In this document: positions 1 through 64,000 of the stretch, in pieces
Layout of the letters: each line of letters starts with the position of its first letter
Numbering within the stretch: the first letter of the stretch is position 1
DNA from: an uncultured Acidimicrobiales bacterium
Lineage (GTDB): Bacteria; Actinomycetota; Acidimicrobiia; Acidimicrobiales; JAHEJN01
Assembly (NCBI GenBank): GCA_963787285.1
Contig: CAWBCM010000013.1
Span: 137,265-201,264 of the forward strand
Direction of reading: 5' to 3'
Length of the DNA stretch: 64,000 bases
Position numbers and translations under genes: made by a program
The notes under the pieces: model-generated
Seen by the model: only the letters and a program-made list of their open reading frames with translations
What the model was told of the DNA's origin: nothing
Database searches by the model: none

Positions 1-202
1 CGGGGTGGTCGAGGCCATGGCGAGAACCGGCGGCCACCCGGTGCTCGCGTCGGAGTCCGACATCGTCCGCGCGCACACCCTCATCGCCGACCACACGACC
101 ATCACCGCCAGCCCGACAGGAACCGCAGGCCTCGCCGGCCTGCTGGCCGACCCCCCCGAAACGGACAAACGAGCAGTGGTCCTGATAACGGGCAGAACCT
201 GA
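1..202 (+). CDS. C-terminal fragment of a PLP-dependent enzyme (threonine synthase-like); 5' end lies outside the window
   Basis: The frame is open from the window edge to the stop at 200-202. The tail ...ASPTGTAGLAGLL...VVLITGRT resembles the C-terminus of Trp-synthase-beta-fold enzymes. The family call is from memory only. Confidence 0.4.
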   Translation, partial: GVVEAMARTGGHPVLASESDIVRAHTLIADHTTITASPTGTAGLAGLLADPPETDKRAVVLITGRT

Positions 203-410
203 ACGCGAACACGAGCCGTTGGTACGGGGCAACGACGAGCGTGAGGCAGGGCAGCTCGGATGGTCTGCCGATTGGCGGAGGCGGGGCGTGGCGACGGTGT
301 GCGAAGTGGAGTCGCGGGGGTAGGGAGGGTGCGGTGGGCCGGGGCCGCGCCGTTTGGCGTAGACCAGGCGCGGCAACGGAGCACCGCACCCGACCGGTGA
401 AAGAAGAGAC

Positions 411-1250
411 TCAGACGGAGTCGCACTCCTGGGGATTCCCCGTGTCGAACCCGGTCCGGAACCACTGCATGCGGGCTTCGGCGGATCCGTGGGTCCAGGT
501 CTCGGGACCGGCACCGGGGTTGATGCGATCGTCTCCGACCGCGGCGGCGGCGCGGAGCCCCTCCTCGATATCGCCGGGCTCGAGCACCGGGAGCCCCTCG
601 ATGGTGTCGGTGGCAGCGAAGTTGGCCCACACGCCGGCCAGGCAATCGGCCTGGAGCTCGAGGGCCACCGACAGTTCGTTCTGCCGGCCGGGGCTCTCCT
701 GCTGGAGCCGGCGGACGTCGGCACTGATGCCGGTGACGTTCTGCACGTGGTGGCCGATCTCGTGGGCGATCACGTAGGCCTGGGCGAAGTCGCCGGCCGC
801 CCCGAATCGATCCTGCAGCTCGGTGAGGAACGCCTGGTCGAGGTACACCTTCGAGTCGGCCGGACAGTAGAAGGGGCCGACGGCAGCCGATGCCTGGCCG
901 CACCCGTCGGTGGTGACGGCGGCGTCGAAGATCACGAACCCGGCCGGCGGGTAGTCGACGCCGCTCTGAGCGAACAGATCGTCCCAGAAGAACTGCACGT
1001 GATCGAAGCTGAACTCGAGGAAGGCGTTGCGTGGTGGCAGCTCGCCCTGCCTCGACGGGTCGGTGCCGGTGGCCGGCGCAAGGATGCTGCCGAAGTCGAT
1101 GCCCCCGCCGCCACCCCCACTGAACAGCATCAGCAGGATGATGCCGATGATGCCGAGCCCCCCGGCACCGCCACCGATGGCCAGACCCTTGCCCCGGGCG
1201 CTGCCGCGGTACTCGGTGTTCTTGCTTCTGTAGCCGCGGGTGTACCGCAT
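411..1250 (-). CDS. Neutral zinc metallopeptidase (YpfJ/PF04228-like), N-terminal membrane anchor
   Basis: 279-aa ORF. It has a Gly-rich TM segment near the N-terminus (GGAGGLGIIGIILLMLF) and the HEIGHH zinc-binding motif. The overall layout is typical of this family. Confidence 0.85.
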   Translation of the reverse strand: MRYTRGYRSKNTEYRGSARGKGLAIGGGAGGLGIIGIILLMLFSGGGGGGIDFGSILAPATGTDPSRQGELPPRNAFLEFSFDHVQFFWDDLFAQSGVDYPPAGFVIFDAAVTTDGCGQASAAVGPFYCPADSKVYLDQAFLTELQDRFGAAGDFAQAYVIAHEIGHHVQNVTGISADVRRLQQESPGRQNELSVALELQADCLAGVWANFAATDTIEGLPVLEPGDIEEGLRAAAAVGDDRINPGAGPETWTHGSAEARMQWFRTGFDTGNPQECDSV

Positions 1251-1302
1251 GGAACTCCTCGGGTGCGGGTCGACTCGACCGTCGACGCTTCGGGGCCGAA
1301 GG

Positions 1303-2325
1303 CTACTGCGAGAGCCCGGCGGTGGCGTCCTGCGTCGACGGCTGGACGAGGGTGCGCCAGAACGACCGATAGCTGGGGTGGGTGCGTTCGGTCGGCCAGT
1401 AGCCGTCTTCCTCGAGGGCGCGTTGCAGCTTGGGCACGTTCCACATGGGGATGCCCGAATCGACGTGATGGGCGAGGTGGTACCCGACGTTGTACGGCGT
1501 GAACAGGATTCGAGGGACCACCGAGGGCCGGATGTGATGGGTGGTGAGGCGCCGGTCGGGAGAACGGGTCATGCCCCCGTGCTCGGCGAGAGAACGGAGT
1601 CGGTTCACCACCCGCCAGTACGTGAGCCACGGCGCGAGCCACAACGCCAGGTAGAGCCAGGGCACCCCGAAGACGGCGAAGAGACCGAGGACGACGGCCT
1701 GACCGAGCCAGACCTTGGTTGCCCGCCATCGGTAGCCGGGGCGCAGGAGCCCCACGATGGCCGGTCGGATGTTCTTGTAACCCGAAACACCGACCGCATC
1801 GCGGGTGAGCTTGCGACGCATCGAGTCACGAGGGATCGGATAGCGGGCGTACAGAGCGAAGTCGGGTTCCTTCGGGCCGAACTCGTCGCGATGGTGGGCG
1901 GTGTGGACGAGACGGTAGGTGTCGGTTCCGTCACCGAAGGGCAGCCAGCCGAAGACCCACTGGCCGACCAGATCGTTCACCCGCCGTGAGGAGAACAACA
2001 GCCGATGCGCACCCTCGTGGAAGAGCGTGAACGCCTTGGCGAACCACGATCCCATGGCCACGAAGGCCAAGGGGTAGAACCACCACCGATCGACGGCGAC
2101 GGTGGCCCACACGATCAAGAACGGCTGGGCAATGGCGGAGAGGACCGTGGCCGCATTGCGGAGATTCGGGATGCGGCGGAGCTCGGCGCGGAACTCGGGC
2201 CGGGGTCGACCGTCGGGCCGGAGGCGGTCGCTGCCCGTGAATCGTGGCAGCTCATCGAGCGATGGCGCGAGGCCTCCCGTGAATCGGGCGACGAGCTCGT
2301 CGTGGTCGATGGCCTGGGTGTCCAC
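1303..2325 (-). CDS. Membrane fatty acid desaturase family protein
   Basis: 340-aa ORF with three His boxes (HEGAHRLL, HTAHHRDEF, HLAHH) and hydrophobic segments between them. Confidence 0.85.
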   Translation of the reverse strand: MDTQAIDHDELVARFTGGLAPSLDELPRFTGSDRLRPDGRPRPEFRAELRRIPNLRNAATVLSAIAQPFLIVWATVAVDRWWFYPLAFVAMGSWFAKAFTLFHEGAHRLLFSSRRVNDLVGQWVFGWLPFGDGTDTYRLVHTAHHRDEFGPKEPDFALYARYPIPRDSMRRKLTRDAVGVSGYKNIRPAIVGLLRPGYRWRATKVWLGQAVVLGLFAVFGVPWLYLALWLAPWLTYWRVVNRLRSLAEHGGMTRSPDRRLTTHHIRPSVVPRILFTPYNVGYHLAHHVDSGIPMWNVPKLQRALEEDGYWPTERTHPSYRSFWRTLVQPSTQDATAGLSQ

Positions 2326-2433
2326 ATCCCCAGGTTACCCCCCGGTAGCGGCTGGGTGAAGGGCGCGTTCTGCCCCTCGCCCGCGTTCTCCCGGTCCGGT
2401 AGCGTCGTGATCCCAAGAGCAAAGGAGTCACCG

Positions 2434-3225
2434 ATGCCCCCGACAACTGACTACGCCCATGGCACACCGTCGTGGATCGACCTCTCCACCACCGATCCGG
2501 GTGCCGCGCAGGCCTTCTACGGGGGGCTGTTCGGATGGGAGTTCGTCGCCGAGCCCGCCGGTGATCGGGGCGAGTACATCATGGCGAGCCTCGGTGGTCG
2601 AAGCGTCGCCGGCATGATGAAGCAGAGCCCCGACCAGGCACAGATGGGTCTGCCGTCTCTGTGGGCCAGCTATGTGACCGTCGACGACGTCGATGCCACG
2701 GTTGCTCGGGTCGAGCCCGCAGGAGGATCGGTCATGGCGCCGCCGTTCGACGTGATGGACGCCGGTCGTATGGCCGTGATCGTCGATCCTGCCGGTGCGG
2801 TGCTGTGTCTCTGGGAGCCCCGCGCTCACCGCGGTGCAGGAGTGGTGAACGAGCACGGGGCGCTCTTGTGGAACGAGCTCATGAGCTCCGATCTCGACGC
2901 CTCGTCGGCCTTCTATGCCGACGTACTCGGATGGGGCATCGACCTCACCGACATGGGCCCCGACGCCCCGCCTTACACCGTGTACACCGTGGGCGACGAC
3001 ATGGTCGCCGGTGGTATGGCTCCACCAGTGGATGGCATGCCCACGTACTGGGGCATCTACTTCGCCACCGACGACTGCGATGCCACGGTTGCGCTGGCCG
3101 AATCTCTCGGTGCCACCGTGCTGGCTCCGCCGATGGACATCCCCGTCGGTCGGATGGCCTCGCTCCAAGACCCGACGGGGGCGGTGTTCTCGGTGATGAC
3201 GATGGCGCCCATGGCCGAGGAGTGA
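2434..3225 (+). CDS. VOC (glyoxalase/bleomycin-resistance fold) family protein, two tandem domains
   Basis: ATG at 2434 is preceded by AAAGGAG at 2421-2427. The module GLFGW.F....G.Y..... / VLGWG occurs twice. The longer upstream extension of the ORF (from 2005) is Arg/Gly-rich and unlikely to be translated. Confidence 0.8.
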   Translation: MPPTTDYAHGTPSWIDLSTTDPGAAQAFYGGLFGWEFVAEPAGDRGEYIMASLGGRSVAGMMKQSPDQAQMGLPSLWASYVTVDDVDATVARVEPAGGSVMAPPFDVMDAGRMAVIVDPAGAVLCLWEPRAHRGAGVVNEHGALLWNELMSSDLDASSAFYADVLGWGIDLTDMGPDAPPYTVYTVGDDMVAGGMAPPVDGMPTYWGIYFATDDCDATVALAESLGATVLAPPMDIPVGRMASLQDPTGAVFSVMTMAPMAEE

Positions 3226-3226
3226 G

Positions 3227-3886
3227 TCAATCGGTCCGGAGGAAGAGCCAACCGATCAGGGGGACCACCAGAGCCGTTCCGATCAGCTGCATGGTGATGA
3301 ACAGCGGGGCGCTGGCCGGTTCGATGCCGGCGAAGGTGTCGCTGAACATACGACCGATGGTGACGGCGGGGTTGGCGAAGCTCGTCGACGAGGTGAAGTA
3401 GTACGCCGCGCCGATGAACCCGGCGACTGCGGCTGCGATCCGGTCGATCCGATCGGTGCGCACCAGGGCGAACACCACCAGCACCAGTCCCATGGTGGCC
3501 ACCACTTCCCCCAGCAACAGGTTCGGGTCGCTGCGGTCCTTGGTCGACCAGTCGACGGCATCGAGGTCGAACATCAGGTTGGCCAGTACCGCGCCGGCGA
3601 TCCCGCCGGTGATCTGGGCCACGATGTAGGGAAACACCTCACGGCGTTCGAGGTGGCCGAGCGCCCAGGCGGCGAGGGTCACCGCCGGGTTGAACGACGC
3701 ACCCGACACGGGCATGAACACCAGGATGATCACGTAGAGGATCCCGACGGTGGCGGCGGTGTTCTGCAGCAACTGCAGTCCGACATCGCCAGGACTGAGG
3801 CGCTCGGCCATGATGCCCGAGCCGACCACGCCCGCCACCAGGAGAAGCGTGCCGATGAACTCGGCCGCCAGGGGTCTGCTCTGCAC
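3227..3886 (-). CDS. MIP/aquaporin family channel
   Basis: Two NPA boxes (SGASFNPAVTLA and SFANPAVTIG) with 6-TM hydrophobicity. I placed the start at the GTG at 3886 because the upstream gene ends at 3912, so the start is uncertain. Confidence 0.8.
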   Translation of the reverse strand: MQSRPLAAEFIGTLLLVAGVVGSGIMAERLSPGDVGLQLLQNTAATVGILYVIILVFMPVSGASFNPAVTLAAWALGHLERREVFPYIVAQITGGIAGAVLANLMFDLDAVDWSTKDRSDPNLLLGEVVATMGLVLVVFALVRTDRIDRIAAAVAGFIGAAYYFTSSTSFANPAVTIGRMFSDTFAGIEPASAPLFITMQLIGTALVVPLIGWLFLRTD

Positions 3887-3911
3887 CTCGGAAACGGTAG
3901 ACGACGGTCGG

Positions 3912-4784
3912 TCAACCCGAGGTGAACAACAGGTGGCGCGCCGGCAGAATCCGGTCGATGCGGCCCAGGCGCAACAGGGTGGCCTGAACATCGGCCAGTA
4001 GCTCGGCGGACAGGTTCTGGCCGGCGTCGGCCCATTCGGTCACCGCCCACCATTCGGCGACCGTTTCCTCGCGCAGGCCGAAGCGATCGGCGATGAGCTC
4101 GACGATGTCGACACGGGCGCTGAGCTCTGCGGCGGTGGCTGCCACGGTGGCCATCGCGTGGAGAACCTCGTCGCCCCGCTGATCGAGCACGTCGTCTCGG
4201 GCGACCGCCACGAAGGCCGGCCACGGGGTCTCCTGGATGCCGACTCGGTCGAACTCGCCGCGGTCGACCACGGGCTGGGTCATGAACCGGTCCCAGAGGA
4301 AGTAGTCGGCCTGGCCGGCGGCGAGGGCGGCGCGGGCCCCATCGATGTCTCCGACCTCCACGAAATGAGCGTCGGCGTCGGGCTGCCACCCGAGGCGATC
4401 GGCGAGCACGTAGGCCATCAGGTGTGAACCCGAACCGCGACGCGAGATCGCCGCTCGGGCACCGACCAGATCGCCGGGATCTCGAAAGCGCGAGCCGGCC
4501 GCCACGTGGATACCCCACTGGAGTGCGCTCGGGATGGCGAGCCCGACGATGTGGGCCCGAACACCTCTGCTGATGCCCTGCACCACTCCCTCGGTGAGGG
4601 CGATGGCCATGTCGAGCTCGCCGGCGTCGAGGCCAGCCAGCATGGCCCCGGTACCGCTCGGTTGATCGATCCAGCGGACATGGGGGAGACGTCTGGCCGC
4701 AATGGCCTCGTACCACGGAAGACTGACGTGTTCGGGCACACCGCCCACGCGAAGTGGCGAGCTCGCGTGGAAAGTCTCGTTCAC
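3912..4784 (-). CDS. NMT1/THI5-like (type 2 periplasmic-binding fold) substrate-binding domain protein without signal peptide
   Basis: 290-aa ORF with normal composition. The segment GSGSHLMAYVLADRLGW... with GQADYFLW is reminiscent of PBP2 NMT1-like proteins. The family call is tentative. Confidence 0.5.
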   Translation of the reverse strand: MNETFHASSPLRVGGVPEHVSLPWYEAIAARRLPHVRWIDQPSGTGAMLAGLDAGELDMAIALTEGVVQGISRGVRAHIVGLAIPSALQWGIHVAAGSRFRDPGDLVGARAAISRRGSGSHLMAYVLADRLGWQPDADAHFVEVGDIDGARAALAAGQADYFLWDRFMTQPVVDRGEFDRVGIQETPWPAFVAVARDDVLDQRGDEVLHAMATVAATAAELSARVDIVELIADRFGLREETVAEWWAVTEWADAGQNLSAELLADVQATLLRLGRIDRILPARHLLFTSG

Positions 4785-4828
4785 AGGGCGTAGGGTAACG
4801 ACAGGCGCGGACGGGAAGAGACGGACTC

Positions 4829-5746
4829 ATGTTTCTGCCTGCTCCAACACGCGATCTGGCGACCGGGAAAGCGGAGGTAGAGTCGCGATCGGCGCCACGC
4901 TCCGACGGTGCACTCGTCGGGCTCCGGCCCACCGCCGCGGTCGAGATCGGCATCATCATGTCGGTGTTCCTTGCCTACAAGGCCGTGCGGTTCATGGTGC
5001 GCAACGACGCGGCAACGGCGTACGCGAATGCCCATGATCTCATCGGCTTCGAGCGCTCGATCCGGCTGTTCGTCGAGCCTGCAGTGCAATCGTGGTTCCT
5101 CCGTTCGCAGTCGGCCATCGAGGCCCTCAACTGGTTCTACGCACGCGTCCACCTGGTTTCCACGGCGGCGGTGCTGGTGCTGCTCTTCGTCGTCGATCCC
5201 CGCACCTATCTGTGGCTCCGACGCCGCCTGGTCGCCTTGACGGTGCTGGCGCTGGCCGTGCACGTGGCCTATCCGCTGGCGCCACCACGGCTCGTCGCCG
5301 GCACCGACATGATCGACACGCTGCAGCGCTTCGGACCGGCCATCTATGCGACCGGCTCGACGCTCAGTCGGGTGGCCAATCCGCATGCCGCCATGCCGTC
5401 GCTCCACTTCGGGTATGCCGTCCTCATCGCCTGGGCTCTGGTCCGCAGTCCGGCCCTCCCGCTCGGCCGATGGCTGTTCGTGCATCCTTTCGTCATGCTG
5501 GTCGCCATCGTCGCAACGGCCAACCACTACTGGCTCGATGCCCTGGTCTGCGCAGCGCTGATCGTCGTCGTCGAGCTCGGCCTGCGCCATATCGAACTCC
5601 GTGGAATGCTTCACGTTTCCCGGGGAGTTCCCTCCCGGGTGACATCGCCGATCAACGACCGGAGCAACCATGCGCACCATCACGGCCGACCTGACCACTG
5701 GATTCCAGGTCGAGATATCGAATGGGAGCCTCCGATGGTTCGCTGA
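4829..5746 (+). CDS. PAP2-superfamily (PAP2_3-like) integral membrane phosphatase/transferase
   Basis: Multiple TM segments. Conserved C-terminal motifs PSLHFGYAV and ATANHYWLDA. The start is uncertain (an alternative Met lies at MSVFLAYK). The 3' end overlaps the next gene by 77 nt. Confidence 0.65.
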   Translation: MFLPAPTRDLATGKAEVESRSAPRSDGALVGLRPTAAVEIGIIMSVFLAYKAVRFMVRNDAATAYANAHDLIGFERSIRLFVEPAVQSWFLRSQSAIEALNWFYARVHLVSTAAVLVLLFVVDPRTYLWLRRRLVALTVLALAVHVAYPLAPPRLVAGTDMIDTLQRFGPAIYATGSTLSRVANPHAAMPSLHFGYAVLIAWALVRSPALPLGRWLFVHPFVMLVAIVATANHYWLDALVCAALIVVVELGLRHIELRGMLHVSRGVPSRVTSPINDRSNHAHHHGRPDHWIPGRDIEWEPPMVR

Positions 5747-6098
5747 CGAACCGGTTGATCTCGGCGGAACCGACACCGGCCCGAACCCGTACGAGATGTT
5801 GCTCGGATCGGTGGCGGCGTGCACGGCCATCACGCTGTCGATGTACGCGCAGCGCAAGGACATCCACATCGACTCGATCTCGGTCCGCTACCACTACGAG
5901 AAGGTGCACGCCGACGATTGCTCGTTCTGCGATGACGACTCGACCGGGTTCATCGACACGGTGCGCAGCGAGATCTTCGTCGATGGCACCTTCACCGACG
6001 AGCAACGTGCGCGCCTGGCCGAGGTCGCGGTTCGGTGCCCGGTCCACAAGACGCTCGAGCGCGGCATCGTGTTCGACGACCACGTGGTGGTCGGCTGA
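5670..6098 (+). CDS. OsmC family peroxiredoxin-like protein
   Basis: 142-aa ORF. GTDTGPNPYEMLLGSVAACTAIT and a C-terminal CPVHKTL motif are typical of OsmC/Ohr-fold proteins. Confidence 0.85.
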   Translation: MRTITADLTTGFQVEISNGSLRWFADEPVDLGGTDTGPNPYEMLLGSVAACTAITLSMYAQRKDIHIDSISVRYHYEKVHADDCSFCDDDSTGFIDTVRSEIFVDGTFTDEQRARLAEVAVRCPVHKTLERGIVFDDHVVVG

Positions 6099-6180
6099 CC
6101 GCCGCACGATGCTCATGGCTGCACCGATATCACCAAGAATGGCGATTTGTCGGACCAACCGTCACGGGTAGAATTGCCCA

Positions 6181-6555
6181 GTGCTCGACGTACTCCTCTC
6201 GCCCAGTCGCATCGGTTGGCCGGTCGCGGTCTTCGCCACGGTGTGGTTGATCGCGTTGGGCGAGGGCGTGCGCACCATTGCGTGGGCCCGCAACGACCAC
6301 TTCGCCCGGTACGCGGCGTGGACGGTGCCGTTTCGGGGTGATCGACCCGGCCGCGCCTTCGCCGCCGCCGCCGAGCAGCTCAAATCGGGGCTGCGGCCGG
6401 CTGCGGTAATGCCGTTGGTCCTCGCTCCCATGCCGATGTTGCGACCACCCGCCGACATCACCACCGCCGTCGTCGGTGTGGCCGTGCTCTGGTGGCTCGC
6501 CTTCACCACTGCCGCCGTGCTGCGAGCACAGGTGACCCTTCGCTCAGTGGGTTGA
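6181..6555 (+). CDS. Hypothetical small membrane protein
   Basis: 124-aa ORF with a GTG start and 3 predicted hydrophobic helices. I recognise no family. Confidence 0.35.
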   Translation: MLDVLLSPSRIGWPVAVFATVWLIALGEGVRTIAWARNDHFARYAAWTVPFRGDRPGRAFAAAAEQLKSGLRPAAVMPLVLAPMPMLRPPADITTAVVGVAVLWWLAFTTAAVLRAQVTLRSVG

Positions 6556-7338
6556 CTTCGCCCGAGCCAGCTCGACCGCGTGCCATTCCCCCTCGGCGGT
6601 GCGGCCTCGTGCCTCGAGCTGCGGGTAGGCGGCGATCGCCCGCTCGACCTGGTGCCCGAGGATCCCACCGACGACGACGATTTCGGTCGTGTGCCGTGCG
6701 ACGGCGGGGCCGATCCGCTCGTGCACGTCGATCGTCACGTTGACAAGAGCGATGTCGACCACCCGATCGAAGTCGGCGGCGTCGCCTTCGATCACCTCGA
6801 CCCCCGCCGAAACGCCGTTGGCGGCGACATTTCGTCGTGTCGCAGCCAGGGCAGCCGGCTCGTTGTCGATCGCGAGGATCGGCGATGCCCCGAGGACGGC
6901 GGCGGCCACGGCCACGACTCCCGTTCCGCAACCGATGTCGGCGACGGCCCGCCCTTCGACCGCGAGGTCGGCCAGAACCGTCAGCATCAACCGGGTGGTC
7001 GCGTGGGCGCCGTGGCCGAAGGCGCCGCCCGGGTCGATCGACAGGGCGATGGCGCCGGATGAGGTGTCGCCGTCCTCGTCGTGAGCCCAAGGCGGCGTGA
7101 TGAGGAACGGCCCCACGCGTGAGGGCGCGGCGAACGGTCGCACGACTGGCGCCTCGGCGTCGGCCAGGGTGGCGGCACCCGGAAACGCATCCTGTGGCGG
7201 CGCGCCTTGGAAGGTGGCGACGAGCGCAACGTGCGCGGCGTCGATCGCCAACTCCTCGATGCCCAAGGCGCCGGCCGCCCACAGTCGGCCCGACTCGACG
7301 TCGATGTGCTCGGTGGCCACGACGAGTCGCAGCCGCAA
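6544..7338 (-). CDS. prmA: Ribosomal protein L11 methyltransferase
   Basis: 264-aa ORF. PrmA-type core IDPGGAFGHGAHATT followed by the SAM motif DIGCGTGVVAVAA. Confidence 0.8.
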   Translation of the reverse strand: MRLRLVVATEHIDVESGRLWAAGALGIEELAIDAAHVALVATFQGAPPQDAFPGAATLADAEAPVVRPFAAPSRVGPFLITPPWAHDEDGDTSSGAIALSIDPGGAFGHGAHATTRLMLTVLADLAVEGRAVADIGCGTGVVAVAAAVLGASPILAIDNEPAALAATRRNVAANGVSAGVEVIEGDAADFDRVVDIALVNVTIDVHERIGPAVARHTTEIVVVGGILGHQVERAIAAYPQLEARGRTAEGEWHAVELARAKSTH

Positions 7339-7340
7339 CG

Positions 7341-8912
7341 TCAGCTCCTCCCGGCCGCAGCCGCCGACCGCGCCGACTTCGCGTCGTGGGCGGGGTAGGA
7401 GCGCCAGACGATCGCCGCTGCGATGAGGCCGAACACCGTGGCCACCGTGAAGGCGAGGGTCATGCCTTCGGTGAAGGCGTCGCCGGCGCTCTGGACGAGC
7501 GCCAGGGCCTCGGGCCCATCGAGGCCGCCCGCCACCTGAAAGGCCCCACCCACCGAGTCACGAGCCGCTTCGGCCAGCGGTTCGGGCAGTCCGTCGGCCG
7601 ACGAGCCGAGGGCCGACCGGTAGCCACTGGCCATGAGGGTGCCGAGTACGGCGATGCCCAGGGCGCCGCCCACCTCGCGGGTGGTGTCGTTCACTGCCGA
7701 GCCGACGCCGGCCTTGCTCTGGGGCAACGAGCCGAGGATCGCGCCGGTTGCGGCCGGCATGAGCAGGGCCATACCGCCCGCGATCAACACGATGCCGACG
7801 GCCGTGAACAGATAGGGAGTATCGGACTCGAGTTGGCTCAGGACGAAGAACCCGATCGCCTGCACCACCAATCCGAGGGTGATGGCGCCTCGGTTTCCGA
7901 TCCTGCCGGCGACGTTCGGCGAGCGGGGCGCGATGACGACCATGGTGGCCGCAAACGGCAGGTTCCGGAGACCGGCACCGAGAGGGCTGTGACCCTGGGT
8001 GAACTGGAAGTACTGAGTGATCAGGAAGAACATGCCGAACATCACCGCGAACGATGCGCTGATCGTGAAGCTGCCCAGGGCGAACGGGCGCACCCGGAAC
8101 AGGCGCGGGTCGAGCATGGGGAACGTCGTCGTGCGCTCGAACACCACCCAGCCGACGAGGAACACCGCCGCGGCGACGAACCAGCCGATGGTGCTTCCCG
8201 TCGCCCATCCGTTCTCACCGCCCGCGATGATGGCGTACACCAGCGCGCCGAGGCCCGCGATCGACAACAGTGAGCCCACGAGATCGAGAGGCCGTTCCTC
8301 GTCGTCACGAGAGGTGGGTACCAGCGTCGAGATCAGGCCGAAGGCGATGAGCGCGATCGGGACATTGATGAAGAAGATCGAACCCCACCAGAACTTCTCG
8401 AGCAGAGCACCGCCGCCGATGATGCCGATGGCACCGCCGGCCCCCGCGAAGCCCGACCACACCGCAATGGCCTTGACCCGTTCGTGCGGTGGGAAGACCT
8501 CGGTGAGAATCGACAGGGTGGCGGGCATGACGAGCGCCGCTCCGATACCCATGCTGCCCCGCGCGGTGATGAGGGTGATCGGCGAGTCGCTGTAGGACGC
8601 CCAGAATGCGCCCGCGGTGAAGATGGCGAGTCCGGTCAACAGTGCGCCCTTGCGACCGTAGCGATCGCCGATTGCACCCGCAGGCAGCAACAACCCGGCG
8701 AACACGAGGGCATACGAGTCCACGATCCAGAGCTGTTCGGTCTGGCTCGGCTCGAGGGCGGTGATGATGGAGGGAATGGCGATGTTCAGCGAGCTGACAC
8801 CGGCCACCACCAGGATGAGGCAGCCGCACATGATGCCGAGGATCTGCCACTTGCGCGGATGGCCCGCCGGAAGCTCGTCGAAGTCGGTGCCGGGTTCGGG
8901 CCGAGACTGCAT
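7341..8912 (-). CDS. MFS transporter, DHA2 (EmrB/QacA-like, 14-TMS) drug/H+ antiporter family
   Basis: The internal start MQSRPEPG... (ATG at 8912-8910) shares one nucleotide with the amidase stop (TGATG). It has many TM helices and the signature GAIGDRYGRK. The ORF-track extension up to 9719 is antisense shadow of the amidase gene. Confidence 0.85.
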   Translation of the reverse strand: MQSRPEPGTDFDELPAGHPRKWQILGIMCGCLILVVAGVSSLNIAIPSIITALEPSQTEQLWIVDSYALVFAGLLLPAGAIGDRYGRKGALLTGLAIFTAGAFWASYSDSPITLITARGSMGIGAALVMPATLSILTEVFPPHERVKAIAVWSGFAGAGGAIGIIGGGALLEKFWWGSIFFINVPIALIAFGLISTLVPTSRDDEERPLDLVGSLLSIAGLGALVYAIIAGGENGWATGSTIGWFVAAAVFLVGWVVFERTTTFPMLDPRLFRVRPFALGSFTISASFAVMFGMFFLITQYFQFTQGHSPLGAGLRNLPFAATMVVIAPRSPNVAGRIGNRGAITLGLVVQAIGFFVLSQLESDTPYLFTAVGIVLIAGGMALLMPAATGAILGSLPQSKAGVGSAVNDTTREVGGALGIAVLGTLMASGYRSALGSSADGLPEPLAEAARDSVGGAFQVAGGLDGPEALALVQSAGDAFTEGMTLAFTVATVFGLIAAAIVWRSYPAHDAKSARSAAAAGRS

Positions 8913-10327
8913 CAGCCGAAGATAGTGGGCACGCGATCGGCCCACGGCGCCGCCGTCTCGATCTGGGCCGCGAGGCGGATGAGCAGCGCCTCGTCGTCGA
9001 TCGGTCCCACGAATTGCACTCCGACCGGAAGGCCGTCGTCGGTCGCGTGCAGGGGCAGGGAGATGCCGGGTTGACCGGTCACGTTGAACTGTGGCGTGAA
9101 CTGCAGGATGCTCGTGAGCCGCTCGGTGCCGAGCTCGGGATCGCGGAGCCAGCCGATCGGCGGTGGTGGCACGGCGATCACCGGGGTCACCAGCACGTCG
9201 TAGTCGTCCCACCAGGCATGCATGCGACGCGACCATGAATGCAGCCAGCTCACCGAGTTGATGTAGGTCGACGCCGGGATGGTCTTTCCCACCGCCGCCA
9301 TGAACCAGTTGTCGGCTTCGACGTCGGCCTCGGTCAGCTCGCGCCCCAAGGTGACGGCGTGCTTCTCGAAGTCCGCCGCCATCGACGCGGCCACCGCGGT
9401 GATGAAGTGGTGGGGGAACTCGGGGTCGGCCATGGGCGGCGGATGCGCGACCTCCACGCCGTGGCCGAGGCTCTCCAGAAGACTGCCGGCCCGCTGCACC
9501 GCGTCGACGCAATCGACGTGGGTGTCGACCGACTCGTGGGTCGGGGCGATGCCGACCCGCAGTGGCCCGGGATCGACTCCCACCTCGGCGGCAAAGGGTC
9601 GCAGTGGCGGCGGAGCAGCGTAGGGGTCGCCGGTACGGCGGCCCTGCATCACGTCGAGGATCGCGGCCGTGTCGCGAACGGTGCGCGAAACCGCACCGTC
9701 GGTGGATGCACCGGCCCACGACTCACCGGCGCCGGGTCCGAGGGAAACACGTCCTCGGCTCGGCTTGAGCCCGACGATGCCGCATTCGCTGGCCGGGACC
9801 CGTATCGATCCGCCGCCGTCACTCGCATGGGCCATGGGCACCATCCCTGCCGCGACTGCCGCGGCGGACCCTCCCGAGCTTCCGCCGGCGGACCGATCGG
9901 TGTCCCACGGATTGCGGGTCGCCCCGAACGCGGTCGGCTCGGTGGTGACCGTGCTCCCGAACTCGGGCGTGTTGGTGCGACCCAGCGTGACGAGGCCGGC
10001 ACCTCGGATCGACTCGTACATGAACGAGTCGTGGTCGGCCCTGACGTCGGCATCCTTCATGGCCTGGCAGCCGAGCTGCAGCGGCTCGCCCGCCACGGCG
10101 CAGCGGAGGTCCTTCACGAGGAACGGAACGCCGCGAAACGGGCCATTGGGCAGCTCACCGACGGCTTCGGCCCGTGCCGCCTCGAACCGCTCGTGGATCA
10201 CTGCGTTCACCGCGGGGTTGGTGCGTTCGATTCGTGCGATGGCCTCGTCGACGAGCTCCAACGGGGAGGCCTCGCCTCTGGCGACGAGAGCGGCGAGCGC
10301 GGTGGCATCGAGATGGGGACTGGGCAT
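8912..10327 (-). CDS. Amidase (amidase-signature family)
   Basis: Start at [11 protein letters not shown] (ATG at 10327). The amidase signature [14 protein letters not shown]...[12 protein letters not shown] is present. Confidence 0.85.
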
Positions 10328-10401
10328 TGGCGAACCGTACCGGCCGGGGCCGGCCCGGTCGAAGTGAGTGCCCGAGCGACCTTCTGTAGGATCGGCGCCA
10401 T

Positions 10402-11504
10402 ATGACACGCGTGATCGAAGGCGTCGAGGTGGCCGAGCTCTACACCTCCGCCGACCGGCCTGCGCCATTGGCCGGAGCCGACAGCGGACGCTCGGCTCGG
10501 CGTTGGCAGATCCGTCAGCGTCACGCCGGTGCCGATCCGGGGTCGGTCAACGCCTCGGTTCTCGACGACCTGATCGGCGGCGTCGAGGCCATCGAGCTGC
10601 ACGGTCTCGACGCCGGCGACATCAAGGCGGCATTGGCCGGGGTCGAGCTCGACATCGCCCCCATCTCGCTGTCGCCCGACGCCGACGGATCCGGCGCCTG
10701 GGCGTTGATGGGTCTGTGGGCCGACGAGGTCGCCGACGACGCCTGCGCCGGCGCCTTCGGCATCGATCCGCTGGGTGCCGGAGCCGCGCTCGATCCTGTC
10801 GCGGCGGCGGCGCTGGTCGCGGCGGCCACAGTGAGCGTCGAACGGTTCCCGCAGGTCCGCTCGGTCGGCGTCGACGCCTCGAGATACCTCGAAGCGGGCC
10901 ACGCGCTCGAGCTGGGCTTCTCGCTCGCCACCGCCGTCGAGTACCTGCGGGCCCTCGACGAGGGTGGTCTCGGCATCGACGACGCGGTCGGGGAATTCGA
11001 GTTCACCTACGGCGTCACCGCCGATCAGTTCGTCTCCATCGCGAAACTCCGCGCCGCCCGTGGGTTGTGGCACCGAGTGGTCGGCGTGTGCGGCGGCGAT
11101 CCCGGCCGAGCCCGCCAACGTCAGCGAGCGGTCACCGCGCCGCCTCGTGGCGAGGACCCGTGGAGTGACGTGCTGCGGGCGACGACAGCATGTTTCGCCG
11201 CGGGTGTCGGCGGCGCCGACGCGGTGACGGTGCTCCCCTTCGATCACGCAGCGTCGGGCGACTACTCCGCCGGCTTCGCTCGGCGCATGGCCCGCAACAC
11301 CCATCACCTCCTGCTCGACGAAGCCCACGTTGCCGAGGTCGGCAACCCTGCGGCCGGCGCGCCCTTCGTCGAGTCGCTCACCGACGCGTTCGCCCGTCGG
11401 GGCTGGGCCGTGTTGCAGGCCGTCGAGGCGGCAGGAGGCATGGGCGCGGCCCTCGAGTCGGGGTTCGTCGACGACCAGCTGGCCTCGGCGACCGAGGCGG
11501 CATC

Positions 11505-11508
<4 letters not shown>
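10402..11508 (+). CDS. mutA: Methylmalonyl-CoA mutase small (beta) subunit-like protein, short form
   Basis: 368 aa. It shows mutase-fold similarity ([26 protein letters not shown]). Its stop overlaps the GTG start of mutB (GTGA at 11505-11508). No C-terminal B12-binding domain is evident. Confidence 0.7.
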
Positions 11509-13631
<2,123 letters not shown>

Positions 13632-13632
13632 G

Positions 13633-14616
13633 ATGGTCGACATCACCGACCTGTCCGAGGCGGTGCGGTCCGGCGATCGCACCGCAATCGGTCGGGCCAT
13701 CACCCTTGTCGAGTCCGAGCACCGCGAGCATCGGTCCGATGCCGACGCCCTGCTCGTCGCACTCATGCCCTTCAGTGGCAACGCCACGCGTGTCGGGATC
13801 ACCGGACTTCCCGGCGCCGGCAAGAGCACCTTCATCGACGCCCTCGGCACCCAGCTCACCAGCGCCGGAAAGCGGGTGGCGGTGTTGGCGGTCGACCCGT
13901 CGAGCTCGATCCACGGAGGCTCGATCCTCGGCGACAAGACGCGGATGGCGCGACTGTCCAACGATCCGTCGGCCTTCATCCGGCCGTCGCCGTCGTCGGG
14001 AGCCCTCGGCGGGGTCACCCGCCACACGAGAGAGACCATGGTGGTGCTGGAAGCGGCCGGCTACGACGTGGTGCTGGTGGAGACCGTCGGTGTGGGTCAG
14101 TCCGAGACCACGGTGCGCGACATGGTCGACACCTTCGTGGTGTTGGCCATCGGCGGCGCCGGCGACGAGCTCCAGGGCATCAAGAAGGGAGTGCTCGAGC
14201 TGGCCGACATCGTGGTGGTGAACAAGACCGACGGCGACCGCGTCACTGCGGCCGAAACCGCAGCCCGCGACATCACCACCGCCCTCCACCTCGTGACCCC
14301 GCCCACCGCCGCCTGGCAACCGCCGGTTCTCACCGCCAGTGCCCTCCACGAGGAAGGGCTCGACCTCGTGTGGGGCCAGATCGGCCGGCACCGTGACATG
14401 CTGGTGGAGACCGGCCAGCTCGAGGAGCGCCGCCGCCGCCAGCTCGTGCGGTGGATGTGGTCGATGGCCGACCAGGACGTGCTCGAACGGTTCCGCTCAG
14501 ATGCCGGTGTTCGCCGGGTGGGCGCCGAGGTCGAGGCCGCCGTCCTGGCGGGTGAGCTGAGTGCCCCCGAAGCGGCCGAAAGGATCCTGCGGGCCTTCGG
14601 GACGACCGACCGCTGA
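13633..14616 (+). CDS. meaB: Methylmalonyl-CoA mutase-associated G-protein chaperone
   Basis: The ATG at 13633 lies 2 nt after the mutB stop. P-loop GLPGAGKST, ETVGVGQSE, and NKTD (read in the sequence as VVNKTDGD) are present. Confidence 0.9.
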   Translation: MVDITDLSEAVRSGDRTAIGRAITLVESEHREHRSDADALLVALMPFSGNATRVGITGLPGAGKSTFIDALGTQLTSAGKRVAVLAVDPSSSIHGGSILGDKTRMARLSNDPSAFIRPSPSSGALGGVTRHTRETMVVLEAAGYDVVLVETVGVGQSETTVRDMVDTFVVLAIGGAGDELQGIKKGVLELADIVVVNKTDGDRVTAAETAARDITTALHLVTPPTAAWQPPVLTASALHEEGLDLVWGQIGRHRDMLVETGQLEERRRRQLVRWMWSMADQDVLERFRSDAGVRRVGAEVEAAVLAGELSAPEAAERILRAFGTTDR

Positions 14617-14630
14617 GCGGTCGGTGTCGA

Positions 14631-15974
14631 TCACACTCCCGGCAGGGAACGCTGCGGAGCCCGGACTGCGCCGTCGGTCGACAAGCGCCCCACATCGAGC
14701 AACTCGCCCACGAGACGGGCGATGGGGCTGCGTTCGCTGCGGCTGAGGGTGATGTGGGCGAACAACGGGTGACCGCGGAGTCCGGCGATCACGGCGGCCA
14801 CACCGTCGTGGCGGCCGACGTGGAGGTTGTCGCGCTGGGCGACGTCGTGAGTGAGCACCACGCGGCTGTTGTGGCCCAGGCGGGTGAGGGCGGTGAGCAG
14901 CACTCCTCGTTCGAGGTTCTGGGCCTCGTCGATGATCACGAAGGCATCGGTGAGGCTGCGACCCCGGATGTGGGTGAGCGGCAGGACCTCCAACTGCTGG
15001 CGTCCGAGCACCTCGTCGATCACGTTCTCACCCACGATCGCCTCGAGCGCATCGATCACCGCAGCGCTCCACGGCGCCATCTTCTCGGTCTCGTCGCCCG
15101 GCAGGTAGCCGAGGTCTTGGCCGCCCACGGCGTACAGCGGCCGGAAGACCAACACCTTGCGATGGGTGCGGCGTTCGAGCACCGCCTCGAGCCCGGCGGC
15201 GAGGGCGAGAACGCTCTTGCCGGTTCCGGCGTTGCCTCCGAGCGACACGATCCCGATGCTGTCGTCGGCCAGCAGATCGATGGCGACGCGCTGTTCGGCG
15301 TTGCGGCCTCGCACGTCGAACAGCGCACCGTGGGGGCTGATGAGCTTCACGGTGCCGTCGGCGGTCACTCGTCCGAGCGCCGATTGCGAGCCCGAGGTCA
15401 GCGCCACACCGGTGTGCACGGGCAGGCCCTGCGCCAGGTCGATGTCGGCGATGCCGTCGGCGAAGAGATCGTCGATGTCGAGGGAGTCGACGTCGAAGCT
15501 GAAGAACCCCGACCACTCCGGACCCGAGCTGAGCTCGTTGCGGTACTCCTCGGCTTCGAGACCGACGACGGCAGCTTTGAGCCGCAGCGGCAGGTCCTTC
15601 GAGACCAGGACGACACGTCCGTCCTCTCGGTCGAGGTTGTAGGCAACGGTGAGAATACGCGAGTCGTTCGACCCGTCGTTGAACGCCTCGGGCAGACCCA
15701 ACGGATCGACATGGTTCAGCTCGACGCGGAGGGTGCCACCCTCGGCCGCGATGGGTACCGGGCGGTCGAGGCCGCCGCCGGCGATCCGGATCGACTCGAG
15801 CGAGCGCAGTGCGGTGCGCGCGGCCCAGCCGAGATCGGGATGGTGCCGCTTGGCCTCGAGCTCGGTGAGCACGACCACGGGGAGGACGACATCGTTGTCC
15901 TCGAATCGGAAGAGCGCATTCGGATCGGCCAGGAGAACCGACGTGTCGAGAACATACGTTGTCGTAGAGGTCAT
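14631..15974 (-). CDS. PIN-domain / PhoH-like ATPase fusion protein (PhoH2 type)
   Basis: N-terminal PIN ([12 protein letters not shown]...VVLTELE) followed by a PhoH P-loop ([15 protein letters not shown]). ATG at 15974. Confidence 0.85.
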
Positions 15975-16060
15975 GTTGTTCTCGACGCTAAACCATCGCG
16001 AACGACAACCGTGTGATTTGGAGATGAAGGTTCGGTGACAACGGACCGAAAACAGTCGAC

Positions 16061-16082
16061 GCCCGGTGCCGAAGCACCGGGC
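16061..16082 (-). terminator. Candidate intrinsic terminator after nrdB
   Basis: Perfect 9-bp stem GCCCGGTGC / GCACCGGGC with a 4-nt loop, 39 nt downstream of the nrdB stop. On the minus strand a TGTTTTC stretch follows 6 nt after the stem, so the U-tract is not canonical. Confidence 0.5.
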
Positions 16083-16120
16083 GCAGACCGGGAGTGTTGG
16101 GGAGGTGGGATCTGTAGTGG

Positions 16121-17200
16121 CTAGAACTCTTCGTCGAAGGCGACGTCGCCCTCGACGCCGACCTGGTAGGCCGACACGGTGCGTTCGAAGAAGTTGGTCA
16201 GCTCCTGCACGTCCTGGAGCTCCATGAAGCTGAACGGGTTCTTCACGCCGAACTGCTTGGGCAGGCCGAGCTGGACAAGGCGTTGGTCGGCGACGAACTG
16301 CAGGTAGGTGCGGGTGTCGGCGATGCTCATGCCGGGGATGCCCTCGCCGAGAACGTCGGCCGCGAACTGCAGCTCGCAGTCGATGGCCTCGTTCATCATG
16401 TCGAGGATCGAGGCTTCGAGTTCGGCATCGAAGAGGTCGGGCTCCTCGGCGCGAACGGTGTTCACCACCTCGAAGGCGAAGTTCATGTGGCAGCTCTCGT
16501 CGCGGAACACCCAGTTGGTCCCCGCGGCAAGCCCATTGAGGAGTCCCTTGCTGCGCAGGAAGTACACATAGGCGAAGGCCGCGAAGAAGAACAGGCCCTC
16601 GATACAGGCGGCGAAGCAGATGAGGTTGAGCAGGAAGCGCTGGCGGTCCTCGCGGGTGTGCAGCTCGTCGAGGTCGTCGATCGAGCCGATCCACTTGAAA
16701 CAGAACTCGCCCTTCTTGCGAATCGAGGGGATGTTCTCGATGGCGGCGAAGGCGGCTTCGCGCTCTTTGATGTCGGGGATGTAGTTGTCGAGCAGCGTGA
16801 GGTAGAACTGCACGTGCAGTGCCTCTTCGTAGAGCTGGCGGCTCAGGTACATGCGGGCTTCGGGTGCATTGATGTGCTTGTACAGGTTCAGGACGAGGTT
16901 GTTGGCCACGATCGAGTCGCCGGTGGCGAAGAACGCCACGAGTCGCCCGATGAGGTGCTTCTCGGCCGGCATCAGCTTGCGATCGAGGTCGACCAGGTCG
17001 TCGCTGAAGTCGATCTCGTCGACGGTCCAGGTGTTCTTGATCGCATCCTGGTACATCGCGAAGAACGCCGGATACCGCATGGGGCGCAACGTCAGCTCGA
17101 ACCCGGGGTCGAGGATGTTGGTGTTGCGGGCCTGAACGGCCGCGCCCGCCTCGGTGATGACCGATTCGGGTTCGTGGATGACGGGTTCGGTGAGGGCCAT
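16121..17200 (-). CDS. nrdB: Ribonucleoside-diphosphate reductase beta subunit (class I R2)
   Basis: 359 aa. Diiron and radical motifs are present: GDS ligand, EEALHVQFY (Glu/His ligands with Tyr at the radical position), and ESCHMNF. Confidence 0.9.
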
Positions 17201-17229
17201 GGAGATCGTTCCTTGTCGCTAGTGGCCGG

Positions 17230-19707
17230 CTACTGACAGGCTTCGCAGGATTCGGGGTTCTCGAGCGAACAGGCCAGCGCCTCGTCGTCGGTGAACGACT
17301 TCGGTGCCGCCTGGGGCTCGCCACCGTCGGTGGGCGCCTCGGTGGTGGTCTTGTTGATGCGGGTGGCCGGGCGAGATCGTAGGTAGTAGGTGGTTTTCAG
17401 GCCCTGCTTCCAGGCGTACATGTACATGGAGCTGAGCTTGCCGATGGTGGGCGACTCCATGAACAGGTTGAGGCTCTGGCTCTGGTCGATGAAGGCGCCA
17501 CGATCGGCGCCCATCTCGAGCAGCGCCCTCTGGGGGATCTCCCACGCCGTGCGGTAGATCTCCTTCAGGTCTTCGGGCATGCGGGGCACGTCTTGCACCG
17601 AGCCCTCGCTGCGCTTGAGGTCGCTGATCATCGTGTCGTCCCAGAGGCCACGGGCCTGGAGCTCTTTGACCAGGTACCGGTTGATCTGCATGAACTCGCC
17701 CGAGAGCGTCTCGCGCTTGAACAGGTTCGACACCTGGGGTTCGATGCACTCGTAGCAGCCGGTGATGCTGGCGATGGTGGCGGTGGGGGCGATGGCGATG
17801 AGCAGCGAGTTGCGCAGGCCGACCTCGGCGATACGGGCTCGCAGGGCGTCCCAGCGCTGGATGTCGGTGGGCGTGACACCCCAGAGGTCGAACTGGAGCC
17901 GGCCTTTGGCCGCCTTGGTGTCGGCGAATCCGGGGTGCGGGCCGCTGGTCTCGGCGAGGTCGGCCGACGCCGCAAGGGCGTTGAAGTAGATCTCCTCGCT
18001 GATGCGGGCCGAGATCACCCGTGCCTCGGCGGAGTCGAAGGCCAGGCCCAGCTTGAAGAACACGTCCTGGAGGCCCATGAGGCCGAGGCCGACGGGCCGC
18101 CAGCGCGAGTTCGAGGTCCCGGCTTCGTCGGTGGGGTAGTAGTTGATGTCGATCACCCGGTCGAGGAACGGGACGACCTGGCGCACGACCTGGCCCAGGC
18201 GGTCGTAGTCGACCTCGCCCGCCTCGGTGTTCACGAACGCTCCGAGGTTGAGTGACCCGAGGTTGCACACCGCGGTCTCGTCCTGGCTCGTGACCTCGAT
18301 GATCTCGGTGCAGAGGTTCGACAGGTGAACGGTGCGCGGCGTGCCGTCGGCATCGACGCCGCTCTGGTTGCACTTCTCGTTCGACGAGTCCTTGAACGTC
18401 ATCCAGCCGTTGCCGGTCTGGGCGAGCGTGCGCATCATGCGCTGGTACAGGTCGCGGGCGGGGACCTGTCGCTCGTAGAGGCCGGCTTCCTCGGCGTCGT
18501 GGTAGGCCGCCTCGAACTCGGCGCCGTAGAGGTCGGTGAGGTGGGGCACCTTCTTGGGATCGAACAGGCTCCACTGCCAGTCGTTCTCGACCCGTTTCAT
18601 GAACAGGTCGGGGACCCAGTTGGCGATGTTGAGGTTGTGGGCCCGGCGGGCGGCGTCGCCCGTGTTCTCCTTGAGCTCGAGGAAGTCGTCGATGTCGGCG
18701 TGCCACGTCTCGAGATAGACGCAGGCGGCGCCCTTGCGGCGACCGCCCTGGTTCACTGCGGCCACCGAGCTGTCGAGGGTCTTCAGCCACGGCACGATGC
18801 CGTTCGACAGCCCGTTGGTGCCCTGGATGAGGCTGCCCTTGGAGCGCACCCGGCTCCAGGCGACGCCGATGCCGCCGGCAAACTTCGAGAGGCGGGCGAT
18901 GTCGGTGTAGCGCTTGTAGATGCCTTCGAGGCTGTCGTCGGGCGAGTCGAGCAGGTAGCAGCTCGACATCTGCGGGTGGGCGGTGCCGGAGTTGAACAAT
19001 GTCGGCGAGCTGGGGAGGTAGGCCAACGACGACATGAGGTCGTAGAAGGCGATGGCCTCGTCGGCGTTGGTCGCCAGGCCGCACGCGACCCTCAGGAAGA
19101 AGTACTGCGGGGTCTCGATGACCTGACGATTCTCCGGGTGGCGCAGGAGGTAGCGGTCATAGACCGTGCGCAGGCCGAAGAACTCGAAGAGGCGGTTGCG
19201 GTCGGAGCTGATGGCGGCGTTGAGGGCCGGGGCGTTGGCCTCGACGAAGGCCGCGGTCTCCTCGCCGATGAGGCCCAGCTTGTGCCCGACCGAGATCGAC
19301 TCGCTGAACCACGGGATGTTCTGGTTGCGGACCTCCTTGTCGACGTAGGTGGCCAACAGGCGGGCGGCGAGCTTGGAGTAGGTGGGCTCCTCGATGATGA
19401 GGCCGGCAGCGGTGCGGATCGACAACTCGTCGAGCTCCTGGGTGGTGGCGCCGTCGGCGAGGGCCGAGATCGTACGGGTGGCCACCCGCATGGGATCGAC
19501 GCCGAGCAGACCCTCCCCGCAGCGGGCGATGGCGTTCACGATCTTGTTCACGTCGACGGGCTCGAGGGTGCCGTTGCGCTTCCTGACCCGCATGCCCACC
19601 TGGGCGTCGTCGCGCAGATCGATGCTGTCGTCGCTCAGTTTCAGACCCGTGCGAGCGGTCGAGGTGTCGGTTTCCTCGCCGATGGCCGTGTTCTGGGTGA
19701 TCGCCAC
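17230..19707 (-). CDS. nrdA: Ribonucleoside-diphosphate reductase alpha subunit (class I R1) with N-terminal ATP-cone
   Basis: 825 aa. ATP-cone ([16 protein letters not shown]), active-site NLCTEI, and a C-terminal redox Cys pair (ESCEACQ). GTG start with GGGAG upstream. Confidence 0.93.
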
Positions 19708-19895
19708 TTCTCACTCCCGTTGTTGCGTTTGCGGTCGACGTTGTGGGTGGCGGTGGGCCGCCCGTGGAATACGTTTGGGCTCGGGACCGCTTTCTGCGGT
19801 ACCGGGCAGGCTTGCGCGCCGTCGATTCAACCGGTCTGCGGTCCGACCCTCGAACCCCTCGCTTGACACAAGCGAATGGGTCGCCCCCGGACACG

Positions 19896-19915
19896 CACCA
19901 CAACCGGTTGTGGTG
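19896..19915. promoter_or_regulatory. Perfect 20-bp palindrome in the nrdAB leader, NrdR-box-like arms
   Basis: CACCACAACCGGTTGTGGTG. The arms ACAA....TTGT match the outer positions of the NrdR box consensus I remember (acaCwAtATaTwGtgt), but the centre is GC-rich instead of AT-rich. Confidence 0.4.
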
Positions 19916-19926
19916 ACGGATGTGTA

Positions 19927-19955
19927 ATTACAGCCGCGGAATTACGACGGCGCAA
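19927..19955 (-). promoter_or_regulatory. Candidate sigma70-type promoter for nrdAB
   Basis: On the minus strand: TTGCGC, 17 nt, TGTAAT, placed just upstream of the palindrome at 19896-19915. By-eye match only. Confidence 0.3.
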
Positions 19956-20059
19956 GTTCTCTGGGCAGAAAATCCGAGATTTCTCGCAAACGGGCTGCTC
20001 GCTGCCCTCTCGGTGGCGGTCCGGAGTAGCGCATCGGTCCCGGATTCGGGCGGTGGCGA

Positions 20060-20680
20060 TCAGTCGAGGGTGACGACCCGTTCCACCGAGGGCACCGCAT
20101 CGTGGTCGGCGTGGCTCACCCACACCGTGGTCGCGATCTGGGTGGCGATGAGATGACGCAGCTCGGCGCGGACCCCGCTGTCGACCGCCGACAGCGGCTC
20201 GTCGACCAAGAGGATGGGTCGCTGCGGGGCGAGGGCCCGAGCCAGCCCCACCCGCTGTGCCTGTCCGCCGGAGAGCTCGGCGGGCCGTCGATGGGCGAGG
20301 TCGGCCGCACCGGTGCTCTCCAGCGCCTGGAGCGCACGGGCTCGCCGGCTCGATCCGTCGACCCCGTCGGCGCGGAGTCCGAACATCACGTTGGACAACA
20401 CGTCGAGATGGCCGAACAGTCGCGGCTCCTGGAACGCCATGGCCACCGGCCGCTGGTGGGCCGCGACGAAGCGCTCGCTGCCGCGGTCGTCGACCACCAC
20501 GTCGCCGAGGCGGACGGAGCCGTCGACCATCGCATCGAGCCCCGCCAGGGTCCGCAACAGCGTGGTCTTGCCGGCACCATTGGGCCCGCGCACCATCACC
20601 GTGGCGCCCGACTCCACGCAAATCTCCATCGGCGCCCGGAAGTCACCCCGCCCGATCACGCCATCGAGTTCGATCTGCAT
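20060..20680 (-). CDS. modC: ABC transporter ATP-binding protein (molybdate/sulfate type), short form without C-terminal TOBE domain
   Basis: Walker A GPNGAGKTT, signature LSGGQAQRV, Walker B LLVDEP. The start ATG shares one nucleotide with the modB stop (TGATG at 20678-20682). Confidence 0.8.
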   Translation of the reverse strand: MQIELDGVIGRGDFRAPMEICVESGATVMVRGPNGAGKTTLLRTLAGLDAMVDGSVRLGDVVVDDRGSERFVAAHQRPVAMAFQEPRLFGHLDVLSNVMFGLRADGVDGSSRRARALQALESTGAADLAHRRPAELSGGQAQRVGLARALAPQRPILLVDEPLSAVDSGVRAELRHLIATQIATTVWVSHADHDAVPSVERVVTLD

Positions 20681-21465
20681 CAGCGTGCTCCGAGGCGGCC
20701 GCGTAGCGCGAAGAGCACGCCGAAGGCGACGACCAACAGCAGCAGGCTGAGGGCGAGCGCGGCCTCGGGGTCCGATTCGAGGGCGACGAAAGTGGCCACG
20801 GGAAGCGTCTGGGTGCGGCCCGGAAGGTTCCCGGCGAAGGTGATCGTGGCCCCGAACTCGCCGAGAGCCCGGGCCCACGTGAGTGCGGCCCCCGCGGCCA
20901 GCGCACCGCGGAGCCGGGGCAGGGTCACCCGCCACAACGTGGCCGCGGGACCGGCACCGAGGGTGGCGGCGGCCTCCTCGGGGTCGGTGCCTGCCTGCCG
21001 AAGGGCGGTCTCCACGCTGAGGACGAAGAACGGCATGGCCACGAAGGTGGCGGCCACCACGGCACCAACCGTCGAGAAGGCGAGCTGGACGCCGAACCAG
21101 CGGTCGAGCCAACCGCCCACCAGGCCGCGCCGGCCGAGCGCGAACAGCAGGGCGGTACCGCCGACGACGGGGGGCAACACCATCGGGAGCAGGACCAGGG
21201 TGCGCACGAACCGGATCCCACGGAATTCGTGCCGGGCGAGCAGGAGGGCGATCGGCAGACCCAGCGCGACCGACGCGGCGGTGGCCGCAACGCTCACGGT
21301 GAGCGATACGCGCAGCGCGTCGCGAACGGTTGCCGTACCCAGCAACTCGATCAGCTCGGACCACGGCATTCGTTGGAGCAGGCCGACCAACGGCAGCGCC
21401 AGCGCGACGAGCCCGACGGTTGCGGTGACCGGTAGCCACCTCGGTGGGGGAGCCGGGGGCTTCAC
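20680..21465 (-). CDS. modB: Molybdate ABC transporter permease
   Basis: 261 aa with 5-6 TM segments. CysT/ModB-type EAA loop (ALGEFGATITFAGN). Confidence 0.85.
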   Translation of the reverse strand: MKPPAPPPRWLPVTATVGLVALALPLVGLLQRMPWSELIELLGTATVRDALRVSLTVSVAATAASVALGLPIALLLARHEFRGIRFVRTLVLLPMVLPPVVGGTALLFALGRRGLVGGWLDRWFGVQLAFSTVGAVVAATFVAMPFFVLSVETALRQAGTDPEEAAATLGAGPAATLWRVTLPRLRGALAAGAALTWARALGEFGATITFAGNLPGRTQTLPVATFVALESDPEAALALSLLLLVVAFGVLFALRGRLGAR

Positions 21466-22184
21466 GGCGCACCGAAGCCGGCGGCCATCAGTGTCGGTTC
21501 GGCCCCGGAGCCGACGAGGAAGGTCAGGAAGCGGTCGGCCGGCGCATCGGCGGCTGTGGCCGCCGCGAGCGCCGCCGGATACAGGTTGGTGACGCGAACG
21601 TCGCCGCCGGCGTCGAGGGCCACCAGGTCCTCGCCGGCACGAGCGAGGTCGGTGGCGTAGACCACGCCGGCGTCGACCTCATCCAACTGGAGCTTGGTGA
21701 GCACGCCCAACACGTTGCTCTCGAAGGTGACCGGTTCGACGGCGATGCCGAGCTCCTCGAAGAGCTGGGTGGCCGCTCGTCCGCACGGCACCTCGGGCGC
21801 GCAGACGGCCAGGGTGAGCCGACCGAGGTCGGCGAGCGGGGTGTCGGCGACGTCGGCGCGGCCGACGAGCAGGGCATCGTTGGTGGCGAAGACCGTCGGC
21901 GCGCCGATCTCACCGGTTGCCTCGACGCGGTCCATCGTTGCCTGATCGGCCAGGGCGATGACGTCGAACTCGATGCCCGCCTCGACCTGCGCGGCAAGCG
22001 AGGCGCTGCCGCCGTACACCACCTCGATCTCGACGTCGGTGTTGGCCATCTCGAAGTCGTCGACGATGTCGACCATCACGTCGGTGAGCGACGAGGCGGC
22101 GAGCACCCGCACGGTCGGTGCATCGGCGCCGCAGCCCGCCGCGGCCAGCACGACGAAGCCGGCCAGGCCGGCGAGCCGGTTCAT
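21462..22184 (-). CDS. modA: Molybdate ABC transporter substrate-binding lipoprotein
   Basis: Lipobox LAAAGC near the N-terminus. ModA-like body (ASSL.D....F, VYATD). 4-nt ATGA overlaps on both sides. Confidence 0.85.
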   Translation of the reverse strand: MNRLAGLAGFVVLAAAGCGADAPTVRVLAASSLTDVMVDIVDDFEMANTDVEIEVVYGGSASLAAQVEAGIEFDVIALADQATMDRVEATGEIGAPTVFATNDALLVGRADVADTPLADLGRLTLAVCAPEVPCGRAATQLFEELGIAVEPVTFESNVLGVLTKLQLDEVDAGVVYATDLARAGEDLVALDAGGDVRVTNLYPAALAAATAADAPADRFLTFLVGSGAEPTLMAAGFGAP

Positions 22185-22578
22185 CTCGGTCGTTCGATGA
22201 CCACGTTGGTGGACTTCACCGCGGCCACTGCAACGACGCCGGGCTCGAGGCCCAACTCCTGGACGGCCTCGGCGGTGAGCAGTGAGACGATCCGGTGCGG
22301 TCCGGCCTGGATCTCGACCTGAGCCGAGACCTCGTTGCTGATCACCCGGGTGACGATCCCGGTGAACCGGTTCCGAGCCGACAGGACGGCCTGGTGCTCG
22401 TCGTGGTGGTCTTCCTCCGCGATCGACTGGGCCCGGGCGGCCAGATCGACACCCGCGATGAGCCGGTGTCCGCCTGCGGTGCGCCGGGCGGGAGCGCGCC
22501 GTCGTCGATCCATCGGCGCACGGTGTCGACGCTCACCCCCAGCAGCTGGGCGGCCTGGCCTATCCGAAACTCGCTCAT
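22181..22578 (-). pseudogene. HTH (excisionase/MerR-like) + TOBE/Mop molybdate-sensing regulator, reading frame broken once
   Basis: The N-terminal HTH MSEFRIGQAAQLLGVSVDTVRRWIDDGALP (frame of ORF 22342..22638) continues as ARRTAGGHRLIAGVDL...LSARNRFTGIVTRV...VKSTNVVIE (TOBE) in the frame of ORF 22181..22513. The switch lies at about 22480-22500 in a GC-rich stretch. Confidence 0.7.
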
Positions 22579-22676
22579 CACAGGAAAAGTATCAAGAATT
22601 CGAAGATTTGAGAGAATTTGTCGGCCGGGGAGAAGCATCCACGTCTCGGGGGCCGACGATTCCTAGCGTTGGGCCC

Positions 22677-23762
22677 ATGACCACTGCTGCCCTCGCCGAT
22701 CTGACCGACGCATGCGGCGAGGAACCTGGTGCATTCTGCGAGTGGGTGTTCGACCGCACCGACAGCGACTTCTGGGCGGCCACCGCCGACTGGGCCATCG
22801 AGAAGCCGTTGCGAATCCTGTTGATCCTCGTCGCTGCCTTCGTCGTGAGTCGACTGCTGCGCCGTGCCGTTCGCGGCTTCGCCCGCAGACTCGGCGAGGC
22901 CAGCGACGACGAGCGACTCAACGAGCTCCGCCGCAGCGGGCCCGGTCGCTACATCGTCCAGGCCTCGACTTCGGTCCGGGCGAAGGCAAGGGCCGAGACG
23001 GTGGGTTCGGTCCTTTCGAGCATCGTGACGGCAACGGTGTGGATCCTGGCCGGGATGCTGGTCCTGAGCGAGGTCGACATCAACCTGGCGCCGTTGCTCG
23101 CAGGAGCGGGCATCGCCGGCGTGGCGTTGGGCTTCGGTGCCCAGACGATCGTGCGCGACTTCCTGTCGGGCCTGTTCATGCTCATCGAGGATCAGTTCGG
23201 GGTGGGCGACGTCGTCGACGTGGGCGAGACCACGGGCGCAGTCGAGAAGGTGTCGTTGCGCACCACCACATTGCGCGATGTGAACGGCACGGTGTGGCAT
23301 GTACCGAACGGCGAGATCCACCGGGTCGCCAACAAGTCACAGGTGTGGTCGCGAGCGGTGCTCGACATCGAGGTGGCCTACGAGTCGGACCTGCGCCTGG
23401 CCGAGGGCGTCATTCAGCGGGCGGCCGACGACATGTGGGAGGACCCCGAGTGGCGTGACGACGAGCTGCTCGAACGGCCCGAAGTGTGGGGTGTCCAACA
23501 TCTCGGGGCCGATGGCGTCGGCATACGCGTCGTGGCCAAGACCCGACCGGCGCTGCAGTTCGAGGTCGAACGCGAGCTGCGATTGCGCGTCAAAGAGGCG
23601 CTCGATGCGGCGGGAATCGAGATCCCGTACCCGCAACGCACGATCTGGATCCGCAATCAGGGTGAACACCCGCTGGAGCCCGCTCCCGATCCCGCCTCGG
23701 TCCGCACCGCCGAGACGCCCCGGTTCCGGTCGCCCCTCGAGGCGCCCCAAGAAGACGACTGA
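22677..23762 (+). CDS. mscS: Small-conductance mechanosensitive channel (MscS family)
   Basis: ATG at 22677. TM helices followed by the MscS signature GAQTIVRDFLSGLFMLIEDQFGVGD and a beta domain. Confidence 0.88.
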   Translation: MTTAALADLTDACGEEPGAFCEWVFDRTDSDFWAATADWAIEKPLRILLILVAAFVVSRLLRRAVRGFARRLGEASDDERLNELRRSGPGRYIVQASTSVRAKARAETVGSVLSSIVTATVWILAGMLVLSEVDINLAPLLAGAGIAGVALGFGAQTIVRDFLSGLFMLIEDQFGVGDVVDVGETTGAVEKVSLRTTTLRDVNGTVWHVPNGEIHRVANKSQVWSRAVLDIEVAYESDLRLAEGVIQRAADDMWEDPEWRDDELLERPEVWGVQHLGADGVGIRVVAKTRPALQFEVERELRLRVKEALDAAGIEIPYPQRTIWIRNQGEHPLEPAPDPASVRTAETPRFRSPLEAPQEDD

Positions 23763-23778
23763 CGGGGCGGGCGAGGGC

Positions 23779-24435
23779 CTAGCTCGGGGTGACGATGACC
23801 CGGATCGTGTCGGCACCGCCGTTGCGGGTGAAGAGGTTCACGAACAACGCGGAGGTTCCTCCACCGAGGTCGTCGACGGAGAAGAAGCTGTCGCCGCCCT
23901 CGGAACCGCTGACCGGGCTGTAGCCGGTGCCGGGGACTCCGAGCCGATTGTTCGTGCCGCCGGATCCGCCGAGATTGCCGGTCGTGTAGGACAGGCCGAC
24001 GATGTTGGCGTTTCCGAAGGCGATGGAGCCGGCCTGTGCGGCGGGCGTGGTGGCGAAGCGCTGGGAACGGATGTAGTACGAGCACACGACGGTGCCGCTC
24101 GGGATGGTTGTCGGCGCAGTCTCGTTGCCGCTGAAGATCGCAACGGGCGCCCCGCCCCGATCGACGTTCAGGGGAGAGGTGAGCAGAACGCATCCCTCGC
24201 TGAAGATCGAGGCGGCCGTGTCGTTGGCCAGGTCGGCGACGCTGGCGGGCGGCGCCACCAGGGTGAGCCCGGAAATGGTGACCTGGAGCGGCACCGATGC
24301 AAGGGCGGCCGATGCCGGGGTGAAGACGGTGCTGAGCACAGGAGTCGTCCAGGCGATGCCGGTTGCCACGGCGGCTTTGGTGAGGAAACCGCGCCGGGAA
24401 TGCGGCGTCTCATGCGGAGTGGCGTGAGTGGGCAT
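23779..24435 (-). CDS. Secreted hypothetical protein with twin-arginine signal
   Basis: The start MPTHATPHETPHSRRGFLTKAAVATGIAW carries a Tat motif (SRRGFL). The mature part is Gly/Thr-rich and looks beta-type. I recognise no family. Confidence 0.55.
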   Translation of the reverse strand: MPTHATPHETPHSRRGFLTKAAVATGIAWTTPVLSTVFTPASAALASVPLQVTISGLTLVAPPASVADLANDTAASIFSEGCVLLTSPLNVDRGGAPVAIFSGNETAPTTIPSGTVVCSYYIRSQRFATTPAAQAGSIAFGNANIVGLSYTTGNLGGSGGTNNRLGVPGTGYSPVSGSEGGDSFFSVDDLGGGTSALFVNLFTRNGGADTIRVIVTPS

Positions 24436-24538
24436 GCAGGTCGGATCCTTGTCGGGGTTCTCCGCCCGCAACGGGCGACACGATAGTACATCGGGCCCAG
24501 TCGACGACAGCTTTAGCTCTGTATGACCGTGGGCTTCG

Positions 24539-27500
24539 CTAGCGTAGCGCCTCCATGGCCGCTTCCGCGGCATGCAAATCGGCTCGTGCACTGCCAAGCA
24601 GGTCGCGCGTCTGTTGCACCAACTCGGGCTTGGCGTTGGCCACGTAACCCTCGTTGGCCAGCTTCGCCTCGAACCCGGCGATCTGCCCCGACTTCTGCTC
24701 GATGACCTTGGCGAGGCGGGCTCGTTCCACGTCGAGGTCGACGGCGTCGACCAGTCCCGACACCAGCACCTCGGAGCCTTCGAATGCGATCGGGCTGGCC
24801 ACCGCAGGCCGACCGGCTGCGATGTCGACCACGTCTCCCACACCGGCGAGCGCCTCGACCACGCCCGCAGCAGTGGCGATCAGCTCGGCCACCGGGGCCG
24901 GGGCATGCAGGGTCAACAGCTGCCGGGGCTTCACCTGTCGCTCGGCTCGGAGCACGCGGATCTGCGCCGCGAGGGCGTCGGCTCGGTCGAAATCGGCGAC
25001 GATGGCGACGTTGGCCAGCGCGTCGTCGACCCGTGGCCATGCCGCAGCGGCGAGCAGCGTCGATGGCGGCAACGACAGGCCGACGACGTGGCCGGTGCGC
25101 GCGGCGCTCACATGGGCCCAGAGGGCCTCGGTGACGAAGGGGCAGACCGGGTGCATGAGCCGCAGCACGGCGTCGAGCACCGAGCCGAGCACCACCTGCT
25201 GGTTCGGGTCGTCGTCGACGGTTGGCTTGACTGCTTCGAGGTAGCGGTCGCACACGTCGTCGCCACACGAAGTCGTACAGCGCGTCGGCGAAGTGCGTTG
25301 AACTGGTACTGCTCGAGGGCCGACTCGAGCGTCGCGATGGTCTGGTGCGAGGCGGGCGATGATCCACCGGTCGACGAATCGGGCGTCGGCCGGGTGTCAC
25401 GGGTTGGTCGACTACAGGAGCCGCGTCGAGGCGGCCGATGCGCGAAGCGGGTGGCGTTCCACAACTTGTTGGCGAAGTTCCGGCCGACGTCGAACTTCGA
25501 CGAGGTGTTGCGCGCCAGCGGAGCCTCGGTGGTCGGTTCGATCCCGCCGGCGGCCACGCCGTAGGCGCTGACCATCTGCTTCGACGGATCGCCCGGCGAG
25601 CGTCTGCAATCGGCGCGGCCACGACGTGGCCGGCGGGAGTGGTGAGGAACTCGGGGGTGAACGCCTGCGCCGGTGTGGGGGCACACCATGTCGACCGGCA
25701 TGCGGACGTCCTGGGTGTCGGTGGTCATCTGCACCAGGGTGAATCGCATGGCGTCGGCGCCGTGGCTGTAGATGATGTCGCGTGGGTCGACGCCGTTGCC
25801 GAGGCTCTTGCGACATCTTCTGGCCGTGGCCGTCCTGGATCATGGCGTGGATGAAGACGTCGCGGAACGGCAGTTGGCCGTCGAGGAAGTACCGGTTGAA
25901 CATCACCATGCGGCTCACCCACAGCGTGATGATCTCGCGAGCGGTGCGTCAGCACCGAGGTGGGGTTGAACGTGTCGAGCAGGCCCTCGGTCTCGGGGAA
26001 GTCTTCGGGAAAGGGCCAGCCCATGGTGCGACATCGGCCAGAGGGCCGAGCTGAACCAGGTGTCGAGCACGTCGGGATCGCGCTCGAAGCCCGCTACTTC
26101 GAGCGCCGCGATCAGCGCGGACTCGTCGAGGGTGCCGTCGGGCCGATCGAGCCGGGCCAGGGTGCCCTGCGGGGGCACACAGACGCTCTCGTCGATCTCG
26201 TCGTCGGTCATCCGTCGGACGATGTGGACCGCGCCGGCGGCGGTGTAGGGACTGTCGAGGCGTCGGGGTTCGTCGACGTCGGCGCCGGCCAGCGCCGCTT
26301 GCAGTTCGAGTGGGGCCTCGGCGAGGGCCATCGAGCGGGTCCAGACCGGAATGCGGTGCCCCCACCAGAGCTGGCGGCTGATGCACCAGTCGCGGATGTT
26401 CTCGTGCCAGGCCGAGTAGGTCTTGGCGTAGCGCTCCGGAAAGAAGGTGAGCTCGCCGTCGCCTTCGGTGTCGCCCCGTGGCGCAACGCCCTCGGGCAGC
26501 TCTCGTGCCTGGGCCGGGCTCTGGGCCCGCAGCGCCGAACCCCGCAGGCGCTCATCGGTGACGGCCACGTACCACTGGTCGCTGAGCCAGGGCTCGATCG
26601 GCACGTGGCTGCGGTAGGAGTGTCCGACCGTGTGCGTGTAGTCGCGAACCGACTCGAGCAGCCCGTGGTCATCGAACCAGGCCACGACCGCCGGCGCGGG
26701 CGTCCTCGCGGCTCAGACCGACGAAGGGGCGGGCTTCCTCGGAGATGTCGTGCCACCCGTGGTGCTCGGAGATGGATGCGTCGGGGCCCATCACGTTGAC
26801 CACATCCAGGCCGTGACGCAGGCCGATGTCCCAGTCGTTCGGGTCGTGGGCGGGGGTGACCTTGAGGCCGCCACTGGAGTACTGGGCCTTGGTGTCGCCA
26901 TCGGGGTCGGGGAGCACGACGTAGTCATCGATCACGATCGGGATGATGCGACCGACGATCGGCAAGGTGATGGTCTTGCCCCGTAGTGACTCGACACGGG
27001 GGTCGTCGGGGTTGATGGCCACACCGGTGTCACCGAGCATCGTCTCGGGGCGGGTGGTGGCCACCGTGACGTGGCCGGTGCCGTCGGTGAGCGGGTACCG
27101 CAGGTACCACATGTGGCCCGTTGTCTCCTCGTTCTCGACCTCGTCGTCGCTGAGGGCCGTGTGAGTCACCGGGTCCCAGTTCACCAGGCGCTTGCCCCGG
27201 TAGATCAGCCCGTCACGGAAGAGGACGAAGAAGGCGTGGCGGACCGCGGCCGAGCACATGTCGTCCATCGTGAAGCGAGTGCGGTCCTTGTCGATCGACG
27301 CTCCCATGTCGGAGAGCTGGCTGAGGATGACCGCCTCGTACTCGTCCTTCCACTCCTGGGTCTTGGCCACGAATGCCTCGCGTCCCAGCTCGAGTCGCTT
27401 GATGCCCTCGGCGAGCAGCCGCTTCTCGACCACCGTCTGGGTGGCGATGCCGGCGTGGTCGGTGCCGGGCATCCACAGCGTGTTGTCGCCGCGCATGCGG

Positions 27501-27721
27501 TGGTAGCGGACCATCACGTCTTGCAGGGTGTTGTTCAGCGCGTGGCCGAGGTGCAGGGCGGCGGTGACATTGGGCGGGGGGATGACCACGCTGTAGGGCT
27601 GTTGGCCAGCGGCCAGACCCGGTTCGGCATGGAAGGCGCGGGCGTCGTCCCACTTCGCCCGGACCACCGACTCGGCGTCGGCGGGGAGGTAGGCGGGAGG
27701 GAGGTCGGGCAGCGAGGTCAT
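24539..27721 (-). pseudogene. valS: Valyl-tRNA synthetase, reading frame broken many times between about 25250 and 26700
   Basis: The N-terminal 340 aa are intact (PPPNVTAALHLGHAL, class I HIGH motif). The KMSKS region reads KMS then frameshift then KSLGNGVDP. C-terminal coiled coil. Consecutive ValRS segments are found in all three minus-strand frames (ORFs 26669..27721, 25915..26685, 25725..26024, 25412..25918, 25108..25749, 24513..25622, 24539..25255). Confidence 0.9.
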
Positions 27722-27746
27722 TGCCAGTAGAGGCTAGGCGCCCCCA

Positions 27747-27798
27747 ACCCAATCGAAATCGGTTTCCCGCGGTCCCGACCCAATCGAAATCGGTTTCC
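27747..27798. repeat. Two identical 21-bp direct repeats, 31-bp period, in the valS / MFS divergent intergenic region
   Basis: ACCCAATCGAAATCGGTTTCC at 27747-27767 and again at 27778-27798. A weaker third match (CACCAATTTCGG) lies at about 27824-27835. Confidence 0.6.
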
Positions 27799-27858
27799 GG
27801 CGGCTCACTATTGGGCCTGAGCGCACCAATTTCGGCGGGGTGCCTCCACACTGGTGCG

Positions 27859-29013
27859 GTGACTCGGACCGATCGTCCACCTCTCCCCGCCGGCTTCGCC
27901 GCGCTCTGGGGCGCAGTGGCACTGGATCTGATCGGTTTCGGCATCGTGTTGCCCATCCTGCCGGTGTACGCCGAACGCTTCGACGCCGGCCCGGCCACCG
28001 CCGCGATGATCGTGGCGGCGTTCTCGGCGGCCCAGTTCGTCGCGGCGCCGCTGTGGGGACGACTGTCGGATCGGGTGGGGCGCCGTCCCGTGCTCATCGC
28101 CGCGCTCATCGGATCGACGATCGGCTCACTGCTGACCGGACTCGCCGGGGCACTGTGGTTGCTGTTCTTCGCCCGGGTGGTCGACGGTGCGTCGGGAACG
28201 GCGTACTCGGTGGCCCAGGCGGCGGTCAGCGACATCGCTTCGCCGGCCGCCCGGCCACGACTGCTCGGCCTGCTGGGTGCGGCGTTCGGGCTGGGATTCG
28301 TCGCGGGCCCGATCATCGGCTCGGTCGCCGCGCTCGGGTCGGATCGGCTGCCGTTCTACATCGCCGCCGGGCTCTCGGCCGCCAACGCCGTGCTGGCCTA
28401 CCGGTCGGTGCCCGAGACCCATACCGAGCGGTCGTCGCAGGCCGCACCATCGTGGGGCAATCAGCTGCGGGCCGCGTCAGGGGCCGGCCTCTTGTCGCTG
28501 GTGCTGGTGGGCCTGGTGACCATGACCGCCTTCAGCGCCTTCGAGGGCACGTTGGCCTTGCTGCTCGACGCTCGCTTCGAGCTCGAGGCCAGCTCGATCT
28601 ACGGAACCTTCGCCGTCATCGGCATCGGGCTCGTGTTGGTGCAGACCCGAGTGGTCGGACCGGCCATCGATCGGCTCGGCGAGCAGCGGGCCTTGTTGGT
28701 GTCGCTGACGGTGACCGCAGCCGGAATGGCCCTGCTCGCGCCCGACGCAGCGGGTTGGATCATGGGCATCGCACTCGGGCTGCTGGTTCTGGGCCAAGGG
28801 GTCACGTCACCGGCGTTGTCGTCGTTGGTGGTCGACCGGGCCGGCGACACCAGGGGAGCGGCGCTCGGAATGCAGCAGTCCGCCGGCGCACTCGGTCGTA
28901 TCATCGGCCCGGCGGCCGGTGGACTGCTGTTCGAGCACGTCGGCATCGGATGGCCCTACGGCGTGGCCGCAGTGTTGCTGGCCATCGCCGTAGGGCTCGC
29001 CGCCCGAGCCTGA
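27859..29013 (+). CDS. MFS transporter (DHA1, TetA/Tcr-like 12-TMS)
   Basis: GTG at 27859. Motif A-like GRLSDRVGRRPVL and about 12 hydrophobic segments. Confidence 0.8.
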   Translation: MTRTDRPPLPAGFAALWGAVALDLIGFGIVLPILPVYAERFDAGPATAAMIVAAFSAAQFVAAPLWGRLSDRVGRRPVLIAALIGSTIGSLLTGLAGALWLLFFARVVDGASGTAYSVAQAAVSDIASPAARPRLLGLLGAAFGLGFVAGPIIGSVAALGSDRLPFYIAAGLSAANAVLAYRSVPETHTERSSQAAPSWGNQLRAASGAGLLSLVLVGLVTMTAFSAFEGTLALLLDARFELEASSIYGTFAVIGIGLVLVQTRVVGPAIDRLGEQRALLVSLTVTAAGMALLAPDAAGWIMGIALGLLVLGQGVTSPALSSLVVDRAGDTRGAALGMQQSAGALGRIIGPAAGGLLFEHVGIGWPYGVAAVLLAIAVGLAARA

Positions 29014-29020
29014 GGGTCGC

Positions 29021-29416
29021 CTAGGCGACGGTCTCGGCCTCCCACCGGTTCACGGTGATCACCTGGCAGCCGTCGACGGCCGAGGCGTTCTCGCCGAACC
29101 AGCGGGCTGCATCGAACTGCGCGGTGGCCCCCGCGGCGAGGTCGCGTATCCATGCCGACCGGGTGTCGACTCGGGTGCCGTCGTCGCTGAAGGCCACGAC
29201 GATCTCGTAGGTGGCGACGTCGGCGGTGCGGTTCTCGACGGTGCCGGTCCCGTGGACCCAACCCCACTCACCGACACGACACCCGGCAAAGGTGGCGAGG
29301 TCGAGCTGGGGCGGTTCGTCGTCGTCGCCGGTGTAGGAGCCGATGCCGTTCACTTCCGTGCGCTTGCAGCCGGCCAGAGCGAGCAGGGCGATGAGGACGA
29401 GGGCGATTCGTTTCAT
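29021..29416 (-). CDS. Hypothetical lipoprotein
   Basis: The signal MKRIALVLIALLALAGC has a lipobox. 131 aa. I recognise no family. Confidence 0.6.
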   Translation of the reverse strand: MKRIALVLIALLALAGCKRTEVNGIGSYTGDDDEPPQLDLATFAGCRVGEWGWVHGTGTVENRTADVATYEIVVAFSDDGTRVDTRSAWIRDLAAGATAQFDAARWFGENASAVDGCQVITVNRWEAETVA

Positions 29417-29484
29417 GCCCTACCTATCGGGGTGGCAGGGGTCGGTGGTTCTCGGTGGCTGGCGCTATGGGCCGTCGGGCCCAG

Positions 29485-30690
29485 TCAGAGCTCGGTTGCC
29501 CGCAACGGTCGGATGGTGATCGCCGTGAGAGCAACGAGCGTCCAGGCAATGGCGGCCAGCGCCACCAGCACGCTGGTGAGGTCGTCGTCGGTCGAGGTGG
29601 ACAGGCTCAACAGGATGAGGCCGTATCCCAGGCGGCCGGCGAGCGAATTCAGACTCAGGAAGGTGGCGCGATGGCTGCGATCGAGGCGAGGTGCCGCAGC
29701 GGCCGAGATGATGACCGGGGCGGCGGCGGTCTGCACGCTGCGCCACACGACGACGGCGAGGACGAGCACGCTGGTGGACGACGCCATCGAGGTGACGATC
29801 ACCGCCGACAGCAATCCGAGACCCACGAGCGTGATCGCCGGACCGAACCGCTCGCTGAGCGGGGCGCTGGCCCGGGCCGCCACCGCACCGAAGGCCGCCG
29901 TGGTCGCGAAGATCACGCCCGAGACGAGCGGCGTGGCGCCGAGATCGTCGGCGGTGCGATCGAAGGCCTCGGTGAGCCACGGCTGGATGAGGCTGAACGA
30001 CACGTGCTCGAGGGTGACCAATGCGATGCCGTAGGCGAAGAGCCACGCGAGGGGCCGGTCTCGCCAGTACGAGAACCAGGTGCGGAGTTGGGGCTGATGG
30101 AGCGGGTCGAGTCGGACGTGGGGTGGTTCGGCGAGGCGCAGTGTGATGCCGAACTGCGCGACCGCGAGCACCGCGGCTACGGCAAACGGCACCCGCAGAT
30201 CGACGAGGCCCAGGGCGCCGCCGGTCAGCACGGCGACCGAGGTGGCGATGAACCCGATCGAGGCGACCATGGCCTGCCGACGCTCGAAGGTGGGCGCCCG
30301 ATCGAGGGCCTCGAGGGTGTCGTAGTGGAAGCTCACGTCGGTGCCCGACAGCGAGGCGAAGCCCATCGCCATGAGTGCCTGGCCGACGATGACGACCGAC
30401 AGGTGCTGGTGGCCGAGAAGGAAGCAGAGGTGAGCGGCCATCCACGATGCGGCGGCGATGCGCAGCGTGGCGACTCGCCCGACCCGGTCGCTGAACCAGC
30501 CCGACGGCACCTCGAGCACCACGACGAAGAGGTAGTAGAGCGACGCGAGCAGGATGGCGCCGTCGAGGTCGAATCGGGCGCGGGTGAACAGGACGAACAC
30601 GGGGAGCCATACCAGCGACGAGGCGATCGCCTGGTGCACGGGGATGAGGCGTACGTTTCGTTCCATCGAAGCACGCTCGGCCGTGGTCAC
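29485..30690 (-). CDS. MFS transporter
   Basis: 401 aa and multi-TM. The loop motif GWFSDRVGR is present. Confidence 0.75.
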   Translation of the reverse strand: MTTAERASMERNVRLIPVHQAIASSLVWLPVFVLFTRARFDLDGAILLASLYYLFVVVLEVPSGWFSDRVGRVATLRIAAASWMAAHLCFLLGHQHLSVVIVGQALMAMGFASLSGTDVSFHYDTLEALDRAPTFERRQAMVASIGFIATSVAVLTGGALGLVDLRVPFAVAAVLAVAQFGITLRLAEPPHVRLDPLHQPQLRTWFSYWRDRPLAWLFAYGIALVTLEHVSFSLIQPWLTEAFDRTADDLGATPLVSGVIFATTAAFGAVAARASAPLSERFGPAITLVGLGLLSAVIVTSMASSTSVLVLAVVVWRSVQTAAAPVIISAAAAPRLDRSHRATFLSLNSLAGRLGYGLILLSLSTSTDDDLTSVLVALAAIAWTLVALTAITIRPLRATEL

Positions 30691-30730
30691 CGAGAGAGCA
30701 TGCCCGACTCGTGTGACACTCGCGATGGAC

Positions 30731-31357
30731 TCAGGCGCAGGGCGTGAACCAGCGCATCTCCCCGTCGACCAGCGCGTACTCGCCCACCACGGCGAAGACC
30801 TGTCCCTGGAAGGTGAGCGCCACTTCGGCGGTGTAGCGGTCGGGCACCTCGACGGGGCCGTCGGGACCGGCCTTGGTGACCGTCTCCGGCCCGGTTACCG
30901 CACCCGTGAGCTCGAGCGCCGACGCAGCGGCGAATTCGGTGTCGACGTAGGCCCGGCAGGCGTCGGTGCCACCGATCTCGATCGCCACCGGGTGCAGCCG
31001 GTCGTAGAGGAAGTCGAGGTCACCCGTGGCCAAGGCGTTGTCGAAGGCCCCAACGAAGTCCTCGACGGTCTCCGCCTCGGGCTGCGGAGTGGCGCTGGGC
31101 TCGGGGGTCGGGCTCGGCTCCGGTGCCGTTGTGGCGGTGGGTTCAGGCGTCGGGCTCGGTTCGGAGGTGGCCGTGGCCGCAGGCTCCTCCGTAGGGACGG
31201 CCGTCGGCTCTGCCTCGACGGGCGTCGCGGTGGCGGCGACGATCGGTTCGGCTGCGTCGGTCGTGCCATCGTCGCCAACGAGACCGATCACCCCGATGGC
31301 CAAGAGCACTGCGCCGGCAGCGGTCACGGCTGTGTTGAGCCAGTCACGGGGAGTCAT
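30731..31357 (-). CDS. Membrane-anchored Pro/Thr/Glu-rich hypothetical protein
   Basis: MTPRDWLNTAVTAAGAVLLAIGVIGLV is the anchor. It is followed by low-complexity EPSPTPEP repeats and a globular C-terminus with 2 Cys. Its ATG overlaps the upstream stop (ATGA at 31354-31357). Confidence 0.6.
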   Translation of the reverse strand: MTPRDWLNTAVTAAGAVLLAIGVIGLVGDDGTTDAAEPIVAATATPVEAEPTAVPTEEPAATATSEPSPTPEPTATTAPEPSPTPEPSATPQPEAETVEDFVGAFDNALATGDLDFLYDRLHPVAIEIGGTDACRAYVDTEFAAASALELTGAVTGPETVTKAGPDGPVEVPDRYTAEVALTFQGQVFAVVGEYALVDGEMRWFTPCA

Positions 31358-33633
31358 CGCTCGAGCCTCGGGTCGCGGGGTTGTGCGATCCGGCCGTCGG
31401 GCGTGACCAGCCCGGTGAGGGCCATGCGAATCGCTTCCTCGGCGGTGTCGGGACTGGGCCATGGGCCGTCGGGATCGGCCGACGTCGGGCTGTTGGCCAC
31501 ATAGACGGTCGCCTTGGTGGTGTCGACCAGGCGCACGGCCGACCACCAGTTGCCGTCGTTGTCGGGGTACACCTCGATGCGAAGAATGGCCGAGGCGGCC
31601 GGACCCCCGGGCTCGGCGTTGGCGTAGGAGTCGAGGATCGACCCGTCGGGGCCGACTCGCACCGTCCAGAACATGTGGGGGAGGCCCCGGTAGGAGTCGT
31701 ACGAATGGGTGAGCATTGCCTTGCCGGGCAGCTGGAGACCGGCGGTCTGGGCACCGGCGAACATGCCCTGGCGGGCTTCGGCCATGGCCGGGGTGATCAC
31801 CTTCGGTGGTTCGGGGCGTGAGTCGATGGCGTTCTGGAGCAAGCGGGGGAGAGGAATTGCCATCGGGTCGAACCACTGGCCGGTCTCCCGCCAGAGCTGC
31901 AGGGCTCGGTTGTTGCGAAACCAGCTCCCAGGGCCCTGGGCTCGCGGGTACGGGCTCTCGGGAGGAAGAGTGACCGTGGGGGTCTCGGGACGGTCCTCGT
32001 CGTCCACCTCGGTGGCATCGGCGGGATGGTCGAGGAAGATCGGGCGGTCGTCGCCGTCGACCGCGTCGACGTCGCTGTTGTTCGGCACGTAGGCGCCCGG
32101 TCGAGCGTCGGCCTCCGGGTCGCCCACCACCAGGTAGTCGTCGTCGACGACGGCCGACGGGCCGCCGGCACCTGCGGCGCCGAGCTTCTTGCGAGTAGCC
32201 AGCCCGTAGCCGCCGGCCGCGACCGCCGCTCCACCCACGACGACGAGGATGATGTCGCGGGCGTTCGAGTCCCCGGAGGAGTCGGCGGCCGGCCCCGGCG
32301 CAGCGGTCTCCTGAACGTCGTCGGCCTGGTCGACCGCGGAGTCCTCGTCGGACTGGGTGTTGTCGTTCTCGACCTCCACGACGGGCGTCGGCTCCTCGGC
32401 CTCAGCCGGCTCGGGGTCGGCGGCAACGAACCAGGTGTCGAGCTCGGGCGAGCCGGGGAGCAGCCGATCGGGCGTGATCGCAAAGGTGCTGGGCGGGAAA
32501 TCGGGCGGCGCCACCACGGGCGGGTCGAAGGGAAACAGCCGCTCGGTCGTCGGGGGAATGGCGAACGACGCCACGTTGCCCGCAGCGCGAACGCCGGTGG
32601 ACATGAATGTGGCGATGCCGAAACCGTCGACCGGCAGCGAGTCCTCGAGCAGGAAGATCACGGCGTCGTCGCTCACCACTGCCCGCGATGCGTTGCTGCC
32701 CGGGCCCCACTGCTGGTTGAGGTAGTCGAGGCGCTCGAATTGCGGGGTGCCGCCTTCACGGACGGCCAGGATGTGATTGGCCTCGTTGAAGAGGTCGCCG
32801 TCGAAGGAACCGCGGTACACGTCGGGGTTCACTCCCAGGAGTCGCAGCACCACCTCGAGCTCGTAGGGATCGCCCATGGTGTCGAGCGGCTCTGGCAGCT
32901 GGACGCCGACGAACCGGAGCTCGGACCCGAACTGCGAACCGCCCGGGTCGCTCGGGTCGCACAACACATCGTAGCCGTCGTGGGGACCGCAGCCGAGAGG
33001 GGAGTCGGGTCCGACGATTGCCCGGCGAATGAAGGGCGGAAAGGTCAGTGGCTCGCCGGGCCAAGCCTGGTCGATGACTGCCCGGAGCTCCTCCTGGCCC
33101 GTTGGGGTGAGGTCTTGGCCGCCCTGCATGTCGAACGGGTCCGGTGGTGCTCCGAAGTCGATCGAGGGGCCGTCGTCGAGCCAGCCCGCCTCACGGAGCA
33201 GGGCCTCGGCCGCCTCCGGCGAGTAGGTCGCGTAGAACCCGGCCGACTGGTTGGCATCCATCGGAGCGGCCAACCGGAAGTCGGGACCGACGGCATTGAG
33301 GGCCTCGTCGTAGACGTCGACGACGTCGATGTTGTGTGACGGGGCAATCACTCCGGTCGAGATCCGAAGCGGCATGATGCCCGACGCGTCGAGAGCCGCA
33401 TCGGTGAGGTCGAAGTTGTCGAAGGCCCGGGCCGAGTCGACGGCCGACTGATTCGGTGCCTCGGCCTGGTCGGGCAGATAGCGCTGGAGACCCACATCGG
33501 GCATCACCTGGGTGAGCAGTTCTCCAATGGCGGAGTTGCTGTCGCCGCCCTGGGCTGCGGCCCCCATGGCGGCCGAGGTGAGGACCATCGCTGCGATCCC
33601 CAGCGATACGAAACCCGTCGATATCCGCGACAT
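31354..33633 (-). CDS. Large bitopic envelope protein of unknown function (signal peptide, about 440-aa ectodomain, acidic linker, single TM, about 270-aa cytoplasmic domain)
   Basis: The start MSRISTGFVSLGIAAMVLTSAAMGAAAQ (ATG at 33633) has GAGGA upstream. The TM is IILVVVGGAAVAAGGYGLATRKK. Composition is protein-like throughout. I recognise no family. Confidence 0.6.
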   Translation of the reverse strand: MSRISTGFVSLGIAAMVLTSAAMGAAAQGGDSNSAIGELLTQVMPDVGLQRYLPDQAEAPNQSAVDSARAFDNFDLTDAALDASGIMPLRISTGVIAPSHNIDVVDVYDEALNAVGPDFRLAAPMDANQSAGFYATYSPEAAEALLREAGWLDDGPSIDFGAPPDPFDMQGGQDLTPTGQEELRAVIDQAWPGEPLTFPPFIRRAIVGPDSPLGCGPHDGYDVLCDPSDPGGSQFGSELRFVGVQLPEPLDTMGDPYELEVVLRLLGVNPDVYRGSFDGDLFNEANHILAVREGGTPQFERLDYLNQQWGPGSNASRAVVSDDAVIFLLEDSLPVDGFGIATFMSTGVRAAGNVASFAIPPTTERLFPFDPPVVAPPDFPPSTFAITPDRLLPGSPELDTWFVAADPEPAEAEEPTPVVEVENDNTQSDEDSAVDQADDVQETAAPGPAADSSGDSNARDIILVVVGGAAVAAGGYGLATRKKLGAAGAGGPSAVVDDDYLVVGDPEADARPGAYVPNNSDVDAVDGDDRPIFLDHPADATEVDDEDRPETPTVTLPPESPYPRAQGPGSWFRNNRALQLWRETGQWFDPMAIPLPRLLQNAIDSRPEPPKVITPAMAEARQGMFAGAQTAGLQLPGKAMLTHSYDSYRGLPHMFWTVRVGPDGSILDSYANAEPGGPAASAILRIEVYPDNDGNWWSAVRLVDTTKATVYVANSPTSADPDGPWPSPDTAEEAIRMALTGLVTPDGRIAQPRDPRLER

Positions 33634-33762
33634 GTGGCGTTCCTCGTTCGGTGAACCTTGTCCGACCGAGTCTGGCCGACGGGCCGTCATCGAGGCGTCA
33701 TCGGGTCGGGTGGGCTCCGTTACGGGTTGATTGCAGTCGTGGAGAGATGCTTGGCACTGAGG

Positions 33763-33799
33763 GTTACCAGCAGGTAACTTGGTGTTACCAGTCGGTAAC
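33763..33799. promoter_or_regulatory. Tandem 16-bp palindromic operator-like sites upstream of the acyl-CoA dehydrogenase gene
   Basis: GTTACCAGCAGGTAAC (33763-33778) and GTTACCAGTCGGTAAC (33784-33799). Each has perfect 6-bp arms, the centres are 21 bp apart, and the sites end about 40 bp before the ATG at 33840. Confidence 0.5.
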
Positions 33800-33839
33800 C
33801 ACGTGGGCGGGCCGACGTATCAGACGAAGGGACAACGCA

Positions 33840-35059
33840 ATGGCCGAGTTCTCACCCGAGCTGAACGAAGATCAACTCCAGATCCAGAAGTGGGTCCATG
33901 AGTTCGCCGTGAACGAGGTCCGACCGGTGGCTCACGAGTGGGACGAGCGCGAGGAATTCCCGTACCCCGTGGTCGAGGAAGCGGCCAAGATCGGGCTCTA
34001 CGGCTGGGAGTTCATGGCCGAGGCCATGATGAACGACCCCACCGGGCTCACCCTGCCGGTGGCCATCGAGGAGCTGTTCTGGGGCGACGCCGGCATCGGC
34101 ATGGCCATCATGGGCTCGGGTCTGGCCGCCGCCGGTATCGCGGCATCGGGCACCAGCGAACAGGTCATGGAGTGGGTGCCGCAGTGCTACGGCGACGCCG
34201 ACAACGTCCAGCTCGGAGCCTTCGCCGCCTCCGAACCCGACGCCGGGTCCGATGTCGGTGGCTACCGCACCCGGCGCCAAGTACGACGAGGCCACCGACG
34301 AGTGGGTGCTCAACGGCACCAAGGCCTGGATCACCAACGGCGGTATCGCCGACATCCACGTCGTGGTCGGCGGTGGTCGACCCCGAGCTCGGCTCGAAGG
34401 GTCACGCCAGCTTCATCGTGCCGCCCGGACACGCCCGGGCCTCAGCATGGGCCAGAAGTACAAGAAGCACGGCATCCGGGCCAGCCACACCGCCGAGGTG
34501 GTGCTCGACGACGTCCGGATTCCCGGCCGCTGCCTGCTCGGCGGCAAGGAGAAGCTCGATGAGCGTCTGGCCCGGGTCCGTGAGGGCAAGCACGGCAACG
34601 CCCAGGCCGCCATGCAGACGTTCGAGGCCACCCGCCCCGCCGTCGGCGCCCAGGCGATCGGTGTGGCCCGTGCCGCCTACGAGTACTCGCTCGACTACGC
34701 CAAGGAACGGCACGCGTTCGGTCGGCCGATCATCAAGAACCAGGCGATCGCGTTCATGCTGGCCGACATGGCCACCGAGATCGAGGCCTCCCGACTGCTC
34801 ATCTGGCGGGCCGCCTGGCTCGGCAAGCAGAAGCAAGTTCGTGAACGCCGAGGGTTCGATGGCCAAGCTCAAGGCCGGCCGCACCGCCACCTGGGTCACC
34901 GAACGGGCCATCCAGATCCTGGGCGGCTACGGCTACACCCGTGAGTACCCGGTCGAGCGCTGGCACCGCGACGCCAAGATCCACGACATCTTCGAAGGCA
35001 CCGAGCAGATCCAGCAGCTGGTGATCAGCCGGGCCATCTCGGGGATGCGAATCGAGTAG
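33840..35059 (+). pseudogene. Acyl-CoA dehydrogenase, frame broken about 4 times; its last 26 codons are the island attachment repeat
   Basis: ACAD segments [23 protein letters not shown]..., [60 protein letters not shown] and [14 protein letters not shown]...[20 protein letters not shown] alternate between three plus-strand frames. The switches lie at about 34272, 34370, 34432 and 34834. Confidence 0.85.
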
Positions 35060-35060
35060 C
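34981..35060. repeat. attL-like 80-bp direct repeat (3' end of the acyl-CoA dehydrogenase gene)
   Basis: 79/80 identical to 55427-55506. The single difference (GCC vs GCG) is synonymous in the ACAD frame. Confidence 0.8.
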
Positions 35061-35150
35061 TTGACCTGCTGGTTTGTGGTCAGCGGTCACATCGGTGACC
35101 AAGGGTCACCAGCGGTCACCAGCTGTGGATAACTGATCCATCCCTACCCT

Positions 35151-35173
35151 CATCCCTACCCGGGGTAGGGATG
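35151..35173. repeat. 23-nt perfect palindrome overlapping the integrase start codon
   Basis: CATCCCTACCCGGGGTAGGGATG has 11-bp arms, and its terminal ATG is the int start. A half-site copy ATCCCTACCC lies just upstream (35143-35152). It belongs to the same stem family as 49606-49634 and 55299-55327. Confidence 0.6.
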
Positions 35174-36277
35174 AACGCGCTACGGTCGAGCCTCATGGCG
35201 ACCATCCGACAGCGGCGACCCGGGGTCTGGGAAGTGCGCGGCTACACGGGCAAGGACGTCGACGGGAAGTCGACCCAGGTGTCGCGGACCGTGTACGGCA
35301 CGAAGAAGGACGCCAAGGTGGTGGCCGCCGAGTTGACCGTGAAGCCGGCCCGCAACGCCGGCGGCCGCAAGCTGCGACAGCTGCTCGACGAGTGGATCGA
35401 CATCAAGACCCCCGGTTGGGCCGACCTCACGATTCGGGATCAGACGAGCCGGGCGAAGCAGGTCGCAGCCGACCCGATCGGCAACATGTCGGTCGCGTCG
35501 ATCGGCGTGTCCGACGTCGACCGTTGGGTCGCCCGTCTGCGAAAGGCCGGCGTGGGGGAGGGAGCGATCCGCAACCAGCACACCGTCTTGCGGTCAGCGC
35601 TACAGCAGGCGGTCCGGTGGGAGTGGATCGCCACGAACCCCGCCTCGAGCGCCCCGATCGAGAGCCCGAAGCGCCAGCAGCAGCGGACGCTCACCAAAGA
35701 CGAGGTGCGGGCCGTGATCGCCGCTGCCGCCGAGGTTCACGAGCTCGCCCCGCTGGCCTTCCGCCTCGGCGCCGAGATGGGTGCCCGTCGCAGCGAACTG
35801 GCTGCGCTCCGCTGGGACAAGTTCGTCGGCGACAAGGTGGTGGTCGATGGTCAGATCATCGTGTCGACCGATGCCGAGGGAGTTCGAGCGCCCAGGCTCA
35901 AGCCGACCAAGACCGGCAGCCGCCGAGTCGTGACCCTGAGCCCGGCGTTGCTGGCGATGGTCGAGGACGCTCGGGCGAAGTACGGCGACGTCACCACATG
36001 GCTGTTCACGCCAGATGCCGACCCACCCAACCCCGATCGCATCGGCTGGTGGTGGCGCCGCTCCCGAGAGCTGGCCGGCATTGATCCACGTTGGCGGCTG
36101 CACGACCTGCGGCACTGGTCGGCGACCGAGGCCATCGCCTCGGGACAGGACGTCCGCACGGTCGCCAACCGCCTCGGCCACGCCGATCCTGCGATGACGC
36201 TGAGGGTGTACGCACACGCTGTCGGCGCAGCAGACGAAGCGCTGGCCGGAATCCTCGGAGACGCACTCGGTGAATAG
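35171..36277 (+). CDS. int: Tyrosine-type site-specific recombinase (phage integrase family)
   Basis: 368 aa. It has an N-terminal SAM-like core-binding domain. The catalytic region carries R...HDLRHWSAT...LGHADPAMTLRVYAH (R, HxxR, H and Y residues). Confidence 0.9.
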   Translation: MNALRSSLMATIRQRRPGVWEVRGYTGKDVDGKSTQVSRTVYGTKKDAKVVAAELTVKPARNAGGRKLRQLLDEWIDIKTPGWADLTIRDQTSRAKQVAADPIGNMSVASIGVSDVDRWVARLRKAGVGEGAIRNQHTVLRSALQQAVRWEWIATNPASSAPIESPKRQQQRTLTKDEVRAVIAAAAEVHELAPLAFRLGAEMGARRSELAALRWDKFVGDKVVVDGQIIVSTDAEGVRAPRLKPTKTGSRRVVTLSPALLAMVEDARAKYGDVTTWLFTPDADPPNPDRIGWWWRRSRELAGIDPRWRLHDLRHWSATEAIASGQDVRTVANRLGHADPAMTLRVYAHAVGAADEALAGILGDALGE

Positions 36278-37481
36278 GTAGCGAGTATGCGGCGTGCGAC
36301 TTGGGCCGAAGCGCCACGCGTCGTAGCCGTTGTCGACCGGACTTATGAGCGCGCGTTTTGTGCGGGTCTGGCGCGGCGGACGGCGAGCAGAATGCCGGAT
36401 CAAGAGCGGGTATCTGGCGCCAGCGGCTTGTCGATATGCGTGGCCCTGACGGTCGCGGGAGGACCTGGCCGGTTCACTGCGGTAGCTTGCCTCGGTCGGG
36501 TTCGACGACGACGCTCTCAGGGGCCACCCCGAGCAACAACGATGCCAGGATCGGATCGACGCCACGAGGCGCGTAATCGCTGTTGCACGGCATCCGCTCT
36601 GATGACCAGCAGCGATGACCGGTCGGCCAGTGTCTAGATCGAGCGACGAGTCCCGAGTGAATGATCTGGGGCCTTCCCAGTCAGTTTGTGGCGGGCGGGC
36701 AACCAACCACTCGACGAAGAACGGGTTGACCGCAGCAGGGACCACCTCCTCATGCGGAAACTCGACGTCGAACCCGATGGCTTCGTAGCTCAAGGCAAAG
36801 CCCTCCGACAGTGATGCCTCTGTCGGAAAGGCCACGATGGTCCACAACGCCTGCGCTGAGATCATCACGATCGGCGCGGCTGGCGCCGGTGTCTGCAGCA
36901 CCGGTGTGAGACAGGCGTCGCGTTCCCAGACTGCGCTGACCTCGTACCACCTGACCTCGGGGATTGAGCGTTCGGCGAGGGCGTACGGGATGAAGCCGGG
37001 CTCAAGCGCCGTCGGATGAGTCACGAAATGGATGACCGAAGCGCCCCGGCCACCAGCCTCCCTCGGTGAATGGATGCTCGAGTTCTTCAGGCAGATGCCA
37101 CGCAGCGGGGACCGCTTTGAGCAGCCCGGGTTGCGCGGCATCGCTTCGGACGCGTGACCCTGCGGGGTGCTGACAACGACCCGTGGTCGTGAGCTGAGCC
37201 CCGGAATCTGAGCCAGATGGCTCACACAATGGGGCCCTCTCAGTCGTGTCAGCTGCTCTCGTTGGCGCTCGCTCGAGCCGGGCGCTGGCGTCGCAGGAGT
37301 CCCCCGTGTCACGGATCCCCTCTTGCTCCACGTCAGCCCGGGACCAGACAGCACTCGTCATGGGGACCTACGGCACTGCCCGGGCGCAGCGGTCCGTGTG
37401 AAGTTCGTAGTCGAGGGGCCATCGCCAGCCACATCATCCCGACGAAGCGACCAACCCCACCGCAAGAGACTGGAAGAAGCC

Positions 37482-38249
37482 ATGACCGGAGAATTCTTCA
37501 ACGACATTTCGCAGTACGAAGTCGAGAAGCAGGGCTACGTCTTCAAAGTGCCGTCCTTCTACTACGACAATCTTTCCATGAACGCTGTCTTCACAGCGTC
37601 CACGAACAAGGTGCGCAGCTACCTGCCACATCCGGACATGCACCCAGTGGAGATCTTCCCAGGCAGGTGCCTGTTGTCTTTCACCGCCTTCGAATACCGC
37701 AAGACCGATCTGGATCCATACAACGAGTTCAGCATCGGCGTGCTCATCGAATTCCAGAAGCGGTCCATCCCCTTCGCCGGTGCACTCAGAAAGATCCTTA
37801 AACGGGAATTCTCCCTCTACGTGTGGCACCTTCCGGTCACAACCGAGATCGCCCGGGTGGGAGGCGTGGAGTTCTTTGGCTATCCGAAGTTCATTGCCGA
37901 CATCGAGTTCACCCGCTCGGGAGACAAGCTGCGTTGTGACCTGTCCGAGAAGGGCTCCAGGATCCTGAGCATGGAAGGCAAGATGCTGCCCACCGAGCCC
38001 GGCAAGCGCCTGCGCTACATCACCTACTCGCTCAACGGCGGAGTCCCCCTGGTCACCAACATCTGCGTCAATCCCCTCCAGTTCGCCCAGAGCCGCGCCT
38101 CCGACGCTGTCAGTCTTGAGATCGACGGCGACCACCCCATCGCCAAGGAGCTTCAGGAAATCGACATCAGCGACACGCCCACTGCGTACCAGTACAGCCC
38201 GAACAACGAAGCCATTCTCTTCGCCGGCCGGAACCTGATGGACGCCTAG
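37482..38249 (+). CDS. Acetoacetate decarboxylase (ADC) family protein
   Basis: ATG at 37482. The PYNEFSIGVLIEF and ARVGGVEFFGYPKFIADIEF segments match the ADC-family core as I remember it. The gene looks lower in GC than its surroundings. Confidence 0.65.
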   Translation: MTGEFFNDISQYEVEKQGYVFKVPSFYYDNLSMNAVFTASTNKVRSYLPHPDMHPVEIFPGRCLLSFTAFEYRKTDLDPYNEFSIGVLIEFQKRSIPFAGALRKILKREFSLYVWHLPVTTEIARVGGVEFFGYPKFIADIEFTRSGDKLRCDLSEKGSRILSMEGKMLPTEPGKRLRYITYSLNGGVPLVTNICVNPLQFAQSRASDAVSLEIDGDHPIAKELQEIDISDTPTAYQYSPNNEAILFAGRNLMDA

Positions 38250-38871
38250 CTAGCGATCCCCCGGTCCGTGTGAATCGGAACCGGCAACCGGCAAGGGTAT
38301 CGACCGGCATCTTGGCTGTTGAGCGTGTGGGGCGAAGCGTTTCTCCCCGTTGTGTTCAACGAGGACTGGCGTTGCCCCGGGAGTGCGGACACGATTCGCT
38401 GAGCGATACGCGCCGCGCGACGACACCGCCGACTATCGCCAGACGCCTCAGTCTGCCGGCTCGGCGCTCGATATCGGCCAGCTCGTCTGAGGTGAATCGC
38501 GCATCGTGACGCCACCGAGGATGAAGTGTGACGTGACCGCTGAGCGCTTCGATCGAAGCGCTCGGCGCTGCGAGACAGCTTCGGCTGTTCTCTCCGAGCT
38601 GAAACAGATTGCTGAACGATATCGGTCGCCCTCAGCTCAGTTCACGACACGGAAGGACCGATCGGTTTGCCGGCTATGCGCTACTCGAGTCGGCGTGCGC
38701 CGTGAACATTCTGAGTGGTGCTGGTTGCTGGTTGCTGGTGATGTTCGTTCCGGTGTGGGTCAAGATGGCGTGGGTGGATGAGGAGGGCCATCGGTGCCTC
38801 ACGCGCTTGTGGCGGGCGCTGGGACGTTGGGCCCTGGAGCCTGGGCCCTTAGCGATGGCAGTCTCTTGTTG

Positions 38872-39390
38872 ATGGGACGGCCACAGACGAAAAGCGAGCT
38901 GGTTTGTGCGGCCAGTGAGGAATTCGACCGGCTCTGGGCGACGGCGGCGACGATTCGTGAAGAAGACGATGCGCGGCCGGGCGTTTGTGAGGTGTGGTCG
39001 TTGAAGGATGTGCTGGCTCATCTCGATGCGTGGCACGAGATGTTTCTGGAGTGGGAAGCCGCCGGGGCTCGAGGCGAGAAGCCAACGATGCCGGCGCCTG
39101 GTTTCTCGTGGGCGGAGACCCCGGCACTCAACGAGGTCATCTACCAGCGTCACAAGGCCGACGAGTGGGACGATGTCGTCAAGCATCTCCGTTACTCGCA
39201 CGCGAGGGTGTTGGAGCGGGTCGAGGCCTACAACGAGGACGACCTGTTCACCAAGAAGCTGTACGCCTGGACCGGGTCTACGTCGGTGGCGAGCTATGCG
39301 ATTTCGGCCACGTCGAGCCACTACAGCTGGGCCACGAAACTCATCAGGAAGGCGGCCAAGACCTTCGCCGCCTCCCGGATGGCGGGGTAG
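38872..39390 (+). CDS. ClbS/DfsB (DUF1706) family four-helix-bundle protein
   Basis: MGRPQTKSELV...FDRL..., VKDVLAHLDAWHEMFLEW, PAPGFSWAETPALNEVIY and a C-terminal ...SATSSHYSWATKLIRK align by eye along the whole length with E. coli ClbS. Confidence 0.75.
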   Translation: MGRPQTKSELVCAASEEFDRLWATAATIREEDDARPGVCEVWSLKDVLAHLDAWHEMFLEWEAAGARGEKPTMPAPGFSWAETPALNEVIYQRHKADEWDDVVKHLRYSHARVLERVEAYNEDDLFTKKLYAWTGSTSVASYAISATSSHYSWATKLIRKAAKTFAASRMAG

Positions 39391-39394
39391 ACCC

Positions 39395-40060
39395 GTGCGG
39401 GCTGCACCGTTCACCAGCTCCACGGATACTTCCGAGCAACCCATTGCCCGGTGGAACCGGGGCTGGGTGAAGGCGTGCGTGATCGGCGAGCTCATCGGTT
39501 TCCTTCCTCCAGCGGCAACCGGTGCCGCACTGGTCGTGCTGGGCGTTTCTGAGCTGGTGCTCGTTGCGGGGTTGGTGGCCGCTGGTGTGTTGGAGGGGCT
39601 CGTATTGGGGCGGGCGCAGGGCATCGTTCTTCGACAACTGATCCCAGGCGTCACCTGCTGGGCGGAAGCCACGGGAGTCGCTGCCGGGTTGGCGTGGCTG
39701 GCCGGGATGGGCGGCAGCTCGCTGGTGGGAGCGGTCGGGGCGAAGGGTCTCATCGTGGCGGTGCCGGGATGGATCATCGGCCTGCTCGCCATGGGCGTGC
39801 TCCAATCCTGGCGGCTGCGATCGGTCGTTCCCGACGCCAAACGGTGGATTCCGGCGACGACGCTCGCGTGGCTGATCGGCGTCACCATTCCTGTTGTTGC
39901 GCTGTCGGTTGTTCCGAATCAGTGGCCGCCTGCGGTTCACATCCTGGTCGCCATCCCCGCCGCGGTGGCGATGGGGGCCACGGTCGGTGCGATCACCGGC
40001 CGAACGCTCAACCGGTTCGTCGAACAGTCGCGATCTTTTTCACCGGGAGGCCAGCCGTGA
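39395..40060 (+). CDS. Hypothetical integral membrane protein (about 6 TM)
   Basis: The GTG at 39395 lies 5 nt after the ClbS-like stop. It has Gly/Ala/Leu-rich helices. Its stop overlaps the next start (GTGA at 40057-40060). The start choice is uncertain. Confidence 0.5.
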   Translation: MRAAPFTSSTDTSEQPIARWNRGWVKACVIGELIGFLPPAATGAALVVLGVSELVLVAGLVAAGVLEGLVLGRAQGIVLRQLIPGVTCWAEATGVAAGLAWLAGMGGSSLVGAVGAKGLIVAVPGWIIGLLAMGVLQSWRLRSVVPDAKRWIPATTLAWLIGVTIPVVALSVVPNQWPPAVHILVAIPAAVAMGATVGAITGRTLNRFVEQSRSFSPGGQP

Positions 40061-40665
40061 GTATCGATCTGAAGAAGACCTACGCCGACCACTACAGCGC
40101 CAGGGCGACTCCCACTGTGGTGGACGTGCCGTCGCGACCGTTCCTGATGATTGACGGGGCCGGTGATCCGAACACTTCAGTCGGGTACGTCGATGCGGTC
40201 GAAGCGTTGTATCCGATCGCCTACGGGCTGCGGGCCCAAGTCAAGGCGGCCACCGGTGACACCTATGTGGTGATGCCGCTCGAGGGTCTGTGGTGGGCCG
40301 AGGACATGAGCGAGTTCGATCCGACCGACAAGTCGAACTGGTTGTGGACGATGATGATCGGTCTGCCCGACGCGGTCACCGAAGCGATGGTTGACGAGAC
40401 GATCCCCGCCATCACTGCGAAGAAGAAGCTGCTCGCCGGCGAGCGGGTGCGGTTCGAGCACTTCGCCGAGGGCCACGCCGCCCAGGTCCTCCACATCGGC
40501 GCCTACGCCGAGGAGGCCCCAACCATCGCATCACTGCACGCCTTCATCGCCGAACAGGGCGGCGAGCTGACCGGCACCCACCATGAGATCTATCTCTCCG
40601 ATCCCCGCAAGGCCGCCACAGATAGGCTCCGCACGATCATTCGTCAGCCGTTCACCGATGCCTGA
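40057..40665 (+). CDS. GyrI-like small-molecule-binding domain protein
   Basis: FLMIDGAGDPNTS, VMPLEGLWWAEDM and HHEIYLSDPRK...LRTIIRQP are hallmark motifs of the stand-alone GyrI-like family. Confidence 0.75.
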   Translation: MSIDLKKTYADHYSARATPTVVDVPSRPFLMIDGAGDPNTSVGYVDAVEALYPIAYGLRAQVKAATGDTYVVMPLEGLWWAEDMSEFDPTDKSNWLWTMMIGLPDAVTEAMVDETIPAITAKKKLLAGERVRFEHFAEGHAAQVLHIGAYAEEAPTIASLHAFIAEQGGELTGTHHEIYLSDPRKAATDRLRTIIRQPFTDA

Positions 40666-41632
40666 CGAAACCGTCGAGGTCGTCTCGGAGCGAGTCCACG
40701 ACTGGCTGCTGGATGGCGATGCGGCGATTCGGTGGCAGACCAAACGCGATCTCCTCGACGCGCCGCCGAACGAGGTCGCAGCCGAACGAACGTTGGTCGC
40801 AACGACAGGATGGGGAGCGCAACTGCTCGAGCGTCAGGACCGGTCCGGCACTTGGGCCGACGGTCTCTACAGCCCGAAGTGGACCTCGACCACCTACACG
40901 CTGCTCCTGCTGCGACACTGCGGCCTGACGCCCGGGCATCCGGCTGCGTCGCGAGGAGTCGAGCTCATCTGGGACGGTGCGCGCTACTTCGACGGCGGCC
41001 TCACCCCGGCGAGGTCGATCGATGCCCCCGAAGCGTGCGTGACATCGATGTATCTGACATTGGCGAGCTATTTCGGATACGACGACGCTCGCGTCGACAC
41101 TGCCCTCGCCTGGCTTCTGGCGAACCAGTTGAGCGATGGCGGCTGGAACTGTCGAACCGTGCGCTTCGGCGACCGGCACAGCTCGTTCCACACGACCATC
41201 CTCGCCCTCGAGGCCCTCGCCGAATCGGCCCGGCACGAGCCCGAACGCGACGACATCGCACACGCCATGGCACGGGGGCATGAGTTCTTTCTCGACCATC
41301 GGCTCTACAAGTCACACCGCGATGGCTCCGTCGTGCATCCAGCGTTCGCCAAGCTGTCGTTCCCGCCACGGTGGCACTACGACGTGCTCCGCGGCCTCGA
41401 TCACTTCCAGGCCACCGACGCTCCTTGGGATTGTCGATGTCGGGACGCCGTGGACGTCGTCATCGAGCGCCGGCGCGCCGACGGGACCTGGCCTGTCCAG
41501 AACAAGCACGCTGGCAAGGTCTGGTTCGACATGGAAGAGACCGGTGGAGCGAGTCGGTGGAACACGCTCCGAGCGCTACGCGTCCAACGATGGGCCAGAA
41601 ACGCCGATCGGGTGGTCGAGCGAGCCCAATGA
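40658..41632 (+). CDS. Prenyltransferase/squalene-cyclase-like alpha/alpha-toroid repeat protein
   Basis: Repeated QW-like motifs (QDRSGTWAD, NQLSDGGWNC, RRADGTWP). It overlaps the GyrI-like gene by 8 nt and the downstream gene by 4 nt. Confidence 0.6.
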   Translation: MPDETVEVVSERVHDWLLDGDAAIRWQTKRDLLDAPPNEVAAERTLVATTGWGAQLLERQDRSGTWADGLYSPKWTSTTYTLLLLRHCGLTPGHPAASRGVELIWDGARYFDGGLTPARSIDAPEACVTSMYLTLASYFGYDDARVDTALAWLLANQLSDGGWNCRTVRFGDRHSSFHTTILALEALAESARHEPERDDIAHAMARGHEFFLDHRLYKSHRDGSVVHPAFAKLSFPPRWHYDVLRGLDHFQATDAPWDCRCRDAVDVVIERRRADGTWPVQNKHAGKVWFDMEETGGASRWNTLRALRVQRWARNADRVVERAQ

Positions 41633-42267
41633 GCGAAGCGCTGCCCTACATTGCGGCTCCTCGCAGCGGTTCGGGACCGCCAGTCATGATCATTCACTCA
41701 TGGTGGGGGCTCACGAGATCGTTCACCGACTACGCGGATCGGCTCGCCGACGCCGGATTCCTGGCTGGCTGCGCTGACCTCTTCGACGGCCGCACGGCGA
41801 CGACCCAACAAGAGGCAATGACCCTACGGCGCAGGAAACGGAACGAACCGATGTACCGGAGACTTCAACGAGGCATAGCGGAACTGACCACTCACGAAGC
41901 AGCGAGCATGGCCGAGTCCTCCGTTGTCGGCTTCTCCATGGGAGGTCACTGGGCGGTTTGGCTCGCACAGCATCCACCGCCGACGATCCGCGCCGCGGTG
42001 CTCTACTACTCCGCACGAGCCGGAGACCTCACAGGAGCCACCGCACCATTTCTGGCTCACTTCGCCGAGGCCGACGACTTCGTCACTTCATCTGCCCGCC
42101 ACAAAATGGAAGACGCCATCACGCAGCGCGGGCTGACCTACCGCAGCCATGAATACCCCGGGACCAACCACTGGTTCGGCGAAGTCGCTCACCCAGCCTA
42201 TGACCCGACCGCAGCTCAAGCCGCGTTCGATCGAACCGTGTCGTTCATCAACAGCAGCGCATGGTGA
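41629..42267 (+). CDS. Dienelactone hydrolase family alpha/beta hydrolase
   Basis: 212 aa. PVMIIHSWWGL and the nucleophile elbow GFSMGG. The C-terminus YPGTNHWF is typical of DLH-like proteins. Confidence 0.8.
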   Translation: MSEALPYIAAPRSGSGPPVMIIHSWWGLTRSFTDYADRLADAGFLAGCADLFDGRTATTQQEAMTLRRRKRNEPMYRRLQRGIAELTTHEAASMAESSVVGFSMGGHWAVWLAQHPPPTIRAAVLYYSARAGDLTGATAPFLAHFAEADDFVTSSARHKMEDAITQRGLTYRSHEYPGTNHWFGEVAHPAYDPTAAQAAFDRTVSFINSSAW

Positions 42268-42843
42268 TGGCCCTGCGTGAGCGCCCAATGGTCGAGCAGA
42301 TGGAACGACACGCACTGTGATCGCCCGGCACGAGAATGGAGGGTGCGCCAGGAATAGGGACGAAGCCCTGGCGAACGAGTCGCCACCGAAACCCAGCACG
42401 CCAACGGACCTATCTCGGCGACGACGTAGAAGGACTGGTTGCGCTGGAGGGTAGGACATCGCCATCCATCGGCTCGTCGGGTCGTCGACCCGAAGGTCTG
42501 TACCGCGATGGCGGGCTTGCCAAGTCTGGGCCAGGGGAGCAGCTGGGTTCCCGAGGCGTGTCGACAGCGGCGTCTGGCGAATCTGTTCGAGCGACGTCGA
42601 GTCTGTGTCATGGGCTGCGACGCGGTGAGCGCATGACCGACAGACGGGGGACTCTTGGCGTGACTATCGAGCGCCCGAGAGTCCCTTCGAGTGGATCGTC
42701 GACCGATCGAAGTGCCGGTTCTGCGCTAGCTGAGAGGCCTCCGCTCGGTGTTGATATGCGTGGCCGTGCGTGTCGACCTGCGGACCCCGTCGCTGTTCAA
42801 CCGATGTTGACGAGCTCGATGCCCGCTGGAAGAGTCTCTTGGT

Positions 42844-43419
42844 ATGTCGATCGAGGTTCGGCCGGCGACGGTCTTCGAAGACGTGAAGACCGTTCTCGGA
42901 CCCAAACGACCCGACGCAAACGTGTGTTGGTGTTTGAGCTATCGCCTCACGTCGTCGAAAGAGAACCGCGAGCTCCTGGGCCCAGCACGGGGCGAAAGAG
43001 TGCAACAGCTGGTGCAGCAAAGCCCTCCGCCTGGAGTGCTCGCCTATGACGAGGACGAAGTGGTCGGTTGGGCCGCCGTGCATGCCCGAGCGGAGACGAG
43101 CTTTGCCCGCAACAGGAAGATTCCACATGTCGACGACCTCGACGTCTGGTCGGTGTGGTGTATCCGGGTGCGGCCCGGCCACCGCAGGGAAGGCATTTCA
43201 CACCACTTGCTCGCCGGGGCGGTCGAGTTTGCTCGCGCGAACGGTGCGGTCGCGATCGAGGGTTATCCGCTCGACAACAGAGGAGCCAAGATCGACTCGA
43301 CCATGGCCTACGTCGGCACGATGGCTCTCTTCGAGAAGGCAGGTTTCGTGAAGGCCACCGACACCGATTCGATACTCAACGGCTTCCCACGCGTCCTCAT
43401 GCGACTCGACCTTCGCTGA
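42844..43419 (+). CDS. GNAT family N-acetyltransferase
   Basis: 191 aa. Acetyl-CoA motif A region IRVRPGHRREGISHHLLAGAVEFAR, then the C-terminus FEKAGF. Confidence 0.8.
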   Translation: MSIEVRPATVFEDVKTVLGPKRPDANVCWCLSYRLTSSKENRELLGPARGERVQQLVQQSPPPGVLAYDEDEVVGWAAVHARAETSFARNRKIPHVDDLDVWSVWCIRVRPGHRREGISHHLLAGAVEFARANGAVAIEGYPLDNRGAKIDSTMAYVGTMALFEKAGFVKATDTDSILNGFPRVLMRLDLR

Positions 43420-43458
43420 CGTTAGGAAGGACACTCCCAGCAGCCAATCGACCTGCGG

Positions 43459-43995
43459 TCAGCTCGATACAAGTTCATCCATGGTGTTCAGCGAGGACGT
43501 GAGACCGGCGGCGGACTGTTCCATGAACGTCTCGGGGTCCTCGGGATGAGGCAGGTTGACCTGCATGGTCATCTTCGTGAATCCGTCACCGACGGGTTCG
43601 AACGTCAGTGTCTGGGCGGTCGGAGGGCCCGTCGGATCTACTTCGCCCATGACGAACCACTCGTCGGCATCGAGGCGATCTGGTCGGTCGACACCGGTGT
43701 AGGTGCCGTGCCAGGCCATCTGTCCGTGTTCGGGGATCACCATCTCGTAGTGGTAGCGGCCGCCCTCGACCGGGTCGGACTCGCACACGGTCAGCTCTGA
43801 GCCGGTCGGGGCGCCCGACGGGAACCAGACACGAAGGTCGGCAGGGTCGGTGAACGCTCGGAAGACGCGGTCGGGAGGCGCACCAAAAGTGCGGACACAT
43901 TGATAGGACAAGCAGTCGTCACTCAGCTCGAACTGAGCCGATCCGCGTCGGGCGTCGAGTGTCGCGAGGTCGGGTTGCAGGGTGGGGTCAGTCAT
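43459..43995 (-). CDS. SRPBCC (AHSA1/START-like) domain protein
   Basis: 178 aa. The pattern RVFRAFTDPADLRVWF...WHGTYTGVDRPDRL is typical of the AHSA1-like SRPBCC proteins that pair with ArsR regulators. Confidence 0.8.
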   Translation of the reverse strand: MTDPTLQPDLATLDARRGSAQFELSDDCLSYQCVRTFGAPPDRVFRAFTDPADLRVWFPSGAPTGSELTVCESDPVEGGRYHYEMVIPEHGQMAWHGTYTGVDRPDRLDADEWFVMGEVDPTGPPTAQTLTFEPVGDGFTKMTMQVNLPHPEDPETFMEQSAAGLTSSLNTMDELVSS

Positions 43996-44007
43996 GGGTA
44001 GGGCTCC

Positions 44008-44340
44008 TTAGGTGGGTGGGGATTCGGGATCGGTCGAGACGAGTTCGTCCAAGGTGTCGAAGCGGGCCTTCCACACGTCGTCGAAGGAGGCAAACCAGTC
44101 GTGGGCTGCCTGCAAACCGACGCCGTCGAGTCGGTAGTGGCGGTGTCGACCCTCAGCACGAACAGAAACGAGCATCGCGCTTGCAAGAACCTTCAGGTGC
44201 TTGGACACCTGCGGCTGGTTGAGCCCCGACGCACGCACGAGTTCGGACACCGTGGACTCATCCTGTTGGTGCAGCAACTCGAGAAGGCGTCGCCGGTTCG
44301 GTTCGCCCACCGCGTCGAGAACAACGTGTGCACCGATCAT
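44008..44340 (-). CDS. ArsR/SmtB family transcriptional regulator
   Basis: 110 aa. LDAVGEPNRRRLLELL...VSELV...LNQPQVSKHLKVL is the winged-HTH core. It lies 12 nt upstream of the SRPBCC gene. Confidence 0.85.
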   Translation of the reverse strand: MIGAHVVLDAVGEPNRRRLLELLHQQDESTVSELVRASGLNQPQVSKHLKVLASAMLVSVRAEGRHRHYRLDGVGLQAAHDWFASFDDVWKARFDTLDELVSTDPESPPT

Positions 44341-44358
44341 GCCGAAACCCTATATATG

Positions 44359-44368
44359 CCTCATGAGG
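44359..44368. promoter_or_regulatory. 10-bp palindrome next to a TATATA stretch just upstream of the arsR-like gene
   Basis: CCTCATGAGG lies 19 nt upstream of the ATG at 44340 and is flanked by TATATATG. It is short and could occur by chance. Confidence 0.25.
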
Positions 44369-44653
44369 AATGCAACTGTCATCCGCTCAGAGCGCTCTTG
44401 TCGGGTCGTTTCTCCTCGCCACACCAAGGGCTCCAACGCCGACCCGGTCGATAACACCACTCGACCTCGCAGCCGTCGGTCACGCAGTACGGCACGTACG
44501 ATCGCGCGGCGCAGCAGTGGCACCCACGCGATAATCACGAGTCCGACCGCGACGCTCGGCGCTGCACTACTGGCGAATTCGCGCGAGCTCGACGCTGCTG
44601 AGGCCGCTCGATAACCACGTGCCCGTTCGCCGTCCTATGCCGTCCGGGTGCCG

Positions 44654-44887
44654 CTATCTGACTCGGCGCTCATCGATCCATCGCTCGATCTCGGCGGGGT
44701 CGAAGCGGATGAACTTCCCCACCTTGATGTAGGGGATGCGTTCCTCAGCGACCAGTCGACGTACGAAGCGCACGGTTACGCCGAGCCGGGCCGCCGTGCC
44801 GGCGACGTCGAATAGCGCGAGTACCTGGCGATCCCTCCGGGCGCCGTGCTGGTTCGTTCCCCGATTCGATTTGGCGACAACTTCCAT
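44654..44887 (-). CDS. xis: Excisionase-family (HTH_17/MerR-like) DNA-binding protein
   Basis: 77 aa from MEVVAKS. LFDVAGTAARLGVTVRFVRRLVAEERIPYIKVGKFIRFDPAEIERWI is the classic excisionase HTH pattern. The start is uncertain. Confidence 0.65.
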   Translation of the reverse strand: MEVVAKSNRGTNQHGARRDRQVLALFDVAGTAARLGVTVRFVRRLVAEERIPYIKVGKFIRFDPAEIERWIDERRVR

Positions 44888-45636
44888 GTCCACGGAAGGC
44901 GGGCCGAGAGCCTCGGACGCGACAAGGATCTTCGCTGCTTGCGCCGATCTCTCACGTCCGCGCGAGCACGGAACGACTGCACCAAATTGCGCCCGAATGA
45001 CCGGCACAGACTTGCTACTTCCGCAAAGGCGGACGTAGCGAGACCCCCCATGCCAGGCGCGCACAGCGCAACTGGCAAGTCTGTGCCACTCATTTCAGGG
45101 TGATCTGGTGCAGGGTCGGGTGTGGCGAAGGGGTGCTGGCGGGTTCGGTCGGGGTGGTCATGGCATCGAGGTCGGGTTCCGGAACCGGCGAGGGTAACTC
45201 GTTCGTGTGTGTCGCAGTGATCAGAGACCGGTGGGATGGTCTGTGGCCATGATGTGAGGTGTTTCGGGGTGTTCAGGTTGACGCCGGGGCTCTCAGCGCC
45301 GGCCCGAGTGCTGCGGTGGCCGCGTCTGGGTCCGGTCGTGTTGCTCCTTGTGGGGTCTGGGACTTGATGAGGGAAGGAGCCACATAGCGCCGGACGCGAC
45401 AGATCGTGTTGGTGCAGGTCTGCACCGGCGACTGCACCGACGGCGTCAACGGGGCCTTTCGGTCGCCCGTGGTGTCAGCCTGGGCTTCATTCTTACGTGC
45501 AGGATCCCATTCACACCGTTCGCCGTCTGACCAGCACTTATAGGACGCCACGCCACCCGCCGGACGAGCCGGCGGCAGCGTTAACTCTTCGGCTGACCCG
45601 CGACGCGCTGAGCGCAGCGCCAGCGGCTCGACCCGT

Positions 45637-46236
45637 TCAGTTCGGTGGGGCGAGTGATTCGCCCGTGTGGACGTGCTTCGACACCTTGAGGGTGCCATCG
45701 TCGTCGACGATTGTGAGGGTGCTGGTTCCGACCCTGCCGGCCGACGGGTAGATGGCGGCAGTGATTCTGTTGTCGAACTCGACCGTGTAGGGGTCGGTTC
45801 CTGTCGTGACGTAGTCGCTGAGCAACTCGATGTCCCAGTCGATTTCGTCGAGAACCCGGTCGATGTCTCGAGCCTGATCTGCCGGCGAGACCTGACCCTG
45901 ATCGGAGACAAATCGGTAGTCATCGGTGACGATCGCGAGAAATGCCTCGCTGTCACGAGCGTCGTAGGATCGGAGGTACTCGTCGGCGACGACGCGGAGC
46001 TCATCGGAGACATCGGTGGCCGACTGGTCTTCGACCGTTGTCGCAACCGGCTCGGTTGTTGTCGGCGCGGTGATGGCGGTGGTTGGCGTCGTGGCGACCG
46101 GTGTTTCCGCAGTTTCTGGACTGTCAGAACTGCATGCTCCCGCGGCAACGGTGAGAACACCCGCCGCCAGGCCGACGAACACCCGCTGGTTCCACGTCCT
46201 CTCGTTCTTGTTGTTGGTCTTTCGGCTGCTGTGCAT
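45637..46236 (-). CDS. Lipoprotein with NTF2/SnoaL-like C-terminal domain
   Basis: Lipobox VAAGAC, then a Thr/Pro-rich linker, then ADEYLRSYDARDSEAFLAIVTDDYRF (SnoaL-like pattern). Confidence 0.6.
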   Translation of the reverse strand: MHSSRKTNNKNERTWNQRVFVGLAAGVLTVAAGACSSDSPETAETPVATTPTTAITAPTTTEPVATTVEDQSATDVSDELRVVADEYLRSYDARDSEAFLAIVTDDYRFVSDQGQVSPADQARDIDRVLDEIDWDIELLSDYVTTGTDPYTVEFDNRITAAIYPSAGRVGTSTLTIVDDDGTLKVSKHVHTGESLAPPN

Positions 46237-46316
46237 CGCGCTCTCCTTGTTGAGATTCCGGTTCGATGCACATGGTGATCACTGGTGGTGAGGGACACGT
46301 GAGGTTCGGCTGAGGC

Positions 46317-49300
46317 TCACATCGTGCGGGTCGCTTGGGTGTCGATGTCATGGACCCGGGCGGTGCTGATCACTTGGGCTGCCAGGTCACGCACGGTCGC
46401 CACGTCCAGCAACGCGCCGTGCGTGGTCAGCCGCTCGAATTCCCGATGTCCGACCAGTGCGCTCGCCCGGGCTGAACGCTCCTTGCGGTGGTGTGCCCAG
46501 TCCGGTAGCCACAAGAATCCGTGGTGATCCCTGTGTTCCTCGCTCGCACCGTCCAGCACAACGGCGGAAACGGTGTCACCGGAGGCAGCAGCGAGCTCGG
46601 CGGTTGCGCCGAGCACCAGGGCGAGACTCCATGTGTCATTCCATCCGATCGAGATCTCGAGCGCCTCGCTCAGTGGCTCGGTCGCGTCCTTTGCCCGATT
46701 CATTGCCATGGAGCAGCGGCCGACGTCGCAGAGAGCTTGGGCGATGCTTTGGCCAAGGCCTCGTGCGGCGTCGAGTGCCCGGGTCGCGCATGCGTCAGCC
46801 TCGTCGATGTCGCCGAGGGCCAGAGCAATGCTCACCATGTCGCTGAGACCGTGGAGCGCCAGCGCGGGCCGGCCGAGTGCGGTCAGCGCGGCAGTTGACT
46901 CGCGGAGCAGTTGGCGCGCGCCCGAGAGGTCACCGCGTCGGTGGGCGAGCAAACCGCGACACTCGGTGGTCCAGGCCCGGATCTGAGGAAGATGGGTCCC
47001 GGTTGTGATCGCGTCGAGTTCGGGAAGCAGTCTGTCGGCCTCGGCGAACTCGCACAGTGTTACTGCCGCACGGACGTGGTCGATCAACAGCCTGGGGCGG
47101 GTGGGATCGTTCTTCGCGACGAGCTCCTCCAGCGCCCGAGCTGTCAACTGGAGAGCGCCTCGTTCGTCGCCGATCGCGTCGAGATAGGCCGATCTGGCCA
47201 CCACCGCGAGCGCCATGAGCTCGCGCGAGTTTGCTCTCTGCGCCTCGGCGGTCATCTGTTCGGCCAGTTCGAGCGCCCGCGGTGGATTTCCCGTGTAGGC
47301 ATGACGAATGGCCAGCGCTTGTTGAATCTCGGCTCGAGCCAGAGACGGAGCGGCGTCGCTCAGCTCGAGAATCGATGGGAACCATCTGAGAAACTCGTGG
47401 CCCTGGGCCGTGTTCAGCCAATGCAACCTCAGCGCTGCACCGAGGGCCAAGGCGAGGTCCGGAATGCGGGTTTCGACAGACCACTGGAGGGCCCGCTCGA
47501 AATTGGTGGCATCGGCGGCGAGCCGCTCCAATGTCGATCCGTGATCGGGTGAGTCGTATCCCGGCTCGGAAGGGCACAGGCTGGCGAAGTGCAGCGCATG
47601 GCGTCGACGGAGTGCATCGTCTTCGCCCGATGCGACGAGCAGCTCGCGAGCGTAGGCGCTCAATGAGACGAGCATTCCGTAGCGGCGCGGTCGCTCCCGG
47701 GTGACCGTGAGCAACGATGCGTCCAGGAGGTTGTCCATCAGATCTACGACGTCGGCTCGGCTGATCCCCTCACCCGAACAGACGCTTTCGGCCGCTTCCA
47801 TGTCGAATCCGCCGTCGAACACGGCCAGACGCCGGAACAACGTCTGGGCATCGACATCGAGAAGTTCGTAGCTCCACTCGATCGTCGCTCGAATCGTCGA
47901 GTGGCGCTCCGCGCCGCCGGCGACATTGGACGTGAGCACACCAAGTCGGTCGTCGAGACGGGCCAACAGCTCCACTGGTGACAGCAAGCGCAGCCGGGAT
48001 GCAGCCATTTCGATCGCGAGCGGCATCGCATCGAGGCGTCGACAAATCGATGCCACCACACGCGGTTCGACATCGTCGACCTCGAACCAAGGGTGAGTTT
48101 CGCGGGCCCGCTCGATGAACAATCGCACACAATCCGAATCCAGCAGTGCGGTCGGGTCGGCCGTTTCGATTTCGAGATCGAGACCAAGCGGTGGGATCGG
48201 CCAGACCTGTTCGCCCGGAACACGCAATGACCTTCGACTCGTGGCCAGAATCGTCAGTCCCGGGCCACTGGCCAGCAGACGGGAGACTATTTCGGCGACA
48301 GCCTCTGACAGGTGCTCGCAGTTGTCGACAATCAGCAGCGACCTGCACGACCCGAGCGCGGCTGCCACCTCTCCGAGCAGCGGGCGTGTCGGATGGGCCG
48401 GGACGTCGAACACTTCTGCAATCATTCGGATCACCCCGACGTCGTCGGCGGTGTCGGCCAACTCAACCGACCAGACACCATCGGGAAACTGATCGATCAG
48501 TCGGCGACCGACCTCCATGGCGAGGGATGTCTTGCCCATTCCCCCGAATCCGGTGACGGTGACCAACCGGTTCGTCGACAGATGAGCCATCACGCTCGCC
48601 AGTTCGGTCTCGCGGCCAACGAAGCTCGCAACCCGCTGGGGGAGATTGCTGGTCGGTCGCTCCGGGCCGGCTGGTACGACGACAGGCAACTCATGGCGAA
48701 GGATCTGCGTTTCGAGACGACGCAACGCATCGCCTGGTTCGATACCCAACTCCTCACCCAGCAGCGTTCGGGCCGAGCCGTACGCGCGTAGTGCCTCTGC
48801 CTGCTGATCACCGCGGTAAAGCGCCAACATCAGTTGGGCCCAGAACCGCTCGCGCAGAGGGAACTCAACCGTCAACTGCTGCAGCTCACCGACCAGGTCG
48901 CGGTGGCGACCGAGTTCGAGATCGGCATCGATGCGATCCTCGAGACAGACCAATCGGAGTTCCTCCAGCCGCGCGATCTCACCCTGCGCGAACTCCTCGT
49001 ACCGGAAATCCTCCAACGCCTCGCCGCGCCACAGCGCCAGTGCCTCAGCCAGGACGTTCCTCGCCCGAGCGTCCTGGCCCGACGCCAACATCTCCCGACC
49101 GTCGGACGCCAACCGCTCGAAAACCGTCGCATCGAGGTCTCCGGCCGACAGAGCAAGGCGGTAGCCCCGATCGGCTGTCTCGATCACCTCGGCCTGCCGC
49201 GCCCCGTCCACCGGCCGCAAAGATTTCCGGAGCTGAGAGACGTGGTACCGGAGTGTCTTGACTCCACCATCGGGTGGCTCTTCGCCCCAGAGCGCCTCGC

Positions 49301-49436
49301 TCAACTCCTCGACCGACACAACGCGGTTCGCGTTCACGATCAGCACACCAAGGATCAGCCGCGGTAGGCGGGCCGTGACGCGAACGTCGGCATCACCAAC
49401 GCGAGCAACCAGCGCCCCCAAGAGCCGAAACCTCAT
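46317..49436 (-). CDS. AfsR/SARP-family large regulator: OmpR-type winged helix + BTAD + NB-ARC/STAND P-loop ATPase + TPR-like C-terminus
   Basis: 1039 aa. MRFRLLG...YRL, BTAD (ALALWRGEALEDF...FWAQLMLALYRGDQQAEAL), P-loop GFGGMGKTS, and a long helical repeat tail. Confidence 0.85.
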   Translation of the reverse strand: MRFRLLGALVARVGDADVRVTARLPRLILGVLIVNANRVVSVEELSEALWGEEPPDGGVKTLRYHVSQLRKSLRPVDGARQAEVIETADRGYRLALSAGDLDATVFERLASDGREMLASGQDARARNVLAEALALWRGEALEDFRYEEFAQGEIARLEELRLVCLEDRIDADLELGRHRDLVGELQQLTVEFPLRERFWAQLMLALYRGDQQAEALRAYGSARTLLGEELGIEPGDALRRLETQILRHELPVVVPAGPERPTSNLPQRVASFVGRETELASVMAHLSTNRLVTVTGFGGMGKTSLAMEVGRRLIDQFPDGVWSVELADTADDVGVIRMIAEVFDVPAHPTRPLLGEVAAALGSCRSLLIVDNCEHLSEAVAEIVSRLLASGPGLTILATSRRSLRVPGEQVWPIPPLGLDLEIETADPTALLDSDCVRLFIERARETHPWFEVDDVEPRVVASICRRLDAMPLAIEMAASRLRLLSPVELLARLDDRLGVLTSNVAGGAERHSTIRATIEWSYELLDVDAQTLFRRLAVFDGGFDMEAAESVCSGEGISRADVVDLMDNLLDASLLTVTRERPRRYGMLVSLSAYARELLVASGEDDALRRRHALHFASLCPSEPGYDSPDHGSTLERLAADATNFERALQWSVETRIPDLALALGAALRLHWLNTAQGHEFLRWFPSILELSDAAPSLARAEIQQALAIRHAYTGNPPRALELAEQMTAEAQRANSRELMALAVVARSAYLDAIGDERGALQLTARALEELVAKNDPTRPRLLIDHVRAAVTLCEFAEADRLLPELDAITTGTHLPQIRAWTTECRGLLAHRRGDLSGARQLLRESTAALTALGRPALALHGLSDMVSIALALGDIDEADACATRALDAARGLGQSIAQALCDVGRCSMAMNRAKDATEPLSEALEISIGWNDTWSLALVLGATAELAAASGDTVSAVVLDGASEEHRDHHGFLWLPDWAHHRKERSARASALVGHREFERLTTHGALLDVATVRDLAAQVISTARVHDIDTQATRTM

Positions 49437-49605
49437 GGAGCATGCTAACCAAGGAGATCTTCGGGCTCTTCGACCGGACCCCTGACTTCAATGCCGGTTC
49501 GTCCGAAGCGAACGTCGAAGGCATGTGAGATTCGAGCACACCTTCGAGATGCTGCGCGCCGAGGGAGTGCGCTTCGTCCTCGCCGCCGCCAGTTGATGGC
49601 GGATC

Positions 49606-49760
49606 CATCCCTACTTTCTCGAAAAAGTAGGGATACCCAGCGGTAACCAGCGGACATCATCGGTAGACGTTTCACCAGCTCAGAGGACATCAACGGCCCT
49701 ACCGGCGCCCCGATCCCTAGTCCTTCACTACTTCTTGGTGGGCATCGGTCCTCGGTGACC
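49606..49760. repeat. Degenerate copy of the island right arm plus a core-like remnant
   Basis: 49606-49656 matches 55299-55349 at 46/51 positions, and all 5 differences fall inside the hairpin loop. A further 60-100 nt aligns at roughly three-quarters identity by eye. The stretch ends in CACTACTTCTTGGTGG, versus the core start CACGACATCTTCGAAGG. Confidence 0.5.
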
Positions 49761-49856
49761 GGCTATCGCGGGGCGACACAAGGCGATGGCGTGCCGCAGG
49801 TCGGCCCCGACGACCCGCCACAGCGCAGGTGCCGTCGGAGCCGGTCGACGAAATGA

Positions 49857-50662
49857 TCAACGCCCTGACGCGGCCTGCTCGTACTTGCGCACTGCGAGCG
49901 GAGCGAACACGGCGATGATGATCACCACCCAGCCGAGCGAGTAGAGCGCGGCGTGCTCGAGCGGCCATGCCGTGGGCTCCGGCGTTCCCTCCGGGATGTT
50001 CCCGAAGTGCTCACGGGCCGCCTGGGCCACGGCTGACACCGGGTTCCACTCGGCGAAGACGCGTAGCGGGGTTGGGAAGTCGTCGGTCGGTACGAAGGTG
50101 TTGGCGATGAAGGTCAGCGGGAAGATCACCAGCGACGAGGCGTTGTTGATCGCTTCCACGCTGCCGACGCTCAGGCCGACGTAGGCCATGATCCACGAGA
50201 ACGCATACGCGAACAGCAACACCAGTCCGAAGCCCAGCAGCGCGTTGCCGATCCCGTTGCTGATGCGCCACCCCACTGCGTAGCCTGCGGCAACCATCAC
50301 GATGGTCGACAGCACGTTGTAGATGACGTCGCTTGCTGTTCGGCCGAACACGACGGCCGAGCGCGACATGGGCAGCGACCGGAACCGGTCGATGATGCCT
50401 TTCTGCATGTCGTCGGCCAGACCGAGGCCGGTGAACGTGGACCCGAAGGTGAGCATCATGACGAAGGCTCCGCCGATGAGGAACTCCCGGTAGGAGCCGC
50501 CCTCGATGTCGATTGCGCTCCCGAAGACATAGGCGAACAGCAGCACGAAGACGAGCGGCATGATCACCACGGCCACGAGGAGCTCGGGCATGCGCGTGAT
50601 CTTGATGATGTTGCGACGGGCGACGGTTGCGCCGTCGGTGAGAGCAAGGTTGATGCGTTCCA

Positions 50663-50666
<4 letters not shown>
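49857..50666 (-). CDS. ABC-2 type transporter permease (DrrB-like)
   Basis: 269 aa with 6 TM segments and the ABC-2 family pattern. It is 4-nt coupled to the upstream ATPase gene. Confidence 0.85.
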
Positions 50667-51695
<1,029 letters not shown>

Positions 51696-51821
51696 GCGTC
51701 GACCGTGCATCACCCCGGTCGAGGCTCGGCGGTCGCCGGGTAGGAGGGCGGTCGACGTGGCGGCCGACGGGCTCGACCGAGGCTCAACCGGCCCACAACC
51801 GACCGGTTCGAGGATCTCGGC

Positions 51822-54800
51822 ATGGCCACGGTTATGGGAAGCTTGCTGCTCGAGGACGGTGAACGGAGAGGCTCGGCAGTGCAGATTCGTCTTCTCGGCG
51901 GCGTCGATGCCGTCACCGACGACGGGGACCCGATCGACATCGGCCCCGCCAAGTGCCAAGCCCTGCTCGCCGCGCTCGCGCTCTCGGCGGGCTCGGCGTT
52001 GCCGGTCTCGCGTCTCGTCGAGCTGGTCTGGGGCCAGGACCCTCCCCGGACGGCCGAGAAGACGCTGCAGTCCTACGTCACCCGGCTTCGCAAGGGCCTC
52101 GGGCCGGACTCGATCGAGCGGACCGGGGCCGCCTACCGCCTGGTCGTCGACCCCGCATCGGTCGACGTCACACGATTCCAGCGCCACTTGGCAGCCCGCG
52201 ACGTCGGCGCCGCCCTCCGGGAGTGGACGGGAACTCCACTTGCCGGGCTGGACGCGCCCGGGTTGACGGGAACCGTGGACGGGCTGTTGGAGCAGTGGTT
52301 CGGCGCAGTGGAGAGCGATCTCGCGCTGCTGGTCGATCGTGACCCCGCCGAGGCCGTGGCCGTCCTGACCGAGCTGACGGCGCAGCATCCGTTCCGCGAA
52401 GGCCTCTGGGCGTTGCTGATGACCGCCCTGTACCGCGGCGGACGCCAGGCCGATGCACTTGGCGCCTACCGGCGCGCCCGCGAGCACCTCATCGAGGAGC
52501 TGGGCGTTGAGCCCGGACCCCGCTTGCGTGAGCTCGAGGCGCTGATTCTGGGCCAAGATGACCGCCTCGACATCGCGCCGGCCTCGACCACCGCGCTCAT
52601 GCCACCGACCGGCACCGTGACCTTCGGCTTCAGCGACATCGAGGGGTCCTCCCGGCTGTGGGCCGCACACCGGCAGGACATGGCCAGCGCCGTTGCCCGC
52701 CACGACGACATCGTGCGTGCCATCGCCGCCGACCACGACGGCTACGTCTTCGCCACCGGTGGCGACTCGTTCGGCGTGGCATTCCACCGCGCCGGCGACG
52801 CCGCCGGATGGGCCGCCGACCTGCAACAGGCCATGGCCCGCGAGAGGTGGCCCGGCCACATCGAGCTGAGGGTCCGGATCGGCCTGCACACCGGTGAGGC
52901 CGAGGAGCGGGCCAACGACTACTTCGGGCCGGCGGTCAATGTGGCCGCACGGATCGCGGCCGCAGGGCACGGCGGCCAGACGCTGGTCTCGCCGGTGACG
53001 GCCGCGCTGGTCGACGGTCGCGGCCTACACGATCTCGGCACGTTCCGATTCGACGGCGTCGGTGCCGACCTGAACATCTTCCAGCTCGGCGACGGCGAGC
53101 ACCCTCCGCTGCGTACCGACGAGACCCGTCGCGGGAACCTTCCTCGGCGAACGGGCCGCCTCTTCGGGCGCGATCGTGAGCTCGACGTCGTCGCCCAGAC
53201 CATCGCCGCCAGCCCCATCGTCACCCTGGTCGGCCCCGGCGGCATCGGCAAGACCAGGCTGGCGTTGGCCGCGGCCCGGATCGCCGAGGTCGACCTCCAC
53301 GACGGGGCCTGGTTGGTCGAGCTGGCCGAGATCGCATCGTCGGCTGATGTCGCTCGGGCGCTCGCCGACCTGCTCGACGTGACCGAGAGCTCCGGCCACA
53401 CGCTCACCGAGTCGATCGTCGCCCACCTCGAGCGCCGCCAGACGCTGGTGCTGTTCGACAACTGCGAGCACGTCGTCGAGGGCGTCGCCAGTCTGGCACA
53501 GACGATGGCCAGCGGCTGCCCAGAGGTGAAGGTGCTGGCGACGTCTCGCGAGGGTCTCGGCGTGGCTGAGGAGCGACTCGTCGTCGTCGGCCCTCTCGAC
53601 GCTGCGGGGCCGGCCGTCGAGCTGTTCGACGAGCGGGCTCGTTCCGCCGACTCTTCCTTCGATCTCGATGCCGATCGCCACGAGGTGGAGGAGATCTGCC
53701 GGCGTCTCGACGGCGTCCCGCTGGCCATCGAGCTCGCCGCATCCAGGGTTCGGAGCCTGTCGCCGGCCGACTTGGTCGCGCGCCTGGATGATCGGTTGCG
53801 CCTTCTCACCGGAGGCCGTCGGAGGAGTGTCGAGCGCCATCGGACGCTGCGGGCGACGATCCAGTGGTCGTATGACCTGCTCACACCGCCCGAGCAAGTC
53901 CTGTTCCGGCGGCTGTCGAGCTTCGCGGGCTCGTTCGACCTCGCGGCGGCCGAAGCCGTCGCCGCCGACGACGAGCTGCCGGTCGAAGAGCTGAGCGGCC
54001 TTCTGGGCGACCTGGTCGGGCGGTCGATGGTTGTGGTCGAATCGGGCGCCTACGGCCGTCGGTTCCGTTTGCTGGAGACCATGCGGCAGTTCGCCGCCGA
54101 GCACCTCTCCGAGGCCGGCGCCAGCGATCGGACGGCAGCACGGCACGCCGGCTTCGTTCGCGACGAGGTCACGCGGCTCGGCGGGCTGCTCGTGAGTAAC
54201 GACGAGATCGAAGGCGCGGCGCGACTGGCCGAGCTGTGGCCGAACGTGCGCGCGGCTGTCCACTGGGCCTTGGCCGTCGAAGACCGTGACCTCACCACGG
54301 AGTTGCTGCGGCCGATCGCCCTCCAGATGTTCGTCCGCCGTGGCCTCGGCGAGATCGCCGACTGGACCGAGGGTCTGTTGGCGATCACGCCTCCCGACGA
54401 CGAGGAGACCATTGCGACCGGTCTCCTGTGGGCGGCGATGCACTACTCGATGACCCAGGACCGCGAGCACTTCCGTCAGCTCATCGAGGACAGCGGAGCC
54501 CCCGACCACCTTTTCGTTCGTTACGCCTACCTCGTCGGTGTCGAGGACGACGATTTCACGACGCTGGAGGTGGGCCCGCTCGTCGTCGCCGAGATGCGGC
54601 GGCTTGGTCAGGAGTCGTACGCCCGTGTGTTCGAGGTATTCACGGCGGCCGCGTTGATGACGTCCGGTCAGTTCGCCGAGGCCCGGGCCAGACACGAAGC
54701 CCTGGCTGAGCTGTTCCGGGCCGAGGGCCCGCCCTCATTCCTCAATTGGACCCTCTACCTGCTCGGTGCGTCCGCGGCCTTCCAAGGGGACCATGAGCTG

Positions 54801-55271
54801 GCCGATCGCTACTGGGAGGAGTTGACTGCCATCGAATTGCCCCCGAGGACCAACTCGCCCAACGAGACGCTGTCGGCCCGAGCGGCGTTTCGGCAGGGAC
54901 GCCGCCACGAGGCCTTCCGGATCCTTCGGAGCTACATCGACGAGCTGCTCGAGGTCGACAACATGGCCGGCACCGCAATCGTCGGCATCGAGTTCGTCAA
55001 CATGATGACCGCCGTCGGTCGCCTGATCGATGCCGGTGTGATTCTCGGGCACCTCGACGCAACCGGACTGCTCGGCGTCGAGGGCCCGGGATTCAAGGTG
55101 CTCGTCACCGACGCAGTCTTGGTCGTGGGCGCTGACCCGGACGCGGCAGCGGCCCGGGAGCGACGCAGCCGCCCGCCGGCTGGACGAGCGCTCCGCGCTG
55201 TCTTACATGGGGCGTGTCCTCGGCGAGCTTGTCGACGGTGCCGCTCGGCAATGACGAGGCCCGCCAAGTGA
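51822..55271 (+). CDS. SARP (wHTH + BTAD) - class III adenylate/guanylate cyclase domain - NB-ARC/STAND ATPase - TPR-like multidomain regulator
   Basis: 1149 aa. The more likely start is the GTG at 51879, with GGAGAG 9 nt upstream. Cyclase motifs are FGFSDIEGS, GGDSF, RIGLHTGE and GPAVNVAARI. The P-loop is GPGGIGKT. The tail is long and helical. Confidence 0.85.
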   Translation: MATVMGSLLLEDGERRGSAVQIRLLGGVDAVTDDGDPIDIGPAKCQALLAALALSAGSALPVSRLVELVWGQDPPRTAEKTLQSYVTRLRKGLGPDSIERTGAAYRLVVDPASVDVTRFQRHLAARDVGAALREWTGTPLAGLDAPGLTGTVDGLLEQWFGAVESDLALLVDRDPAEAVAVLTELTAQHPFREGLWALLMTALYRGGRQADALGAYRRAREHLIEELGVEPGPRLRELEALILGQDDRLDIAPASTTALMPPTGTVTFGFSDIEGSSRLWAAHRQDMASAVARHDDIVRAIAADHDGYVFATGGDSFGVAFHRAGDAAGWAADLQQAMARERWPGHIELRVRIGLHTGEAEERANDYFGPAVNVAARIAAAGHGGQTLVSPVTAALVDGRGLHDLGTFRFDGVGADLNIFQLGDGEHPPLRTDETRRGNLPRRTGRLFGRDRELDVVAQTIAASPIVTLVGPGGIGKTRLALAAARIAEVDLHDGAWLVELAEIASSADVARALADLLDVTESSGHTLTESIVAHLERRQTLVLFDNCEHVVEGVASLAQTMASGCPEVKVLATSREGLGVAEERLVVVGPLDAAGPAVELFDERARSADSSFDLDADRHEVEEICRRLDGVPLAIELAASRVRSLSPADLVARLDDRLRLLTGGRRRSVERHRTLRATIQWSYDLLTPPEQVLFRRLSSFAGSFDLAAAEAVAADDELPVEELSGLLGDLVGRSMVVVESGAYGRRFRLLETMRQFAAEHLSEAGASDRTAARHAGFVRDEVTRLGGLLVSNDEIEGAARLAELWPNVRAAVHWALAVEDRDLTTELLRPIALQMFVRRGLGEIADWTEGLLAITPPDDEETIATGLLWAAMHYSMTQDREHFRQLIEDSGAPDHLFVRYAYLVGVEDDDFTTLEVGPLVVAEMRRLGQESYARVFEVFTAAALMTSGQFAEARARHEALAELFRAEGPPSFLNWTLYLLGASAAFQGDHELADRYWEELTAIELPPRTNSPNETLSARAAFRQGRRHEAFRILRSYIDELLEVDNMAGTAIVGIEFVNMMTAVGRLIDAGVILGHLDATGLLGVEGPGFKVLVTDAVLVVGADPDAAAARERRSRPPAGRALRAVLHGACPRRACRRCRSAMTRPAK

Positions 55272-55298
55272 CATGCTCGGTCCTGCCGCGCACCCGTT

Positions 55299-55426
55299 CA
55301 TCCCTACTTTCTCCCGAGAGTAGGGATACCCAGCGGTAACCAGCGGACAGCACCGGTTAGCATTTCCGCAGGTCAGCAGGCATAAACGGCCACAGCCGGT
55401 CACCAGTGGACAACCCCAAATCAGAC
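55299..55426. repeat. Island right arm (hairpin + AGCGGTNAC repeats) abutting attR
   Basis: CATCCCTACTTTCTCCCGAGAGTAGGGATACCCAGCGGTAACCAGCGGACA..., then GGTCACCAGTGGACA. It is homologous to 49606-49720. Confidence 0.55.
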
Positions 55427-55506
55427 CCACGACATCTTCGAAGGCACCGAGCAGATCCAGCAGCTGGTGATCAGCCGGGCGATCTCGGGGATGCGAATCG
55501 AGTAGC
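55427..55506. repeat. attR-like 80-bp direct repeat
   Basis: 79/80 identical to 34981-35060. It encodes [25 protein letters not shown] plus a stop but has no ACAD sequence upstream. Confidence 0.8.
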
Positions 55507-55520
55507 GCTGAGCTGCCGGT

Positions 55521-56216
55521 TTGGCTGATCAGCGGCCGACACGGACACTGCGCAGAGCCCGTCGTTTGACAATTGGCTCCAGCTTCGTGGCGCCTGATCT
55601 GTGCTGGCCACCGGACGTGAAGCAGACTGACTTCGTGGGGGACGACCTTTCCGTGCGACTGCTCGACGCAGTGGACCGGCACGGGCTGATCCTGGTGCAC
55701 GATCAGGCGCTTCCGTCGCTGACGCAGGTGGCGGTGGGCGAACCGGTGAGCGGCTCGTGGTGGAGTCACCCGCTGGCGAACCAGATCTACAACGCGCTCG
55801 GCGCGATCGAGCGTGACGTGTTGCGGGTGAAACTCGTCCGCAAGAAGGACACGTTGATCGCCCGGCACCTGTGGAGTGAGGTCTACGCCGTCGCCTCGTC
55901 AGGGAGTCCGTGGCAGCTGCGAGAACTGAGCTCCGCCGGTCGGGAATTGCTCGACGAGATCGACGGTTCCGTCGACCCAGTGGTCGTCGCGTCGGCGCAG
56001 CGCACGACTGCTCGTGCGCTGGCGCTGCGTCTGCTGGTTCACGTCGACGAGGTGCATACCGCAGCGGGACATCACGTCAAGGCGTACCGGTCGTGGGACA
56101 GTTGGAGTCGAGAATCCGAGGTGGGCACGGTCGCGCTCGACGACGCCATTGCGACGATCGAGAGTGTCGTCGCAGCCTGGCCGAACACAGGTGCACGACG
56201 CCTGCTCCCCTGGTGA
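55521..56216 (+). CDS. Hypothetical protein
   Basis: 231-aa ORF with protein-like composition from about VGDDLSVRLLDAVDRHGLILV onward. The start is uncertain (TTG or GTG candidates). I recognise no family. Confidence 0.45.
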   Translation: MADQRPTRTLRRARRLTIGSSFVAPDLCWPPDVKQTDFVGDDLSVRLLDAVDRHGLILVHDQALPSLTQVAVGEPVSGSWWSHPLANQIYNALGAIERDVLRVKLVRKKDTLIARHLWSEVYAVASSGSPWQLRELSSAGRELLDEIDGSVDPVVVASAQRTTARALALRLLVHVDEVHTAAGHHVKAYRSWDSWSRESEVGTVALDDAIATIESVVAAWPNTGARRLLPW

Positions 56217-56256
56217 GCAGAACAGCCCGACCGCGCTCAATGAGCCACGCGATGCT

Positions 56257-56543
56257 GCCTGCTCGTACTTGCGCACTGCGAGCGGAGCGAACACGGCGAT
56301 GATGATCACCACCCAGCCGAGCGAGTAGAGCGCGGCGTGCTCGAGTGGCCATGCCGTGGGCTCCGGCGTTCCCTCCGGGATGTTCCCGAAGTGCTCACGG
56401 GCCGCCTGGGCCACGGCTGACACCGGGTTCCACTCGGCGAAGACGCGTAGCGGGGTTGGGAAGTCGTCGGTCGGTACGAAGGTGTTGGCGATGAAGGTCA
56501 GCGGGGAGATCACCAGCGACGAGGCGTTGTTGATCGGTTCCAC
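56257..56543 (-). pseudogene. 3' fragment (about 95 codons) of an ABC-2 permease gene, duplicate of 49873-50159
   Basis: 287 bp, with 3 mismatches to the intact copy by my alignment. It lacks the N-terminal two-thirds and its own start. Confidence 0.85.
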
Positions 56544-56575
56544 CGCCTCGCCGCCCGAGGCGCTTTCCCGCGTGC

Positions 56576-56935
56576 CTACGTCGTTGCTCGACGGCTCTGG
56601 AGGACACAGAACTCGTTGCCCTCCGGATCGGCCAACACCACCCACGGAACGTCGCCTTGCCCAACGTCAAGACGAGACGCTCCGAGCGCGATGAGTCGGT
56701 CAACCTCGGCGGCCTGATCGTCAGGACGAAGATCGATGTGCAGACGGTTCTTGCCCTGCTTGGGTTCATCGACGGCCAAGAACAAGATCCCTGGAAGACG
56801 ATCTGGCCGTGGCTGAATCTCAAAGACCGGTGGGTCGTCGTCGACGACGACCCACCCGAGCGCTTCGCACCACCACCGACCCAGCGCACCCGGGTCAGGC
56901 GTGGCGACAACGACTTGCTCCCACTCAAGGCCCAT
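56576..56935 (-). CDS. VOC/glyoxalase-like domain protein
   Basis: 119 aa from MGLEWEQVVVATPDP. FYCEALGW-type N-terminus (here WWCEALGW), RLHIDL and ADPEGNEFCV motifs are present. Confidence 0.75.
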   Translation of the reverse strand: MGLEWEQVVVATPDPGALGRWWCEALGWVVVDDDPPVFEIQPRPDRLPGILFLAVDEPKQGKNRLHIDLRPDDQAAEVDRLIALGASRLDVGQGDVPWVVLADPEGNEFCVLQSRRATT

Positions 56936-57139
56936 GGCACGACGATAGACGCAGCGCTCCCGGGCTGCCTGACCATCACGCCGAGCCATCCCGAGCGGCA
57001 TCTGACATAGCGGCACGTCGGGAGTTGCCAACGCGGCGGACCATGACGAGGAGCGGAATGTCGGCGATATCGGATGCCCCCTCGGCCGAGGCTGCGGCAA
57101 TGGTCGCCGTGAGACGCATGTGAGTCACCTCATTCGCCA

Positions 57140-57182
57140 CCGGTCCGCATTTGGTGGCCGACGGTCACATCGGTCACCAAGC
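57140..57182. repeat. Relic resembling the island left arm
   Basis: CATTTGGTGGCCGACGGTCACATCGGTCACCAAG versus 35072-35104 GGTTTGTGGTCAGCGGTCACATCGGTGACCAAG. About 27 of 33 positions match by eye. Confidence 0.4.
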
Positions 57183-57523
57183 GCGCTGTCGATATTGCGC
57201 GCCGCGAGCCGACGGGAGCGACCTTGCCGGCGTGTCCGCCGCGTTCGAAGAGCGTGTGCGCAGCTGCGCGGCCCCACCTTGGTCGAAATCGCTCGGCTTC
57301 GTGACCTTGAGCACTCAGTTTGGGCTAGCTATAGTCAGAGGAAATGGCTGGCGGCGATTCGGAACACCGTCTCAGGCGTCTTGCCGGACACGCTGGGGCA
57401 TCCGAAAGGGCAGTTCGTGAGTCGGATGAGGTGATCTCGACGAGTCAAGTACGCCGAGCGACGATCGCGGTGTCCTCCTCATCGCCGGCTTCGGTATCGG
57501 CAGGCAGAGGGTGAGAGGGAGAC

Positions 57524-57826
57524 ATGCTGGAACGACTGACGCAGCGGACACTGGTGCTGACCGCCGCGGTGTTCTGCATCGCAGGCATCGTCGAGGGCAT
57601 CCGGATCGACCGCCCGAGTGTCGCCGTGCTCTTCGCTCTCGTGCTCGGCGTGGGCAGCGTCATCGCCCGTGACAAGGCCACGCAGCGACCGATCCGGGTC
57701 CGACCGGATCTGCGTGAGTGGCTCGACGACACCGCGTCGGTCACCGGCGACTCGATCGAGGAGCTGAGCAACGCGGCGCTGAGCAGCTACCGGGCCGAGC
57801 TCTCCGGGTCCCGCGATGCCCGCTGA
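57524..57826 (+). CDS. Small protein: two N-terminal TM helices + C-terminal ribbon-helix-helix-like tail
   Basis: GAGGGAG lies 6 nt upstream of the ATG. TM helices are [14 protein letters not shown] and [15 protein letters not shown]. The tail [27 protein letters not shown] looks RHH-like. It overlaps the next gene by 11 nt. Confidence 0.45.
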
Positions 57827-60400
57827 CCCGAATCTGGTCGCCCGTGTCGACGGCAGCGGGCTCGCAAACGAGCGCGCGGGCGGGAAGGGTTCGTCCCTCG
57901 ACGTCCTCGTGTCCCTGGGCGCCAGGGTTCCCGAGACGAGCATCGTCACGACGGCGGCCTACCGGCTGTTCGCATCGGAGCCTTCGATCGCCGCGTTGCT
58001 CGAAGAGCTCCGGACGGGCGAGCTGCCGCTGCCGCAGGATCACGAACGCGAGCAACAGCGCGTCGACGACGCGTTCCTCTCCGTGGAGTTGCCGGAACCG
58101 ATCGTCGAGGCGATCGCTGCGTTCGGACCGCCGATCGGTGGCGAAGCGACGGTCGCCGTCCGTTCCTCGGCGACTGCGGAGGACATGGCATCGGCGTCGT
58201 TCGCCGGCCAGTACCGCTCCCTGCTGGACGTGGGTCCCGACGACCTGAGTAGGGCGGTCCGGCTGGTCTGGGCGTCGCTATGGCACCCTGCGCCGAGGAG
58301 CTACCGGCGATTCCGGAACGTCCCAGAGGACGATCTCTCCATGGCCGTCGTCCTGATGACGATGCTCGACCCGTCGCATGCGGGGGTGATCTTCACCAGC
58401 GATCCAGGTGGTTCACCGGATCATCTGCGGATCGAGATCGTCGAGGGCCTCGGCGAAGCGCTCGTGTCGGGCGAAGCCACACCCGAGGCCTTCGTGGTCC
58501 CCCACGACGAGAGCGTCGAGCGGCTCGCGGAGGTCAGACCAGTCTTCGGTGAGGTGGTGGCCGAGGCGCTGCGCATCGAGCGCGAGCTCGGCTCGCCGCA
58601 AGACATCGAGTGGGCCGTCGACCACGACGAGCTCTACCTGGTCCAGGCTCGCCCGATCACGACCGAGTCGATCGAAGTCGGAACCGACGACGGGTTCGAC
58701 GTCAACGTCGAACCAATGGCGAGCTTCACGACCGCGGGCATAGGGGAGTCCCTGCCCGGCGTGGTGCCGCCGCTCGACTGGACGGTGAACTCCTGGACCC
58801 TCGAGAACGGGTTCCGGGGGCTCTTCCACCGTCTCGGTGGGTGCCCGGACGGGCTCGCCGGGCCCCATGCCCTCATCGGTCGCTTCCGGGGACGCGCCGC
58901 GCTCAACCTCGACCGGATGCTGCAGGCCGCAAGCACCATCCCCGGAGCGTCGCCGGAGGAGCTCGAGCACCAGTACTTCGGTGAGGCCGTGCGGTCCGAG
59001 GACGCACCGCCCGCTCCGACCCCACCGAAGGCCGGTGCTGCCCAGGGCTTGCGCACGCTGCGCGCTCGGCAGACGGCGGCCCAGGAGTCCGAGGTCGTCA
59101 CGCTCGCCGTGGACCGACTCCTCGACATCGAACCCGAGCTCCGCCTCCTCGAAGATGACGGCCTGCTCGCCTACCGGTCGCGCCTGCTGCATCTCGCCAC
59201 CCGGGTGGTGACCGCAGAGGTCGCGATCGCGGCCATGGCCACGGCCAGCTACCGCAGCATCGAGGTGTTCCTCAGCAAGCAGCTCGGTGACGCCGAGGCC
59301 AGCCGAGCGGCGCAGCTCATGACCTCGGGGACCGGTGGGACGCGCCGGGCATTGATCGCACTGGCATTGAGTGACCTCGTGGAGGAGTCACAGGCGAGCC
59401 CGGAGCTCCGCGAGGCCACGAGCAACGACGTCTGGTCCGAGGCCCAGTTAGCGCTCGTCCGCTTCCCGAGCGGTCGTGGCTTCATCGAGCACTTCGGCGA
59501 GGCACTTCGTCGCGCCGGGTCGACGTCCTACTTCGGCGGTCCGACCTGGGCCGAGGTGCCCGACCTCGCGTGGCTCACGTTCCGTCACGAGGTCATCGCG
59601 CCCCCCCACGACGACGACGCCGAGCGACGTGCCGCACGCGACGAGATCGAAGACCGACTCACACGGAGCTCGGACTGGTCCTACACCCGATGGAACAGCG
59701 GTCAGCTCTTCGACATCCGTCGGCGGTTCTTCCGCCGCGAGTCCGCCGACGCGGCCGAGTTCCTCGATCGGCGCGAGCGCACGAAGGCCGCGATGTTGAA
59801 GCTCGGCGGAGCCCTCCGCCGGCTCAACCTCGAGTTCGGAGCACGGCTGGTGGAGTCCGGTCGGCTCGACGACCCCGAGGACGTCCGCTTCCTCTCGAAC
59901 GCCGAGCTCGTGGCGCAGATGGCTGGTGGCGGCCCGACCACCGACGTCGTGGCGATCCGCCGGCGACGCCTCGACGAGGCCGAGCTCGATGGTCCGCTCC
60001 CCCGGGTGTTCGAAGGGACGCCGGACGCTGCCGAAGCGGCGAAGATCGAGGGCGTCCGGGTCGAGGGGTGGGGCGCCAGCCCGGGACGTTACGAGGGCCC
60101 GGCCCGGGTCGTCCGTTCGGTCAGCGCCAGCTCTCTCCGCCGAGGCGATGTCCTGGTCGCCCGCTCGACCGATGCGTCCTGGGCGCCGTTGTTCCTGCTC
60201 GCCGGCGCCATCGTGGTGGAGGACGGCGGCCCGCTCTCACACGCTGCGATCGTCGCCCGTGAGCTCGGCATGCCGGCCGTGCTCAACGTTCCCGGCATCA
60301 TGGACCGGATCGAGTCGGAGCCCGAGGAGGTGGCGCTCCGCGTCGACGGGACCAGAGGTGAGGTGATCATTCACGAGCCGGCGGTCGCCGGGGAGATCGA
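57816..60400 (+). CDS. PEP/pyruvate-binding + PEP-utilizing swivel-domain enzyme with rifampicin-phosphotransferase-like architecture; native 3' end lost at a sequence junction
   Basis: N-terminal PPDK_N/ATP-grasp (GGKGSSL..., [23 protein letters not shown]). A long helical middle region follows. The C-terminal mobile His domain is [46 protein letters not shown]. There is no stop codon before the aldolase-like sequence begins, so the end coordinate is approximate. Confidence 0.75.
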
Positions 60401-61124
60401 CCTCCGCGATCCGGTGCCGTTGCGGGACCAGGCGCGCAAGGTGGTCGACATGGCGCACAAGCTCGGCGTCACGGTCGAGGGCGAACTCGGCTGCCTGGGT
60501 TCGCTGGAAACCATGCGCGGCGACAAGGAAGACGGCCATGGCACCGAGTCGACGATGACACGCGAGCAATTGCTGACCGACCCCGAGCAGGCGGCGGACT
60601 TCGTCAAGAAGACCCAGCTCGACGCGTTGGCGATCGCCATCGGCACCAGCCACGGCGCCTACAAGTTCACCCGCAAGCCCACCGGCGACATCCTGGCCAT
60701 CGACCGCATCAAGGACATCCACAAGCGCATCCCGAACACGCACCTGGTGATGCACGGCAGCTCGAGCGTGCCGCAGGACCTGCTGGCCGTGATCCGCGAG
60801 TTCGGCGGCGACATGAAGGAGACCTACGGCGTGCCGGTCGAAGAGATCCAGGAGGCCATCAAGCACGGCGTGCGCAAGATCAACATCGACACCGATGTGC
60901 GCCTGGCCATGACCGCGGCGATCCGCAAGTACCTGTTCGAGAACCCGAGCAAGTTCGATCCGCGCGACTACCTCAAGCCCGCGCGCGAGGCCGCGAAGGG
61001 CATCTGCAAGCAGCGCTACCAGCAGTTCGGCTGCGAAGGCCAGGCCGCCAAGATCAAGCCCCAGACCTTGTCGGCGGTGGCGCAGCGCTACGCCAGCGGG
61101 GCCCTGGCGCAGACCGTCGTCTGA
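60401..61124 (+). pseudogene. fba: C-terminal ~two-thirds of a class II fructose-bisphosphate aldolase, fused in frame to the upstream ORF
   Basis: [23 protein letters not shown]...[13 protein letters not shown]...[11 protein letters not shown]...VRKINIDTD is unmistakably class II FBA (CbbA/FbaA type). The N-terminal ~150 residues, including the first metal ligands, are absent. Confidence 0.85.
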
Positions 61125-62061
61125 TGGCGGCATCGCCGCAGTCGTCGCTGCGCTCGCAGCCGCAGCTGCAGAGCAGCTTGCGGTCGCTTCCATTGGTCGC
61201 GCGGGGCAAGGTGCGCGACAACTACGCCGTCGGTGAGGATCGCCTGCTGATGGTCGCCAGCGACCGCCTGAGCGCGTTCGACGTCGTGATGGGCGAGCCG
61301 ATCCCGGGCAAGGGCGAATTGCTCACGCGCATGGCGCTGTTCTGGTTCGAACGCCTGGCCCATGTCGTGCCGAATCACCTCACCGGCGACGACCCCGAAA
61401 GCGTCGTCACGGCGGACGAGCGCGCGCAGGTGCGCGGCCGCTCGATGCTGGTCAAGCGCCTCAAGCCCCTGCCGGTCGAGGCCGTGGTGCGCGGCTACCT
61501 GGCCGGCAGCGGCTGGAAGGAGTACCAGGTCAGCGGCGAGGTCTGCGGCGTCAAGCTGCCGCCGGGCCTGCGCAACGCGGGCAAGCTGCCGGCAGCCGAT
61601 CTTCACGCCGGCGACCAAGGCCGAGATGGGCGAGCATGACGAGAACATCCCATTCGAACGCATGGCGCAGATCGTCGGCGCAGACGTTGCGCGCGCAGGT
61701 GCGCGAGGTCTCGATCCGCCTGTACGACGAAGCGGCTGCGTTCGCGCTCACCAAGGGCATCATCATCGCCGACACCAAGTTCGAGTTCGGCCTCGATGCC
61801 GACGGCACGCTGACCCTGATGGACGAGGTGCTGACGCCCGACTCGTCGCGCTACTGGCCGCTCGAGGGCTACGCGCAGGCCCTGGCCGAGGGCCGCAATC
61901 CGCCGAGCTACGACAAGCAGTTCGTGCGCGACTGGCTCGAGAGTGCGCGCGTCGACGGCGCGCCGTGGAACAAGCGCGCGCCGGCGCCCTCGTTGCCGGC
62001 CGATGTCGTGGCCCACACCGCGGCCAAGTATCGCGAAGCGCTGACGCGGCTCACTGGTTGA
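61124..62061 (+). pseudogene. purC: Phosphoribosylaminoimidazole-succinocarboxamide synthase (long type), two frameshifts
   Basis: [32 protein letters not shown]..., then [23 protein letters not shown] in a second frame, then [31 protein letters not shown] in a third. The switches lie at about 61591 and 61680. Confidence 0.85.
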
Positions 62062-62062
62062 C

Positions 62063-63202
62063 ATGACGGCGTCGCGCTCGCGCTTGTTGCAGCGGCTCGA
62101 CGCCGCGATCGCTGCGGCGGCCAACCCCGTCGAAGCCCTGTGCCTGCGCGCCGAACGCGCTGCGTTGTTGGCGCGCCAGGGCCAGCTCGAAGCCGCCAAG
62201 ACCGTGATCGACGAGTTGAATACGCAGCTGGCCTGGCAGCCCAACACCACCTTGCGCGCCTGGGTGGCGCTGGCCGAGGGCTTGCACGACCACTACAGCG
62301 CGCTGGGGCGCGCAGCGCCGACGAGCATCGAGCAAGCGCACGCGCTGGCCCAGGGGGCCGGGACATTGCCGCGCCTGCAGGCACTGGCCGCGGCGTGGCT
62401 CGCCAACATGGCCTTTGCCGATGACGACATGCCGCGCATGGCGGCCTTGGTGCGCGAGTCGTTGGACCTGGCCGGGCCGGAGCACCACGGCGCACGTGCG
62501 CGCGCGGCGCTGGTGGCCGGCTATGCCTATCACTTCGCGGCCGAGGGCGCGCGCGCCCAACCGTGGTACGAGGCCTCGCGGCGCCATGCCATCGCCGACG
62601 GGGACGAGACGCACCTGTCTGCGTTGATGCACAACCAGGCCTGGATGCGTGCCAGCCAGGCGAGGCTGGCGCTGTTGTTCGGCGACGCGGGCGGGGACGC
62701 TGTGCATGTCGAGGCCGTGGGCCACGCCTTGATGGGGGCCGAGTCGATCGGCCATTACGACGCCGGCGTCGGCACCGCGTCGCTGGGGTCGCTGGTGCCC
62801 ATGCTGCGGGCCCAGGTACTCACCGCGCAGGCCAAATGGCGCGAGGCCCTGGACCTGTTCGAACTCCATTTCGAGGCCGCACTGGCCGAGGGCCTGACGC
62901 GGCTGGCGCCCGGCCTGCTGGCCGACCGTGCCTGGTGCGAGTGGCATCTCGGCAACGCGCGCAAGGCGCAGGCGCTGGTGGGCGCGGCCGAACAGGCCCT
63001 GGCACAAGCCTGCGACACCGACGACCGCGCGATGGCCACGGCGCGCCTGGCGCAGGTGTGTACCGCGTTGGGCGACCTGGCCGCCGCGGCCCGCCACCGC
63101 GACACTGCGCAGTCGCAATACGCGGCGCATTGTGCGCAGCAGCGGCAAATCGCCGCGCTGCTGGATCAGTCACTGGCCGGGATCGACCCGACCACGGTCT
63201 AG
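62063..63202 (+). CDS. Hypothetical Ala/Leu-rich helical-repeat (TPR-like) protein
   Basis: 379-aa ORF starting 2 nt after the purC stop. Repetitive amphipathic helices. I recognise no family. Confidence 0.5.
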
Positions 63203-63206
63203 TCGC

Positions 63207-64000
63207 TCAGAACAGCGCCATGCTCAGCTTGCGCCGGTACTGGTCGACGACCGGGTCCGTGACGGTCGAAGGCGCGGACTTGCCGGTCAACTCCAGCGCA
63301 CCCTTGGCCGGCTCGTTGGCCGAGGGCTTGGGCGCGGGCTTGCTCATCAGGGTCAGGATCGCCACGTAGGTCTTGCGCGCGGCCTCCTGGTTCCAGGTCT
63401 TGTCGCGCATCACGATCTCGAGCAGTTCGTCCATCGCCTGCGTGAAGCGGCCAGCGGCGAAGTGGCCTTGCGCCAGCTCGAAGCGGGCCTCGAAGTCGCG
63501 CTTGTTGGTGCCGATCGCGGCGGTCAGCGTGTCCACGCTGCGCGCCGATCCCGCCGCCTGCTGCGCGGCCAGCCAGCGACCCAGCGCGTCGATGCGCCCA
63601 TCGACGATCGCCTTGCTCGCCACCGGGGCCAAGGCCTGTTCGGCCTGCGCCACCTGGCCCTGGGCCAGCAGCAGCTTGACGTAGTCGTAGCGCGCCGCCT
63701 CGTTGGCCGGGTCGATGGCGACCGCCTGCTGCAGCTTGGCCAGCGCCGACTCGGCATCGCCTTCGGCGATCAGCGCCTCGGCGTCGTCGACCTCGGCTTC
63801 GGCTTCGAGTTCGACCGTGCTCGGCACATGCTTGTCCAGGAAGGTGCGAATCTGCGCCTCGGGCAGCGCGCCGACGAAGCCATCCACGGGTTGGCCGCCG
63901 ACGAACATGACGCAGAACGGGATCGAGCGCACACCGAAGGCCTGGCTCAGCTGGGCGGCGATCTCGGGCTGGTCGTCGCTGTTGAGCTTGGTCAGCTTGA
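63207..64000 (-). CDS. Thioredoxin-domain + TPR co-chaperone (YbbN/CnoX-like); 5' end outside the window
   Basis: The frame is open to the window edge (KLTKLNSDDQPEIAAQLSQAFGVRSIPFCVMF is the thioredoxin-fold end). It is followed by TPR-like helices and a C-terminal tail. Confidence 0.75.
   Translation of the reverse strand, partial: KLTKLNSDDQPEIAAQLSQAFGVRSIPFCVMFVGGQPVDGFVGALPEAQIRTFLDKHVPSTVELEAEAEVDDAEALIAEGDAESALAKLQQAVAIDPANEAARYDYVKLLLAQGQVAQAEQALAPVASKAIVDGRIDALGRWLAAQQAAGSARSVDTLTAAIGTNKRDFEARFELAQGHFAAGRFTQAMDELLEIVMRDKTWNQEAARKTYVAILTLMSKPAPKPSANEPAKGALELTGKSAPSTVTDPVVDQYRRKLSMALF

Follow-up and report, generated by a model that had tools for sequence, protein, structure and literature searches.

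The 3′ end of an acyl-CoA dehydrogenase gene in Acidimicrobiales as a probable hotspot for small integrative islands, with an island and native chromosome joined in one composite

The DNA described here most probably represents a hotspot for small integrative islands that use the 3′ end of an acyl-CoA dehydrogenase (ACAD) gene as attB and have left a composite at this site; we put the probability of this reading at roughly 0.78. We analyzed a 64,000-nt stretch from an uncultured Acidimicrobiales bacterium, which we call the window. Two direct copies of the ACAD tail bracket about 20.5 kb of it, and this repeat-bounded interval is a composite in which an element, E1, lies together with about 5.5 kb of native chromosome (Table 1).

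Coordinates are those of the window, which apparently comes from a metagenome-assembled contig, and loci or contigs of relatives are given labels beginning with L.

Table 1. Positions of the features at the ACAD hotspot and to its right
Feature	Coordinates	Strand	Basis or remarks
Target gene, conserved 404-aa ACAD	33843..35059	+	Frame broken as sequenced
attL core, left repeat copy	34977..35060	+	Last 25 ACAD codons, stop codon and 1 further base
P′ arm	35061..35194	+	Post-stop palindrome GGTCACATCGGTGACC; direct GGTCACCAGCGG / CTGTGGATAAC repeats; hairpin
Tyrosine integrase of E1	35195..36277	+	Pfam PF00589, PF22022; catalytic residues; homologues adjoin ACAD
E1 variable cargo block	36311..44557		Absent from the L081 copy of E1 (otherwise 92-95% identical)
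ADC-like gene, E1 cargo	37323-38249		Pfam
DUF1706/DinB gene, E1 cargo	38794-39390		Pfam
GyrI-like gene, E1 cargo	39694-40665		Pfam
Dienelactone hydrolase gene, E1 cargo	41371-42267		Pfam
GNAT gene, E1 cargo	42844-43419		Pfam
AHSA1/SRPBCC gene, E1 cargo	43459-43995	-	Pfam
ArsR gene, E1 cargo	44008-44340	-	Pfam
Excisionase-type HTH_17 gene	44654-45064	-	PF12728, E = 2.5e-10
E1 backbone regulator, 1039 aa	46317..49436	-	SARP/BTAD, NB-ARC/AAA and TPR domains (Pfam)
E1 authentic right arm (P arm), inner arm	49606..49698	+	ATCCCTAC hairpin and GGTAACCAGCGGACA site
Junction without core	49699..49830		One ATCCCTAG motif (49713); post-stop motif copy, 49735-49760
Native chromosomal cluster between repeats	49831..55281		Outside att sites in relatives
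ABC-2 permease	49857-50666	-	Pfam
ABC ATPase	~50663-51695	-	Pfam; +1 insertion near 51125 (frameshift)
SARP-adenylate cyclase-NB-ARC-TPR regulator	51822-55271	+	Pfam
Second P arm	55299..55426	+	Hairpin, arm site and third arm site GGTCACCAGTGGACAAC at 55398-55414
attR core, right repeat copy	55423..55506	+	Direct repeat match to attL core
Post-stop segment	55507..55545	+	Weakly similar to 35061-35095 (local alignment)
Conserved hypothetical gene X, 199 aa, GTG start	55620..56216	+	Immediately right of attR; P0121
Duplicate fragment of permease 3′ part, 293 bp	56251..56543	-	Outside the repeat interval; broken at both ends
Isolated post-stop / P′-proximal motif copy	57151..57181	+	26/31 identical to 35073-35103

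The target is a conserved gene: residues 1-404 of the reconstructed ACAD protein align at 76-90% to 80 Acidimicrobiales loci. As sequenced it is not one ORF, having insertions relative to its relatives near positions 34273 (+1), 34369 (+1), 34434 (+2) and 34828 (+1). Synonymous changes still predominate in its substitution pattern, and the four insertions are probably consensus errors; with the one in the ABC ATPase gene, they make the local assembly quality uncertain. A preliminary description of this DNA had reported 79 identities in 80 between positions 34981-35060 and 55427-55506. We confirmed these and found that the match is longer, with 82 identities in 84 between 34977-35060 and 55423-55506 (mismatches at 34980 and 35035). 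The C/G difference at 35035 (GCC/GCG), the only one known earlier, is synonymous as had been stated, and both copies do translate to the same 25-residue ACAD C-terminus followed by a stop codon. Hence the ACAD tail is duplicated in direct repeats at the island ends, beside a gene body with frame-breaking insertions. The left copy is placed at the end of the ACAD gene, as had been described, but 33843-35059 does not form one open frame. The weaker similarity reported past the stop (35061-35095 and 55507-55545) also holds up, with an alignment score of 29 versus 12.0 ± 2.2 and none of 1000 shuffles reaching 29. Sliding identity between the window and L081 gives no step marking a crossover point within the core, and ARAGORN found no tRNA or tmRNA gene in the whole window.

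The integrase ORF has its first ATG at 35171, 111 bp past the repeat, where the preliminary description had placed the start of a tyrosine recombinase gene; the start conserved among relatives is 35195. Residues 173-350 match the tyrosine recombinase profile PF00589 at 70.4 bits (cutoff 27.1), and the match to the central domain PF22022 is borderline (26.4; cutoff 27). The catalytic pattern R...K...HxxR...H/W...Y is visible in the segments ARRSEL, KPTK, HDLRHW, LGH and RVYAH, with the first Arg and the Lys assigned by eye, and box II (HxxR...GH...Y) aligns with IntI4 (2a3v) and with a XerC-like recombinase (4a8e). This protein shares at most ~30% identity with characterized integrases of phages and plasmids, and an IMG/VR scan yielded no relatives. 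The interval also contains the excisionase-type HTH gene that had been proposed. Its HTH_17 domain is formed by the C-terminal 50 residues of the ORF, which makes a shorter gene (~44654-44860) probable. HTH_17 homologues adjoin the integrase gene in L087, L088, L097, L099 and L102.

E1 spans 35061-49698. At its complete left end, the P′ arm has a ATCCCTAC...GTAGGGAT hairpin immediately upstream of the integrase gene, and alignment shows that this arm is kept in attL of L081, L012, L016, L031, L055, L082 and L088. At the right end the expected core is absent: no ACAD-derived core follows the inner arm in the window, whereas in L081, homologous without a break to 49698, a third arm site and a core come after its counterpart. 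E1 alone may therefore be immobilized. We found no similarity to the 80-bp core in 49699-49830; the post-stop motif copy there has an alignment score of 27, which was matched by 2 of 300 shuffles. The second P arm, which precedes the right core, shares 86% identity with the inner arm and 84% with the L081 arm. In all, arm copies occur three times in the window (35104-35172, 49606-49698 and 55299-55426) and cores only twice. The arm motifs are conserved across elements, and 8 of the 9 occurrences of ATCCCTA/TAGGGAT in the window are at island ends.

The association between this integrase family and the ACAD gene recurs widely. In every readable context, integrase homologues (48-98% identity) lie directly downstream of the 404-aa ACAD, which answers the question raised in the preliminary description of whether the int-attB pairing is found elsewhere. 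Integrase genes or fragments occur 75-150 bp downstream of ACAD in L009, L012, L031, L055, L065, L078 and L080; the P′ arm is present after ACAD in L016 and L036; and the contigs that we reached via integrase homologues of 53-98% identity (L081, L082-87, L088-91, L097-98, L099 and L102) all have the pairing. Islands bounded by repeats are present at at least six other loci, with sizes of 2.3-9.3 kb and differing cargo: L028 (2.7 kb), L059 (3.1 kb), L067 (2.3 kb), L078 (3.9 kb), L081 (7.9 kb) and L102 (9.3 kb, with an 80-nt repeat of 98.75% identity). When their att sites are aligned, the ACAD-derived segment starts at a common position in the window, L081, L028, L067 and L102, which fits the earlier suggestion that attP came from an ACAD locus. 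Empty sites, which had also been suggested as a check, are the rule among relatives: of the 71 species-level loci whose readable downstream sequence reaches 300 nt or more, ~57 have no integrase gene, second core or arm motif. An exact-match metagenome scan did not recover a same-species empty site with the same right flank.

Two exact-match metagenome scans gave 0 matches to an excised circle, an attP junction or a restored attB. These negative scans speak for another reading, in which the ACAD tail would have been copied by segmental duplication or gene conversion, with the repeat as its relic and the integrase as a bystander. We consider that reading very improbable and strongly disfavor it, because in all contexts examined the integrase clade is found directly downstream of ACAD, different elements share the repeat boundary, both sides keep conserved arm motifs, and the site has differing cargo in some relatives and is empty in the majority. 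The evidence instead supports integrase-mediated insertion into the ACAD 3′ end with duplication of the tail, as originally proposed.

The other central proposal of the preliminary description, that the interval is a single 20.5-kb element, is not supported. The copy of E1 in L081 stops at the point that corresponds to 49698, the DNA at 49831-55281 is chromosomal, a second copy of the arm goes with the right repeat, and a permease fragment lies beyond that repeat. Nucleotide identity of the cluster at 49831-55281 is 83.8% with L100 and 78.8% with L101, both of which have it outside the att cores; the cluster is also found beyond the att sites in L101/L102, and in L072 the permease gene directly follows ACAD. 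The permease gene belongs to the chromosome and is widely conserved (70-100% over many contigs), and the G+C content of the cluster is like that of the host flanks and unlike that of the E1 cargo. It is unlikely that the whole of 35061-55426 is nevertheless one 20.4-kb element, with ABC transporter and SARP-cyclase regulator as cargo and the inner arm as an internal duplication. Such an element would suit the near-identity of the two cores and the complete appearance of the arms of both, and ABC transporters are indeed cargo in other members of the family (for example L082-L087). Against it are the end of the same backbone at the inner arm and then a core in L081, the chromosomal location and host-like composition of the cluster, and the presence of a permease fragment outside attR as well.

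That fragment is 98% identical to the permease gene (5 mismatches) and has unrelated flanks. Since the arms are only 86% identical, one simple duplication cannot account for both. The second arm and core and the permease fragment could instead be artefacts of assembling a mixed population, in which strains with differing hotspot occupants were threaded together. In favor of this, the DNA apparently derives from a metagenome contig of 225 kb, and the frame-breaking insertions are concentrated in the genes of highest conservation (ACAD and ABC ATPase), to which related populations could contribute mixed reads. The remaining long genes of the window are uninterrupted. We nonetheless think an artefact quite unlikely, because the copies are non-identical and differ in their flanks, unlike a collapsed or duplicated repeat, and because tandem or remnant att sites are present independently in L081, L100 and L067. 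In L081, E1 and a core are followed by a second, different integrase, which makes a tandem array; in L100, two copies of the core surround a small integrase-less segment with a WYL regulator. The window and its relatives thus have the features of composite elements formed by accretion (CIME-type): more than two direct att-type sites, decayed internal sites, and arrays in relatives.

The cargo block of E1 has a G+C content of 60-65%, compared with ~70% in the flanks. Over 44557-49698 the window is 95.3% identical to L081 in nucleotide sequence, whereas the upstream host flank is only 84.5% identical, which suggests that the E1 backbone has spread horizontally.

From the sequence we propose the following mechanism for a hotspot with ACAD as attB. 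The integrase would recombine the chromosomal ACAD tail with an attP in which the 3′ coding end of ACAD (~80 bp), its stop codon and ~35 bp from downstream lie between arm-type repeats. Because attP carries the ACAD tail and stop, insertion would leave a complete ACAD reading frame, with the tail doubled as attL and attR. The reverse reaction would be directed by the HTH_17 excisionase-type protein. The elements appear to carry only an integrase, an excisionase, a regulator and variable cargo for small-molecule or stress functions; in the absence of transfer, replication or virion genes, their movement between cells must rely on something else. Along the window E1 comes first, next the native genes for the permease, ATPase and SARP-cyclase regulator, and last the second arm with its intact core (55299-55506). 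This arrangement most likely arose when the att site underwent accretion or duplication and then deletions, which would have left two intact cores around E1 and ~5.5 kb of host DNA. If the site is still active, recombination between the cores would produce a ~20.4-kb circle with captured chromosomal genes.

Among the plausible ORFs in the region 35.1-57.1 kb there are no Pfam matches to conjugation genes (T4SS or FtsK/SpoIIIE-type Tra) or replication genes, and none are annotated in the related elements. No conjugation module such as would define an integrative conjugative element, including the actinomycete AICEs, was detected in the island; Pfam searches also found no relaxase domain in its ORFs, and no virion, packaging or lysis genes that would indicate a prophage or phage satellite. 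It is a recurrent mobile island of an ordinary type, site-specific for the 3′ end of a protein gene, and its tandem accretion and enclosure of adjoining chromosomal genes are likewise of a known kind. Familiar examples of such targeting are ICESt1 and ICESt3 in fda, SGI1 in trmE, and the prophages e14 and 21 in icd. Tyrosine-integrase islands that target the 3′ ends of housekeeping protein genes follow a general rule (PMC5704250), and the rarity claimed in the preliminary description was overstated: targeting of protein-gene ends is less common than that of tRNA genes, but it is well documented (PMC5704250). As in those islands, IMEs and ICEs, the integrase adjoins one att site, an excisionase-type HTH protein is present, the cargo is variable, and occupancy differs among relatives. 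The window differs from them in its target, an ACAD gene in Acidimicrobiia, as well as in the low identity of its integrase to characterized ones and in the lack of detected relaxase, conjugation, replication and virion genes. We found no description of an acyl-CoA dehydrogenase as an integration target in the literature.

Tandem accretion, CIMEs and gene capture have been reviewed for the ICESt1-related elements of Streptococcus thermophilus (PMC5704250), and the ssrA islands of Dehalococcoides may be similar (PMC3146451). The resemblance to the ICESt1-related elements lies in the several direct att-type sites at one hotspot, some of the internal ones decayed, in the two different elements in tandem in L081 and the segment between cores in L100, and in the non-element DNA between two intact cores in the window. 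In contrast to those CIMEs, what the repeats of the window enclose is conserved chromosomal DNA, a gene cluster whose native place is beside the site. Another comparison is with tycheposons, which target mostly tRNA genes and have characteristic replication or packaging modules. The Prochlorococcus tycheposons (bioRxiv 10.1101/2020.12.28.424599) are likewise small, cargo-carrying integrative elements of abundant uncultured or oligotrophic aquatic bacteria, piling up at few conserved sites with flexible genes and no obvious transfer apparatus. No replication or packaging modules like theirs were found in the island.

To the right of attR, the isolated motif copy at 57151-57181 may be what is left of an older att site. 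A search with a pattern derived from this copy and the one at 35073-35103 returned just those two in the window, against none in 100 shuffles; as the search pattern came from its own hits, this control is circular. Homologues of gene X have 40-57% identity, and P0125 is in ordinary chromosomal contexts.

The ends of the island are marked by an 84-nt direct repeat, 98% identical, which we recovered in a repeat search of the window (left and right cores in the table). Its two copies differ at 34980 and at 35035, the latter being a synonymous GCC/GCG change, and translation shows that each copy encodes the last 25 residues of the acyl-CoA dehydrogenase (ACAD) followed by a TAG stop codon, as the preliminary description of a repeat-bounded ACAD tail had it. 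The weaker similarity that it reported beyond the stop codon is also real: over about 35 nt the local alignment score is 29, compared to 12.0 ± 2.2 for shuffled sequences, and 0 of 1000 shuffles reached 29. Because the entire window lacks tRNA and tmRNA genes, the target is truly a protein gene.

Features of the ACAD-tail island and its flanks (positions in the window)
Feature	Position	Strand	Remarks
ACAD	33843-35059	plus	404 aa; last 80 bases are the proposed attB
Left core (attL)	34977-35060		ACAD-tail repeat copy
Element E1	35061-49698		integrase-bearing
Core-to-integrase interval			palindrome GGTCACATCGGTGACC; direct GGTCACCAGCGG / CTGTGGATAAC repeats; hairpin ATCCCTAC...GTAGGGAT
Integrase gene	35195-36277		ORF after left repeat; Phage_integrase domain, 70.4 bits (cutoff 27.1)
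Integrase-to-xis cargo	36311-44557		8.2 kb, lower G+C
Excisionase-type (xis) gene	44654-45064	minus	HTH_17
Imperfect inverted repeat	44977-45113		48-nt arms, 75% complementary, 41 nt apart
Inner arm	49606-49698
ABC/SARP cluster	49831-55281		ABC-2 permease, its ATPase, SARP-adenylate cyclase-NB-ARC-TPR regulator
Second arm	55299-55426
Right core (attR)	55423-55506		ACAD-tail repeat copy
Gene X	55620-56216	plus	hypothetical, 199 aa
Post-stop motif copy	57151-57181

The integrase has the expected catalytic residues (in ARRSEL, HDLRHW, LGH and RVYAH), its box II aligns with recombinases of known structure, and its match to the integrase central domain is borderline. Relatives keep the start at 35195; the first ATG, at 35171, is not the conserved one. 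Ahead of the right core we found the same ATCCCTAC...GTAGGGAT hairpin as beside the left core, together with GGTAACCAGCGGACA / GGTCACCAGTGGACAAC sites, and of the 9 ATCCCTA/TAGGGAT heptamers in the window (64 kb), 8 are at the island ends. The layout of the left arm is kept in seven related loci (L081, L012, L016, L031, L055, L082 and L088), of which L081 is a close relative with the same E1 backbone. These motifs are putative arm-type binding sites for Int or Xis. The inverted repeat near the xis gene covers the upstream end of the HTH_17-containing ORF. The true gene is probably shorter, and the repeat then lies directly ahead of it, as a possible site for the regulation of excision.

No characterised phage or plasmid integrase is more than about 30% identical to the window integrase, and IMG/VR contains no relative of it. 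Neither the window element nor the related elements that we read show relaxase, conjugation module, replication or virion genes. We rejected a prophage origin, as we found neither viral relatives nor structural genes.

Residues 1-404 of the reconstructed ACAD protein align at 76-90% identity to the best 80 species-level genome loci, nearly all of them from Acidimicrobiales or Acidimicrobiia MAGs (for example, Ilumatobacter and Microthrix relatives), so the target is a strongly conserved gene of the Acidimicrobiales. As sequenced, ACAD in the window occupies more than one open frame, with coding signal passing through frames 0, 1, 2, 1 and 2, and alignment to five orthologues places four insertions in it: +1 near 34273, +1 near 34369, +2 near 34434 and +1 near 34828. 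The ABC ATPase, the other conserved gene beside the island, has a +1 insertion near 51125. Both insertion-bearing genes, the two most conserved ones beside the island, could have drawn reads from related populations through their conservation, and the insertions are probably consensus errors; a true and very recent inactivation is possible. An old ACAD pseudogene is unlikely, because when the four insertions were removed and the window was compared to four orthologues, the differences were mostly synonymous against all four (L012, for example, differs synonymously at 111 codons and non-synonymously at 52), in a proportion similar to that between a pair of intact orthologues (119 to 43). Poor assembly throughout, with frameshifts across the whole window, was rejected because methylmalonyl-CoA mutase, MeaB and other genes give separate full-length profile matches, and the other long genes are unbroken, including three of 3.1-3.4 kb in or near the island.

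The pairing of this integrase with ACAD recurs. Among the 80 species-level loci, integrase genes or fragments of them start 75-150 bp past the ACAD stop codon in L009, L012, L031, L055, L065, L078 and L080, with identities to the window integrase of 95% (L012), 79% (L031 and L055), 55% (L065) and 50% (L078), and an arm is visible at L016 and L036. A large protein search returned 1,357 integrase homologs at E ≤ 1e-20, and in every context that we read (L081, L082-87, L088-91, L097-98, L099 and L102; 53-98% identity) ACAD is immediately upstream of the integrase gene, which answers the question, raised in the preliminary description, of whether the pairing recurs. Second copies of the ACAD tail bound islands of 2.7 kb in L028, 3.1 kb in L059, 2.3 kb in L067, 3.9 kb in L078, 7.9 kb in L081 and 9.3 kb in L102, where the repeat is 80 nt long and 98.75% identical. 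In the loci whose att sites we aligned (the window, L081, L028, L067 and L102), the ACAD-derived segment starts at a common position. The site is polymorphic: the empty sites sought in relatives are common, with about 57 of the 71 loci that have readable downstream sequence showing no trace of an element. Several seemingly empty loci (L005, L011, L019, L043 and L003) have element-like sequence just after the stop codon (CTCTGAGCTGGGG..., GTAAACAAAGGGATC...), and in L003 a xis homolog is present there (11424-11579) without an integrase gene; these sequences look like leftovers or scars from previous occupants.

The elements vary in their cargo, which includes GNAT, glyoxalase, SnoaL, ECF sigma factor, MacB-type ABC and IS110 genes as well as a HepT/MNT toxin pair in which MNT is fused to Int. 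In L099 (10001-11747) the C-terminus of the integrase is joined to an MNT-type nucleotidyltransferase domain and a HepT-like gene follows. Such MNT-fused integrases, of 470-480 aa, form a subclade of the ACAD-tail integrases (about 53-55% identical), in which the recombinase seems to carry a fused toxin-antitoxin antidote.

Comparison to L081 delimits E1 and bears on its history. Between the window and L081, identity is 84.5% over 6.2 kb of upstream host flank, 92.5% in the region of ACAD and the integrase gene, and 95.3% in the E1 backbone at 44557-49698 (xis, a SnoaL-like gene and a SARP regulator). The element is thus more alike than its hosts, and these identities suggest that E1 moved horizontally after the two hosts diverged; differing selective constraint could contribute to the gap. 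Identity across ACAD and the integrase gene is about 90-97% throughout, with no usable step to mark a crossover point. Between integrase and xis the window has genes for ADC-like, DinB/DUF1706, GyrI-like, dienelactone hydrolase, GNAT, and AHSA1 plus ArsR proteins, and L081 has only 1.4 kb with a TetR gene and one other. A second insertion/deletion difference adjoins the hotspot: about 2.9 kb immediately upstream of ACAD (30756-33672) is missing from L081. The 778-aa ORF in this region (31354-33690, minus strand) has no Pfam match, and no homolog in the 80 related loci.

The homology between the window and L081 spans the inner arm and ends at 49698. Beyond that arm, L081 has a third arm site and a core, and directly after the core (17581-18407 in L081) a second P' arm with ATCCCTAG repeats and the gene of a different integrase, which most resembles the L078 integrase, so L081 contains a tandem array of two elements. 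In the window the inner arm is followed by 132 nt that lack a core and hold just a single ATCCCTAG motif plus one post-stop motif copy; a search of 49699-49860 for a decayed core found no significant similarity to the 80-bp core, and only the post-stop motif. The ABC/SARP cluster that comes next has host-like G+C, and its permease is 70-100% conserved in very many contigs. On one contig (L101/L102, ERZ25071369 contig_5) the order is ACAD, integrase, xis, 9.3-kb island, attR core, WYL regulator, 162-aa gene, HrpB, permease, ATPase and SARP. In L100, where the permease is 97% identical to that of the window and the cluster 83.8% identical in nucleotides, the cluster again comes after a site with an arm and a core and after a further core fragment, and in L072 the permease directly follows ACAD. 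These gene orders, and the G+C, show that the cluster is the native right flank and not element cargo. We accordingly dropped a tandem of E1 and a second element carrying the cluster, and the interpretation of the whole 20.5-kb interval as one element is wrong, although the preliminary description was right about the kind of structure. The two ACAD-tail copies in L100 (11859-11920 and 13616-13822, one with a full arm) enclose a short segment that encodes a WYL-domain regulator and has one other gene, of 174 aa. The segment separates the main island from the permease cluster and is an integrase-less remnant resembling a cis-mobilisable element (CIME).

The second arm and the intact right core start 17 nt past the end of the cluster homology. 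The second arm matches the inner arm at 86% identity and that of L081 at 84%. To the right of the core are gene X, whose homologs are in ordinary chromosomal contexts, a 293-bp stretch from the 3' end of the permease gene (5 mismatches, both ends broken), a glyoxalase-family gene and then the post-stop motif copy. The simplest histories would have duplication or accretion at the att site and then at least two deletions. Faster drift of the non-coding arm explains only part of the difference in divergence between the arms (14%) and the permease fragment (2%).

We propose that Int, acting on core sites in the ACAD tail and on arm sites, would recombine attP with attB, and that attP would carry the last 25 codons, the stop codon and downstream sequence, so that an exchange on either side of the tail would leave the C-terminus of ACAD complete. 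The HTH_17 protein would tilt the reaction to excision. E1 alone has no right core, and the sole intact partner of attL is the core at 55427-55506; any remaining excision would thus free E1 plus the host ABC/SARP cluster, a release that would amount to gene capture if the system is active at present. Transfer from cell to cell would have to rely on functions encoded elsewhere. Searches of metagenomes for exact patterns of the B' junction (empty site) and the arm/core junction (attP) gave 0 matches.

The 3' ends of other protein genes are known targets–for example, fda for ICESt1, trmE for SGI1, and icd for e14 and phage 21. In the literature we found no report of an attB in ACAD or fadE, nor of ACAD-tail islands of this kind in Acidimicrobiia, so both the target and the integrase clade are new within a well-known kind of system. 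No new principle is involved: other bacteria are known to have elements that target protein-gene 3' ends, accrete in tandem, leave remnants without an integrase and capture genes. One review (PMC5704250) describes decay to CIMEs that lack an integrase, accretion in tandem and the transfer of composites.

Tentatively, with a probability of little more than one in three, ACAD-tail islands may be an undescribed, order-wide family of minimal shuttles ('int + xis + cargo') in uncultured Acidimicrobiia, moving between species without transfer genes of their own, making ACAD the main hotspot for flexible genes, and mobilising neighboring chromosomal genes between functional att sites. If so, one conserved metabolic gene would have this role in abundant aquatic and wastewater bacteria, and chromosomal neighbors could, as in the window, be enclosed between functional att sites and thereby be mobilised. 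The window is a clear example of native genes bracketed by att sites. The mobile elements of the Acidimicrobiales, an abundant, poorly studied and largely uncultured order, are little described, and the last 80 bp of the 404-aa ACAD are a specific and easily recognised integration hotspot in it. For annotation, flexible islands can be delimited by the integrase clade, by the ATCCCTAC / GGTCACCAGCGG motifs of the arms and by the ACAD tail.

Unrelated to the island, 57816-61124 encodes an unusual 1102-aa fusion protein with PPDK_N and PEP-utilising mobile domains and a C-terminal class-II fructose-bisphosphate aldolase domain.

Follow-up and report, generated by a model that had tools for sequence, protein, structure and literature searches.

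A compact block of five genes, found in two contexts, may be an accessory, recently horizontally transferred operon for detoxifying aromatic natural products of neighbouring microbes that alkylate DNA or are electrophilic in another way, and centred on a cyclopropanoid cyclopropyl hydrolase (CCH); we hold this reading tentatively, with somewhat less than even confidence. As a toxin-defence unit the block is credible but unproven, the combination being new and the kinds of component known. The features located in the window (the whole 64-kb stretch of DNA that was analysed) were as follows, L081 being the second contig that carries the block.

35125..35170, strand not assigned, candidate left attachment site with the hairpin GATCCATCCCTAC ... 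GTAGGGAT; second copy at 49592-49640
35171..36277, + strand, tyrosine integrase of the low-GC island (PF00589, E 2e-19; Phage_int_M)
38667..42719, + strand, block of 4,053 bp: putative promoter region, the operon and about 450 bp 3′ of it, 99.78% identical to L081
38668..38683, + strand, boundary direct repeat, left copy TGCCGGCTATGCGCTA; the L081 identity starts at TTGCCGG
38872..39390, + strand, gene 1, DUF1706/ClbS-DfsB protein of the His-type clade, 172 aa (PF08020, E 2.5e-46)
39395..40060, + strand, gene 2, integral membrane protein, 221 aa (AlphaFold pLDDT 92.5, five long helices)
40057..40665, + strand, gene 3, stand-alone GyrI-like protein, CCH subfamily, 202 aa (PF06445, E 2.5e-15)
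40658..41632, + strand, gene 4, single-domain protein of 324 aa with a predicted (alpha/alpha)6 toroid of the terpenoid-cyclase/prenyltransferase fold (AlphaFold, Foldseek)
41629..42267, + strand, gene 5, dienelactone hydrolase (DLH)-family alpha/beta hydrolase, 212 aa (PF01738, E 1.7e-32)
42713..42728, + strand, boundary direct repeat, right copy TGCCGGTTCTGCGCTA; the L081 identity ends within it
44654-45064, - strand, HTH_17 (excisionase-type) gene, supporting the island
49592..49640, strand not assigned, candidate right attachment site of the island of about 14.5 kb, coinciding with a step in GC content

The five genes (38872-42267) lie tightly packed on the same strand, as read directly from the sequence. 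The stop codon of gene 1 (TAG, 39388-39390) is separated by 4 nt from a possible GTG start of the membrane protein gene at 39395, the latter gene is coupled to the GyrI-like gene by GTGA (40057-40060), the ATG of the toroid gene (40658) precedes the TGA of the GyrI-like gene (40663-40665) to give an 8-nt overlap, and ATGA (41629-41632) couples the toroid and DLH genes. The genes are packed for co-translation. The preliminary description of this region had listed the same three junctions, which were confirmed on re-reading, and a first gap of 5 nt, which was not. ATG 38872 was preferred over GTG 38794 as the start of gene 1 because the homologues are 165-172 aa long and begin with MxRPTTK. With respect to gene content, profile search against Pfam placed 38872-39390 in DUF1706 and 40057-40665 in the GyrI-like family, as had been proposed, and also upheld the DLH, whereas the prenyltransferase/cyclase-like protein proved to be a relative of terpene cyclases at the level of fold only. 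A scan of 20 large ORFs of the window, lying outside the operon and its immediate neighbours, yielded no PKS, NRPS or other biosynthetic gene, in agreement with the earlier statement that no biosynthetic cluster was in view. A DNA glycosylase or nuclease such as that of yatakemycin self-resistance was absent as well, which counts against a role in toxin defence.

Judged from its residues, the GyrI-like protein is a convincing and well-supported candidate for a CCH of the YtkR7/Lin2189 type. It matched Lin2189 (PDB 3b49) with an E value of 7.7e-41 and 39.5% identity over 205 columns. The roles of residues in CCHs, nine of which are named and which make up a catalytic Glu pair and an aromatic cage, were described by Yuan et al. 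2017 (PMC5684135), and the protein fits each of them, in keeping with the type first assigned to it: the catalytic pair E157 and E185 is kept, as it is in the homologues of L004, L167, L116, L152 and L155, and Y46, W85, W99 and Y187 of the cage together with Y54 and Y58 are identical to the Lin2189-type residues, F154 being replaced by Tyr. Lin2189 acts as a hydrolase on both YTM and CC-1065 and confers protection on E. coli, and the catalytic pair is missing from the non-enzymatic binders SbmC and Rob (PMC5684135). Like YtkR7, C10R5 and Lin2189, the protein stands alone at about 200 aa with both catalytic Glu and the cage, and, as with Lin2189, its gene is found in a non-producer genome; it differs from these CCHs in being coupled to a toroid gene within a five-gene mobile block, and its activity and substrate are predicted. 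CCHs of non-producers have been seen as broadly distributed xenobiotic-handling proteins (PMC5684135), which counts against toxin defence.

The PF08020 match of the gene 1 protein spans residues 1-163, with weaker matches to MDMPI_N and DinB_2, and structures 5cof (E 8e-10) and ClbS (6anr, E 2e-8) were matched in PDB; a profile of the His-type clade, which includes genes of Listeria monocytogenes and Enterococcus, gave 1e-23 and 2e-21, respectively. In common with ClbS and ClbS-like proteins (Tripathi 2017; Silpe 2022, PMC8907063), it belongs to DUF1706 and aligns over its full length with the ClbS structure, and its gene is an orphan with no pks island around it, as are ClbS-like genes that protect non-producers (PMC8907063). 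According to the alignment, however, the protein is not ClbS-like at the key catalytic residue. Tyr55 of ClbS is essential for cyclopropane hydrolase activity and protection, Y55F being inactive, and the corresponding column holds His50 in the gene 1 protein and His in 121/121 clade members; a second invariant His (His150, in SSHY) stands where ClbS has Pro (ASPY). In contrast, Tyr occupies the column in all seven solved DUF1706 structures (including ClbS, 5cof, IRC4, DfsB and 4n6c) and in the B. longum homologue, the most distant ClbS-like protein shown to be protective, whose machine-read gBlock translates to YQVGW.

These residues bear directly on the proposal of the preliminary description that two folds share the same detoxifying chemistry, that is, that the DUF1706 and GyrI-like proteins are both cyclopropane hydrolases and, with the other three genes, form a layered defence against cyclopropane-warhead alkylators, including colibactin-like ones. 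Each family indeed has a characterised member with such chemistry, genes of the two lie side by side in three lineages or more, and DUF1706 homologues down to 27% identity still protect against colibactin; but the tyrosine needed for ClbS activity is kept in all protective or solved relatives inspected and is His throughout the clade, and the clade scores on metal-binding DinB/MDMPI models, which hints at a different chemistry. We therefore consider the model in its strict form distinctly unlikely, and the 'ClbS family' annotation should not be equated with colibactin resistance, since the entire clade is without the catalytic tyrosine. The gene 1 protein resembles the DinB/YfiT-like superfamily (mycothiol/bacillithiol S-transferases, MDMPI) in scoring also on TIGR03083/03086 besides MDMPI_N and DinB_2, and its clade members adjoin WYL/YafY regulators and glyoxalase-like genes, like the mycobacterial SiwR targets (PMC10693628); it differs in that its best family is DUF1706, not DinB_2 or DUF664, and in that no HxxxH metal triad is evident.

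For the toroid protein, squalene-hopene cyclase repeats (SQHop_cyclase) were matched only below threshold (E 1.8e-4 and 5.7e-3; Pfam/NCBIfam, below the curated cut-offs). Its AlphaFold model (pLDDT 76) retrieved squalene-hopene cyclase, drimenyl-PP synthase, MstE and the 'prenylcyclase' 6ij1 by Foldseek, although the TM-scores were only 0.44-0.52 and GH76 matched equally well. At least 8000 homologues occur in many phyla, all of them unnamed or labelled 'squalene cyclase'; C127, W66, P236, W239, D258 and R260 do not vary among 89 sequences, 83 of which also keep D242. The protein would have in common with single-domain class II terpene cyclases and prenylcyclases (MstE, 6ij1 and the Cystobacter SHC-like 8pak) an (alpha/alpha)6 barrel, about 320-350 aa long, that contains DGGW-type repeats, whereas the general-acid motif of this class (DxDD or VxDCTAE) is not kept: DxDD is absent from the sequence, and IDAPEAC with the invariant Cys127 lies at a comparable place. 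Cys165, His174 and His178 are conserved in addition, in the subfamily of the gene 4 protein only. In the DLH, the nucleophile is Ser (GFSMGG) where the classical enzyme has Cys, and Asp (AEADDF) and His (TNHWF) are aligned (compared with 4zv9 and 9bld). It thus resembles the dienelactone hydrolase ClcD in its full-length PF01738 match and in the Asp and His of the triad, and differs from it in the Ser nucleophile and in that no chlorocatechol pathway genes lie nearby.

Given these folds, the operon could instead be a module that breaks down or tailors a terpenoid, a meroterpenoid or an aromatic lactone; the toroid would then be cyclase-like, the DLH would serve as lactonase or esterase, and ligands would be bound by the GyrI-like and DUF1706 proteins. 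The toroid has its closest folds in class II terpene cyclases and a 'prenylcyclase', and lactone hydrolysis is the classical role of the DLH family, but the lack of DxDD, the lack of a prenyl-diphosphate synthase or other pathway genes among the ORFs scanned in the window, and a GyrI-like protein that keeps the catalytic pair missing from binders make such a module very unlikely.

The membrane protein has no family in Pfam or NCBIfam, and a PDB fold search with its model gave no match (best TM-score 0.35). Its 78 homologues, all unnamed, are confined to Actinomycetota and keep the intramembrane Glu32 and Glu67 invariant; it is a lineage-specific protein without known fold. Its homologues occur in unrelated contexts, and about 170 loci holding relatives of the other four had no DLH beside these, the DLH being unique to this block; both observations count against toxin defence, and nothing ties either protein to genotoxins, contrary to their earlier inclusion as parts of a genotoxin defence.

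The complete five-gene order was found only here and in L081, and a census anchored on the toroid gene in 80 genomes revealed an adjacent GyrI gene in 1, the membrane protein gene in 1 and DUF1706 or DLH in 0; the order as a whole is not conserved. In 78/80 of these genomes the toroid gene was without the other four nearby, and this usual stand-alone occurrence again weighs against toxin defence. A different picture was obtained in a census of 80 metagenome loci anchored on DUF1706, which was scanned for by His-type motifs only and says nothing on Tyr-type proteins: 8 loci had a toroid-family gene next to DUF1706 and one more had it at a distance of 1.8 kb, and 4 had an adjacent CCH gene, compared with a chance expectation of about 0.1-0.3 if 1-5 copies per genome are assumed. 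The six DUF1706-toroid2 loci resemble one another in GC (0.60-0.63) and may represent a single lineage, which tempers these counts. At least three distant lineages, with GC of 38-67%, have His-type DUF1706, CCH and toroid genes as neighbours, although the order varies, L116 (GC 0.50) and L155 (GC 0.53) having all three families in different order, so that the pairing of DUF1706 and GyrI-like proteins noted at the outset extends to other lineages. Close relatives have partial or decayed forms: 1) L167 retains 30 codons of DUF1706 ahead of GyrI-toroid, in which the 8-nt overlap is preserved, 2) L004 has GyrI-toroid with the same overlap, and 3) L168 has DUF1706, a disrupted membrane gene and a GyrI fragment. 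It was also noticed that in five loci, and likewise in Listeria monocytogenes, the clade member is adjoined by a WYL/YafY-type regulator, WYL regulators being sensors of DNA damage (PMC10693628), that an AraC-GyrI regulator adjoins one in L156, and that VOC/glyoxalase genes (bleomycin-resistance superfamily) flank the DUF1706 gene in L081 and Listeria.

Such loci may also be taken to mean that the block is a mosaic of unrelated stress or xenobiotic genes joined by recombination, the tight spacing reflecting genome compaction rather than a shared substrate. Each gene is also found by itself (toroid: L082 and L166; DUF1706: most loci; membrane protein: L163-165), relatives have an incomplete or decaying cluster, and both contexts are rich in resistance-type genes (MarR, GNAT, ArsR-AHSA1, Ble-like and glyoxalase). 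Against this, His-type DUF1706, CCH and toroid genes lie next to each other, in pairs or all three together, in lineages of GC 0.38-0.67 far more often than estimated for chance, and the 8-nt GyrI-toroid overlap is kept in three contexts; we regard a mosaic as unlikely, if by no means far-fetched. A bolder proposal, which we consider rather unlikely, is that His-type DUF1706, CCH-type GyrI-like protein and Cys-bearing toroid form a conserved three-component system against genotoxic natural products, with the toroid a new enzyme or binder of the toxin or its ring-opened product and a DUF1706-His chemistry distinct from that of ClbS, to which this lineage added an esterase and a membrane protein with a new fold, all within a 4-kb cassette recombining at short TGCCGG-bearing repeats. 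If so, a large toroid family is now mislabelled 'squalene cyclase'.

Under the preferred reading of a detoxifying operon centred on the CCH, this enzyme would use a Glu-mediated attack to open the cyclopropane ring in compounds of the yatakemycin/CC-1065/duocarmycin type. The His-type DUF1706 protein and the Cys-bearing toroid may deal with toxins of that class or with their products, whether by hydrolysing them, by adding a thiol or by sequestering them, and His50 would stand in for Tyr55. The Ser-type DLH might take off an ester or lactone group, and the membrane protein, by means of its two buried Glu, might export or import a substrate or product. If the association is functional, it would provide the first testable role for the DUF1706 clade of Listeria monocytogenes, Enterococcus and soil actinobacteria, and the first role for an uncharacterised toroid family with thousands of members in many phyla. 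Transferable enzymatic defence of non-producers against DNA-alkylating natural products, shown separately for ClbS-like proteins and CCHs, would then extend to a combined mobile unit. No paper describing this gene combination was found in the literature, consistent with the earlier impression that it had not been described as a unit.

Comparison of L081 with the window by blastn revealed a single match, L081 6010-10062 against 38667-42719, and no other similarity; the genes flanking the block are entirely different in the two contigs. Presence of the block at such identity between unrelated flanks indicates that it has moved recently, and its description as transferable was borne out. By direct reading, the left and right boundary repeats agree at 17/22 positions. 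The surrounding region had been called a mobile island, which is supported, if tentatively, by the integrase, the HTH_17 gene, a GC content of 0.61-0.65 at 37-50 kb compared with 0.67-0.72 outside, and the repeated hairpin-bearing sequence. The candidate attachment sites share this hairpin and a 13-nt exact core; their identification is tentative, because such a core by itself is near chance level, being expected about 2-3 times in 18 kb. The host is a soil-type actinobacterium.

The preliminary description had reported five tightly packed genes, and reading of the sequence confirmed all five together with the GTGA, the 8-nt overlap and the ATGA at their junctions; only the first gap differed, being 4 nt instead of 5. 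The features are as follows:

38872-39390, + strand, gene 1 (DUF1706 protein), with stop codon TAG at 39388-39390
39395, + strand, GTG start codon of gene 2 (membrane protein), opening the next frame after a 4-nt gap
40057-40060, + strand, GTGA at the junction of genes 2 and 3
40658-40665, + strand, junction of genes 3 (GyrI-like protein) and 4 (toroid protein), with ATG at 40658 ahead of TGA at 40663-40665 (8-nt overlap)
41629-41632, + strand, ATGA at the junction of genes 4 and 5 (dienelactone hydrolase, DLH)

The ATG at 38872 was favored as the start of gene 1 because its homologues were 165-172 aa long and began with MxRPTTK. Pfam searches bore out the proposed assignment of 38872-39390 to DUF1706 (E = 2.5e-46), 40057-40665 to the GyrI-like family (E = 2.5e-15) and 41629-42267 to DLH (E = 1.7e-32); the fourth protein did match squalene-hopene-cyclase repeats in Pfam and NCBIfam, but all matches were below threshold. 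A promoter and terminator scan of 38200-42900 gave no promoter-like site and was uninformative for the + strand, and no LexA box or RecA-NDp-type motif was seen by eye upstream of the operon. Three tandem copies of GCTGGTT(G) at 38720-38740, which lie approximately 130 nt before the DUF1706 gene starts and within the block shared with another contig, may be an operator.

The best-founded part of the finding is the GyrI-like protein, which matched Lin2189 (PDB 3b49) with 39.5% identity (E = 7.7e-41). Both yatakemycin and CC-1065 are hydrolysed by Lin2189, a cyclopropanoid cyclopropyl hydrolase (CCH) that also confers protection on E. coli; its E157 and E185 are essential, Y46, W85, W99, F154 and Y187 form a cage, Y54 and Y58 make stacking contacts with the substrate, and GyrI-like proteins without the CCH residues are inactive (Yuan et al., PMC5684135). 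With the numbering anchored on the double mutant in PDB 5x5m, all nine named positions were conserved in the protein of the window, F154 being represented by Tyr, and they were likewise kept in the relatives from five comparison loci (L004, L167, L116, L152 and L155), except for two conservative aromatic swaps in the cage (Y46 to Phe in L116 and L155; W99 to Tyr in L152). Because of this match and the conserved residues, the protein is predicted to be a CCH, and it is the sole component of the operon with predictable chemistry.

Judged from its sequence, the product of gene 1 belongs to the DUF1706 family yet appears not to be of the ClbS functional type. The active-site residue of ClbS is Tyr55, and the Y55F variant shows neither hydrolysis nor protection (later preprint). 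When the protein and 120 homologues were aligned with ClbS and 5cof, every one of the 121 clade members had His in this column, both references had Tyr, and a second invariant His occupied a position where ClbS has Pro. Comparison of the clade profile with the PDB gave Tyr at the Tyr55 position in ClbS, 5cof, IRC4, DfsB and 4n6c. Among homologues with demonstrated protection against colibactin, the most distant, that of Bifidobacterium longum (26.8% identity), is also of the Tyr type, with YQVGW at the site as read by machine, with possible errors, from the construct sequence in the supplement. The earlier proposal that two folds share the same detoxifying chemistry is therefore not sustained, since an invariant His replaces the essential Tyr55 and the protective B. 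longum homologue is of the Tyr type; a strict model of two cyclopropane hydrolases, to which the family membership of gene 1 and the predicted CCH would both lend themselves, is improbable. The protein also scored on MDMPI_N, DinB_2 and the 'metal-binding' TIGR03086. The clade was broad and took in chromosomal genes from Listeria monocytogenes and several Enterococcus species as well as one Bacteroidota member; we found no experiments on any His-type member in the literature, and a 2026 preprint termed the wider DUF1706 pool functionally uncharacterised.

The toroid protein had at least 8000 homologues, 37-85% identical to it, among Acidimicrobiia, Chloroflexota, Acidobacteriota, Planctomycetota, Bacteroidota and other groups; every one was unnamed or, in RefSeq, labelled 'squalene cyclase'. 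Its AlphaFold model was an alpha/alpha barrel (pLDDT 76), the nearest solved folds being squalene-hopene cyclase, drimenyl-diphosphate synthase, MstE and 'prenylcyclase' (TM-scores approximately 0.45-0.5), with GH76 close behind. Cys127, Trp66, Pro236, Trp239, Asp258 and Arg260 were invariant across 89 sequences, a distant sister subfamily included, and Asp242 was kept in 83 of them; the DxDD motif was absent from the protein. In the DLH, Ser replaced the classical nucleophile Cys, and the Asp and His were aligned. A role of the operon in terpenoid or lactone metabolism, suggested by the cyclase-like fold and the DLH, is very improbable when set beside the missing DxDD motif and the predicted CCH. 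The membrane protein was modelled with five long helices (pLDDT 92.5) and matched no family or fold in Pfam, NCBIfam or, by Foldseek, the PDB; its 78 homologues were all from Actinomycetota, with Glu32 and Glu67 invariant, and those of 50-68% identity lay in unrelated contexts.

Comparison with L081, a contig from a different sample that carries all five genes, gave a single blastn match of 4,053 bp (99.78%) at window positions 38667-42719 and nothing else, and the flanks of L081 (Glyoxalase_6, methyltransferase, MarR, Ble-like and AraC genes) differed from those of the window; the shared block has moved. A truncated glyoxalase gene at its left boundary in the window was considered and rejected, as the Glyoxalase_6 domain of L081 ends at residue 128, ahead of the boundary. 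Identity with L081 began and ended at TGCCGG, within the island, and the window copies of the boundary repeat, TGCCGGCTATGCGCTA (38668) and TGCCGGTTCTGCGCTA (42713), agreed at 17 of 22 positions. In addition, an imperfect two-box direct repeat, GAAxTGCCGG ... TGTYGATATGCGTGGCC, abutting the right end of the block (42711-42775) recurred at 36391-36455, approximately 115 nt past the end of the integrase gene, so that the two copies bracket an ADC-like gene and the operon. These limits and repeats suggest recombination at short repeats, with modest statistics and a pattern derived from those very sites. Between integrase and operon, where the GC of the island is at its lowest (0.61), the ADC-like gene (37485-38249) encodes a member of the acetoacetate-decarboxylase family (PF06314, E = 9e-20).

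The integrase (35171-36277) marks the start of the low-GC stretch, within which lies an HTH_17 gene of the excisionase type; the beginning of this gene falls within a 48-nt inverted repeat region (44977-45113; 41-nt spacer, arms 75% complementary). The sequence GATCCATCCCTAC...GTAGGGAT was common to 35125-35170 and 49592-49640, which are plausible candidate att sites. The surrounding DNA was housekeeping (ribonucleotide reductase, methylmalonyl-CoA mutase, amidase, MscS, tRNA synthetase), and the large ORFs scanned in the window included no biosynthetic cluster, in agreement with the preliminary description. Two large SARP-type regulators, at 46317-49436 (-; BTAD, Trans_reg_C and AAA domain) and 51822-55271 (+; guanylate-cyclase domain and NB-ARC in addition), had no biosynthetic genes nearby to control. 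Just outside the island, a DrrA-like ABC ATPase in two frames (50663-52970, -; DrrA C-terminal domain at 50663-51232, ABC_tran in the 50961-52970 ORF) and an ABC-2 permease (49857-50666) form a daunorubicin-resistance-type exporter pair. Beside the integrase, an acyl-CoA dehydrogenase was split over three reading frames (33651-35059; N-terminal domain 33651-34562, middle and C-terminal parts 34252-34944, last part 33938-35059), reflecting either a pseudogene or long-read assembly indel errors.

The whole five-gene unit was not conserved. Among 80 species-representative genomes anchored on the toroid gene, a GyrI gene lay immediately upstream in one (L004, with the same 8-nt overlap), a membrane gene alongside in one (L006), and DUF1706 or DLH genes nearby in none, DLH neighbours having been searched in a single phmmer pass; neighbour clustering found no conserved neighbour, its yield, apart from alternative-frame toroid ORFs, being a single ABC ATPase, present in 4 loci. 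In the plasmid collection, the block DNA had no match, and toroid and DUF1706 protein matches were stand-alone genes. Besides L004, two other close relatives had partial versions: L167 kept 30 codons of DUF1706 ahead of GyrI-toroid, the 8-nt overlap included, and L168 had a DUF1706 gene of 80% identity, a membrane gene with a disrupted frame and part of a GyrI gene. Since housekeeping genes are split in the window too, indel errors of long reads may account for some of these disruptions. An AHSA1 gene follows the cluster in L168 (7423-7908), and the window has an ArsR/SmtB-family regulator and then an AHSA1/SRPBCC protein at 43459-44340 (-).

A census of 80 metagenome loci anchored on DUF1706, with scan motifs specific to the His type, placed a toroid-family gene next to DUF1706 in eight (1.8 kb away in a ninth) and a CCH gene in four, against a chance expectation of 0.06-0.3 such neighbours (approximately 176 kb of flank, assuming 1-5 copies per family per 3-Mb genome). 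L116 (GC 0.50) and L155 (GC 0.53) had the order toroid-DUF1706-(GNAT)-CCH, and L152 (GC 0.45) and L156 (GC 0.38) a CCH gene beside DUF1706. Six DUF1706-toroid loci had similar GC and may represent one lineage; on a conservative count, at least three lineages show the association. The usual partner was a second toroid subfamily (L087, 2321-3331, and five similar loci; L116, 3525-4478), approximately 20% identical to that of the window, with gaps of 3-11 nt and the same invariant Cys and W/P/W/D/D/R residues. The movement of the block, the partial versions in close relatives and the repeated association in distant lineages argue for a real functional core. A mosaic of genes with no joint function, which would fit the scattered homologues, is unlikely.

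The most likely reading, which we put forward tentatively, is that the genes form a mobile accessory operon whose products detoxify DNA-alkylating or electrophilic aromatic natural products. In the manner of action that we infer, the His-type DUF1706 and toroid proteins, as recurrent neighbours, would probably target these same compounds or their conversion products. As the preliminary description had held, we found no paper that treats a DUF1706 and a GyrI-like protein as one unit; the operon is a new combination of component kinds already known.

Elsewhere, WYL/YafY regulators adjoined the DUF1706 gene at five loci as well as in Listeria, an AraC-GyrI regulator preceded it in L156, and VOC/glyoxalase genes adjoined it in L081 and Listeria. 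In mycobacteria, genotoxic stress elicits a response from the WYL regulators that control DinB-superfamily genes (PMC10693628), and these neighbours are compatible with a response to DNA damage or toxins, without pinpointing the substrate. The locus of the cultured pathogen L. monocytogenes (NZ_LR134400.1, 2170-4946), which encodes YafY (WYL), a small effector-binding-domain protein, YxeA, a His-type DUF1706 protein and a VOC-family protein, is tractable for probing the function of the clade.

Follow-up and report, generated by a model that had tools for sequence, protein, structure and literature searches.

The window, by which we mean the whole 64,000-nt stretch of DNA analysed here, encodes at 51822..55271 (+ strand, ATG start) a protein of 1149 aa that is a large transcription activator of the antibiotic-regulator (SARP) type, in which a nucleotide-cyclase domain separates the DNA-binding head from the ATP-driven switch. 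Judging from its predicted promoters and conserved neighbours, the protein most likely switches on its own gene and an adjoining drug-efflux pump. The role of cyclic nucleotide generator suggested for the protein in the initial annotation is uncertain.

Domain architecture and relatives of the regulator

The order SARP, cyclase homology domain, STAND ATPase and helical repeats had been read earlier from the translation, and it is borne out by Pfam and by Foldseek searches with an AlphaFold2 (AF2) model of mean pLDDT 82.8. The head consists of an OmpR-type winged-helix DNA-binding domain (residues 20-107; 51879..52142, +), followed by a bacterial transcriptional activation domain, or BTAD (residues 115-244; 52164..52553, +). 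The winged helix is supported by Pfam Trans_reg_C (residues 46-96, 32.7 bits against a cut-off of 26.2), by AF2 secondary structure and by Foldseek matches to AfsR (8K60) and EmbR (2FEZ), and the BTAD by Pfam (residues 122-243, 102 bits, 4.5e-29) and Foldseek. Next comes the class III cyclase homology domain (residues 262-423; 52605..53090, +), identified by Pfam Guanylate_cyc (PF00211; residues 261-398, 49.4 bits against 21.9), by alignment to the adenylyl cyclase Ma1120, and by Foldseek similarity to Ma1120 (4WPA, TM 0.85-0.92) and to the cyclase domain of Rv1900c (TM 0.90). The nucleotide-binding STAND ATPase, an NB-ARC domain that we refer to as the NOD (residues 446-765; 53157..54116, +), has a Pfam NB-ARC match at residues 465-685 (29 bits against 23.5), the invariant residues G471-K477, D546 and C548-H550, and Foldseek support. 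It includes Walker A, GPGGIGKT (53232-53255, +), Walker B, LVLFDNCEH (53442-53471, +), and the winged-helix motif RFRLLET (residues 747-753). A helical arm and TPR-like sensor region, with helices from residue 768, completes the protein (54123..55254, +, an end that presumes correction of the frameshift discussed below). The AF2 model of this C-terminal region is all-helical, with pLDDT mostly above 85; its Pfam TPR matches (TPR_12/TPR_6, at 942-1002) are weak. The Foldseek matches of the NOD are the STAND-TPR protein 6MFV, Apaf-1, CED-4 and plant NLRs.

The motifs quoted in the initial annotation, namely FSDIEGS, GDSF, RIGLHTGE, GPAVNVAARI and GPGGIGKT, are all located in the translation, where FSDIEGS starts at residue 270, GGDSF at 313, RIGLHTGE at 352, NDYFGPAVNVAARI at 365 and GPGGIGKT at 471. 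The repeats had been put at about 550 aa, which is too long; we see about 365 aa (helices 768-1131), or about 460 aa if one counts from the end of the NB-ARC match.

How does this layout compare with known regulators? Like AfsR and the AfsR-like large SARPs of Streptomyces, the protein has a winged helix plus BTAD (36% identity, TM 0.84 for the modelled SARP module against 8K60), a STAND NOD at its centre that carries Walker A and B motifs, a C-terminal helical/TPR sensor and, here as a prediction, an operator of 11-bp direct repeats beside a -10 element. Unlike AfsR, it carries a cyclase domain of about 190 aa between BTAD and NOD, and the same segment (residues ~244-437) is an insert relative to the neighbouring AfsR-type paralogue, with which residues 20-243 and 438-776 align. 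The protein scores 151 bits against the NCBIfam AfsR equivalog NF053617, far below the cut-off of 1430, over residues 17-254, the SARP part only. AfsR was not found when the PDB was searched by phmmer with the NOD alone. An F/Y-HD switch motif has been reported for AfsR (bioRxiv 10.64898/2026.09.02.748808); as judged by eye, the place of this MHD-like motif would be that of the near-invariant RFRLLET, in which no His-Asp is seen. The SARP-LAL regulators, such as PimR, SanG and FilR, bind three heptamer repeats with 4-nt spacers, an arrangement like the one predicted here, and are defined by a SARP plus a LAL-type ATPase half, with neither a cyclase signature nor a LuxR HTH (PMC10972967). By that published definition the cyclase domain separates our protein from this class.

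The part from the cyclase through the repeats is homologous to the cyclase-NOD-TPR proteins, which include the Rv0386 / Rv1358 / Rv2488c type of M. tuberculosis. In these the cyclase is likewise short-armed, with Ma1120 as nearest solved relative, and lies directly N-terminal to a 'DNCEH'-type NOD and helical repeats. Identity is 40-44% over about 560 aa, from residue ~255 to ~820-980, and extends through the linker ...PPLR...NLP...GRE. The earlier contrast, in which the AfsR type lacks a cyclase and the Rv0386 type has a C-terminal LuxR HTH, was correct: unlike the Rv0386 type, the present protein begins with a SARP, and a LuxR/GerE HTH is lacking at its C-terminus (no Pfam GerE match). The relatives that share the 40-44% identity but have no SARP are abundant proteins of about 900 aa, and it appears that the cyclase domain was inherited along with the NOD-TPR unit from these widespread proteins.

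The layout had also been called unusual, a view that cluster counts do not sustain. At 90% identity all of the best 120 clusters share it, PF00211 being found alongside BTAD in 112; at 50% identity 87 of the best 150 clusters have the SARP-cyclase-NOD layout. Named members come from Acidimicrobiia, Mycobacteriales, Parafrankia, Ornithinimicrobium and Pseudonocardia. With the TPR part included, the layout spans dozens of 50%-identity clusters, chiefly of Acidimicrobiia and other Actinomycetota, whose database labels read only 'AfsR/SARP family regulator' or 'predicted ATPase/class 3 adenylate cyclase'. Our literature search found no paper or experimental work on the SARP-cyclase-NOD-TPR architecture, and the published SARP classes (small, medium, large and SARP-LAL) include none with a cyclase domain (PMC10972967; bioRxiv 10.64898/2026.09.02.748808). 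In Actinomycetota the architecture is common yet, by that search, unstudied.

Catalytic residues of the cyclase domain

That the middle segment is a cyclase homology domain with metal and transition-state residues is upheld by PF00211 and by alignment to Ma1120 and the family: the metal-binding D272 and D315, the transition-state N373 and R377, and the substrate Asp, D366, are all kept. The catalytic motifs had been described as apparently intact, and this stands for five of the six canonical residues. It does not hold for the substrate-specifying Lys, whose position, aligned to Ma1120 and a trypanosome cyclase, is occupied by Ala311. There is no complete substrate pair, neither the Lys-Asp of adenylyl cyclases nor the Glu-Cys/Ser of guanylyl cyclases, as Asp366 is present and Lys is replaced. 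Nor does it hold for the basic residue of the beta7-beta8 'L-K/R-G/D' motif, which is replaced by Asp411. By analogy with mammalian cyclase structures, residue 411 may be a phosphate contact. It is Arg or Lys in 41 of 43 unfused relatives, and Asp or Glu in 13 of 16 representatives of the query's clade and in 110 of 119 members of the immediate family. Ma1120, a minimal class III adenylyl cyclase of Mycobacterium avium and, among solved structures, the one that matches the domain best (E 6e-20, 31-35% identity, rmsd 1.7-2.7 A), aligns at the metal and substrate Asp residues; it differs in being a stand-alone enzyme and in having Lys (VVKSQGD) where the present protein has Ala (VFATGGD).

Comparisons across relatives can be summarised as a hexad, in the order metal Asp, Lys position, metal Asp, substrate Asp, Asn, Arg. 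Among the unfused cyclase-NOD relatives, which hold catalytic residues far more strictly than this protein does, DKDDNR is found at 71 and DSDDNR at 30 of 133 loci, and 23 of 45 representatives have DSDDNR and nine DADDNR. The canonical DKDDNR also occurs in 31 of 88 SARP-cyclase-NOD representatives elsewhere. The true orthologues mostly keep five of the six residues (DADDNR three times, and DSDDNR, DADNNR and DADDNQ). Within the immediate family of 119 members, Ala occupies the Lys position in 104 and Ser in 12, and Lys never does; the substrate Asp has become Gly in 65, the Asn has become Ile in 44, and the first metal Asp has become Glu in 26. The catalytic positions reach only the 26th to 76th percentile of column conservation within the domain, and over its full length the domain shows 65-67% identity within the family, much as the NOD does. 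The query's NOD clade includes SARP-NOD-TPR members without a cyclase and members with heavily degenerate cyclase domains, and close relatives have lost Arg377, Asn373, Asp366 or the entire domain.

Is the domain active? In the unfused cyclase-NOD-TPR proteins the cyclase is the sole output. Since some of these proteins carry DADDNR or DSDDNR, the Lys-less cyclases of this lineage are probably active, and this copy may be active too. Its activity is uncertain because two basic substrate-binding residues are replaced and the catalytic positions drift within its own clade. Most likely, it is a weak or non-canonical cyclase, and the pattern suggests that the SARP-fused clade has kept the cyclase fold while catalysis is no longer under consistent selection.

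A predicted operator and the divergent exporter

Upstream of the regulator gene lie three heptamer direct repeats, TCGACCG, TCAACCG and ACAACCG, with an 11-bp period (51773..51801, +), which we predict to be the SARP box of the regulator's own promoter. The -10-like hexamer GAGGAT (51810..51815, +) follows the third heptamer after 8 nt, and the ATG at 51822 comes another 6 nt on, a leaderless layout. By the published rule for SARP sites (PMC10936776), repeats recur at 11 or 22 bp and a distance of 8 bp separates the -10 element from the 3' repeat; in silico the array agrees with this spacing. The triple-heptamer array is unique in the window, where none is expected, and the heptamer is enriched in the intergenic region, at 7 per 126 bp versus 0.38 expected. 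A composite motif, comprising three heptamers at the 11-bp period, 8 nt, NANNNT, 6-7 nt and ATG, occurs six times in 3.85 Mb, each time at a regulator start (the window and the orthologous loci L081, L082, L086, L166 and L168), a count taken in the same loci from which the pattern was built.

On the other side of the intergenic region is the divergent operon of a DrrAB-like ABC-2 exporter (49857..51695, -), assigned by Pfam, by tblastn in two frames and by conserved synteny. It comprises an ATPase gene (50663-51695, -), frameshifted near 51120-51124, and a permease gene (49857-50666, -), and a divergent ABC_tran plus ABC2_membrane pair also adjoins the orthologues in L081, L082, L085, L166 and L168. 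The putative promoter on this side (51702..51755, -) has the heptamer TCGACCG at 51749-51755 and 51716-51722, the -10-like CACGGT (51702-51707, -) 8 nt after the second of these, and then 6 nt to the ATG at 51695. A one-heptamer version of the motif is found at the ABC ATG in four loci, and the proximal layout in L081, L082 and L166 is as here; L168 and L085 do not match on the ABC side. The upstream heptamers on that side are irregular, with spacings of 14, 22, 23 or 33 bp. Taken as a bidirectional promoter, the region is predicted to be a classic SARP site. A neighbouring SARP at 46317..49436 could be the heptamer binder in this genome, and no other SARP was found among the called genes within 8 kb on either side in L081 and L082.

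Possible modes of action

We think it reasonably probable that the protein, gated by its STAND module, acts as a SARP activator of the exporter and of its own gene, with a weak or non-canonical cyclase whose common role would be structural. The identities of the domains, the spread of the family, the residue patterns, the synteny and the conserved promoter layout are observed; that the protein binds DNA, what it targets, how it switches and what its cyclase domain does we infer, the switch mechanism by analogy with AfsR and other STAND proteins. The C-terminal helical/TPR sensor and the NOD would hold the protein off until ligand and ATP switch it on; the SARP heads would then occupy the 11-bp-spaced heptamers in the 126 bp between the two genes and bring in RNA polymerase. 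Two leaderless promoters would be activated: the regulator's, for positive autoregulation, and the divergent exporter's. The cyclase domain might serve as a head-to-tail dimer module that couples oligomerisation of the NOD to pairing of the SARP heads.

A different possibility, which we regard as rather doubtful, is a dual-output protein, in which ligand-driven NOD oligomerisation dimerises an active cyclase to make a cyclic nucleotide while the SARP heads activate the exporter and regulator genes; the product would probably be cAMP, because the adenine-specifying Asp is kept. The five retained residues, the strict conservation of Lys-less hexads in unfused proteins, the fully canonical representatives elsewhere, the near-complete hexads of same-synteny orthologues and the likeness of the fold to that of active cyclases (TM 0.9) all speak for it. 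Against these must be set Asp411 at a position so widely basic in unfused relatives, the loss of catalytic residues or the whole domain in close relatives, and the finding of no cNMP-binding protein among the island ORFs scanned. A more specific form, an NLR-like two-output switch on an integrative island, with SARP activation at a bidirectional leaderless promoter (exporter and autoregulation) and Lys-less cyclase dimerisation following from one ligand-triggered oligomerisation, is unlikely in our estimate. If it were true, a diffusible cyclic nucleotide would turn a local drug-efflux response into a second-messenger signal of global reach.

The earlier proposal that the gene lies on a mobile island is confirmed: the regulator is the last gene on an integrase island of about 20.4 kb between 80-bp direct repeats. 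The left repeat, attL (34981..35060, +), is at the 3' end of an acyl-CoA dehydrogenase gene, a tyrosine integrase follows at 35171-36277, and attR (55427..55506, +), 79/80 identical, lies about 170 nt past the regulator stop. One might think of a nucleotide-signalling anti-phage system in such a setting (a STAND sensor plus a cyclase; cf. Pycsar, CBASS and Avs). The setting and the general STAND-plus-cyclase resemblance are the sole points for this role, which is highly improbable: PADLOC models gave no match to the regulator or its neighbours, the N-terminal part is a genuine SARP, for which there are operator repeats that match, and the conserved neighbour is an ABC exporter. The initial annotation, which drew this analogy, had itself seen no cNMP-binding effector nearby, and we too found none among the ORFs scanned on and beside the island. 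The defence reading is by these results already largely refuted.

Could the regulator instead be a pseudogene in decay, on an island that is itself degrading? At 55162 (+) the window has one G more than L086, a relative of 97% identity; this frameshift replaces the final ~36 residues and removes the conserved terminal helix, and the +1 frame brings back the C-terminus that the family conserves, its stop ending at 55254. A real frameshift would inactivate the sensor, and the adjoining ABC ATPase gene is frameshifted as well. We consider decay improbable, as this is a single indel in 3.4 kb of sequence otherwise 97% identical to an intact relative, and the GC3 of the ORF, 0.85, is typical of a coding gene. 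The acyl-CoA dehydrogenase gene is also frameshifted, upstream of the left repeat copy and hence outside the inserted DNA, which points to indel errors of assembly.

What we describe is less a surprise than a gap in annotation, of moderate interest, and the predicted operator and DrrAB-like exporter target make the locus directly testable. The family offers a series that runs from canonical cyclase sites through Lys-less and degenerate ones to loss of the domain. Such a series is useful for asking what a cyclase domain does in a transcription factor, and how STAND effectors become pseudoenzymes.

Domain architecture and occurrence of the regulator

The open reading frame at 51822..55271 on the plus strand was confirmed by translation and encodes a product of 1149 aa. 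Pfam places Trans_reg_C at residues 46-96 (above cut-off), BTAD at 122-243 (E 4.5e-29), Guanylate_cyc at 261-398 (49.4 bits, cut-off 21.9), NB-ARC at 465-685 (29 bits, cut-off 23.5) and a weak TPR match at 942-1002. An AlphaFold2 model, made with 42 homologues as input, has a mean pLDDT of 82.8, with predicted disorder for residues 1-17 and nothing but helix from residue 768 onward. When the modules were matched one by one to the PDB with Foldseek, the SARP part resembled the SARP domain of AfsR in the transcription initiation complex (TM 0.84), with EmbR also among the matches, and the cyclase domain resembled the Ma1120 adenylyl cyclase (TM up to 0.92) and the cyclase domain of Rv1900c (TM 0.90); other matches were the STAND-TPR protein 6MFV, Apaf-1, CED-4 and plant NLRs. 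The domain order read in the initial annotation is therefore correct, namely SARP, cyclase, NB-ARC STAND ATPase (here NOD) and helical repeats, the last spanning ~365-460 aa and not the ~550 aa first claimed.

How unusual is this layout? A search of 5.8 billion proteins at E <= 1e-10 gave 6455 matches. Among the best 120 90%-identity clusters, at least 91% of the query is aligned at 55-76% identity, the exceptions being an identical sequence and one 850-aa partial, and PF00211 occurs together with BTAD in 112. Cluster annotations include "AfsR/SARP family transcriptional regulator", "BTAD domain-containing putative transcriptional regulator" and "predicted ATPase/class 3 adenylate cyclase". 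The best 150 50%-identity representatives, sorted with HMMs from our own alignment, comprise 87 SARP-cyclase-NOD proteins, 45 cyclase-NOD proteins and 11 SARP-NOD proteins, the remainder being fragments. The full fusion is present in species genomes of Ilumatobacteraceae, Acidimicrobiaceae/-ales, Mycobacteriales, Ornithinimicrobium and Parafrankia sp. FMc2, and also in Pseudonocardia aurantiaca; the genome behind the window is itself Acidimicrobiia-like. A Sphaerisporangium locus (L042) considered as a further full-length fusion was rejected, its match being ~170 aa too short; the protein is a cyclase-less SARP-NOD-TPR. Among these best-ranked homologues the architecture is very common, so that the supposed rarity of the layout does not stand.

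We found no published description of a SARP-cyclase fusion in the literature on SARPs, cyclases, the Rv0386 family and STAND proteins, in which a 2004 survey (PMC2447327) was represented by its abstract. Current SARP classifications recognize no types beyond small, medium, large and SARP-LAL (PMC10972967). We regard the SARP-cyclase-NOD-TPR layout as a hitherto undescribed variant of familiar kinds, though one that is abundant in databases. We liken its working to that of the large SARPs of the AfsR type, although the protein scores well below the AfsR equivalog cut-off (151 bits versus 1430, through the SARP part only) and a phmmer search of the PDB with the isolated NOD did not retrieve AfsR. 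With the Rv0386-type proteins it has the cyclase-NOD-repeat core in common, but it lacks their LuxR HTH, a contrast that was drawn correctly at the outset. It also resembles the SARP-LALs, which by definition have no cyclase signature.

Origin of the fusion and state of the cyclase site

An AfsR-type paralogue lies 2.4 kb away (46317..49436). It can be aligned with the query over residues 20-243 and 438-776, with 36-39% identity, and relative to it residues ~244-437 are an insert. The stretch from the cyclase domain through the linker to the NOD aligns as a single unit (40-44% identity) with cyclase-NOD-TPR proteins of ~900 aa, which are abundant and occur in Eremiobacterota, Chloroflexota, Proteobacteria, Mycobacterium and other taxa. 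On this account the family looks like a cyclase-NOD-TPR STAND protein that gained an N-terminal SARP. The cyclase serves the unfused proteins as their N-terminal effector and sole output. A rough neighbour-joining tree of the NOD shows that the query's clade also includes cyclase-less SARP-NOD-TPR proteins and members with heavily degenerate cyclase sites. In seven 50%-identity representatives (P0139, P0143-P0146, P0149 and P0151; 600-960 aa) the SARP is directly joined to the NOD, and the NOD-TPR part is 47-62% identical to that of the query. Within the query's own clade, then, these proteins either lost the cyclase domain or never gained it.

The initial annotation described the catalytic motifs as apparently intact. 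Residue-by-residue alignment to Ma1120 and a trypanosome cyclase upholds this for the metal-binding D272 and D315, the adenine-specifying D366 and the transition-state Asn373 and Arg377, but not for the substrate Lys, which is replaced by Ala311. At 411, a position that is basic in relatives, the query has Asp. In the 119-member immediate family, position 311 is Ala in 104 and Ser in 12 and never Lys; position 366 is Asp in 30 only and Gly in 65; position 373 is Asn in 62 and Ile in 44; the first metal Asp is Glu in 26; and Arg377 is lost in 14. Written as a hexad (metal Asp, Lys position, metal Asp, substrate Asp, Asn, Arg), the commonest state in this family is DADGIR (40 members), the query's DADDNR occurring in 16. 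The catalytic positions reach only the 26th-76th conservation percentile among 175 domain columns, while the domain as a whole is about as conserved as the NOD (65-67% versus 68-69%). Unfused relatives hold the hexad far more strictly (DKDDNR at 71 of 133 loci, DSDDNR at 30), and position 411, in the L-K/R-D motif, is Arg or Lys in 41 of their 43 representatives, as against Asp or Glu in 13 of 16 from the query's clade.

Is the cyclase of the whole family therefore dead? We have softened that reading, since canonical and conserved Lys-less sites are common among the 50%-identity representatives. A fully canonical hexad is present in 31 of 88 other SARP-cyclase-NOD representatives; among the nearest unfused proteins, the norm is a hexad that lacks the Lys but keeps its five other residues (DSDDNR in 23 of 45, DADDNR in 9 of 45); and orthologues sharing the window's synteny mostly retain five of the six residues. 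Our reading is that within the query's clade catalysis is dispensable, the fold being kept for another reason. Dimerisation or coupling is the obvious candidate, since the domains of class III cyclases form obligate dimers arranged head to tail. That a weak or non-canonical cyclase activity persists in the query itself is conceivable, though we think it rather unlikely. A distant SARP-cyclase-NOD-TPR protein from an Ilumatobacter sp. MAG (L027, 1471-4920), its SARP part 33% identical to the query's, has the fully canonical DKDDNR, with Lys in place of the query's residue 411, and by its sequence would be the better candidate for an active SARP-fused adenylyl cyclase.

Genomic setting and reading frame

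The regulator is the last gene of an integrative island of ~20.4 kb. A direct repeat of ~80 nt, with the sequence in which an acyl-CoA dehydrogenase gene ends (3'), is present in two copies, 34981-35060 and 55427-55506, that agree at 79/80 positions. Beside the left copy lies a tyrosine integrase (35171-36277), and G+C within the island is lower than outside; together these features bear out the mobile location first suspected. The cargo includes a GyrI-like protein, a GNAT acetyltransferase, a DUF1706/DinB protein, an ArsR-AHSA1 pair, a SnoaL_2 protein, an HTH_17 protein, a cyclase-less SARP and an ABC exporter. Scanned ORFs on the island and beside it contain no cNMP-binding domain, in agreement with the first reading. 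The likeness to defence systems proposed there fares less well: PADLOC defence models gave no match, and for that reason we discard a defence role for the regulator.

Just past the right repeat, 56247-56546 (minus strand) is a remnant that shares 82% identity with the last 100 aa of an ABC-2 permease at another locus (L081); it may have been left behind by a previous copy of the module of regulator and exporter. Farther right, a 1102-aa ORF (57816-61124, plus) joins a PPDK_N and PEP-utilizers protein, its first ~870 aa laid out as in rifampin-phosphotransferase-like enzymes, in frame to class II fructose-bisphosphate aldolase residues ~115-277, the N-terminal half of the aldolase being absent. 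The ORF at 61636-62061 (plus) matches only the C-terminal part of SAICAR synthetase (profile positions 140-222 of 233) and is, to judge by this match, a further truncated or frameshifted housekeeping gene.

Against L086, a metagenomic relative with 97% identity, there is one extra G in the window, at 55162, and the final ~36 residues of the ORF are out of frame. The +1 frame brings back the conserved family C-terminus, LDERSALSYMGRVLGELVDGAARQ, with a stop ending at 55254. Single frameshifts affect three conserved genes in a stretch of 21 kb: the acyl-CoA dehydrogenase gene (~34.9 kb), an ABC ATPase gene (~51120-51124) and the regulator gene. Since two other genes are affected, one of them, the dehydrogenase gene, upstream of the left repeat and hence not in inserted DNA, we suspect assembly indel errors rather than pseudogenisation.

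The divergent exporter, the predicted operator and a model

A divergently oriented DrrAB-like ABC-2 exporter adjoins the regulator on its upstream side and consists of an ATPase (50663-51695, frameshifted near 51122) and a permease (49857-50666). A divergent ABC_tran and ABC2_membrane pair also adjoins orthologues P0003, P0006, P0012, P0002 and P0016 (66-76% identical), the remaining neighbourhood being different. The pair is not common to relatives at 50-60% identity (L001-L008), Parafrankia L005 excepted, and paralogues P0009 and P0020 lie in other gene contexts without it. The orthologue P0014 (L167, 1-3243) has a different ABC ATPase of 619 aa beside it, and upstream also a class II lanthipeptide-synthetase-like gene (DUF4135 plus LANC_like), which hints that some family members adjoin RiPP clusters.

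Within the 126-bp intergenic region, heptamers TCGACCG, TCAACCG and ACAACCG recur with an exact 11-bp period at 51773-51801. A spacer of 8 nt separates them from a -10-like GAGGAT, and another 6 nt lead to the ATG at 51822. SARP promoters have repeats 11 or 22 bp apart, the 3' repeat lying 8 bp from the -10 element (PMC10936776), and the sequence upstream of the regulator is laid out by this rule; three heptamers with 4-nt spacers are described for DnrI, ActII-ORF4 and PimR (PMC10972967). A degenerate pattern of the full layout occurs six times in 3.85 Mb (the window plus the homologous loci), always at a regulator start (the window, L086, L081, L082, L166 and L168), and the heptamer is enriched in the intergenic region (7 observed, 0.38 expected); these counts are descriptive and no independent test, as the pattern was built from the same loci. 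On the opposite strand, in the window, L081, L082 and L166, the proximal heptamer stands 8 nt before a -10-like hexamer, which in turn precedes the ATPase ATG by 6-7 nt; heptamers farther upstream on this side are irregularly spaced. A sigma-70 consensus scan of 51600-51950 found no promoter, the proposed -10-like hexamers matching only A2 and T6. With the ATG only 6-7 nt past the -10, the sequence suggests leaderless mRNAs, and this layout in turn supports 51822 as the true start, despite the predicted disorder of residues 1-17. The neighbouring large SARP downstream of the ABC operon on the same island (46317-49436, minus strand; 1039 aa, SARP-NOD-TPR without a cyclase domain) is 36-39% identical to the regulator and could compete for the same heptamers.

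AfsR is inhibited by its C-terminal domains and activated by ATP (PMC10936776). We think it reasonably probable that the protein is a STAND-gated SARP activator of its own gene and of the exporter. By analogy with AfsR, the helical/TPR sensor and NOD would keep it off until a ligand and ATP turn it on, whereupon the SARP heads would settle on the heptamers and drive two leaderless promoters, the regulator's and the exporter's. In this model the cyclase domain would be an inherited effector, which in the query's clade serves mainly as a structural or dimerising connector, with residual catalysis uncertain.

Follow-up and report, generated by a model that had tools for sequence, protein, structure and literature searches.

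An in-frame dikinase-aldolase open reading frame in an Acidimicrobiales metagenome contig is very probably an inter-phylum chimeric join

Introduction

Rifampin phosphotransferases (RPHs) have an ATP-grasp/PPDK_N domain, a central substrate-binding region and a C-terminal swivelling His domain, and as stand-alone three-part enzymes they comprise ~860-880 residues. Complete class II fructose-bisphosphate aldolases (PF01116) have ~354 residues covering profile positions 1-277, and the Burkholderiales enzyme FbaA is encoded in a pyk-fba-purC neighbourhood. Proteins of these two families meet in a single open reading frame within the DNA analysed here, a stretch of 64,000 nucleotides (hereafter the window) assigned to an uncultured Acidimicrobiales bacterium. 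Contigs in which sequences of two phyla are joined have been documented for long-read metagenome assemblers (bioRxiv 10.1101/2025.04.22.649783). We compared this locus with the native relatives of both of its halves.

Results

A blunt breakpoint joins two truncated genes

The open reading frame (57816..61124, + strand, 1102 aa) is present in the sequence and stays open across the junction with no stop codon. Pfam matches PPDK_N at residues 19-232, PEP-utilizers at 775-848 and F_bP_aldolase at 872-1076 of its product, the last covering only profile positions 115-277 of 277, so that the aldolase domain is incomplete. The features around the junction are as follows.

57524..57826, + strand: small ORF of 100 aa that overlaps the dikinase-like gene at its start, native Acidimicrobiales context (ORF list, L002)
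57816..60432, + strand: RPH-like PEP/pyruvate-binding dikinase-PAP2 gene, 5' part, residues 1-872 of ~1255 (Pfam, homologues)
60428..60445, no strand: 18-nt perfect inverted repeat, arm across the breakpoint (repeat search; other arm 62246-62263)
60432..60433, no strand: blunt breakpoint of the very probable chimera (left exact match ends at 60432, X3; right match starts at 60433, L028)
60433..61124, + strand: class II fructose-bisphosphate aldolase gene (fba), 3' part, residues 126-354 (98% identity to P0121, Pfam)
61124..62061, + strand: purC (SAICAR synthetase), broken by two 1-nt insertions (Pfam SAICAR_synt split over two ORFs)
62063..63202, + strand: 379-aa helical protein conserved in Burkholderiales (weak TPR_MalT match only, Pfam)
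63207..64000, - strand: YbbN-like thioredoxin-TPR gene, 3' part in the window (Pfam TPR_19, TPR_20)

The similarity of the left-hand type stops at ~60419, and both the taxonomy and the synteny switch inside 60419-60435. The exact point lies between 60432 and 60433. A contig assembled from short reads of the same sediment study (X3) matches 60242-60432 exactly, and the alignment of the right-hand type begins at 60433-60441, never further left, in 20 of the 20 relatives' loci that reach the breakpoint (L001, 18 Burkholderiales genome loci and L028). In a side-by-side alignment, zero bases are common to both sides and zero filler or inserted bases separate them. Both genes are thus cut mid-gene at one base, leaving a dikinase without its PAP2 domain and an fba without its 125 N-terminal residues. 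The original prediction had described this stop-free ORF, which the ORF list confirmed, and had placed the junction in 60370-60440, the interval into which the breakpoint falls.

A mis-join through k-mer overlap, as in a de Bruijn graph, was rejected because the two native sequences have no bases in common at this point. A blunt join that lacks a common repeat is also unlike the classic repeat-mediated mis-join, which counts against a chimera. As for the perfect inverted repeat, its distal arm is identical to L028 in the window alignment, and its position over the breakpoint is possibly a coincidence.

The left half is a truncated Acidimicrobiales dikinase-PAP2 gene

The left 872 residues resemble the RPH family, with a PPDK_N ATP-binding domain and a PEP-utilizers mobile domain whose order and overall length are RPH-like. 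However, the closest relatives (80-87% identity) are proteins of 1254-1263 aa (~1255) carrying a C-terminal membrane phosphatase domain, PAP2 (PF01569), which is not an RPH architecture. Because the native orthologues are PAP2 fusions of ~1255 aa, the 872-residue form is a truncated protein rather than an RPH standing alone, though the corresponding domains are present. The gene stops in the linker ahead of the PAP2 domain, with ~385 residues missing, and the original prediction of an RPH-like enzyme complete up to the junction has to be abandoned. Some relatives are labelled 'rifampicin phosphotransferase' or 'pyruvate, water dikinase' in the sources; both are automatic annotations of a putative function.

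Past 60432, X3 reads DPGLGAGVAP, the conserved linker of the dikinase-PAP2 family, and so represents the native allele. This allele is known from one 236-nt Logan contig with a depth of ~4, whose 45-nt tail is backed by protein homology. The native context extends upstream: the Actinomycetota relative L002 has a 100-aa ORF in the equivalent overlapping position (9709-10011), and the nucleotide similarity of the window to L002 starts at 57517. Among the matches listed, the names of the left-side homologues are Actinomycetota, Acidimicrobiia or Acidimicrobiales, which agrees with the actinobacterial character originally predicted for the upstream side.

The right half belongs to a block of Burkholderiales core genes

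The aldolase fragment shares 98% identity with FBA P0121 and retains 229 of the 354 residues of that protein. The missing part is the first 125 residues, about one third of the TIM barrel; the truncation had been foreseen, at a somewhat larger size of ~150 residues. Two native contigs, L001 and L028, read ...SYDYNVDVT/RKVVD (the slash marks the breakpoint position) upstream of and into 60433. L001 holds an intact 354-aa fba. In L028 (98.4% identity), the gene is unbroken at the breakpoint position, and this copy has indel frame breaks of its own. A contig of run X38 likewise reads aldolase upstream of 60438. We considered whether L028 might itself be chimeric, with an identical right-hand breakpoint, and rejected this, since its left sequence is the native fba N-terminus with L028's own indel errors. 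The window shares with the native Burkholderiales contigs the one-base overlap of fba and purC, in which the purC start sits on the fba stop (TGATG), but differs from them in that foreign sequence stands in place of the first 125 aldolase residues and of the gene upstream.

The order downstream (purC overlapping the fba stop, the helical protein, the YbbN-like protein) is as originally described. Insertions at ~61593 and ~61695 split purC over three reading frames, and neither is present in nine relatives or in L028. These frameshifts went unmentioned in the original prediction. We rejected them as a sign of specially low coverage in the right-hand block because indel frameshifts occur on both sides of the join, as in an ABC ATPase gene on the left that is broken at a CCCC run near 51120. 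The exact 379-aa product is encoded on two independent Logan contigs built from short reads, L004 and L005, and the full ybbN-like gene of L028 encodes 315 aa including a Thioredoxin domain.

The genes to the right had been taken to be of Burkholderiales type, and the comparison bears this out: all 22 genome loci encoding relatives of the 379-aa protein are from Burkholderiales, and the aldolase relatives carry names such as Methylibium, Rubrivivax, Rhizobacter and similar. The block has also undergone no amelioration, as it matches short-read contigs from other runs at 99.8% identity (L004 and window positions 61911-63991, 2077 of 2081 bases).

Taken at face value, the open reading frame could encode a natural bifunctional dikinase-aldolase fusion protein, and the absence of a stop codon through the junction is the observation in its favour. 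We consider this reading so improbable as to be negligible. The aldolase part would have to function without about one third of its TIM barrel and the dikinase part without its native PAP2 domain, and the two halves of the gene differ in codon usage (GC3 0.86 vs 0.95). The original prediction had named fusions in other genomes among the findings that would count against a chimera. Among the best 120 of 6702 significant dikinase homologues, none carries an aldolase domain at the C-terminus, where there is PAP2 or nothing, and the 90% cluster of the fused protein consists of this protein and two short aldolase fragments.

Composition and codon usage switch at the junction

The comparisons of composition and taxonomy proposed with the original prediction both separate the two sides. 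The tetranucleotide profile of the right side is an outlier (z=6.4), with none of 114 left-side windows as distant, and its composition correlates at 0.96-0.98 with Burkholderiales loci vs 0.82 with the left side. Codon usage differs between left and right with a chi-square p of ~4e-33, against 0.09 in a left-vs-left control. The taxonomic assignment is likewise split, Actinomycetota/Acidimicrobiia on the left vs Burkholderiales on the right. A simple GC plot barely reveals the join because the GC contents of the two sides are nearly equal (0.67 vs 0.70).

The join is part of the deposited contig

Protein-cluster records place the fused 1102-aa product, together with a 1039-aa protein of the left side and proteins of the right side, on one NCBI/ENA contig of 225,407 nt. 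According to the same records, this contig also encodes purK, Sua5, TsaD, UDG, EamA and a BrkB-like gene up to ~20 kb downstream, so that the foreign Burkholderiales block would span at least ~21 kb, its extent beyond the window being deduced indirectly from these records. Separate split products of 872 aa and 229 aa are both missing from the record.

These records bear on whether the two sequences were joined only after assembly, by concatenation or scaffolding without Ns in the depositor's pipeline or by building the 64-kb window from two contigs. A perfectly blunt junction without shared sequence, with both terminal genes cut, is what the meeting of two contig ends would produce. However, the fused product stands on a single deposited contig together with proteins from both sides; the join therefore predates gene calling and was not made by the construction of the window. 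Concatenation on the depositor's side would moreover be a non-standard practice, and we regard joining after assembly as very unlikely. The concatenation of two sequences that the original prediction had offered beside misassembly is narrowed accordingly, the join being already inside the deposited contig.

The remaining alternative is a real and very recent inter-phylum transfer, in which a segment of Burkholderiales core chromosome, 21 kb or longer, would have entered the Acidimicrobiales genome by illegitimate (blunt or microhomology) recombination with a co-occurring Burkholderiales bacterium and interrupted the dikinase-PAP2 gene. In that case the fused ORF would really exist in the genome, probably as a non-functional locus, and an inter-phylum acquisition of core genes would have been caught almost as it happened. 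A join made by a long-read assembler usually requires some read or graph support, which counts against a chimera, and the presence of this join in a deposited long-read contig implies such support. The samples of one sediment study contain both an Acidimicrobiales bacterium and a Burkholderiales bacterium of the Aquincola/Ideonella/Methylibium group, with pieces of both organisms in run X21, and the perfect inverted repeat over the breakpoint could hint at a microhomology-type event.

Most of the evidence nevertheless speaks against a transfer, to which we assign very little probability. The cargo is made up of housekeeping core genes that keep their native order, match free-living strains at 98.4-99.8% identity and have an unaltered Burkholderiales composition. 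No integrase, transposase, border direct repeat or target-site duplication was found at the junction and no tRNA gene in 50000-64000; the neighbours are a glyoxalase-like gene, the small ORF and core metabolic genes. The junction therefore shows none of the marks of a genomic-island border, namely mobility genes, a tRNA or other target and flanking direct repeats. The unjoined native allele occurs in the same study. Neither the 225,407-nt contig nor the rest of the deposit has a recorded product that corresponds to the lost PAP2 portion of the dikinase gene, a weak test, as fragmentation by indels or the length limits of the search could hide such a product. The junction was also seen in no other data: none of the contigs from 16 public runs spans it, which is weak evidence as these are shallow short-read Logan contigs, and exact 40-mers of the chimeric junction and of the native left allele have no match in JGI metagenome contigs, a result that carries no information because the organism is absent from that collection.

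Discussion

Our results make it very probable that sequences of two phyla were joined here into a chimera when a sediment metagenome was sequenced or assembled, and that the ORF is not a gene fusion. Three features by which a chimeric contig is recognised were found together at this locus: an abrupt switch of taxonomy and synteny, a switch of composition and codon usage, and unjoined native versions of both flanks. The chimera suggested in the original prediction is thus supported by taxonomy, composition, the native flanks and the lack of other fusions among the homologues listed. Since the join is already inside the deposited contig, it would have arisen during sequencing or assembly.

In the deposited contig, the Acidimicrobiales sequence ends in the middle of the dikinase-PAP2 gene and Burkholderiales core chromosome begins in the middle of fba. 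The aldolase fragment would have come to lie in frame by chance (1 in 3), creating the spurious 1102-aa ORF. The most likely source of the blunt join, without shared repeat or filler, is a long read that was itself chimeric or a wrong connection made by the assembler where coverage was low. The single-base indels that break genes on both sides suggest a long-read consensus of low accuracy. The binner would have retained the contig in the Acidimicrobiales MAG on account of its predominantly Acidimicrobiales sequence.

The contig resembles the chimeras documented for long-read assemblers (bioRxiv 10.1101/2025.04.22.649783) in combining two phyla, in the sudden shift of taxonomy, composition and codon usage at a single point, in the genes cut at the join and in the indel-prone consensus around it. 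It differs in that those cases were defined by read clipping and coverage, whereas the join described here is known from contig sequences alone.

The relevance of this finding lies in database hygiene. A 225-kb contig of a public MAG includes 21 kb or more that derives from another phylum, and the fake 1102-aa protein has already entered NCBI/ENA-derived protein collections and is grouped there with aldolase fragments. Marker-based contamination scores reportedly miss foreign sequence when it is joined within a contig (bioRxiv 10.64898/2026.10.15.759294). The biological importance is nil, since the fused gene is almost certainly without biological function and the fusion protein almost certainly does not exist. 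Inferences of transfer, of metabolism (fba, purC/E/K) or of domain fusion drawn from the contig beyond 60432 would be wrong, and findings past that position are to be assigned to Burkholderiales.

A reading frame shared by two truncated genes

The junction lies within a 1102-aa ORF found in the ORF listing of the window, where a dikinase-like gene continues into an fba gene. The features at this site are:

57816..61124, plus strand: ORF of 1102 aa, with the Pfam domains PPDK_N (residues 19-232), PEP-utilizers swivel domain (775-848) and F_bP_aldolase (872-1076)
3' of fba: purC, whose start overlaps the fba stop by one base (TGATG)
3' of purC: helical protein of 379 aa
3' of the 379-aa protein gene, minus strand: YbbN-like thioredoxin-TPR gene

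The ORF, its Pfam domains and the downstream genes agree with the original prediction, apart from two amendments. The N-terminal part of the aldolase is indeed absent; the Pfam match covers only positions 115-277 of the 277 in the profile, and the ORF thus contains no complete class II FBA. However, comparison of residues 873-1102 with an ordinary 354-aa class II FBA (98% identity) puts the loss at 125 residues, not at the ~150 first proposed. The second amendment concerns the dikinase-like part. Its closest homologues among the matches listed are 80-87% identical to residues 1-872 and are 1254-1263 aa long with a C-terminal PAP2 domain; their source MAGs carry the names Actinomycetota, Actinomycetia or Acidimicrobiia. 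In the alignment, similarity ends at the junction, and the homologues go on through a conserved linker (...LGAGVAPLR...) into a multi-pass PAP2 domain. A 236-nt short-read contig from the sediment run X3 is identical to window 60242-60432 with zero mismatches and then carries 45 bases unlike the window, starting ACCCCGGCCTCGGCGCGGGAGTGGCGCCGC. The in-frame translation of this tail, DPGLGAGVAP, is the linker of the family, which indicates that the natural allele of this organism runs on into PAP2 and that the window gene is, as judged from sequence, ~385 residues short of its PAP2-bearing homologues. The part described as a complete RPH-like enzyme is therefore complete in its domains, but the gene is truncated. 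The native left allele is represented by one low-depth X3 contig, its tail corroborated by protein homology.

The dikinase-PAP2 proteins (window 57816-60432, L002 from an Actinomycetota relative, and P0001-P0012) form a widespread Acidimicrobiia/Actinomycetota family of ~1255 aa, in which an RPH-like dikinase (PPDK_N and swivelling His domain) is fused to a C-terminal membrane PAP2 phosphatase. This predicted fusion distinguishes the family from stand-alone rifampin phosphotransferases. Upstream synteny is preserved in L002, with a small overlapping 100-aa ORF 5' of the dikinase-PAP2 gene (10001-13768); PhoD and two more PAP2 genes lie 3' of it.

Position and form of the join

L028, a native Burkholderiales contig, is 98.4% identical to the window over 60433-64000, its match beginning at exactly 60433. 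Immediately left of 60433 it reads ...AGCTACGACTACAACGTCGACGTCA/CGCGCAAGG (SYDYNVDVT/RK), and its aldolase is unbroken across this point. In all 20 relatives' loci reaching the junction, the alignment starts at 60433-60441 and never further left, and many of these loci extend kilobases upstream. Together with the end of the X3 match, these starts place the join at 60432/60433.

The join is blunt, with zero shared bases and zero filler. Since it lacks a shared repeat, a mis-join mediated by k-mers or repeats is disfavoured, and a chimeric long read or a path error of the assembler at low coverage is the more likely origin. Inter-phylum chimeras have been documented for long-read metagenome assemblers (bioRxiv 10.1101/2025.04.22.649783). 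One arm of an 18-nt perfect inverted repeat (60428-60445; CCAGG/CGCGCAAGGTGGT) spans the breakpoint, and the other (62246-62263) lies within the 379-aa gene. Thirteen of the 18 bases belong to a native intra-Burkholderiales repeat on the side of the right organism, and the remaining five agree with the Acidimicrobiales side, an agreement whose chance probability is roughly 0.2%. The repeat may be a coincidence, or a trace of template switching or chimera formation.

Taxonomy and composition switch at the same base

At this single base two genes are cut mid-gene, and the same base marks a change in taxonomy, synteny, oligonucleotide composition and codon usage. The best matches on the left are from Actinomycetota/Acidimicrobiia and those on the right from Burkholderiales, the best named ones being Burkholderiaceae, Methylibium, Rubrivivax, Rhizobacter and Caldimonas. 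Relatives of the 379-aa protein, which is specific to the lineage, are encoded at 22 genome loci; every one of these is from Burkholderiales (Aquincola/Ideonella group) and is collinear with the window as far as its end. Positions 61911-63991 match short-read Logan contigs from other runs, gap-free, at 2077 of 2081 bases.

In tetranucleotide profile the right 3568 nt stand apart from the left 60 kb (z=6.4), at a distance reached by none of 114 left windows of equal size. The right side correlates at 0.96-0.98 with Burkholderiales loci versus 0.82 with the left side of the window, which itself correlates at 0.96 with the Actinomycetota relative. Synonymous codon usage also differs (chi-square p about 4e-33; left-versus-left control, 0.09), for example in Arg CGC (82% right versus 34% left) and Leu CTC (14% versus 42%). 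GC content is nearly flat across the junction (0.67 versus 0.70).

The join is present in the public deposit

Exact look-ups in NCBI/ENA-derived proteins found the fused 1102-aa product, both purC fragments, the 379-aa protein and the left-side 1039-aa protein on one 225,407-nt contig; the hypothetical split products (872 and 229 aa) had no record. The join is thus part of the deposit, and construction of the window from two pieces is ruled out. Concatenation on the depositor's side seems highly improbable. A protein look-up, a weak test, found no record of the missing PAP2 remainder on this contig.

Proteins recorded on a contig of the same length include counterparts, identical or in the same 90% cluster, of genes downstream in L028 and L029:

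purK, Sua5, two GDSL-lipase-like genes, acetyltransferase, UDG and EamA
peptidase S13 (fragment) and TsaD (fragment)
BrkB-like gene, located about 20 kb beyond the junction

Genes upstream in L028 have zero listed cluster-mates there (90% clusters). With counterparts reaching the BrkB-like gene, the foreign Burkholderiales block is estimated at at least about 21 kb. It is made up of housekeeping genes that show no amelioration, with 98-99.8% identity to free-living strains from samples of the same type. A real inter-phylum transfer would have to be extremely recent and is very unlikely; no tRNA, mobility gene or flanking direct repeat was found at the border in the junction region of the window.

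Indel errors on both sides of the junction

purC is spread over three frames by two separate 1-nt insertions, at 61593 (GGCAGCC versus GG-AGCC) and at 61695 (GCGCGCGCAGG versus GCGCGC-CAGG, in a GCGCGCGC run). Since both are missing from nine relatives and L028, they are probably consensus errors. A frame change in a minus-strand DrrA-like ABC ATPase at a CCCC/GGGG run (~51120; ...WEVIQELVDTG/RTVLLTTQYMEEADLL...) shows such errors in the Acidimicrobiales part as well. L028 (ENA ERZ25039603 contig_11798, named in Flye style and part of a different ENA assembly) has many 1-nt indels: over 7993-9060 five separate it from the window, several in fba and one in purC, and its gene calls are fragments (fba, 245 aa; purC, 144 aa). 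This independent long-read contig of the native Burkholderiales strain is thus a further public sequence with a consensus of low accuracy. Taken together, the indel pattern is that of a consensus built from long reads only, at low coverage.

In L020, from a related long-read MAG (MFD02134.bin.2.177), purC has an extra base at ~9530 (GCCGCAGATGG) relative to eight other relatives and the window, suggesting similar indel errors in sister assemblies. Several related loci belong to 'MFD' MAGs; the Microflora Danica long-read MAGs were made from Nanopore reads only with one Medaka polishing round, and metaFlye is cited (PMC12313526).

Origin of the fused ORF

Samples of sediment study P1 contain both organisms at low depth, and pieces of both are found in run X21. 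No junction-crossing contig occurs among the short-read Logan contigs of 16 public runs. The junction 40-mer had no match in JGI metagenome contigs, where the native left allele was equally without a match. The fused protein (cluster of P0241) is in NCBI/ENA-derived protein sets, its only 90% cluster-mates being two short aldolase fragments; the cluster is represented by a 203-aa aldolase fragment. With no other fusion in that cluster and no aldolase domain among the best 120 of 6702 significant dikinase homologues, a natural bifunctional dikinase-aldolase protein is effectively refuted. The in-frame continuation into the aldolase is a 1-in-3 coincidence.

The mid-gene cuts, the simultaneous switches, the native unjoined alleles of both flanks, the large un-ameliorated block and the error-prone assembly are together best explained by an inter-phylum assembly chimera, which we consider very probable, as was originally proposed. 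The fused ORF is not a real biological feature. The value of the finding is as a curation flag: the contig should be divided at 60432/60433, and all sequence rightward assigned to Burkholderiales.
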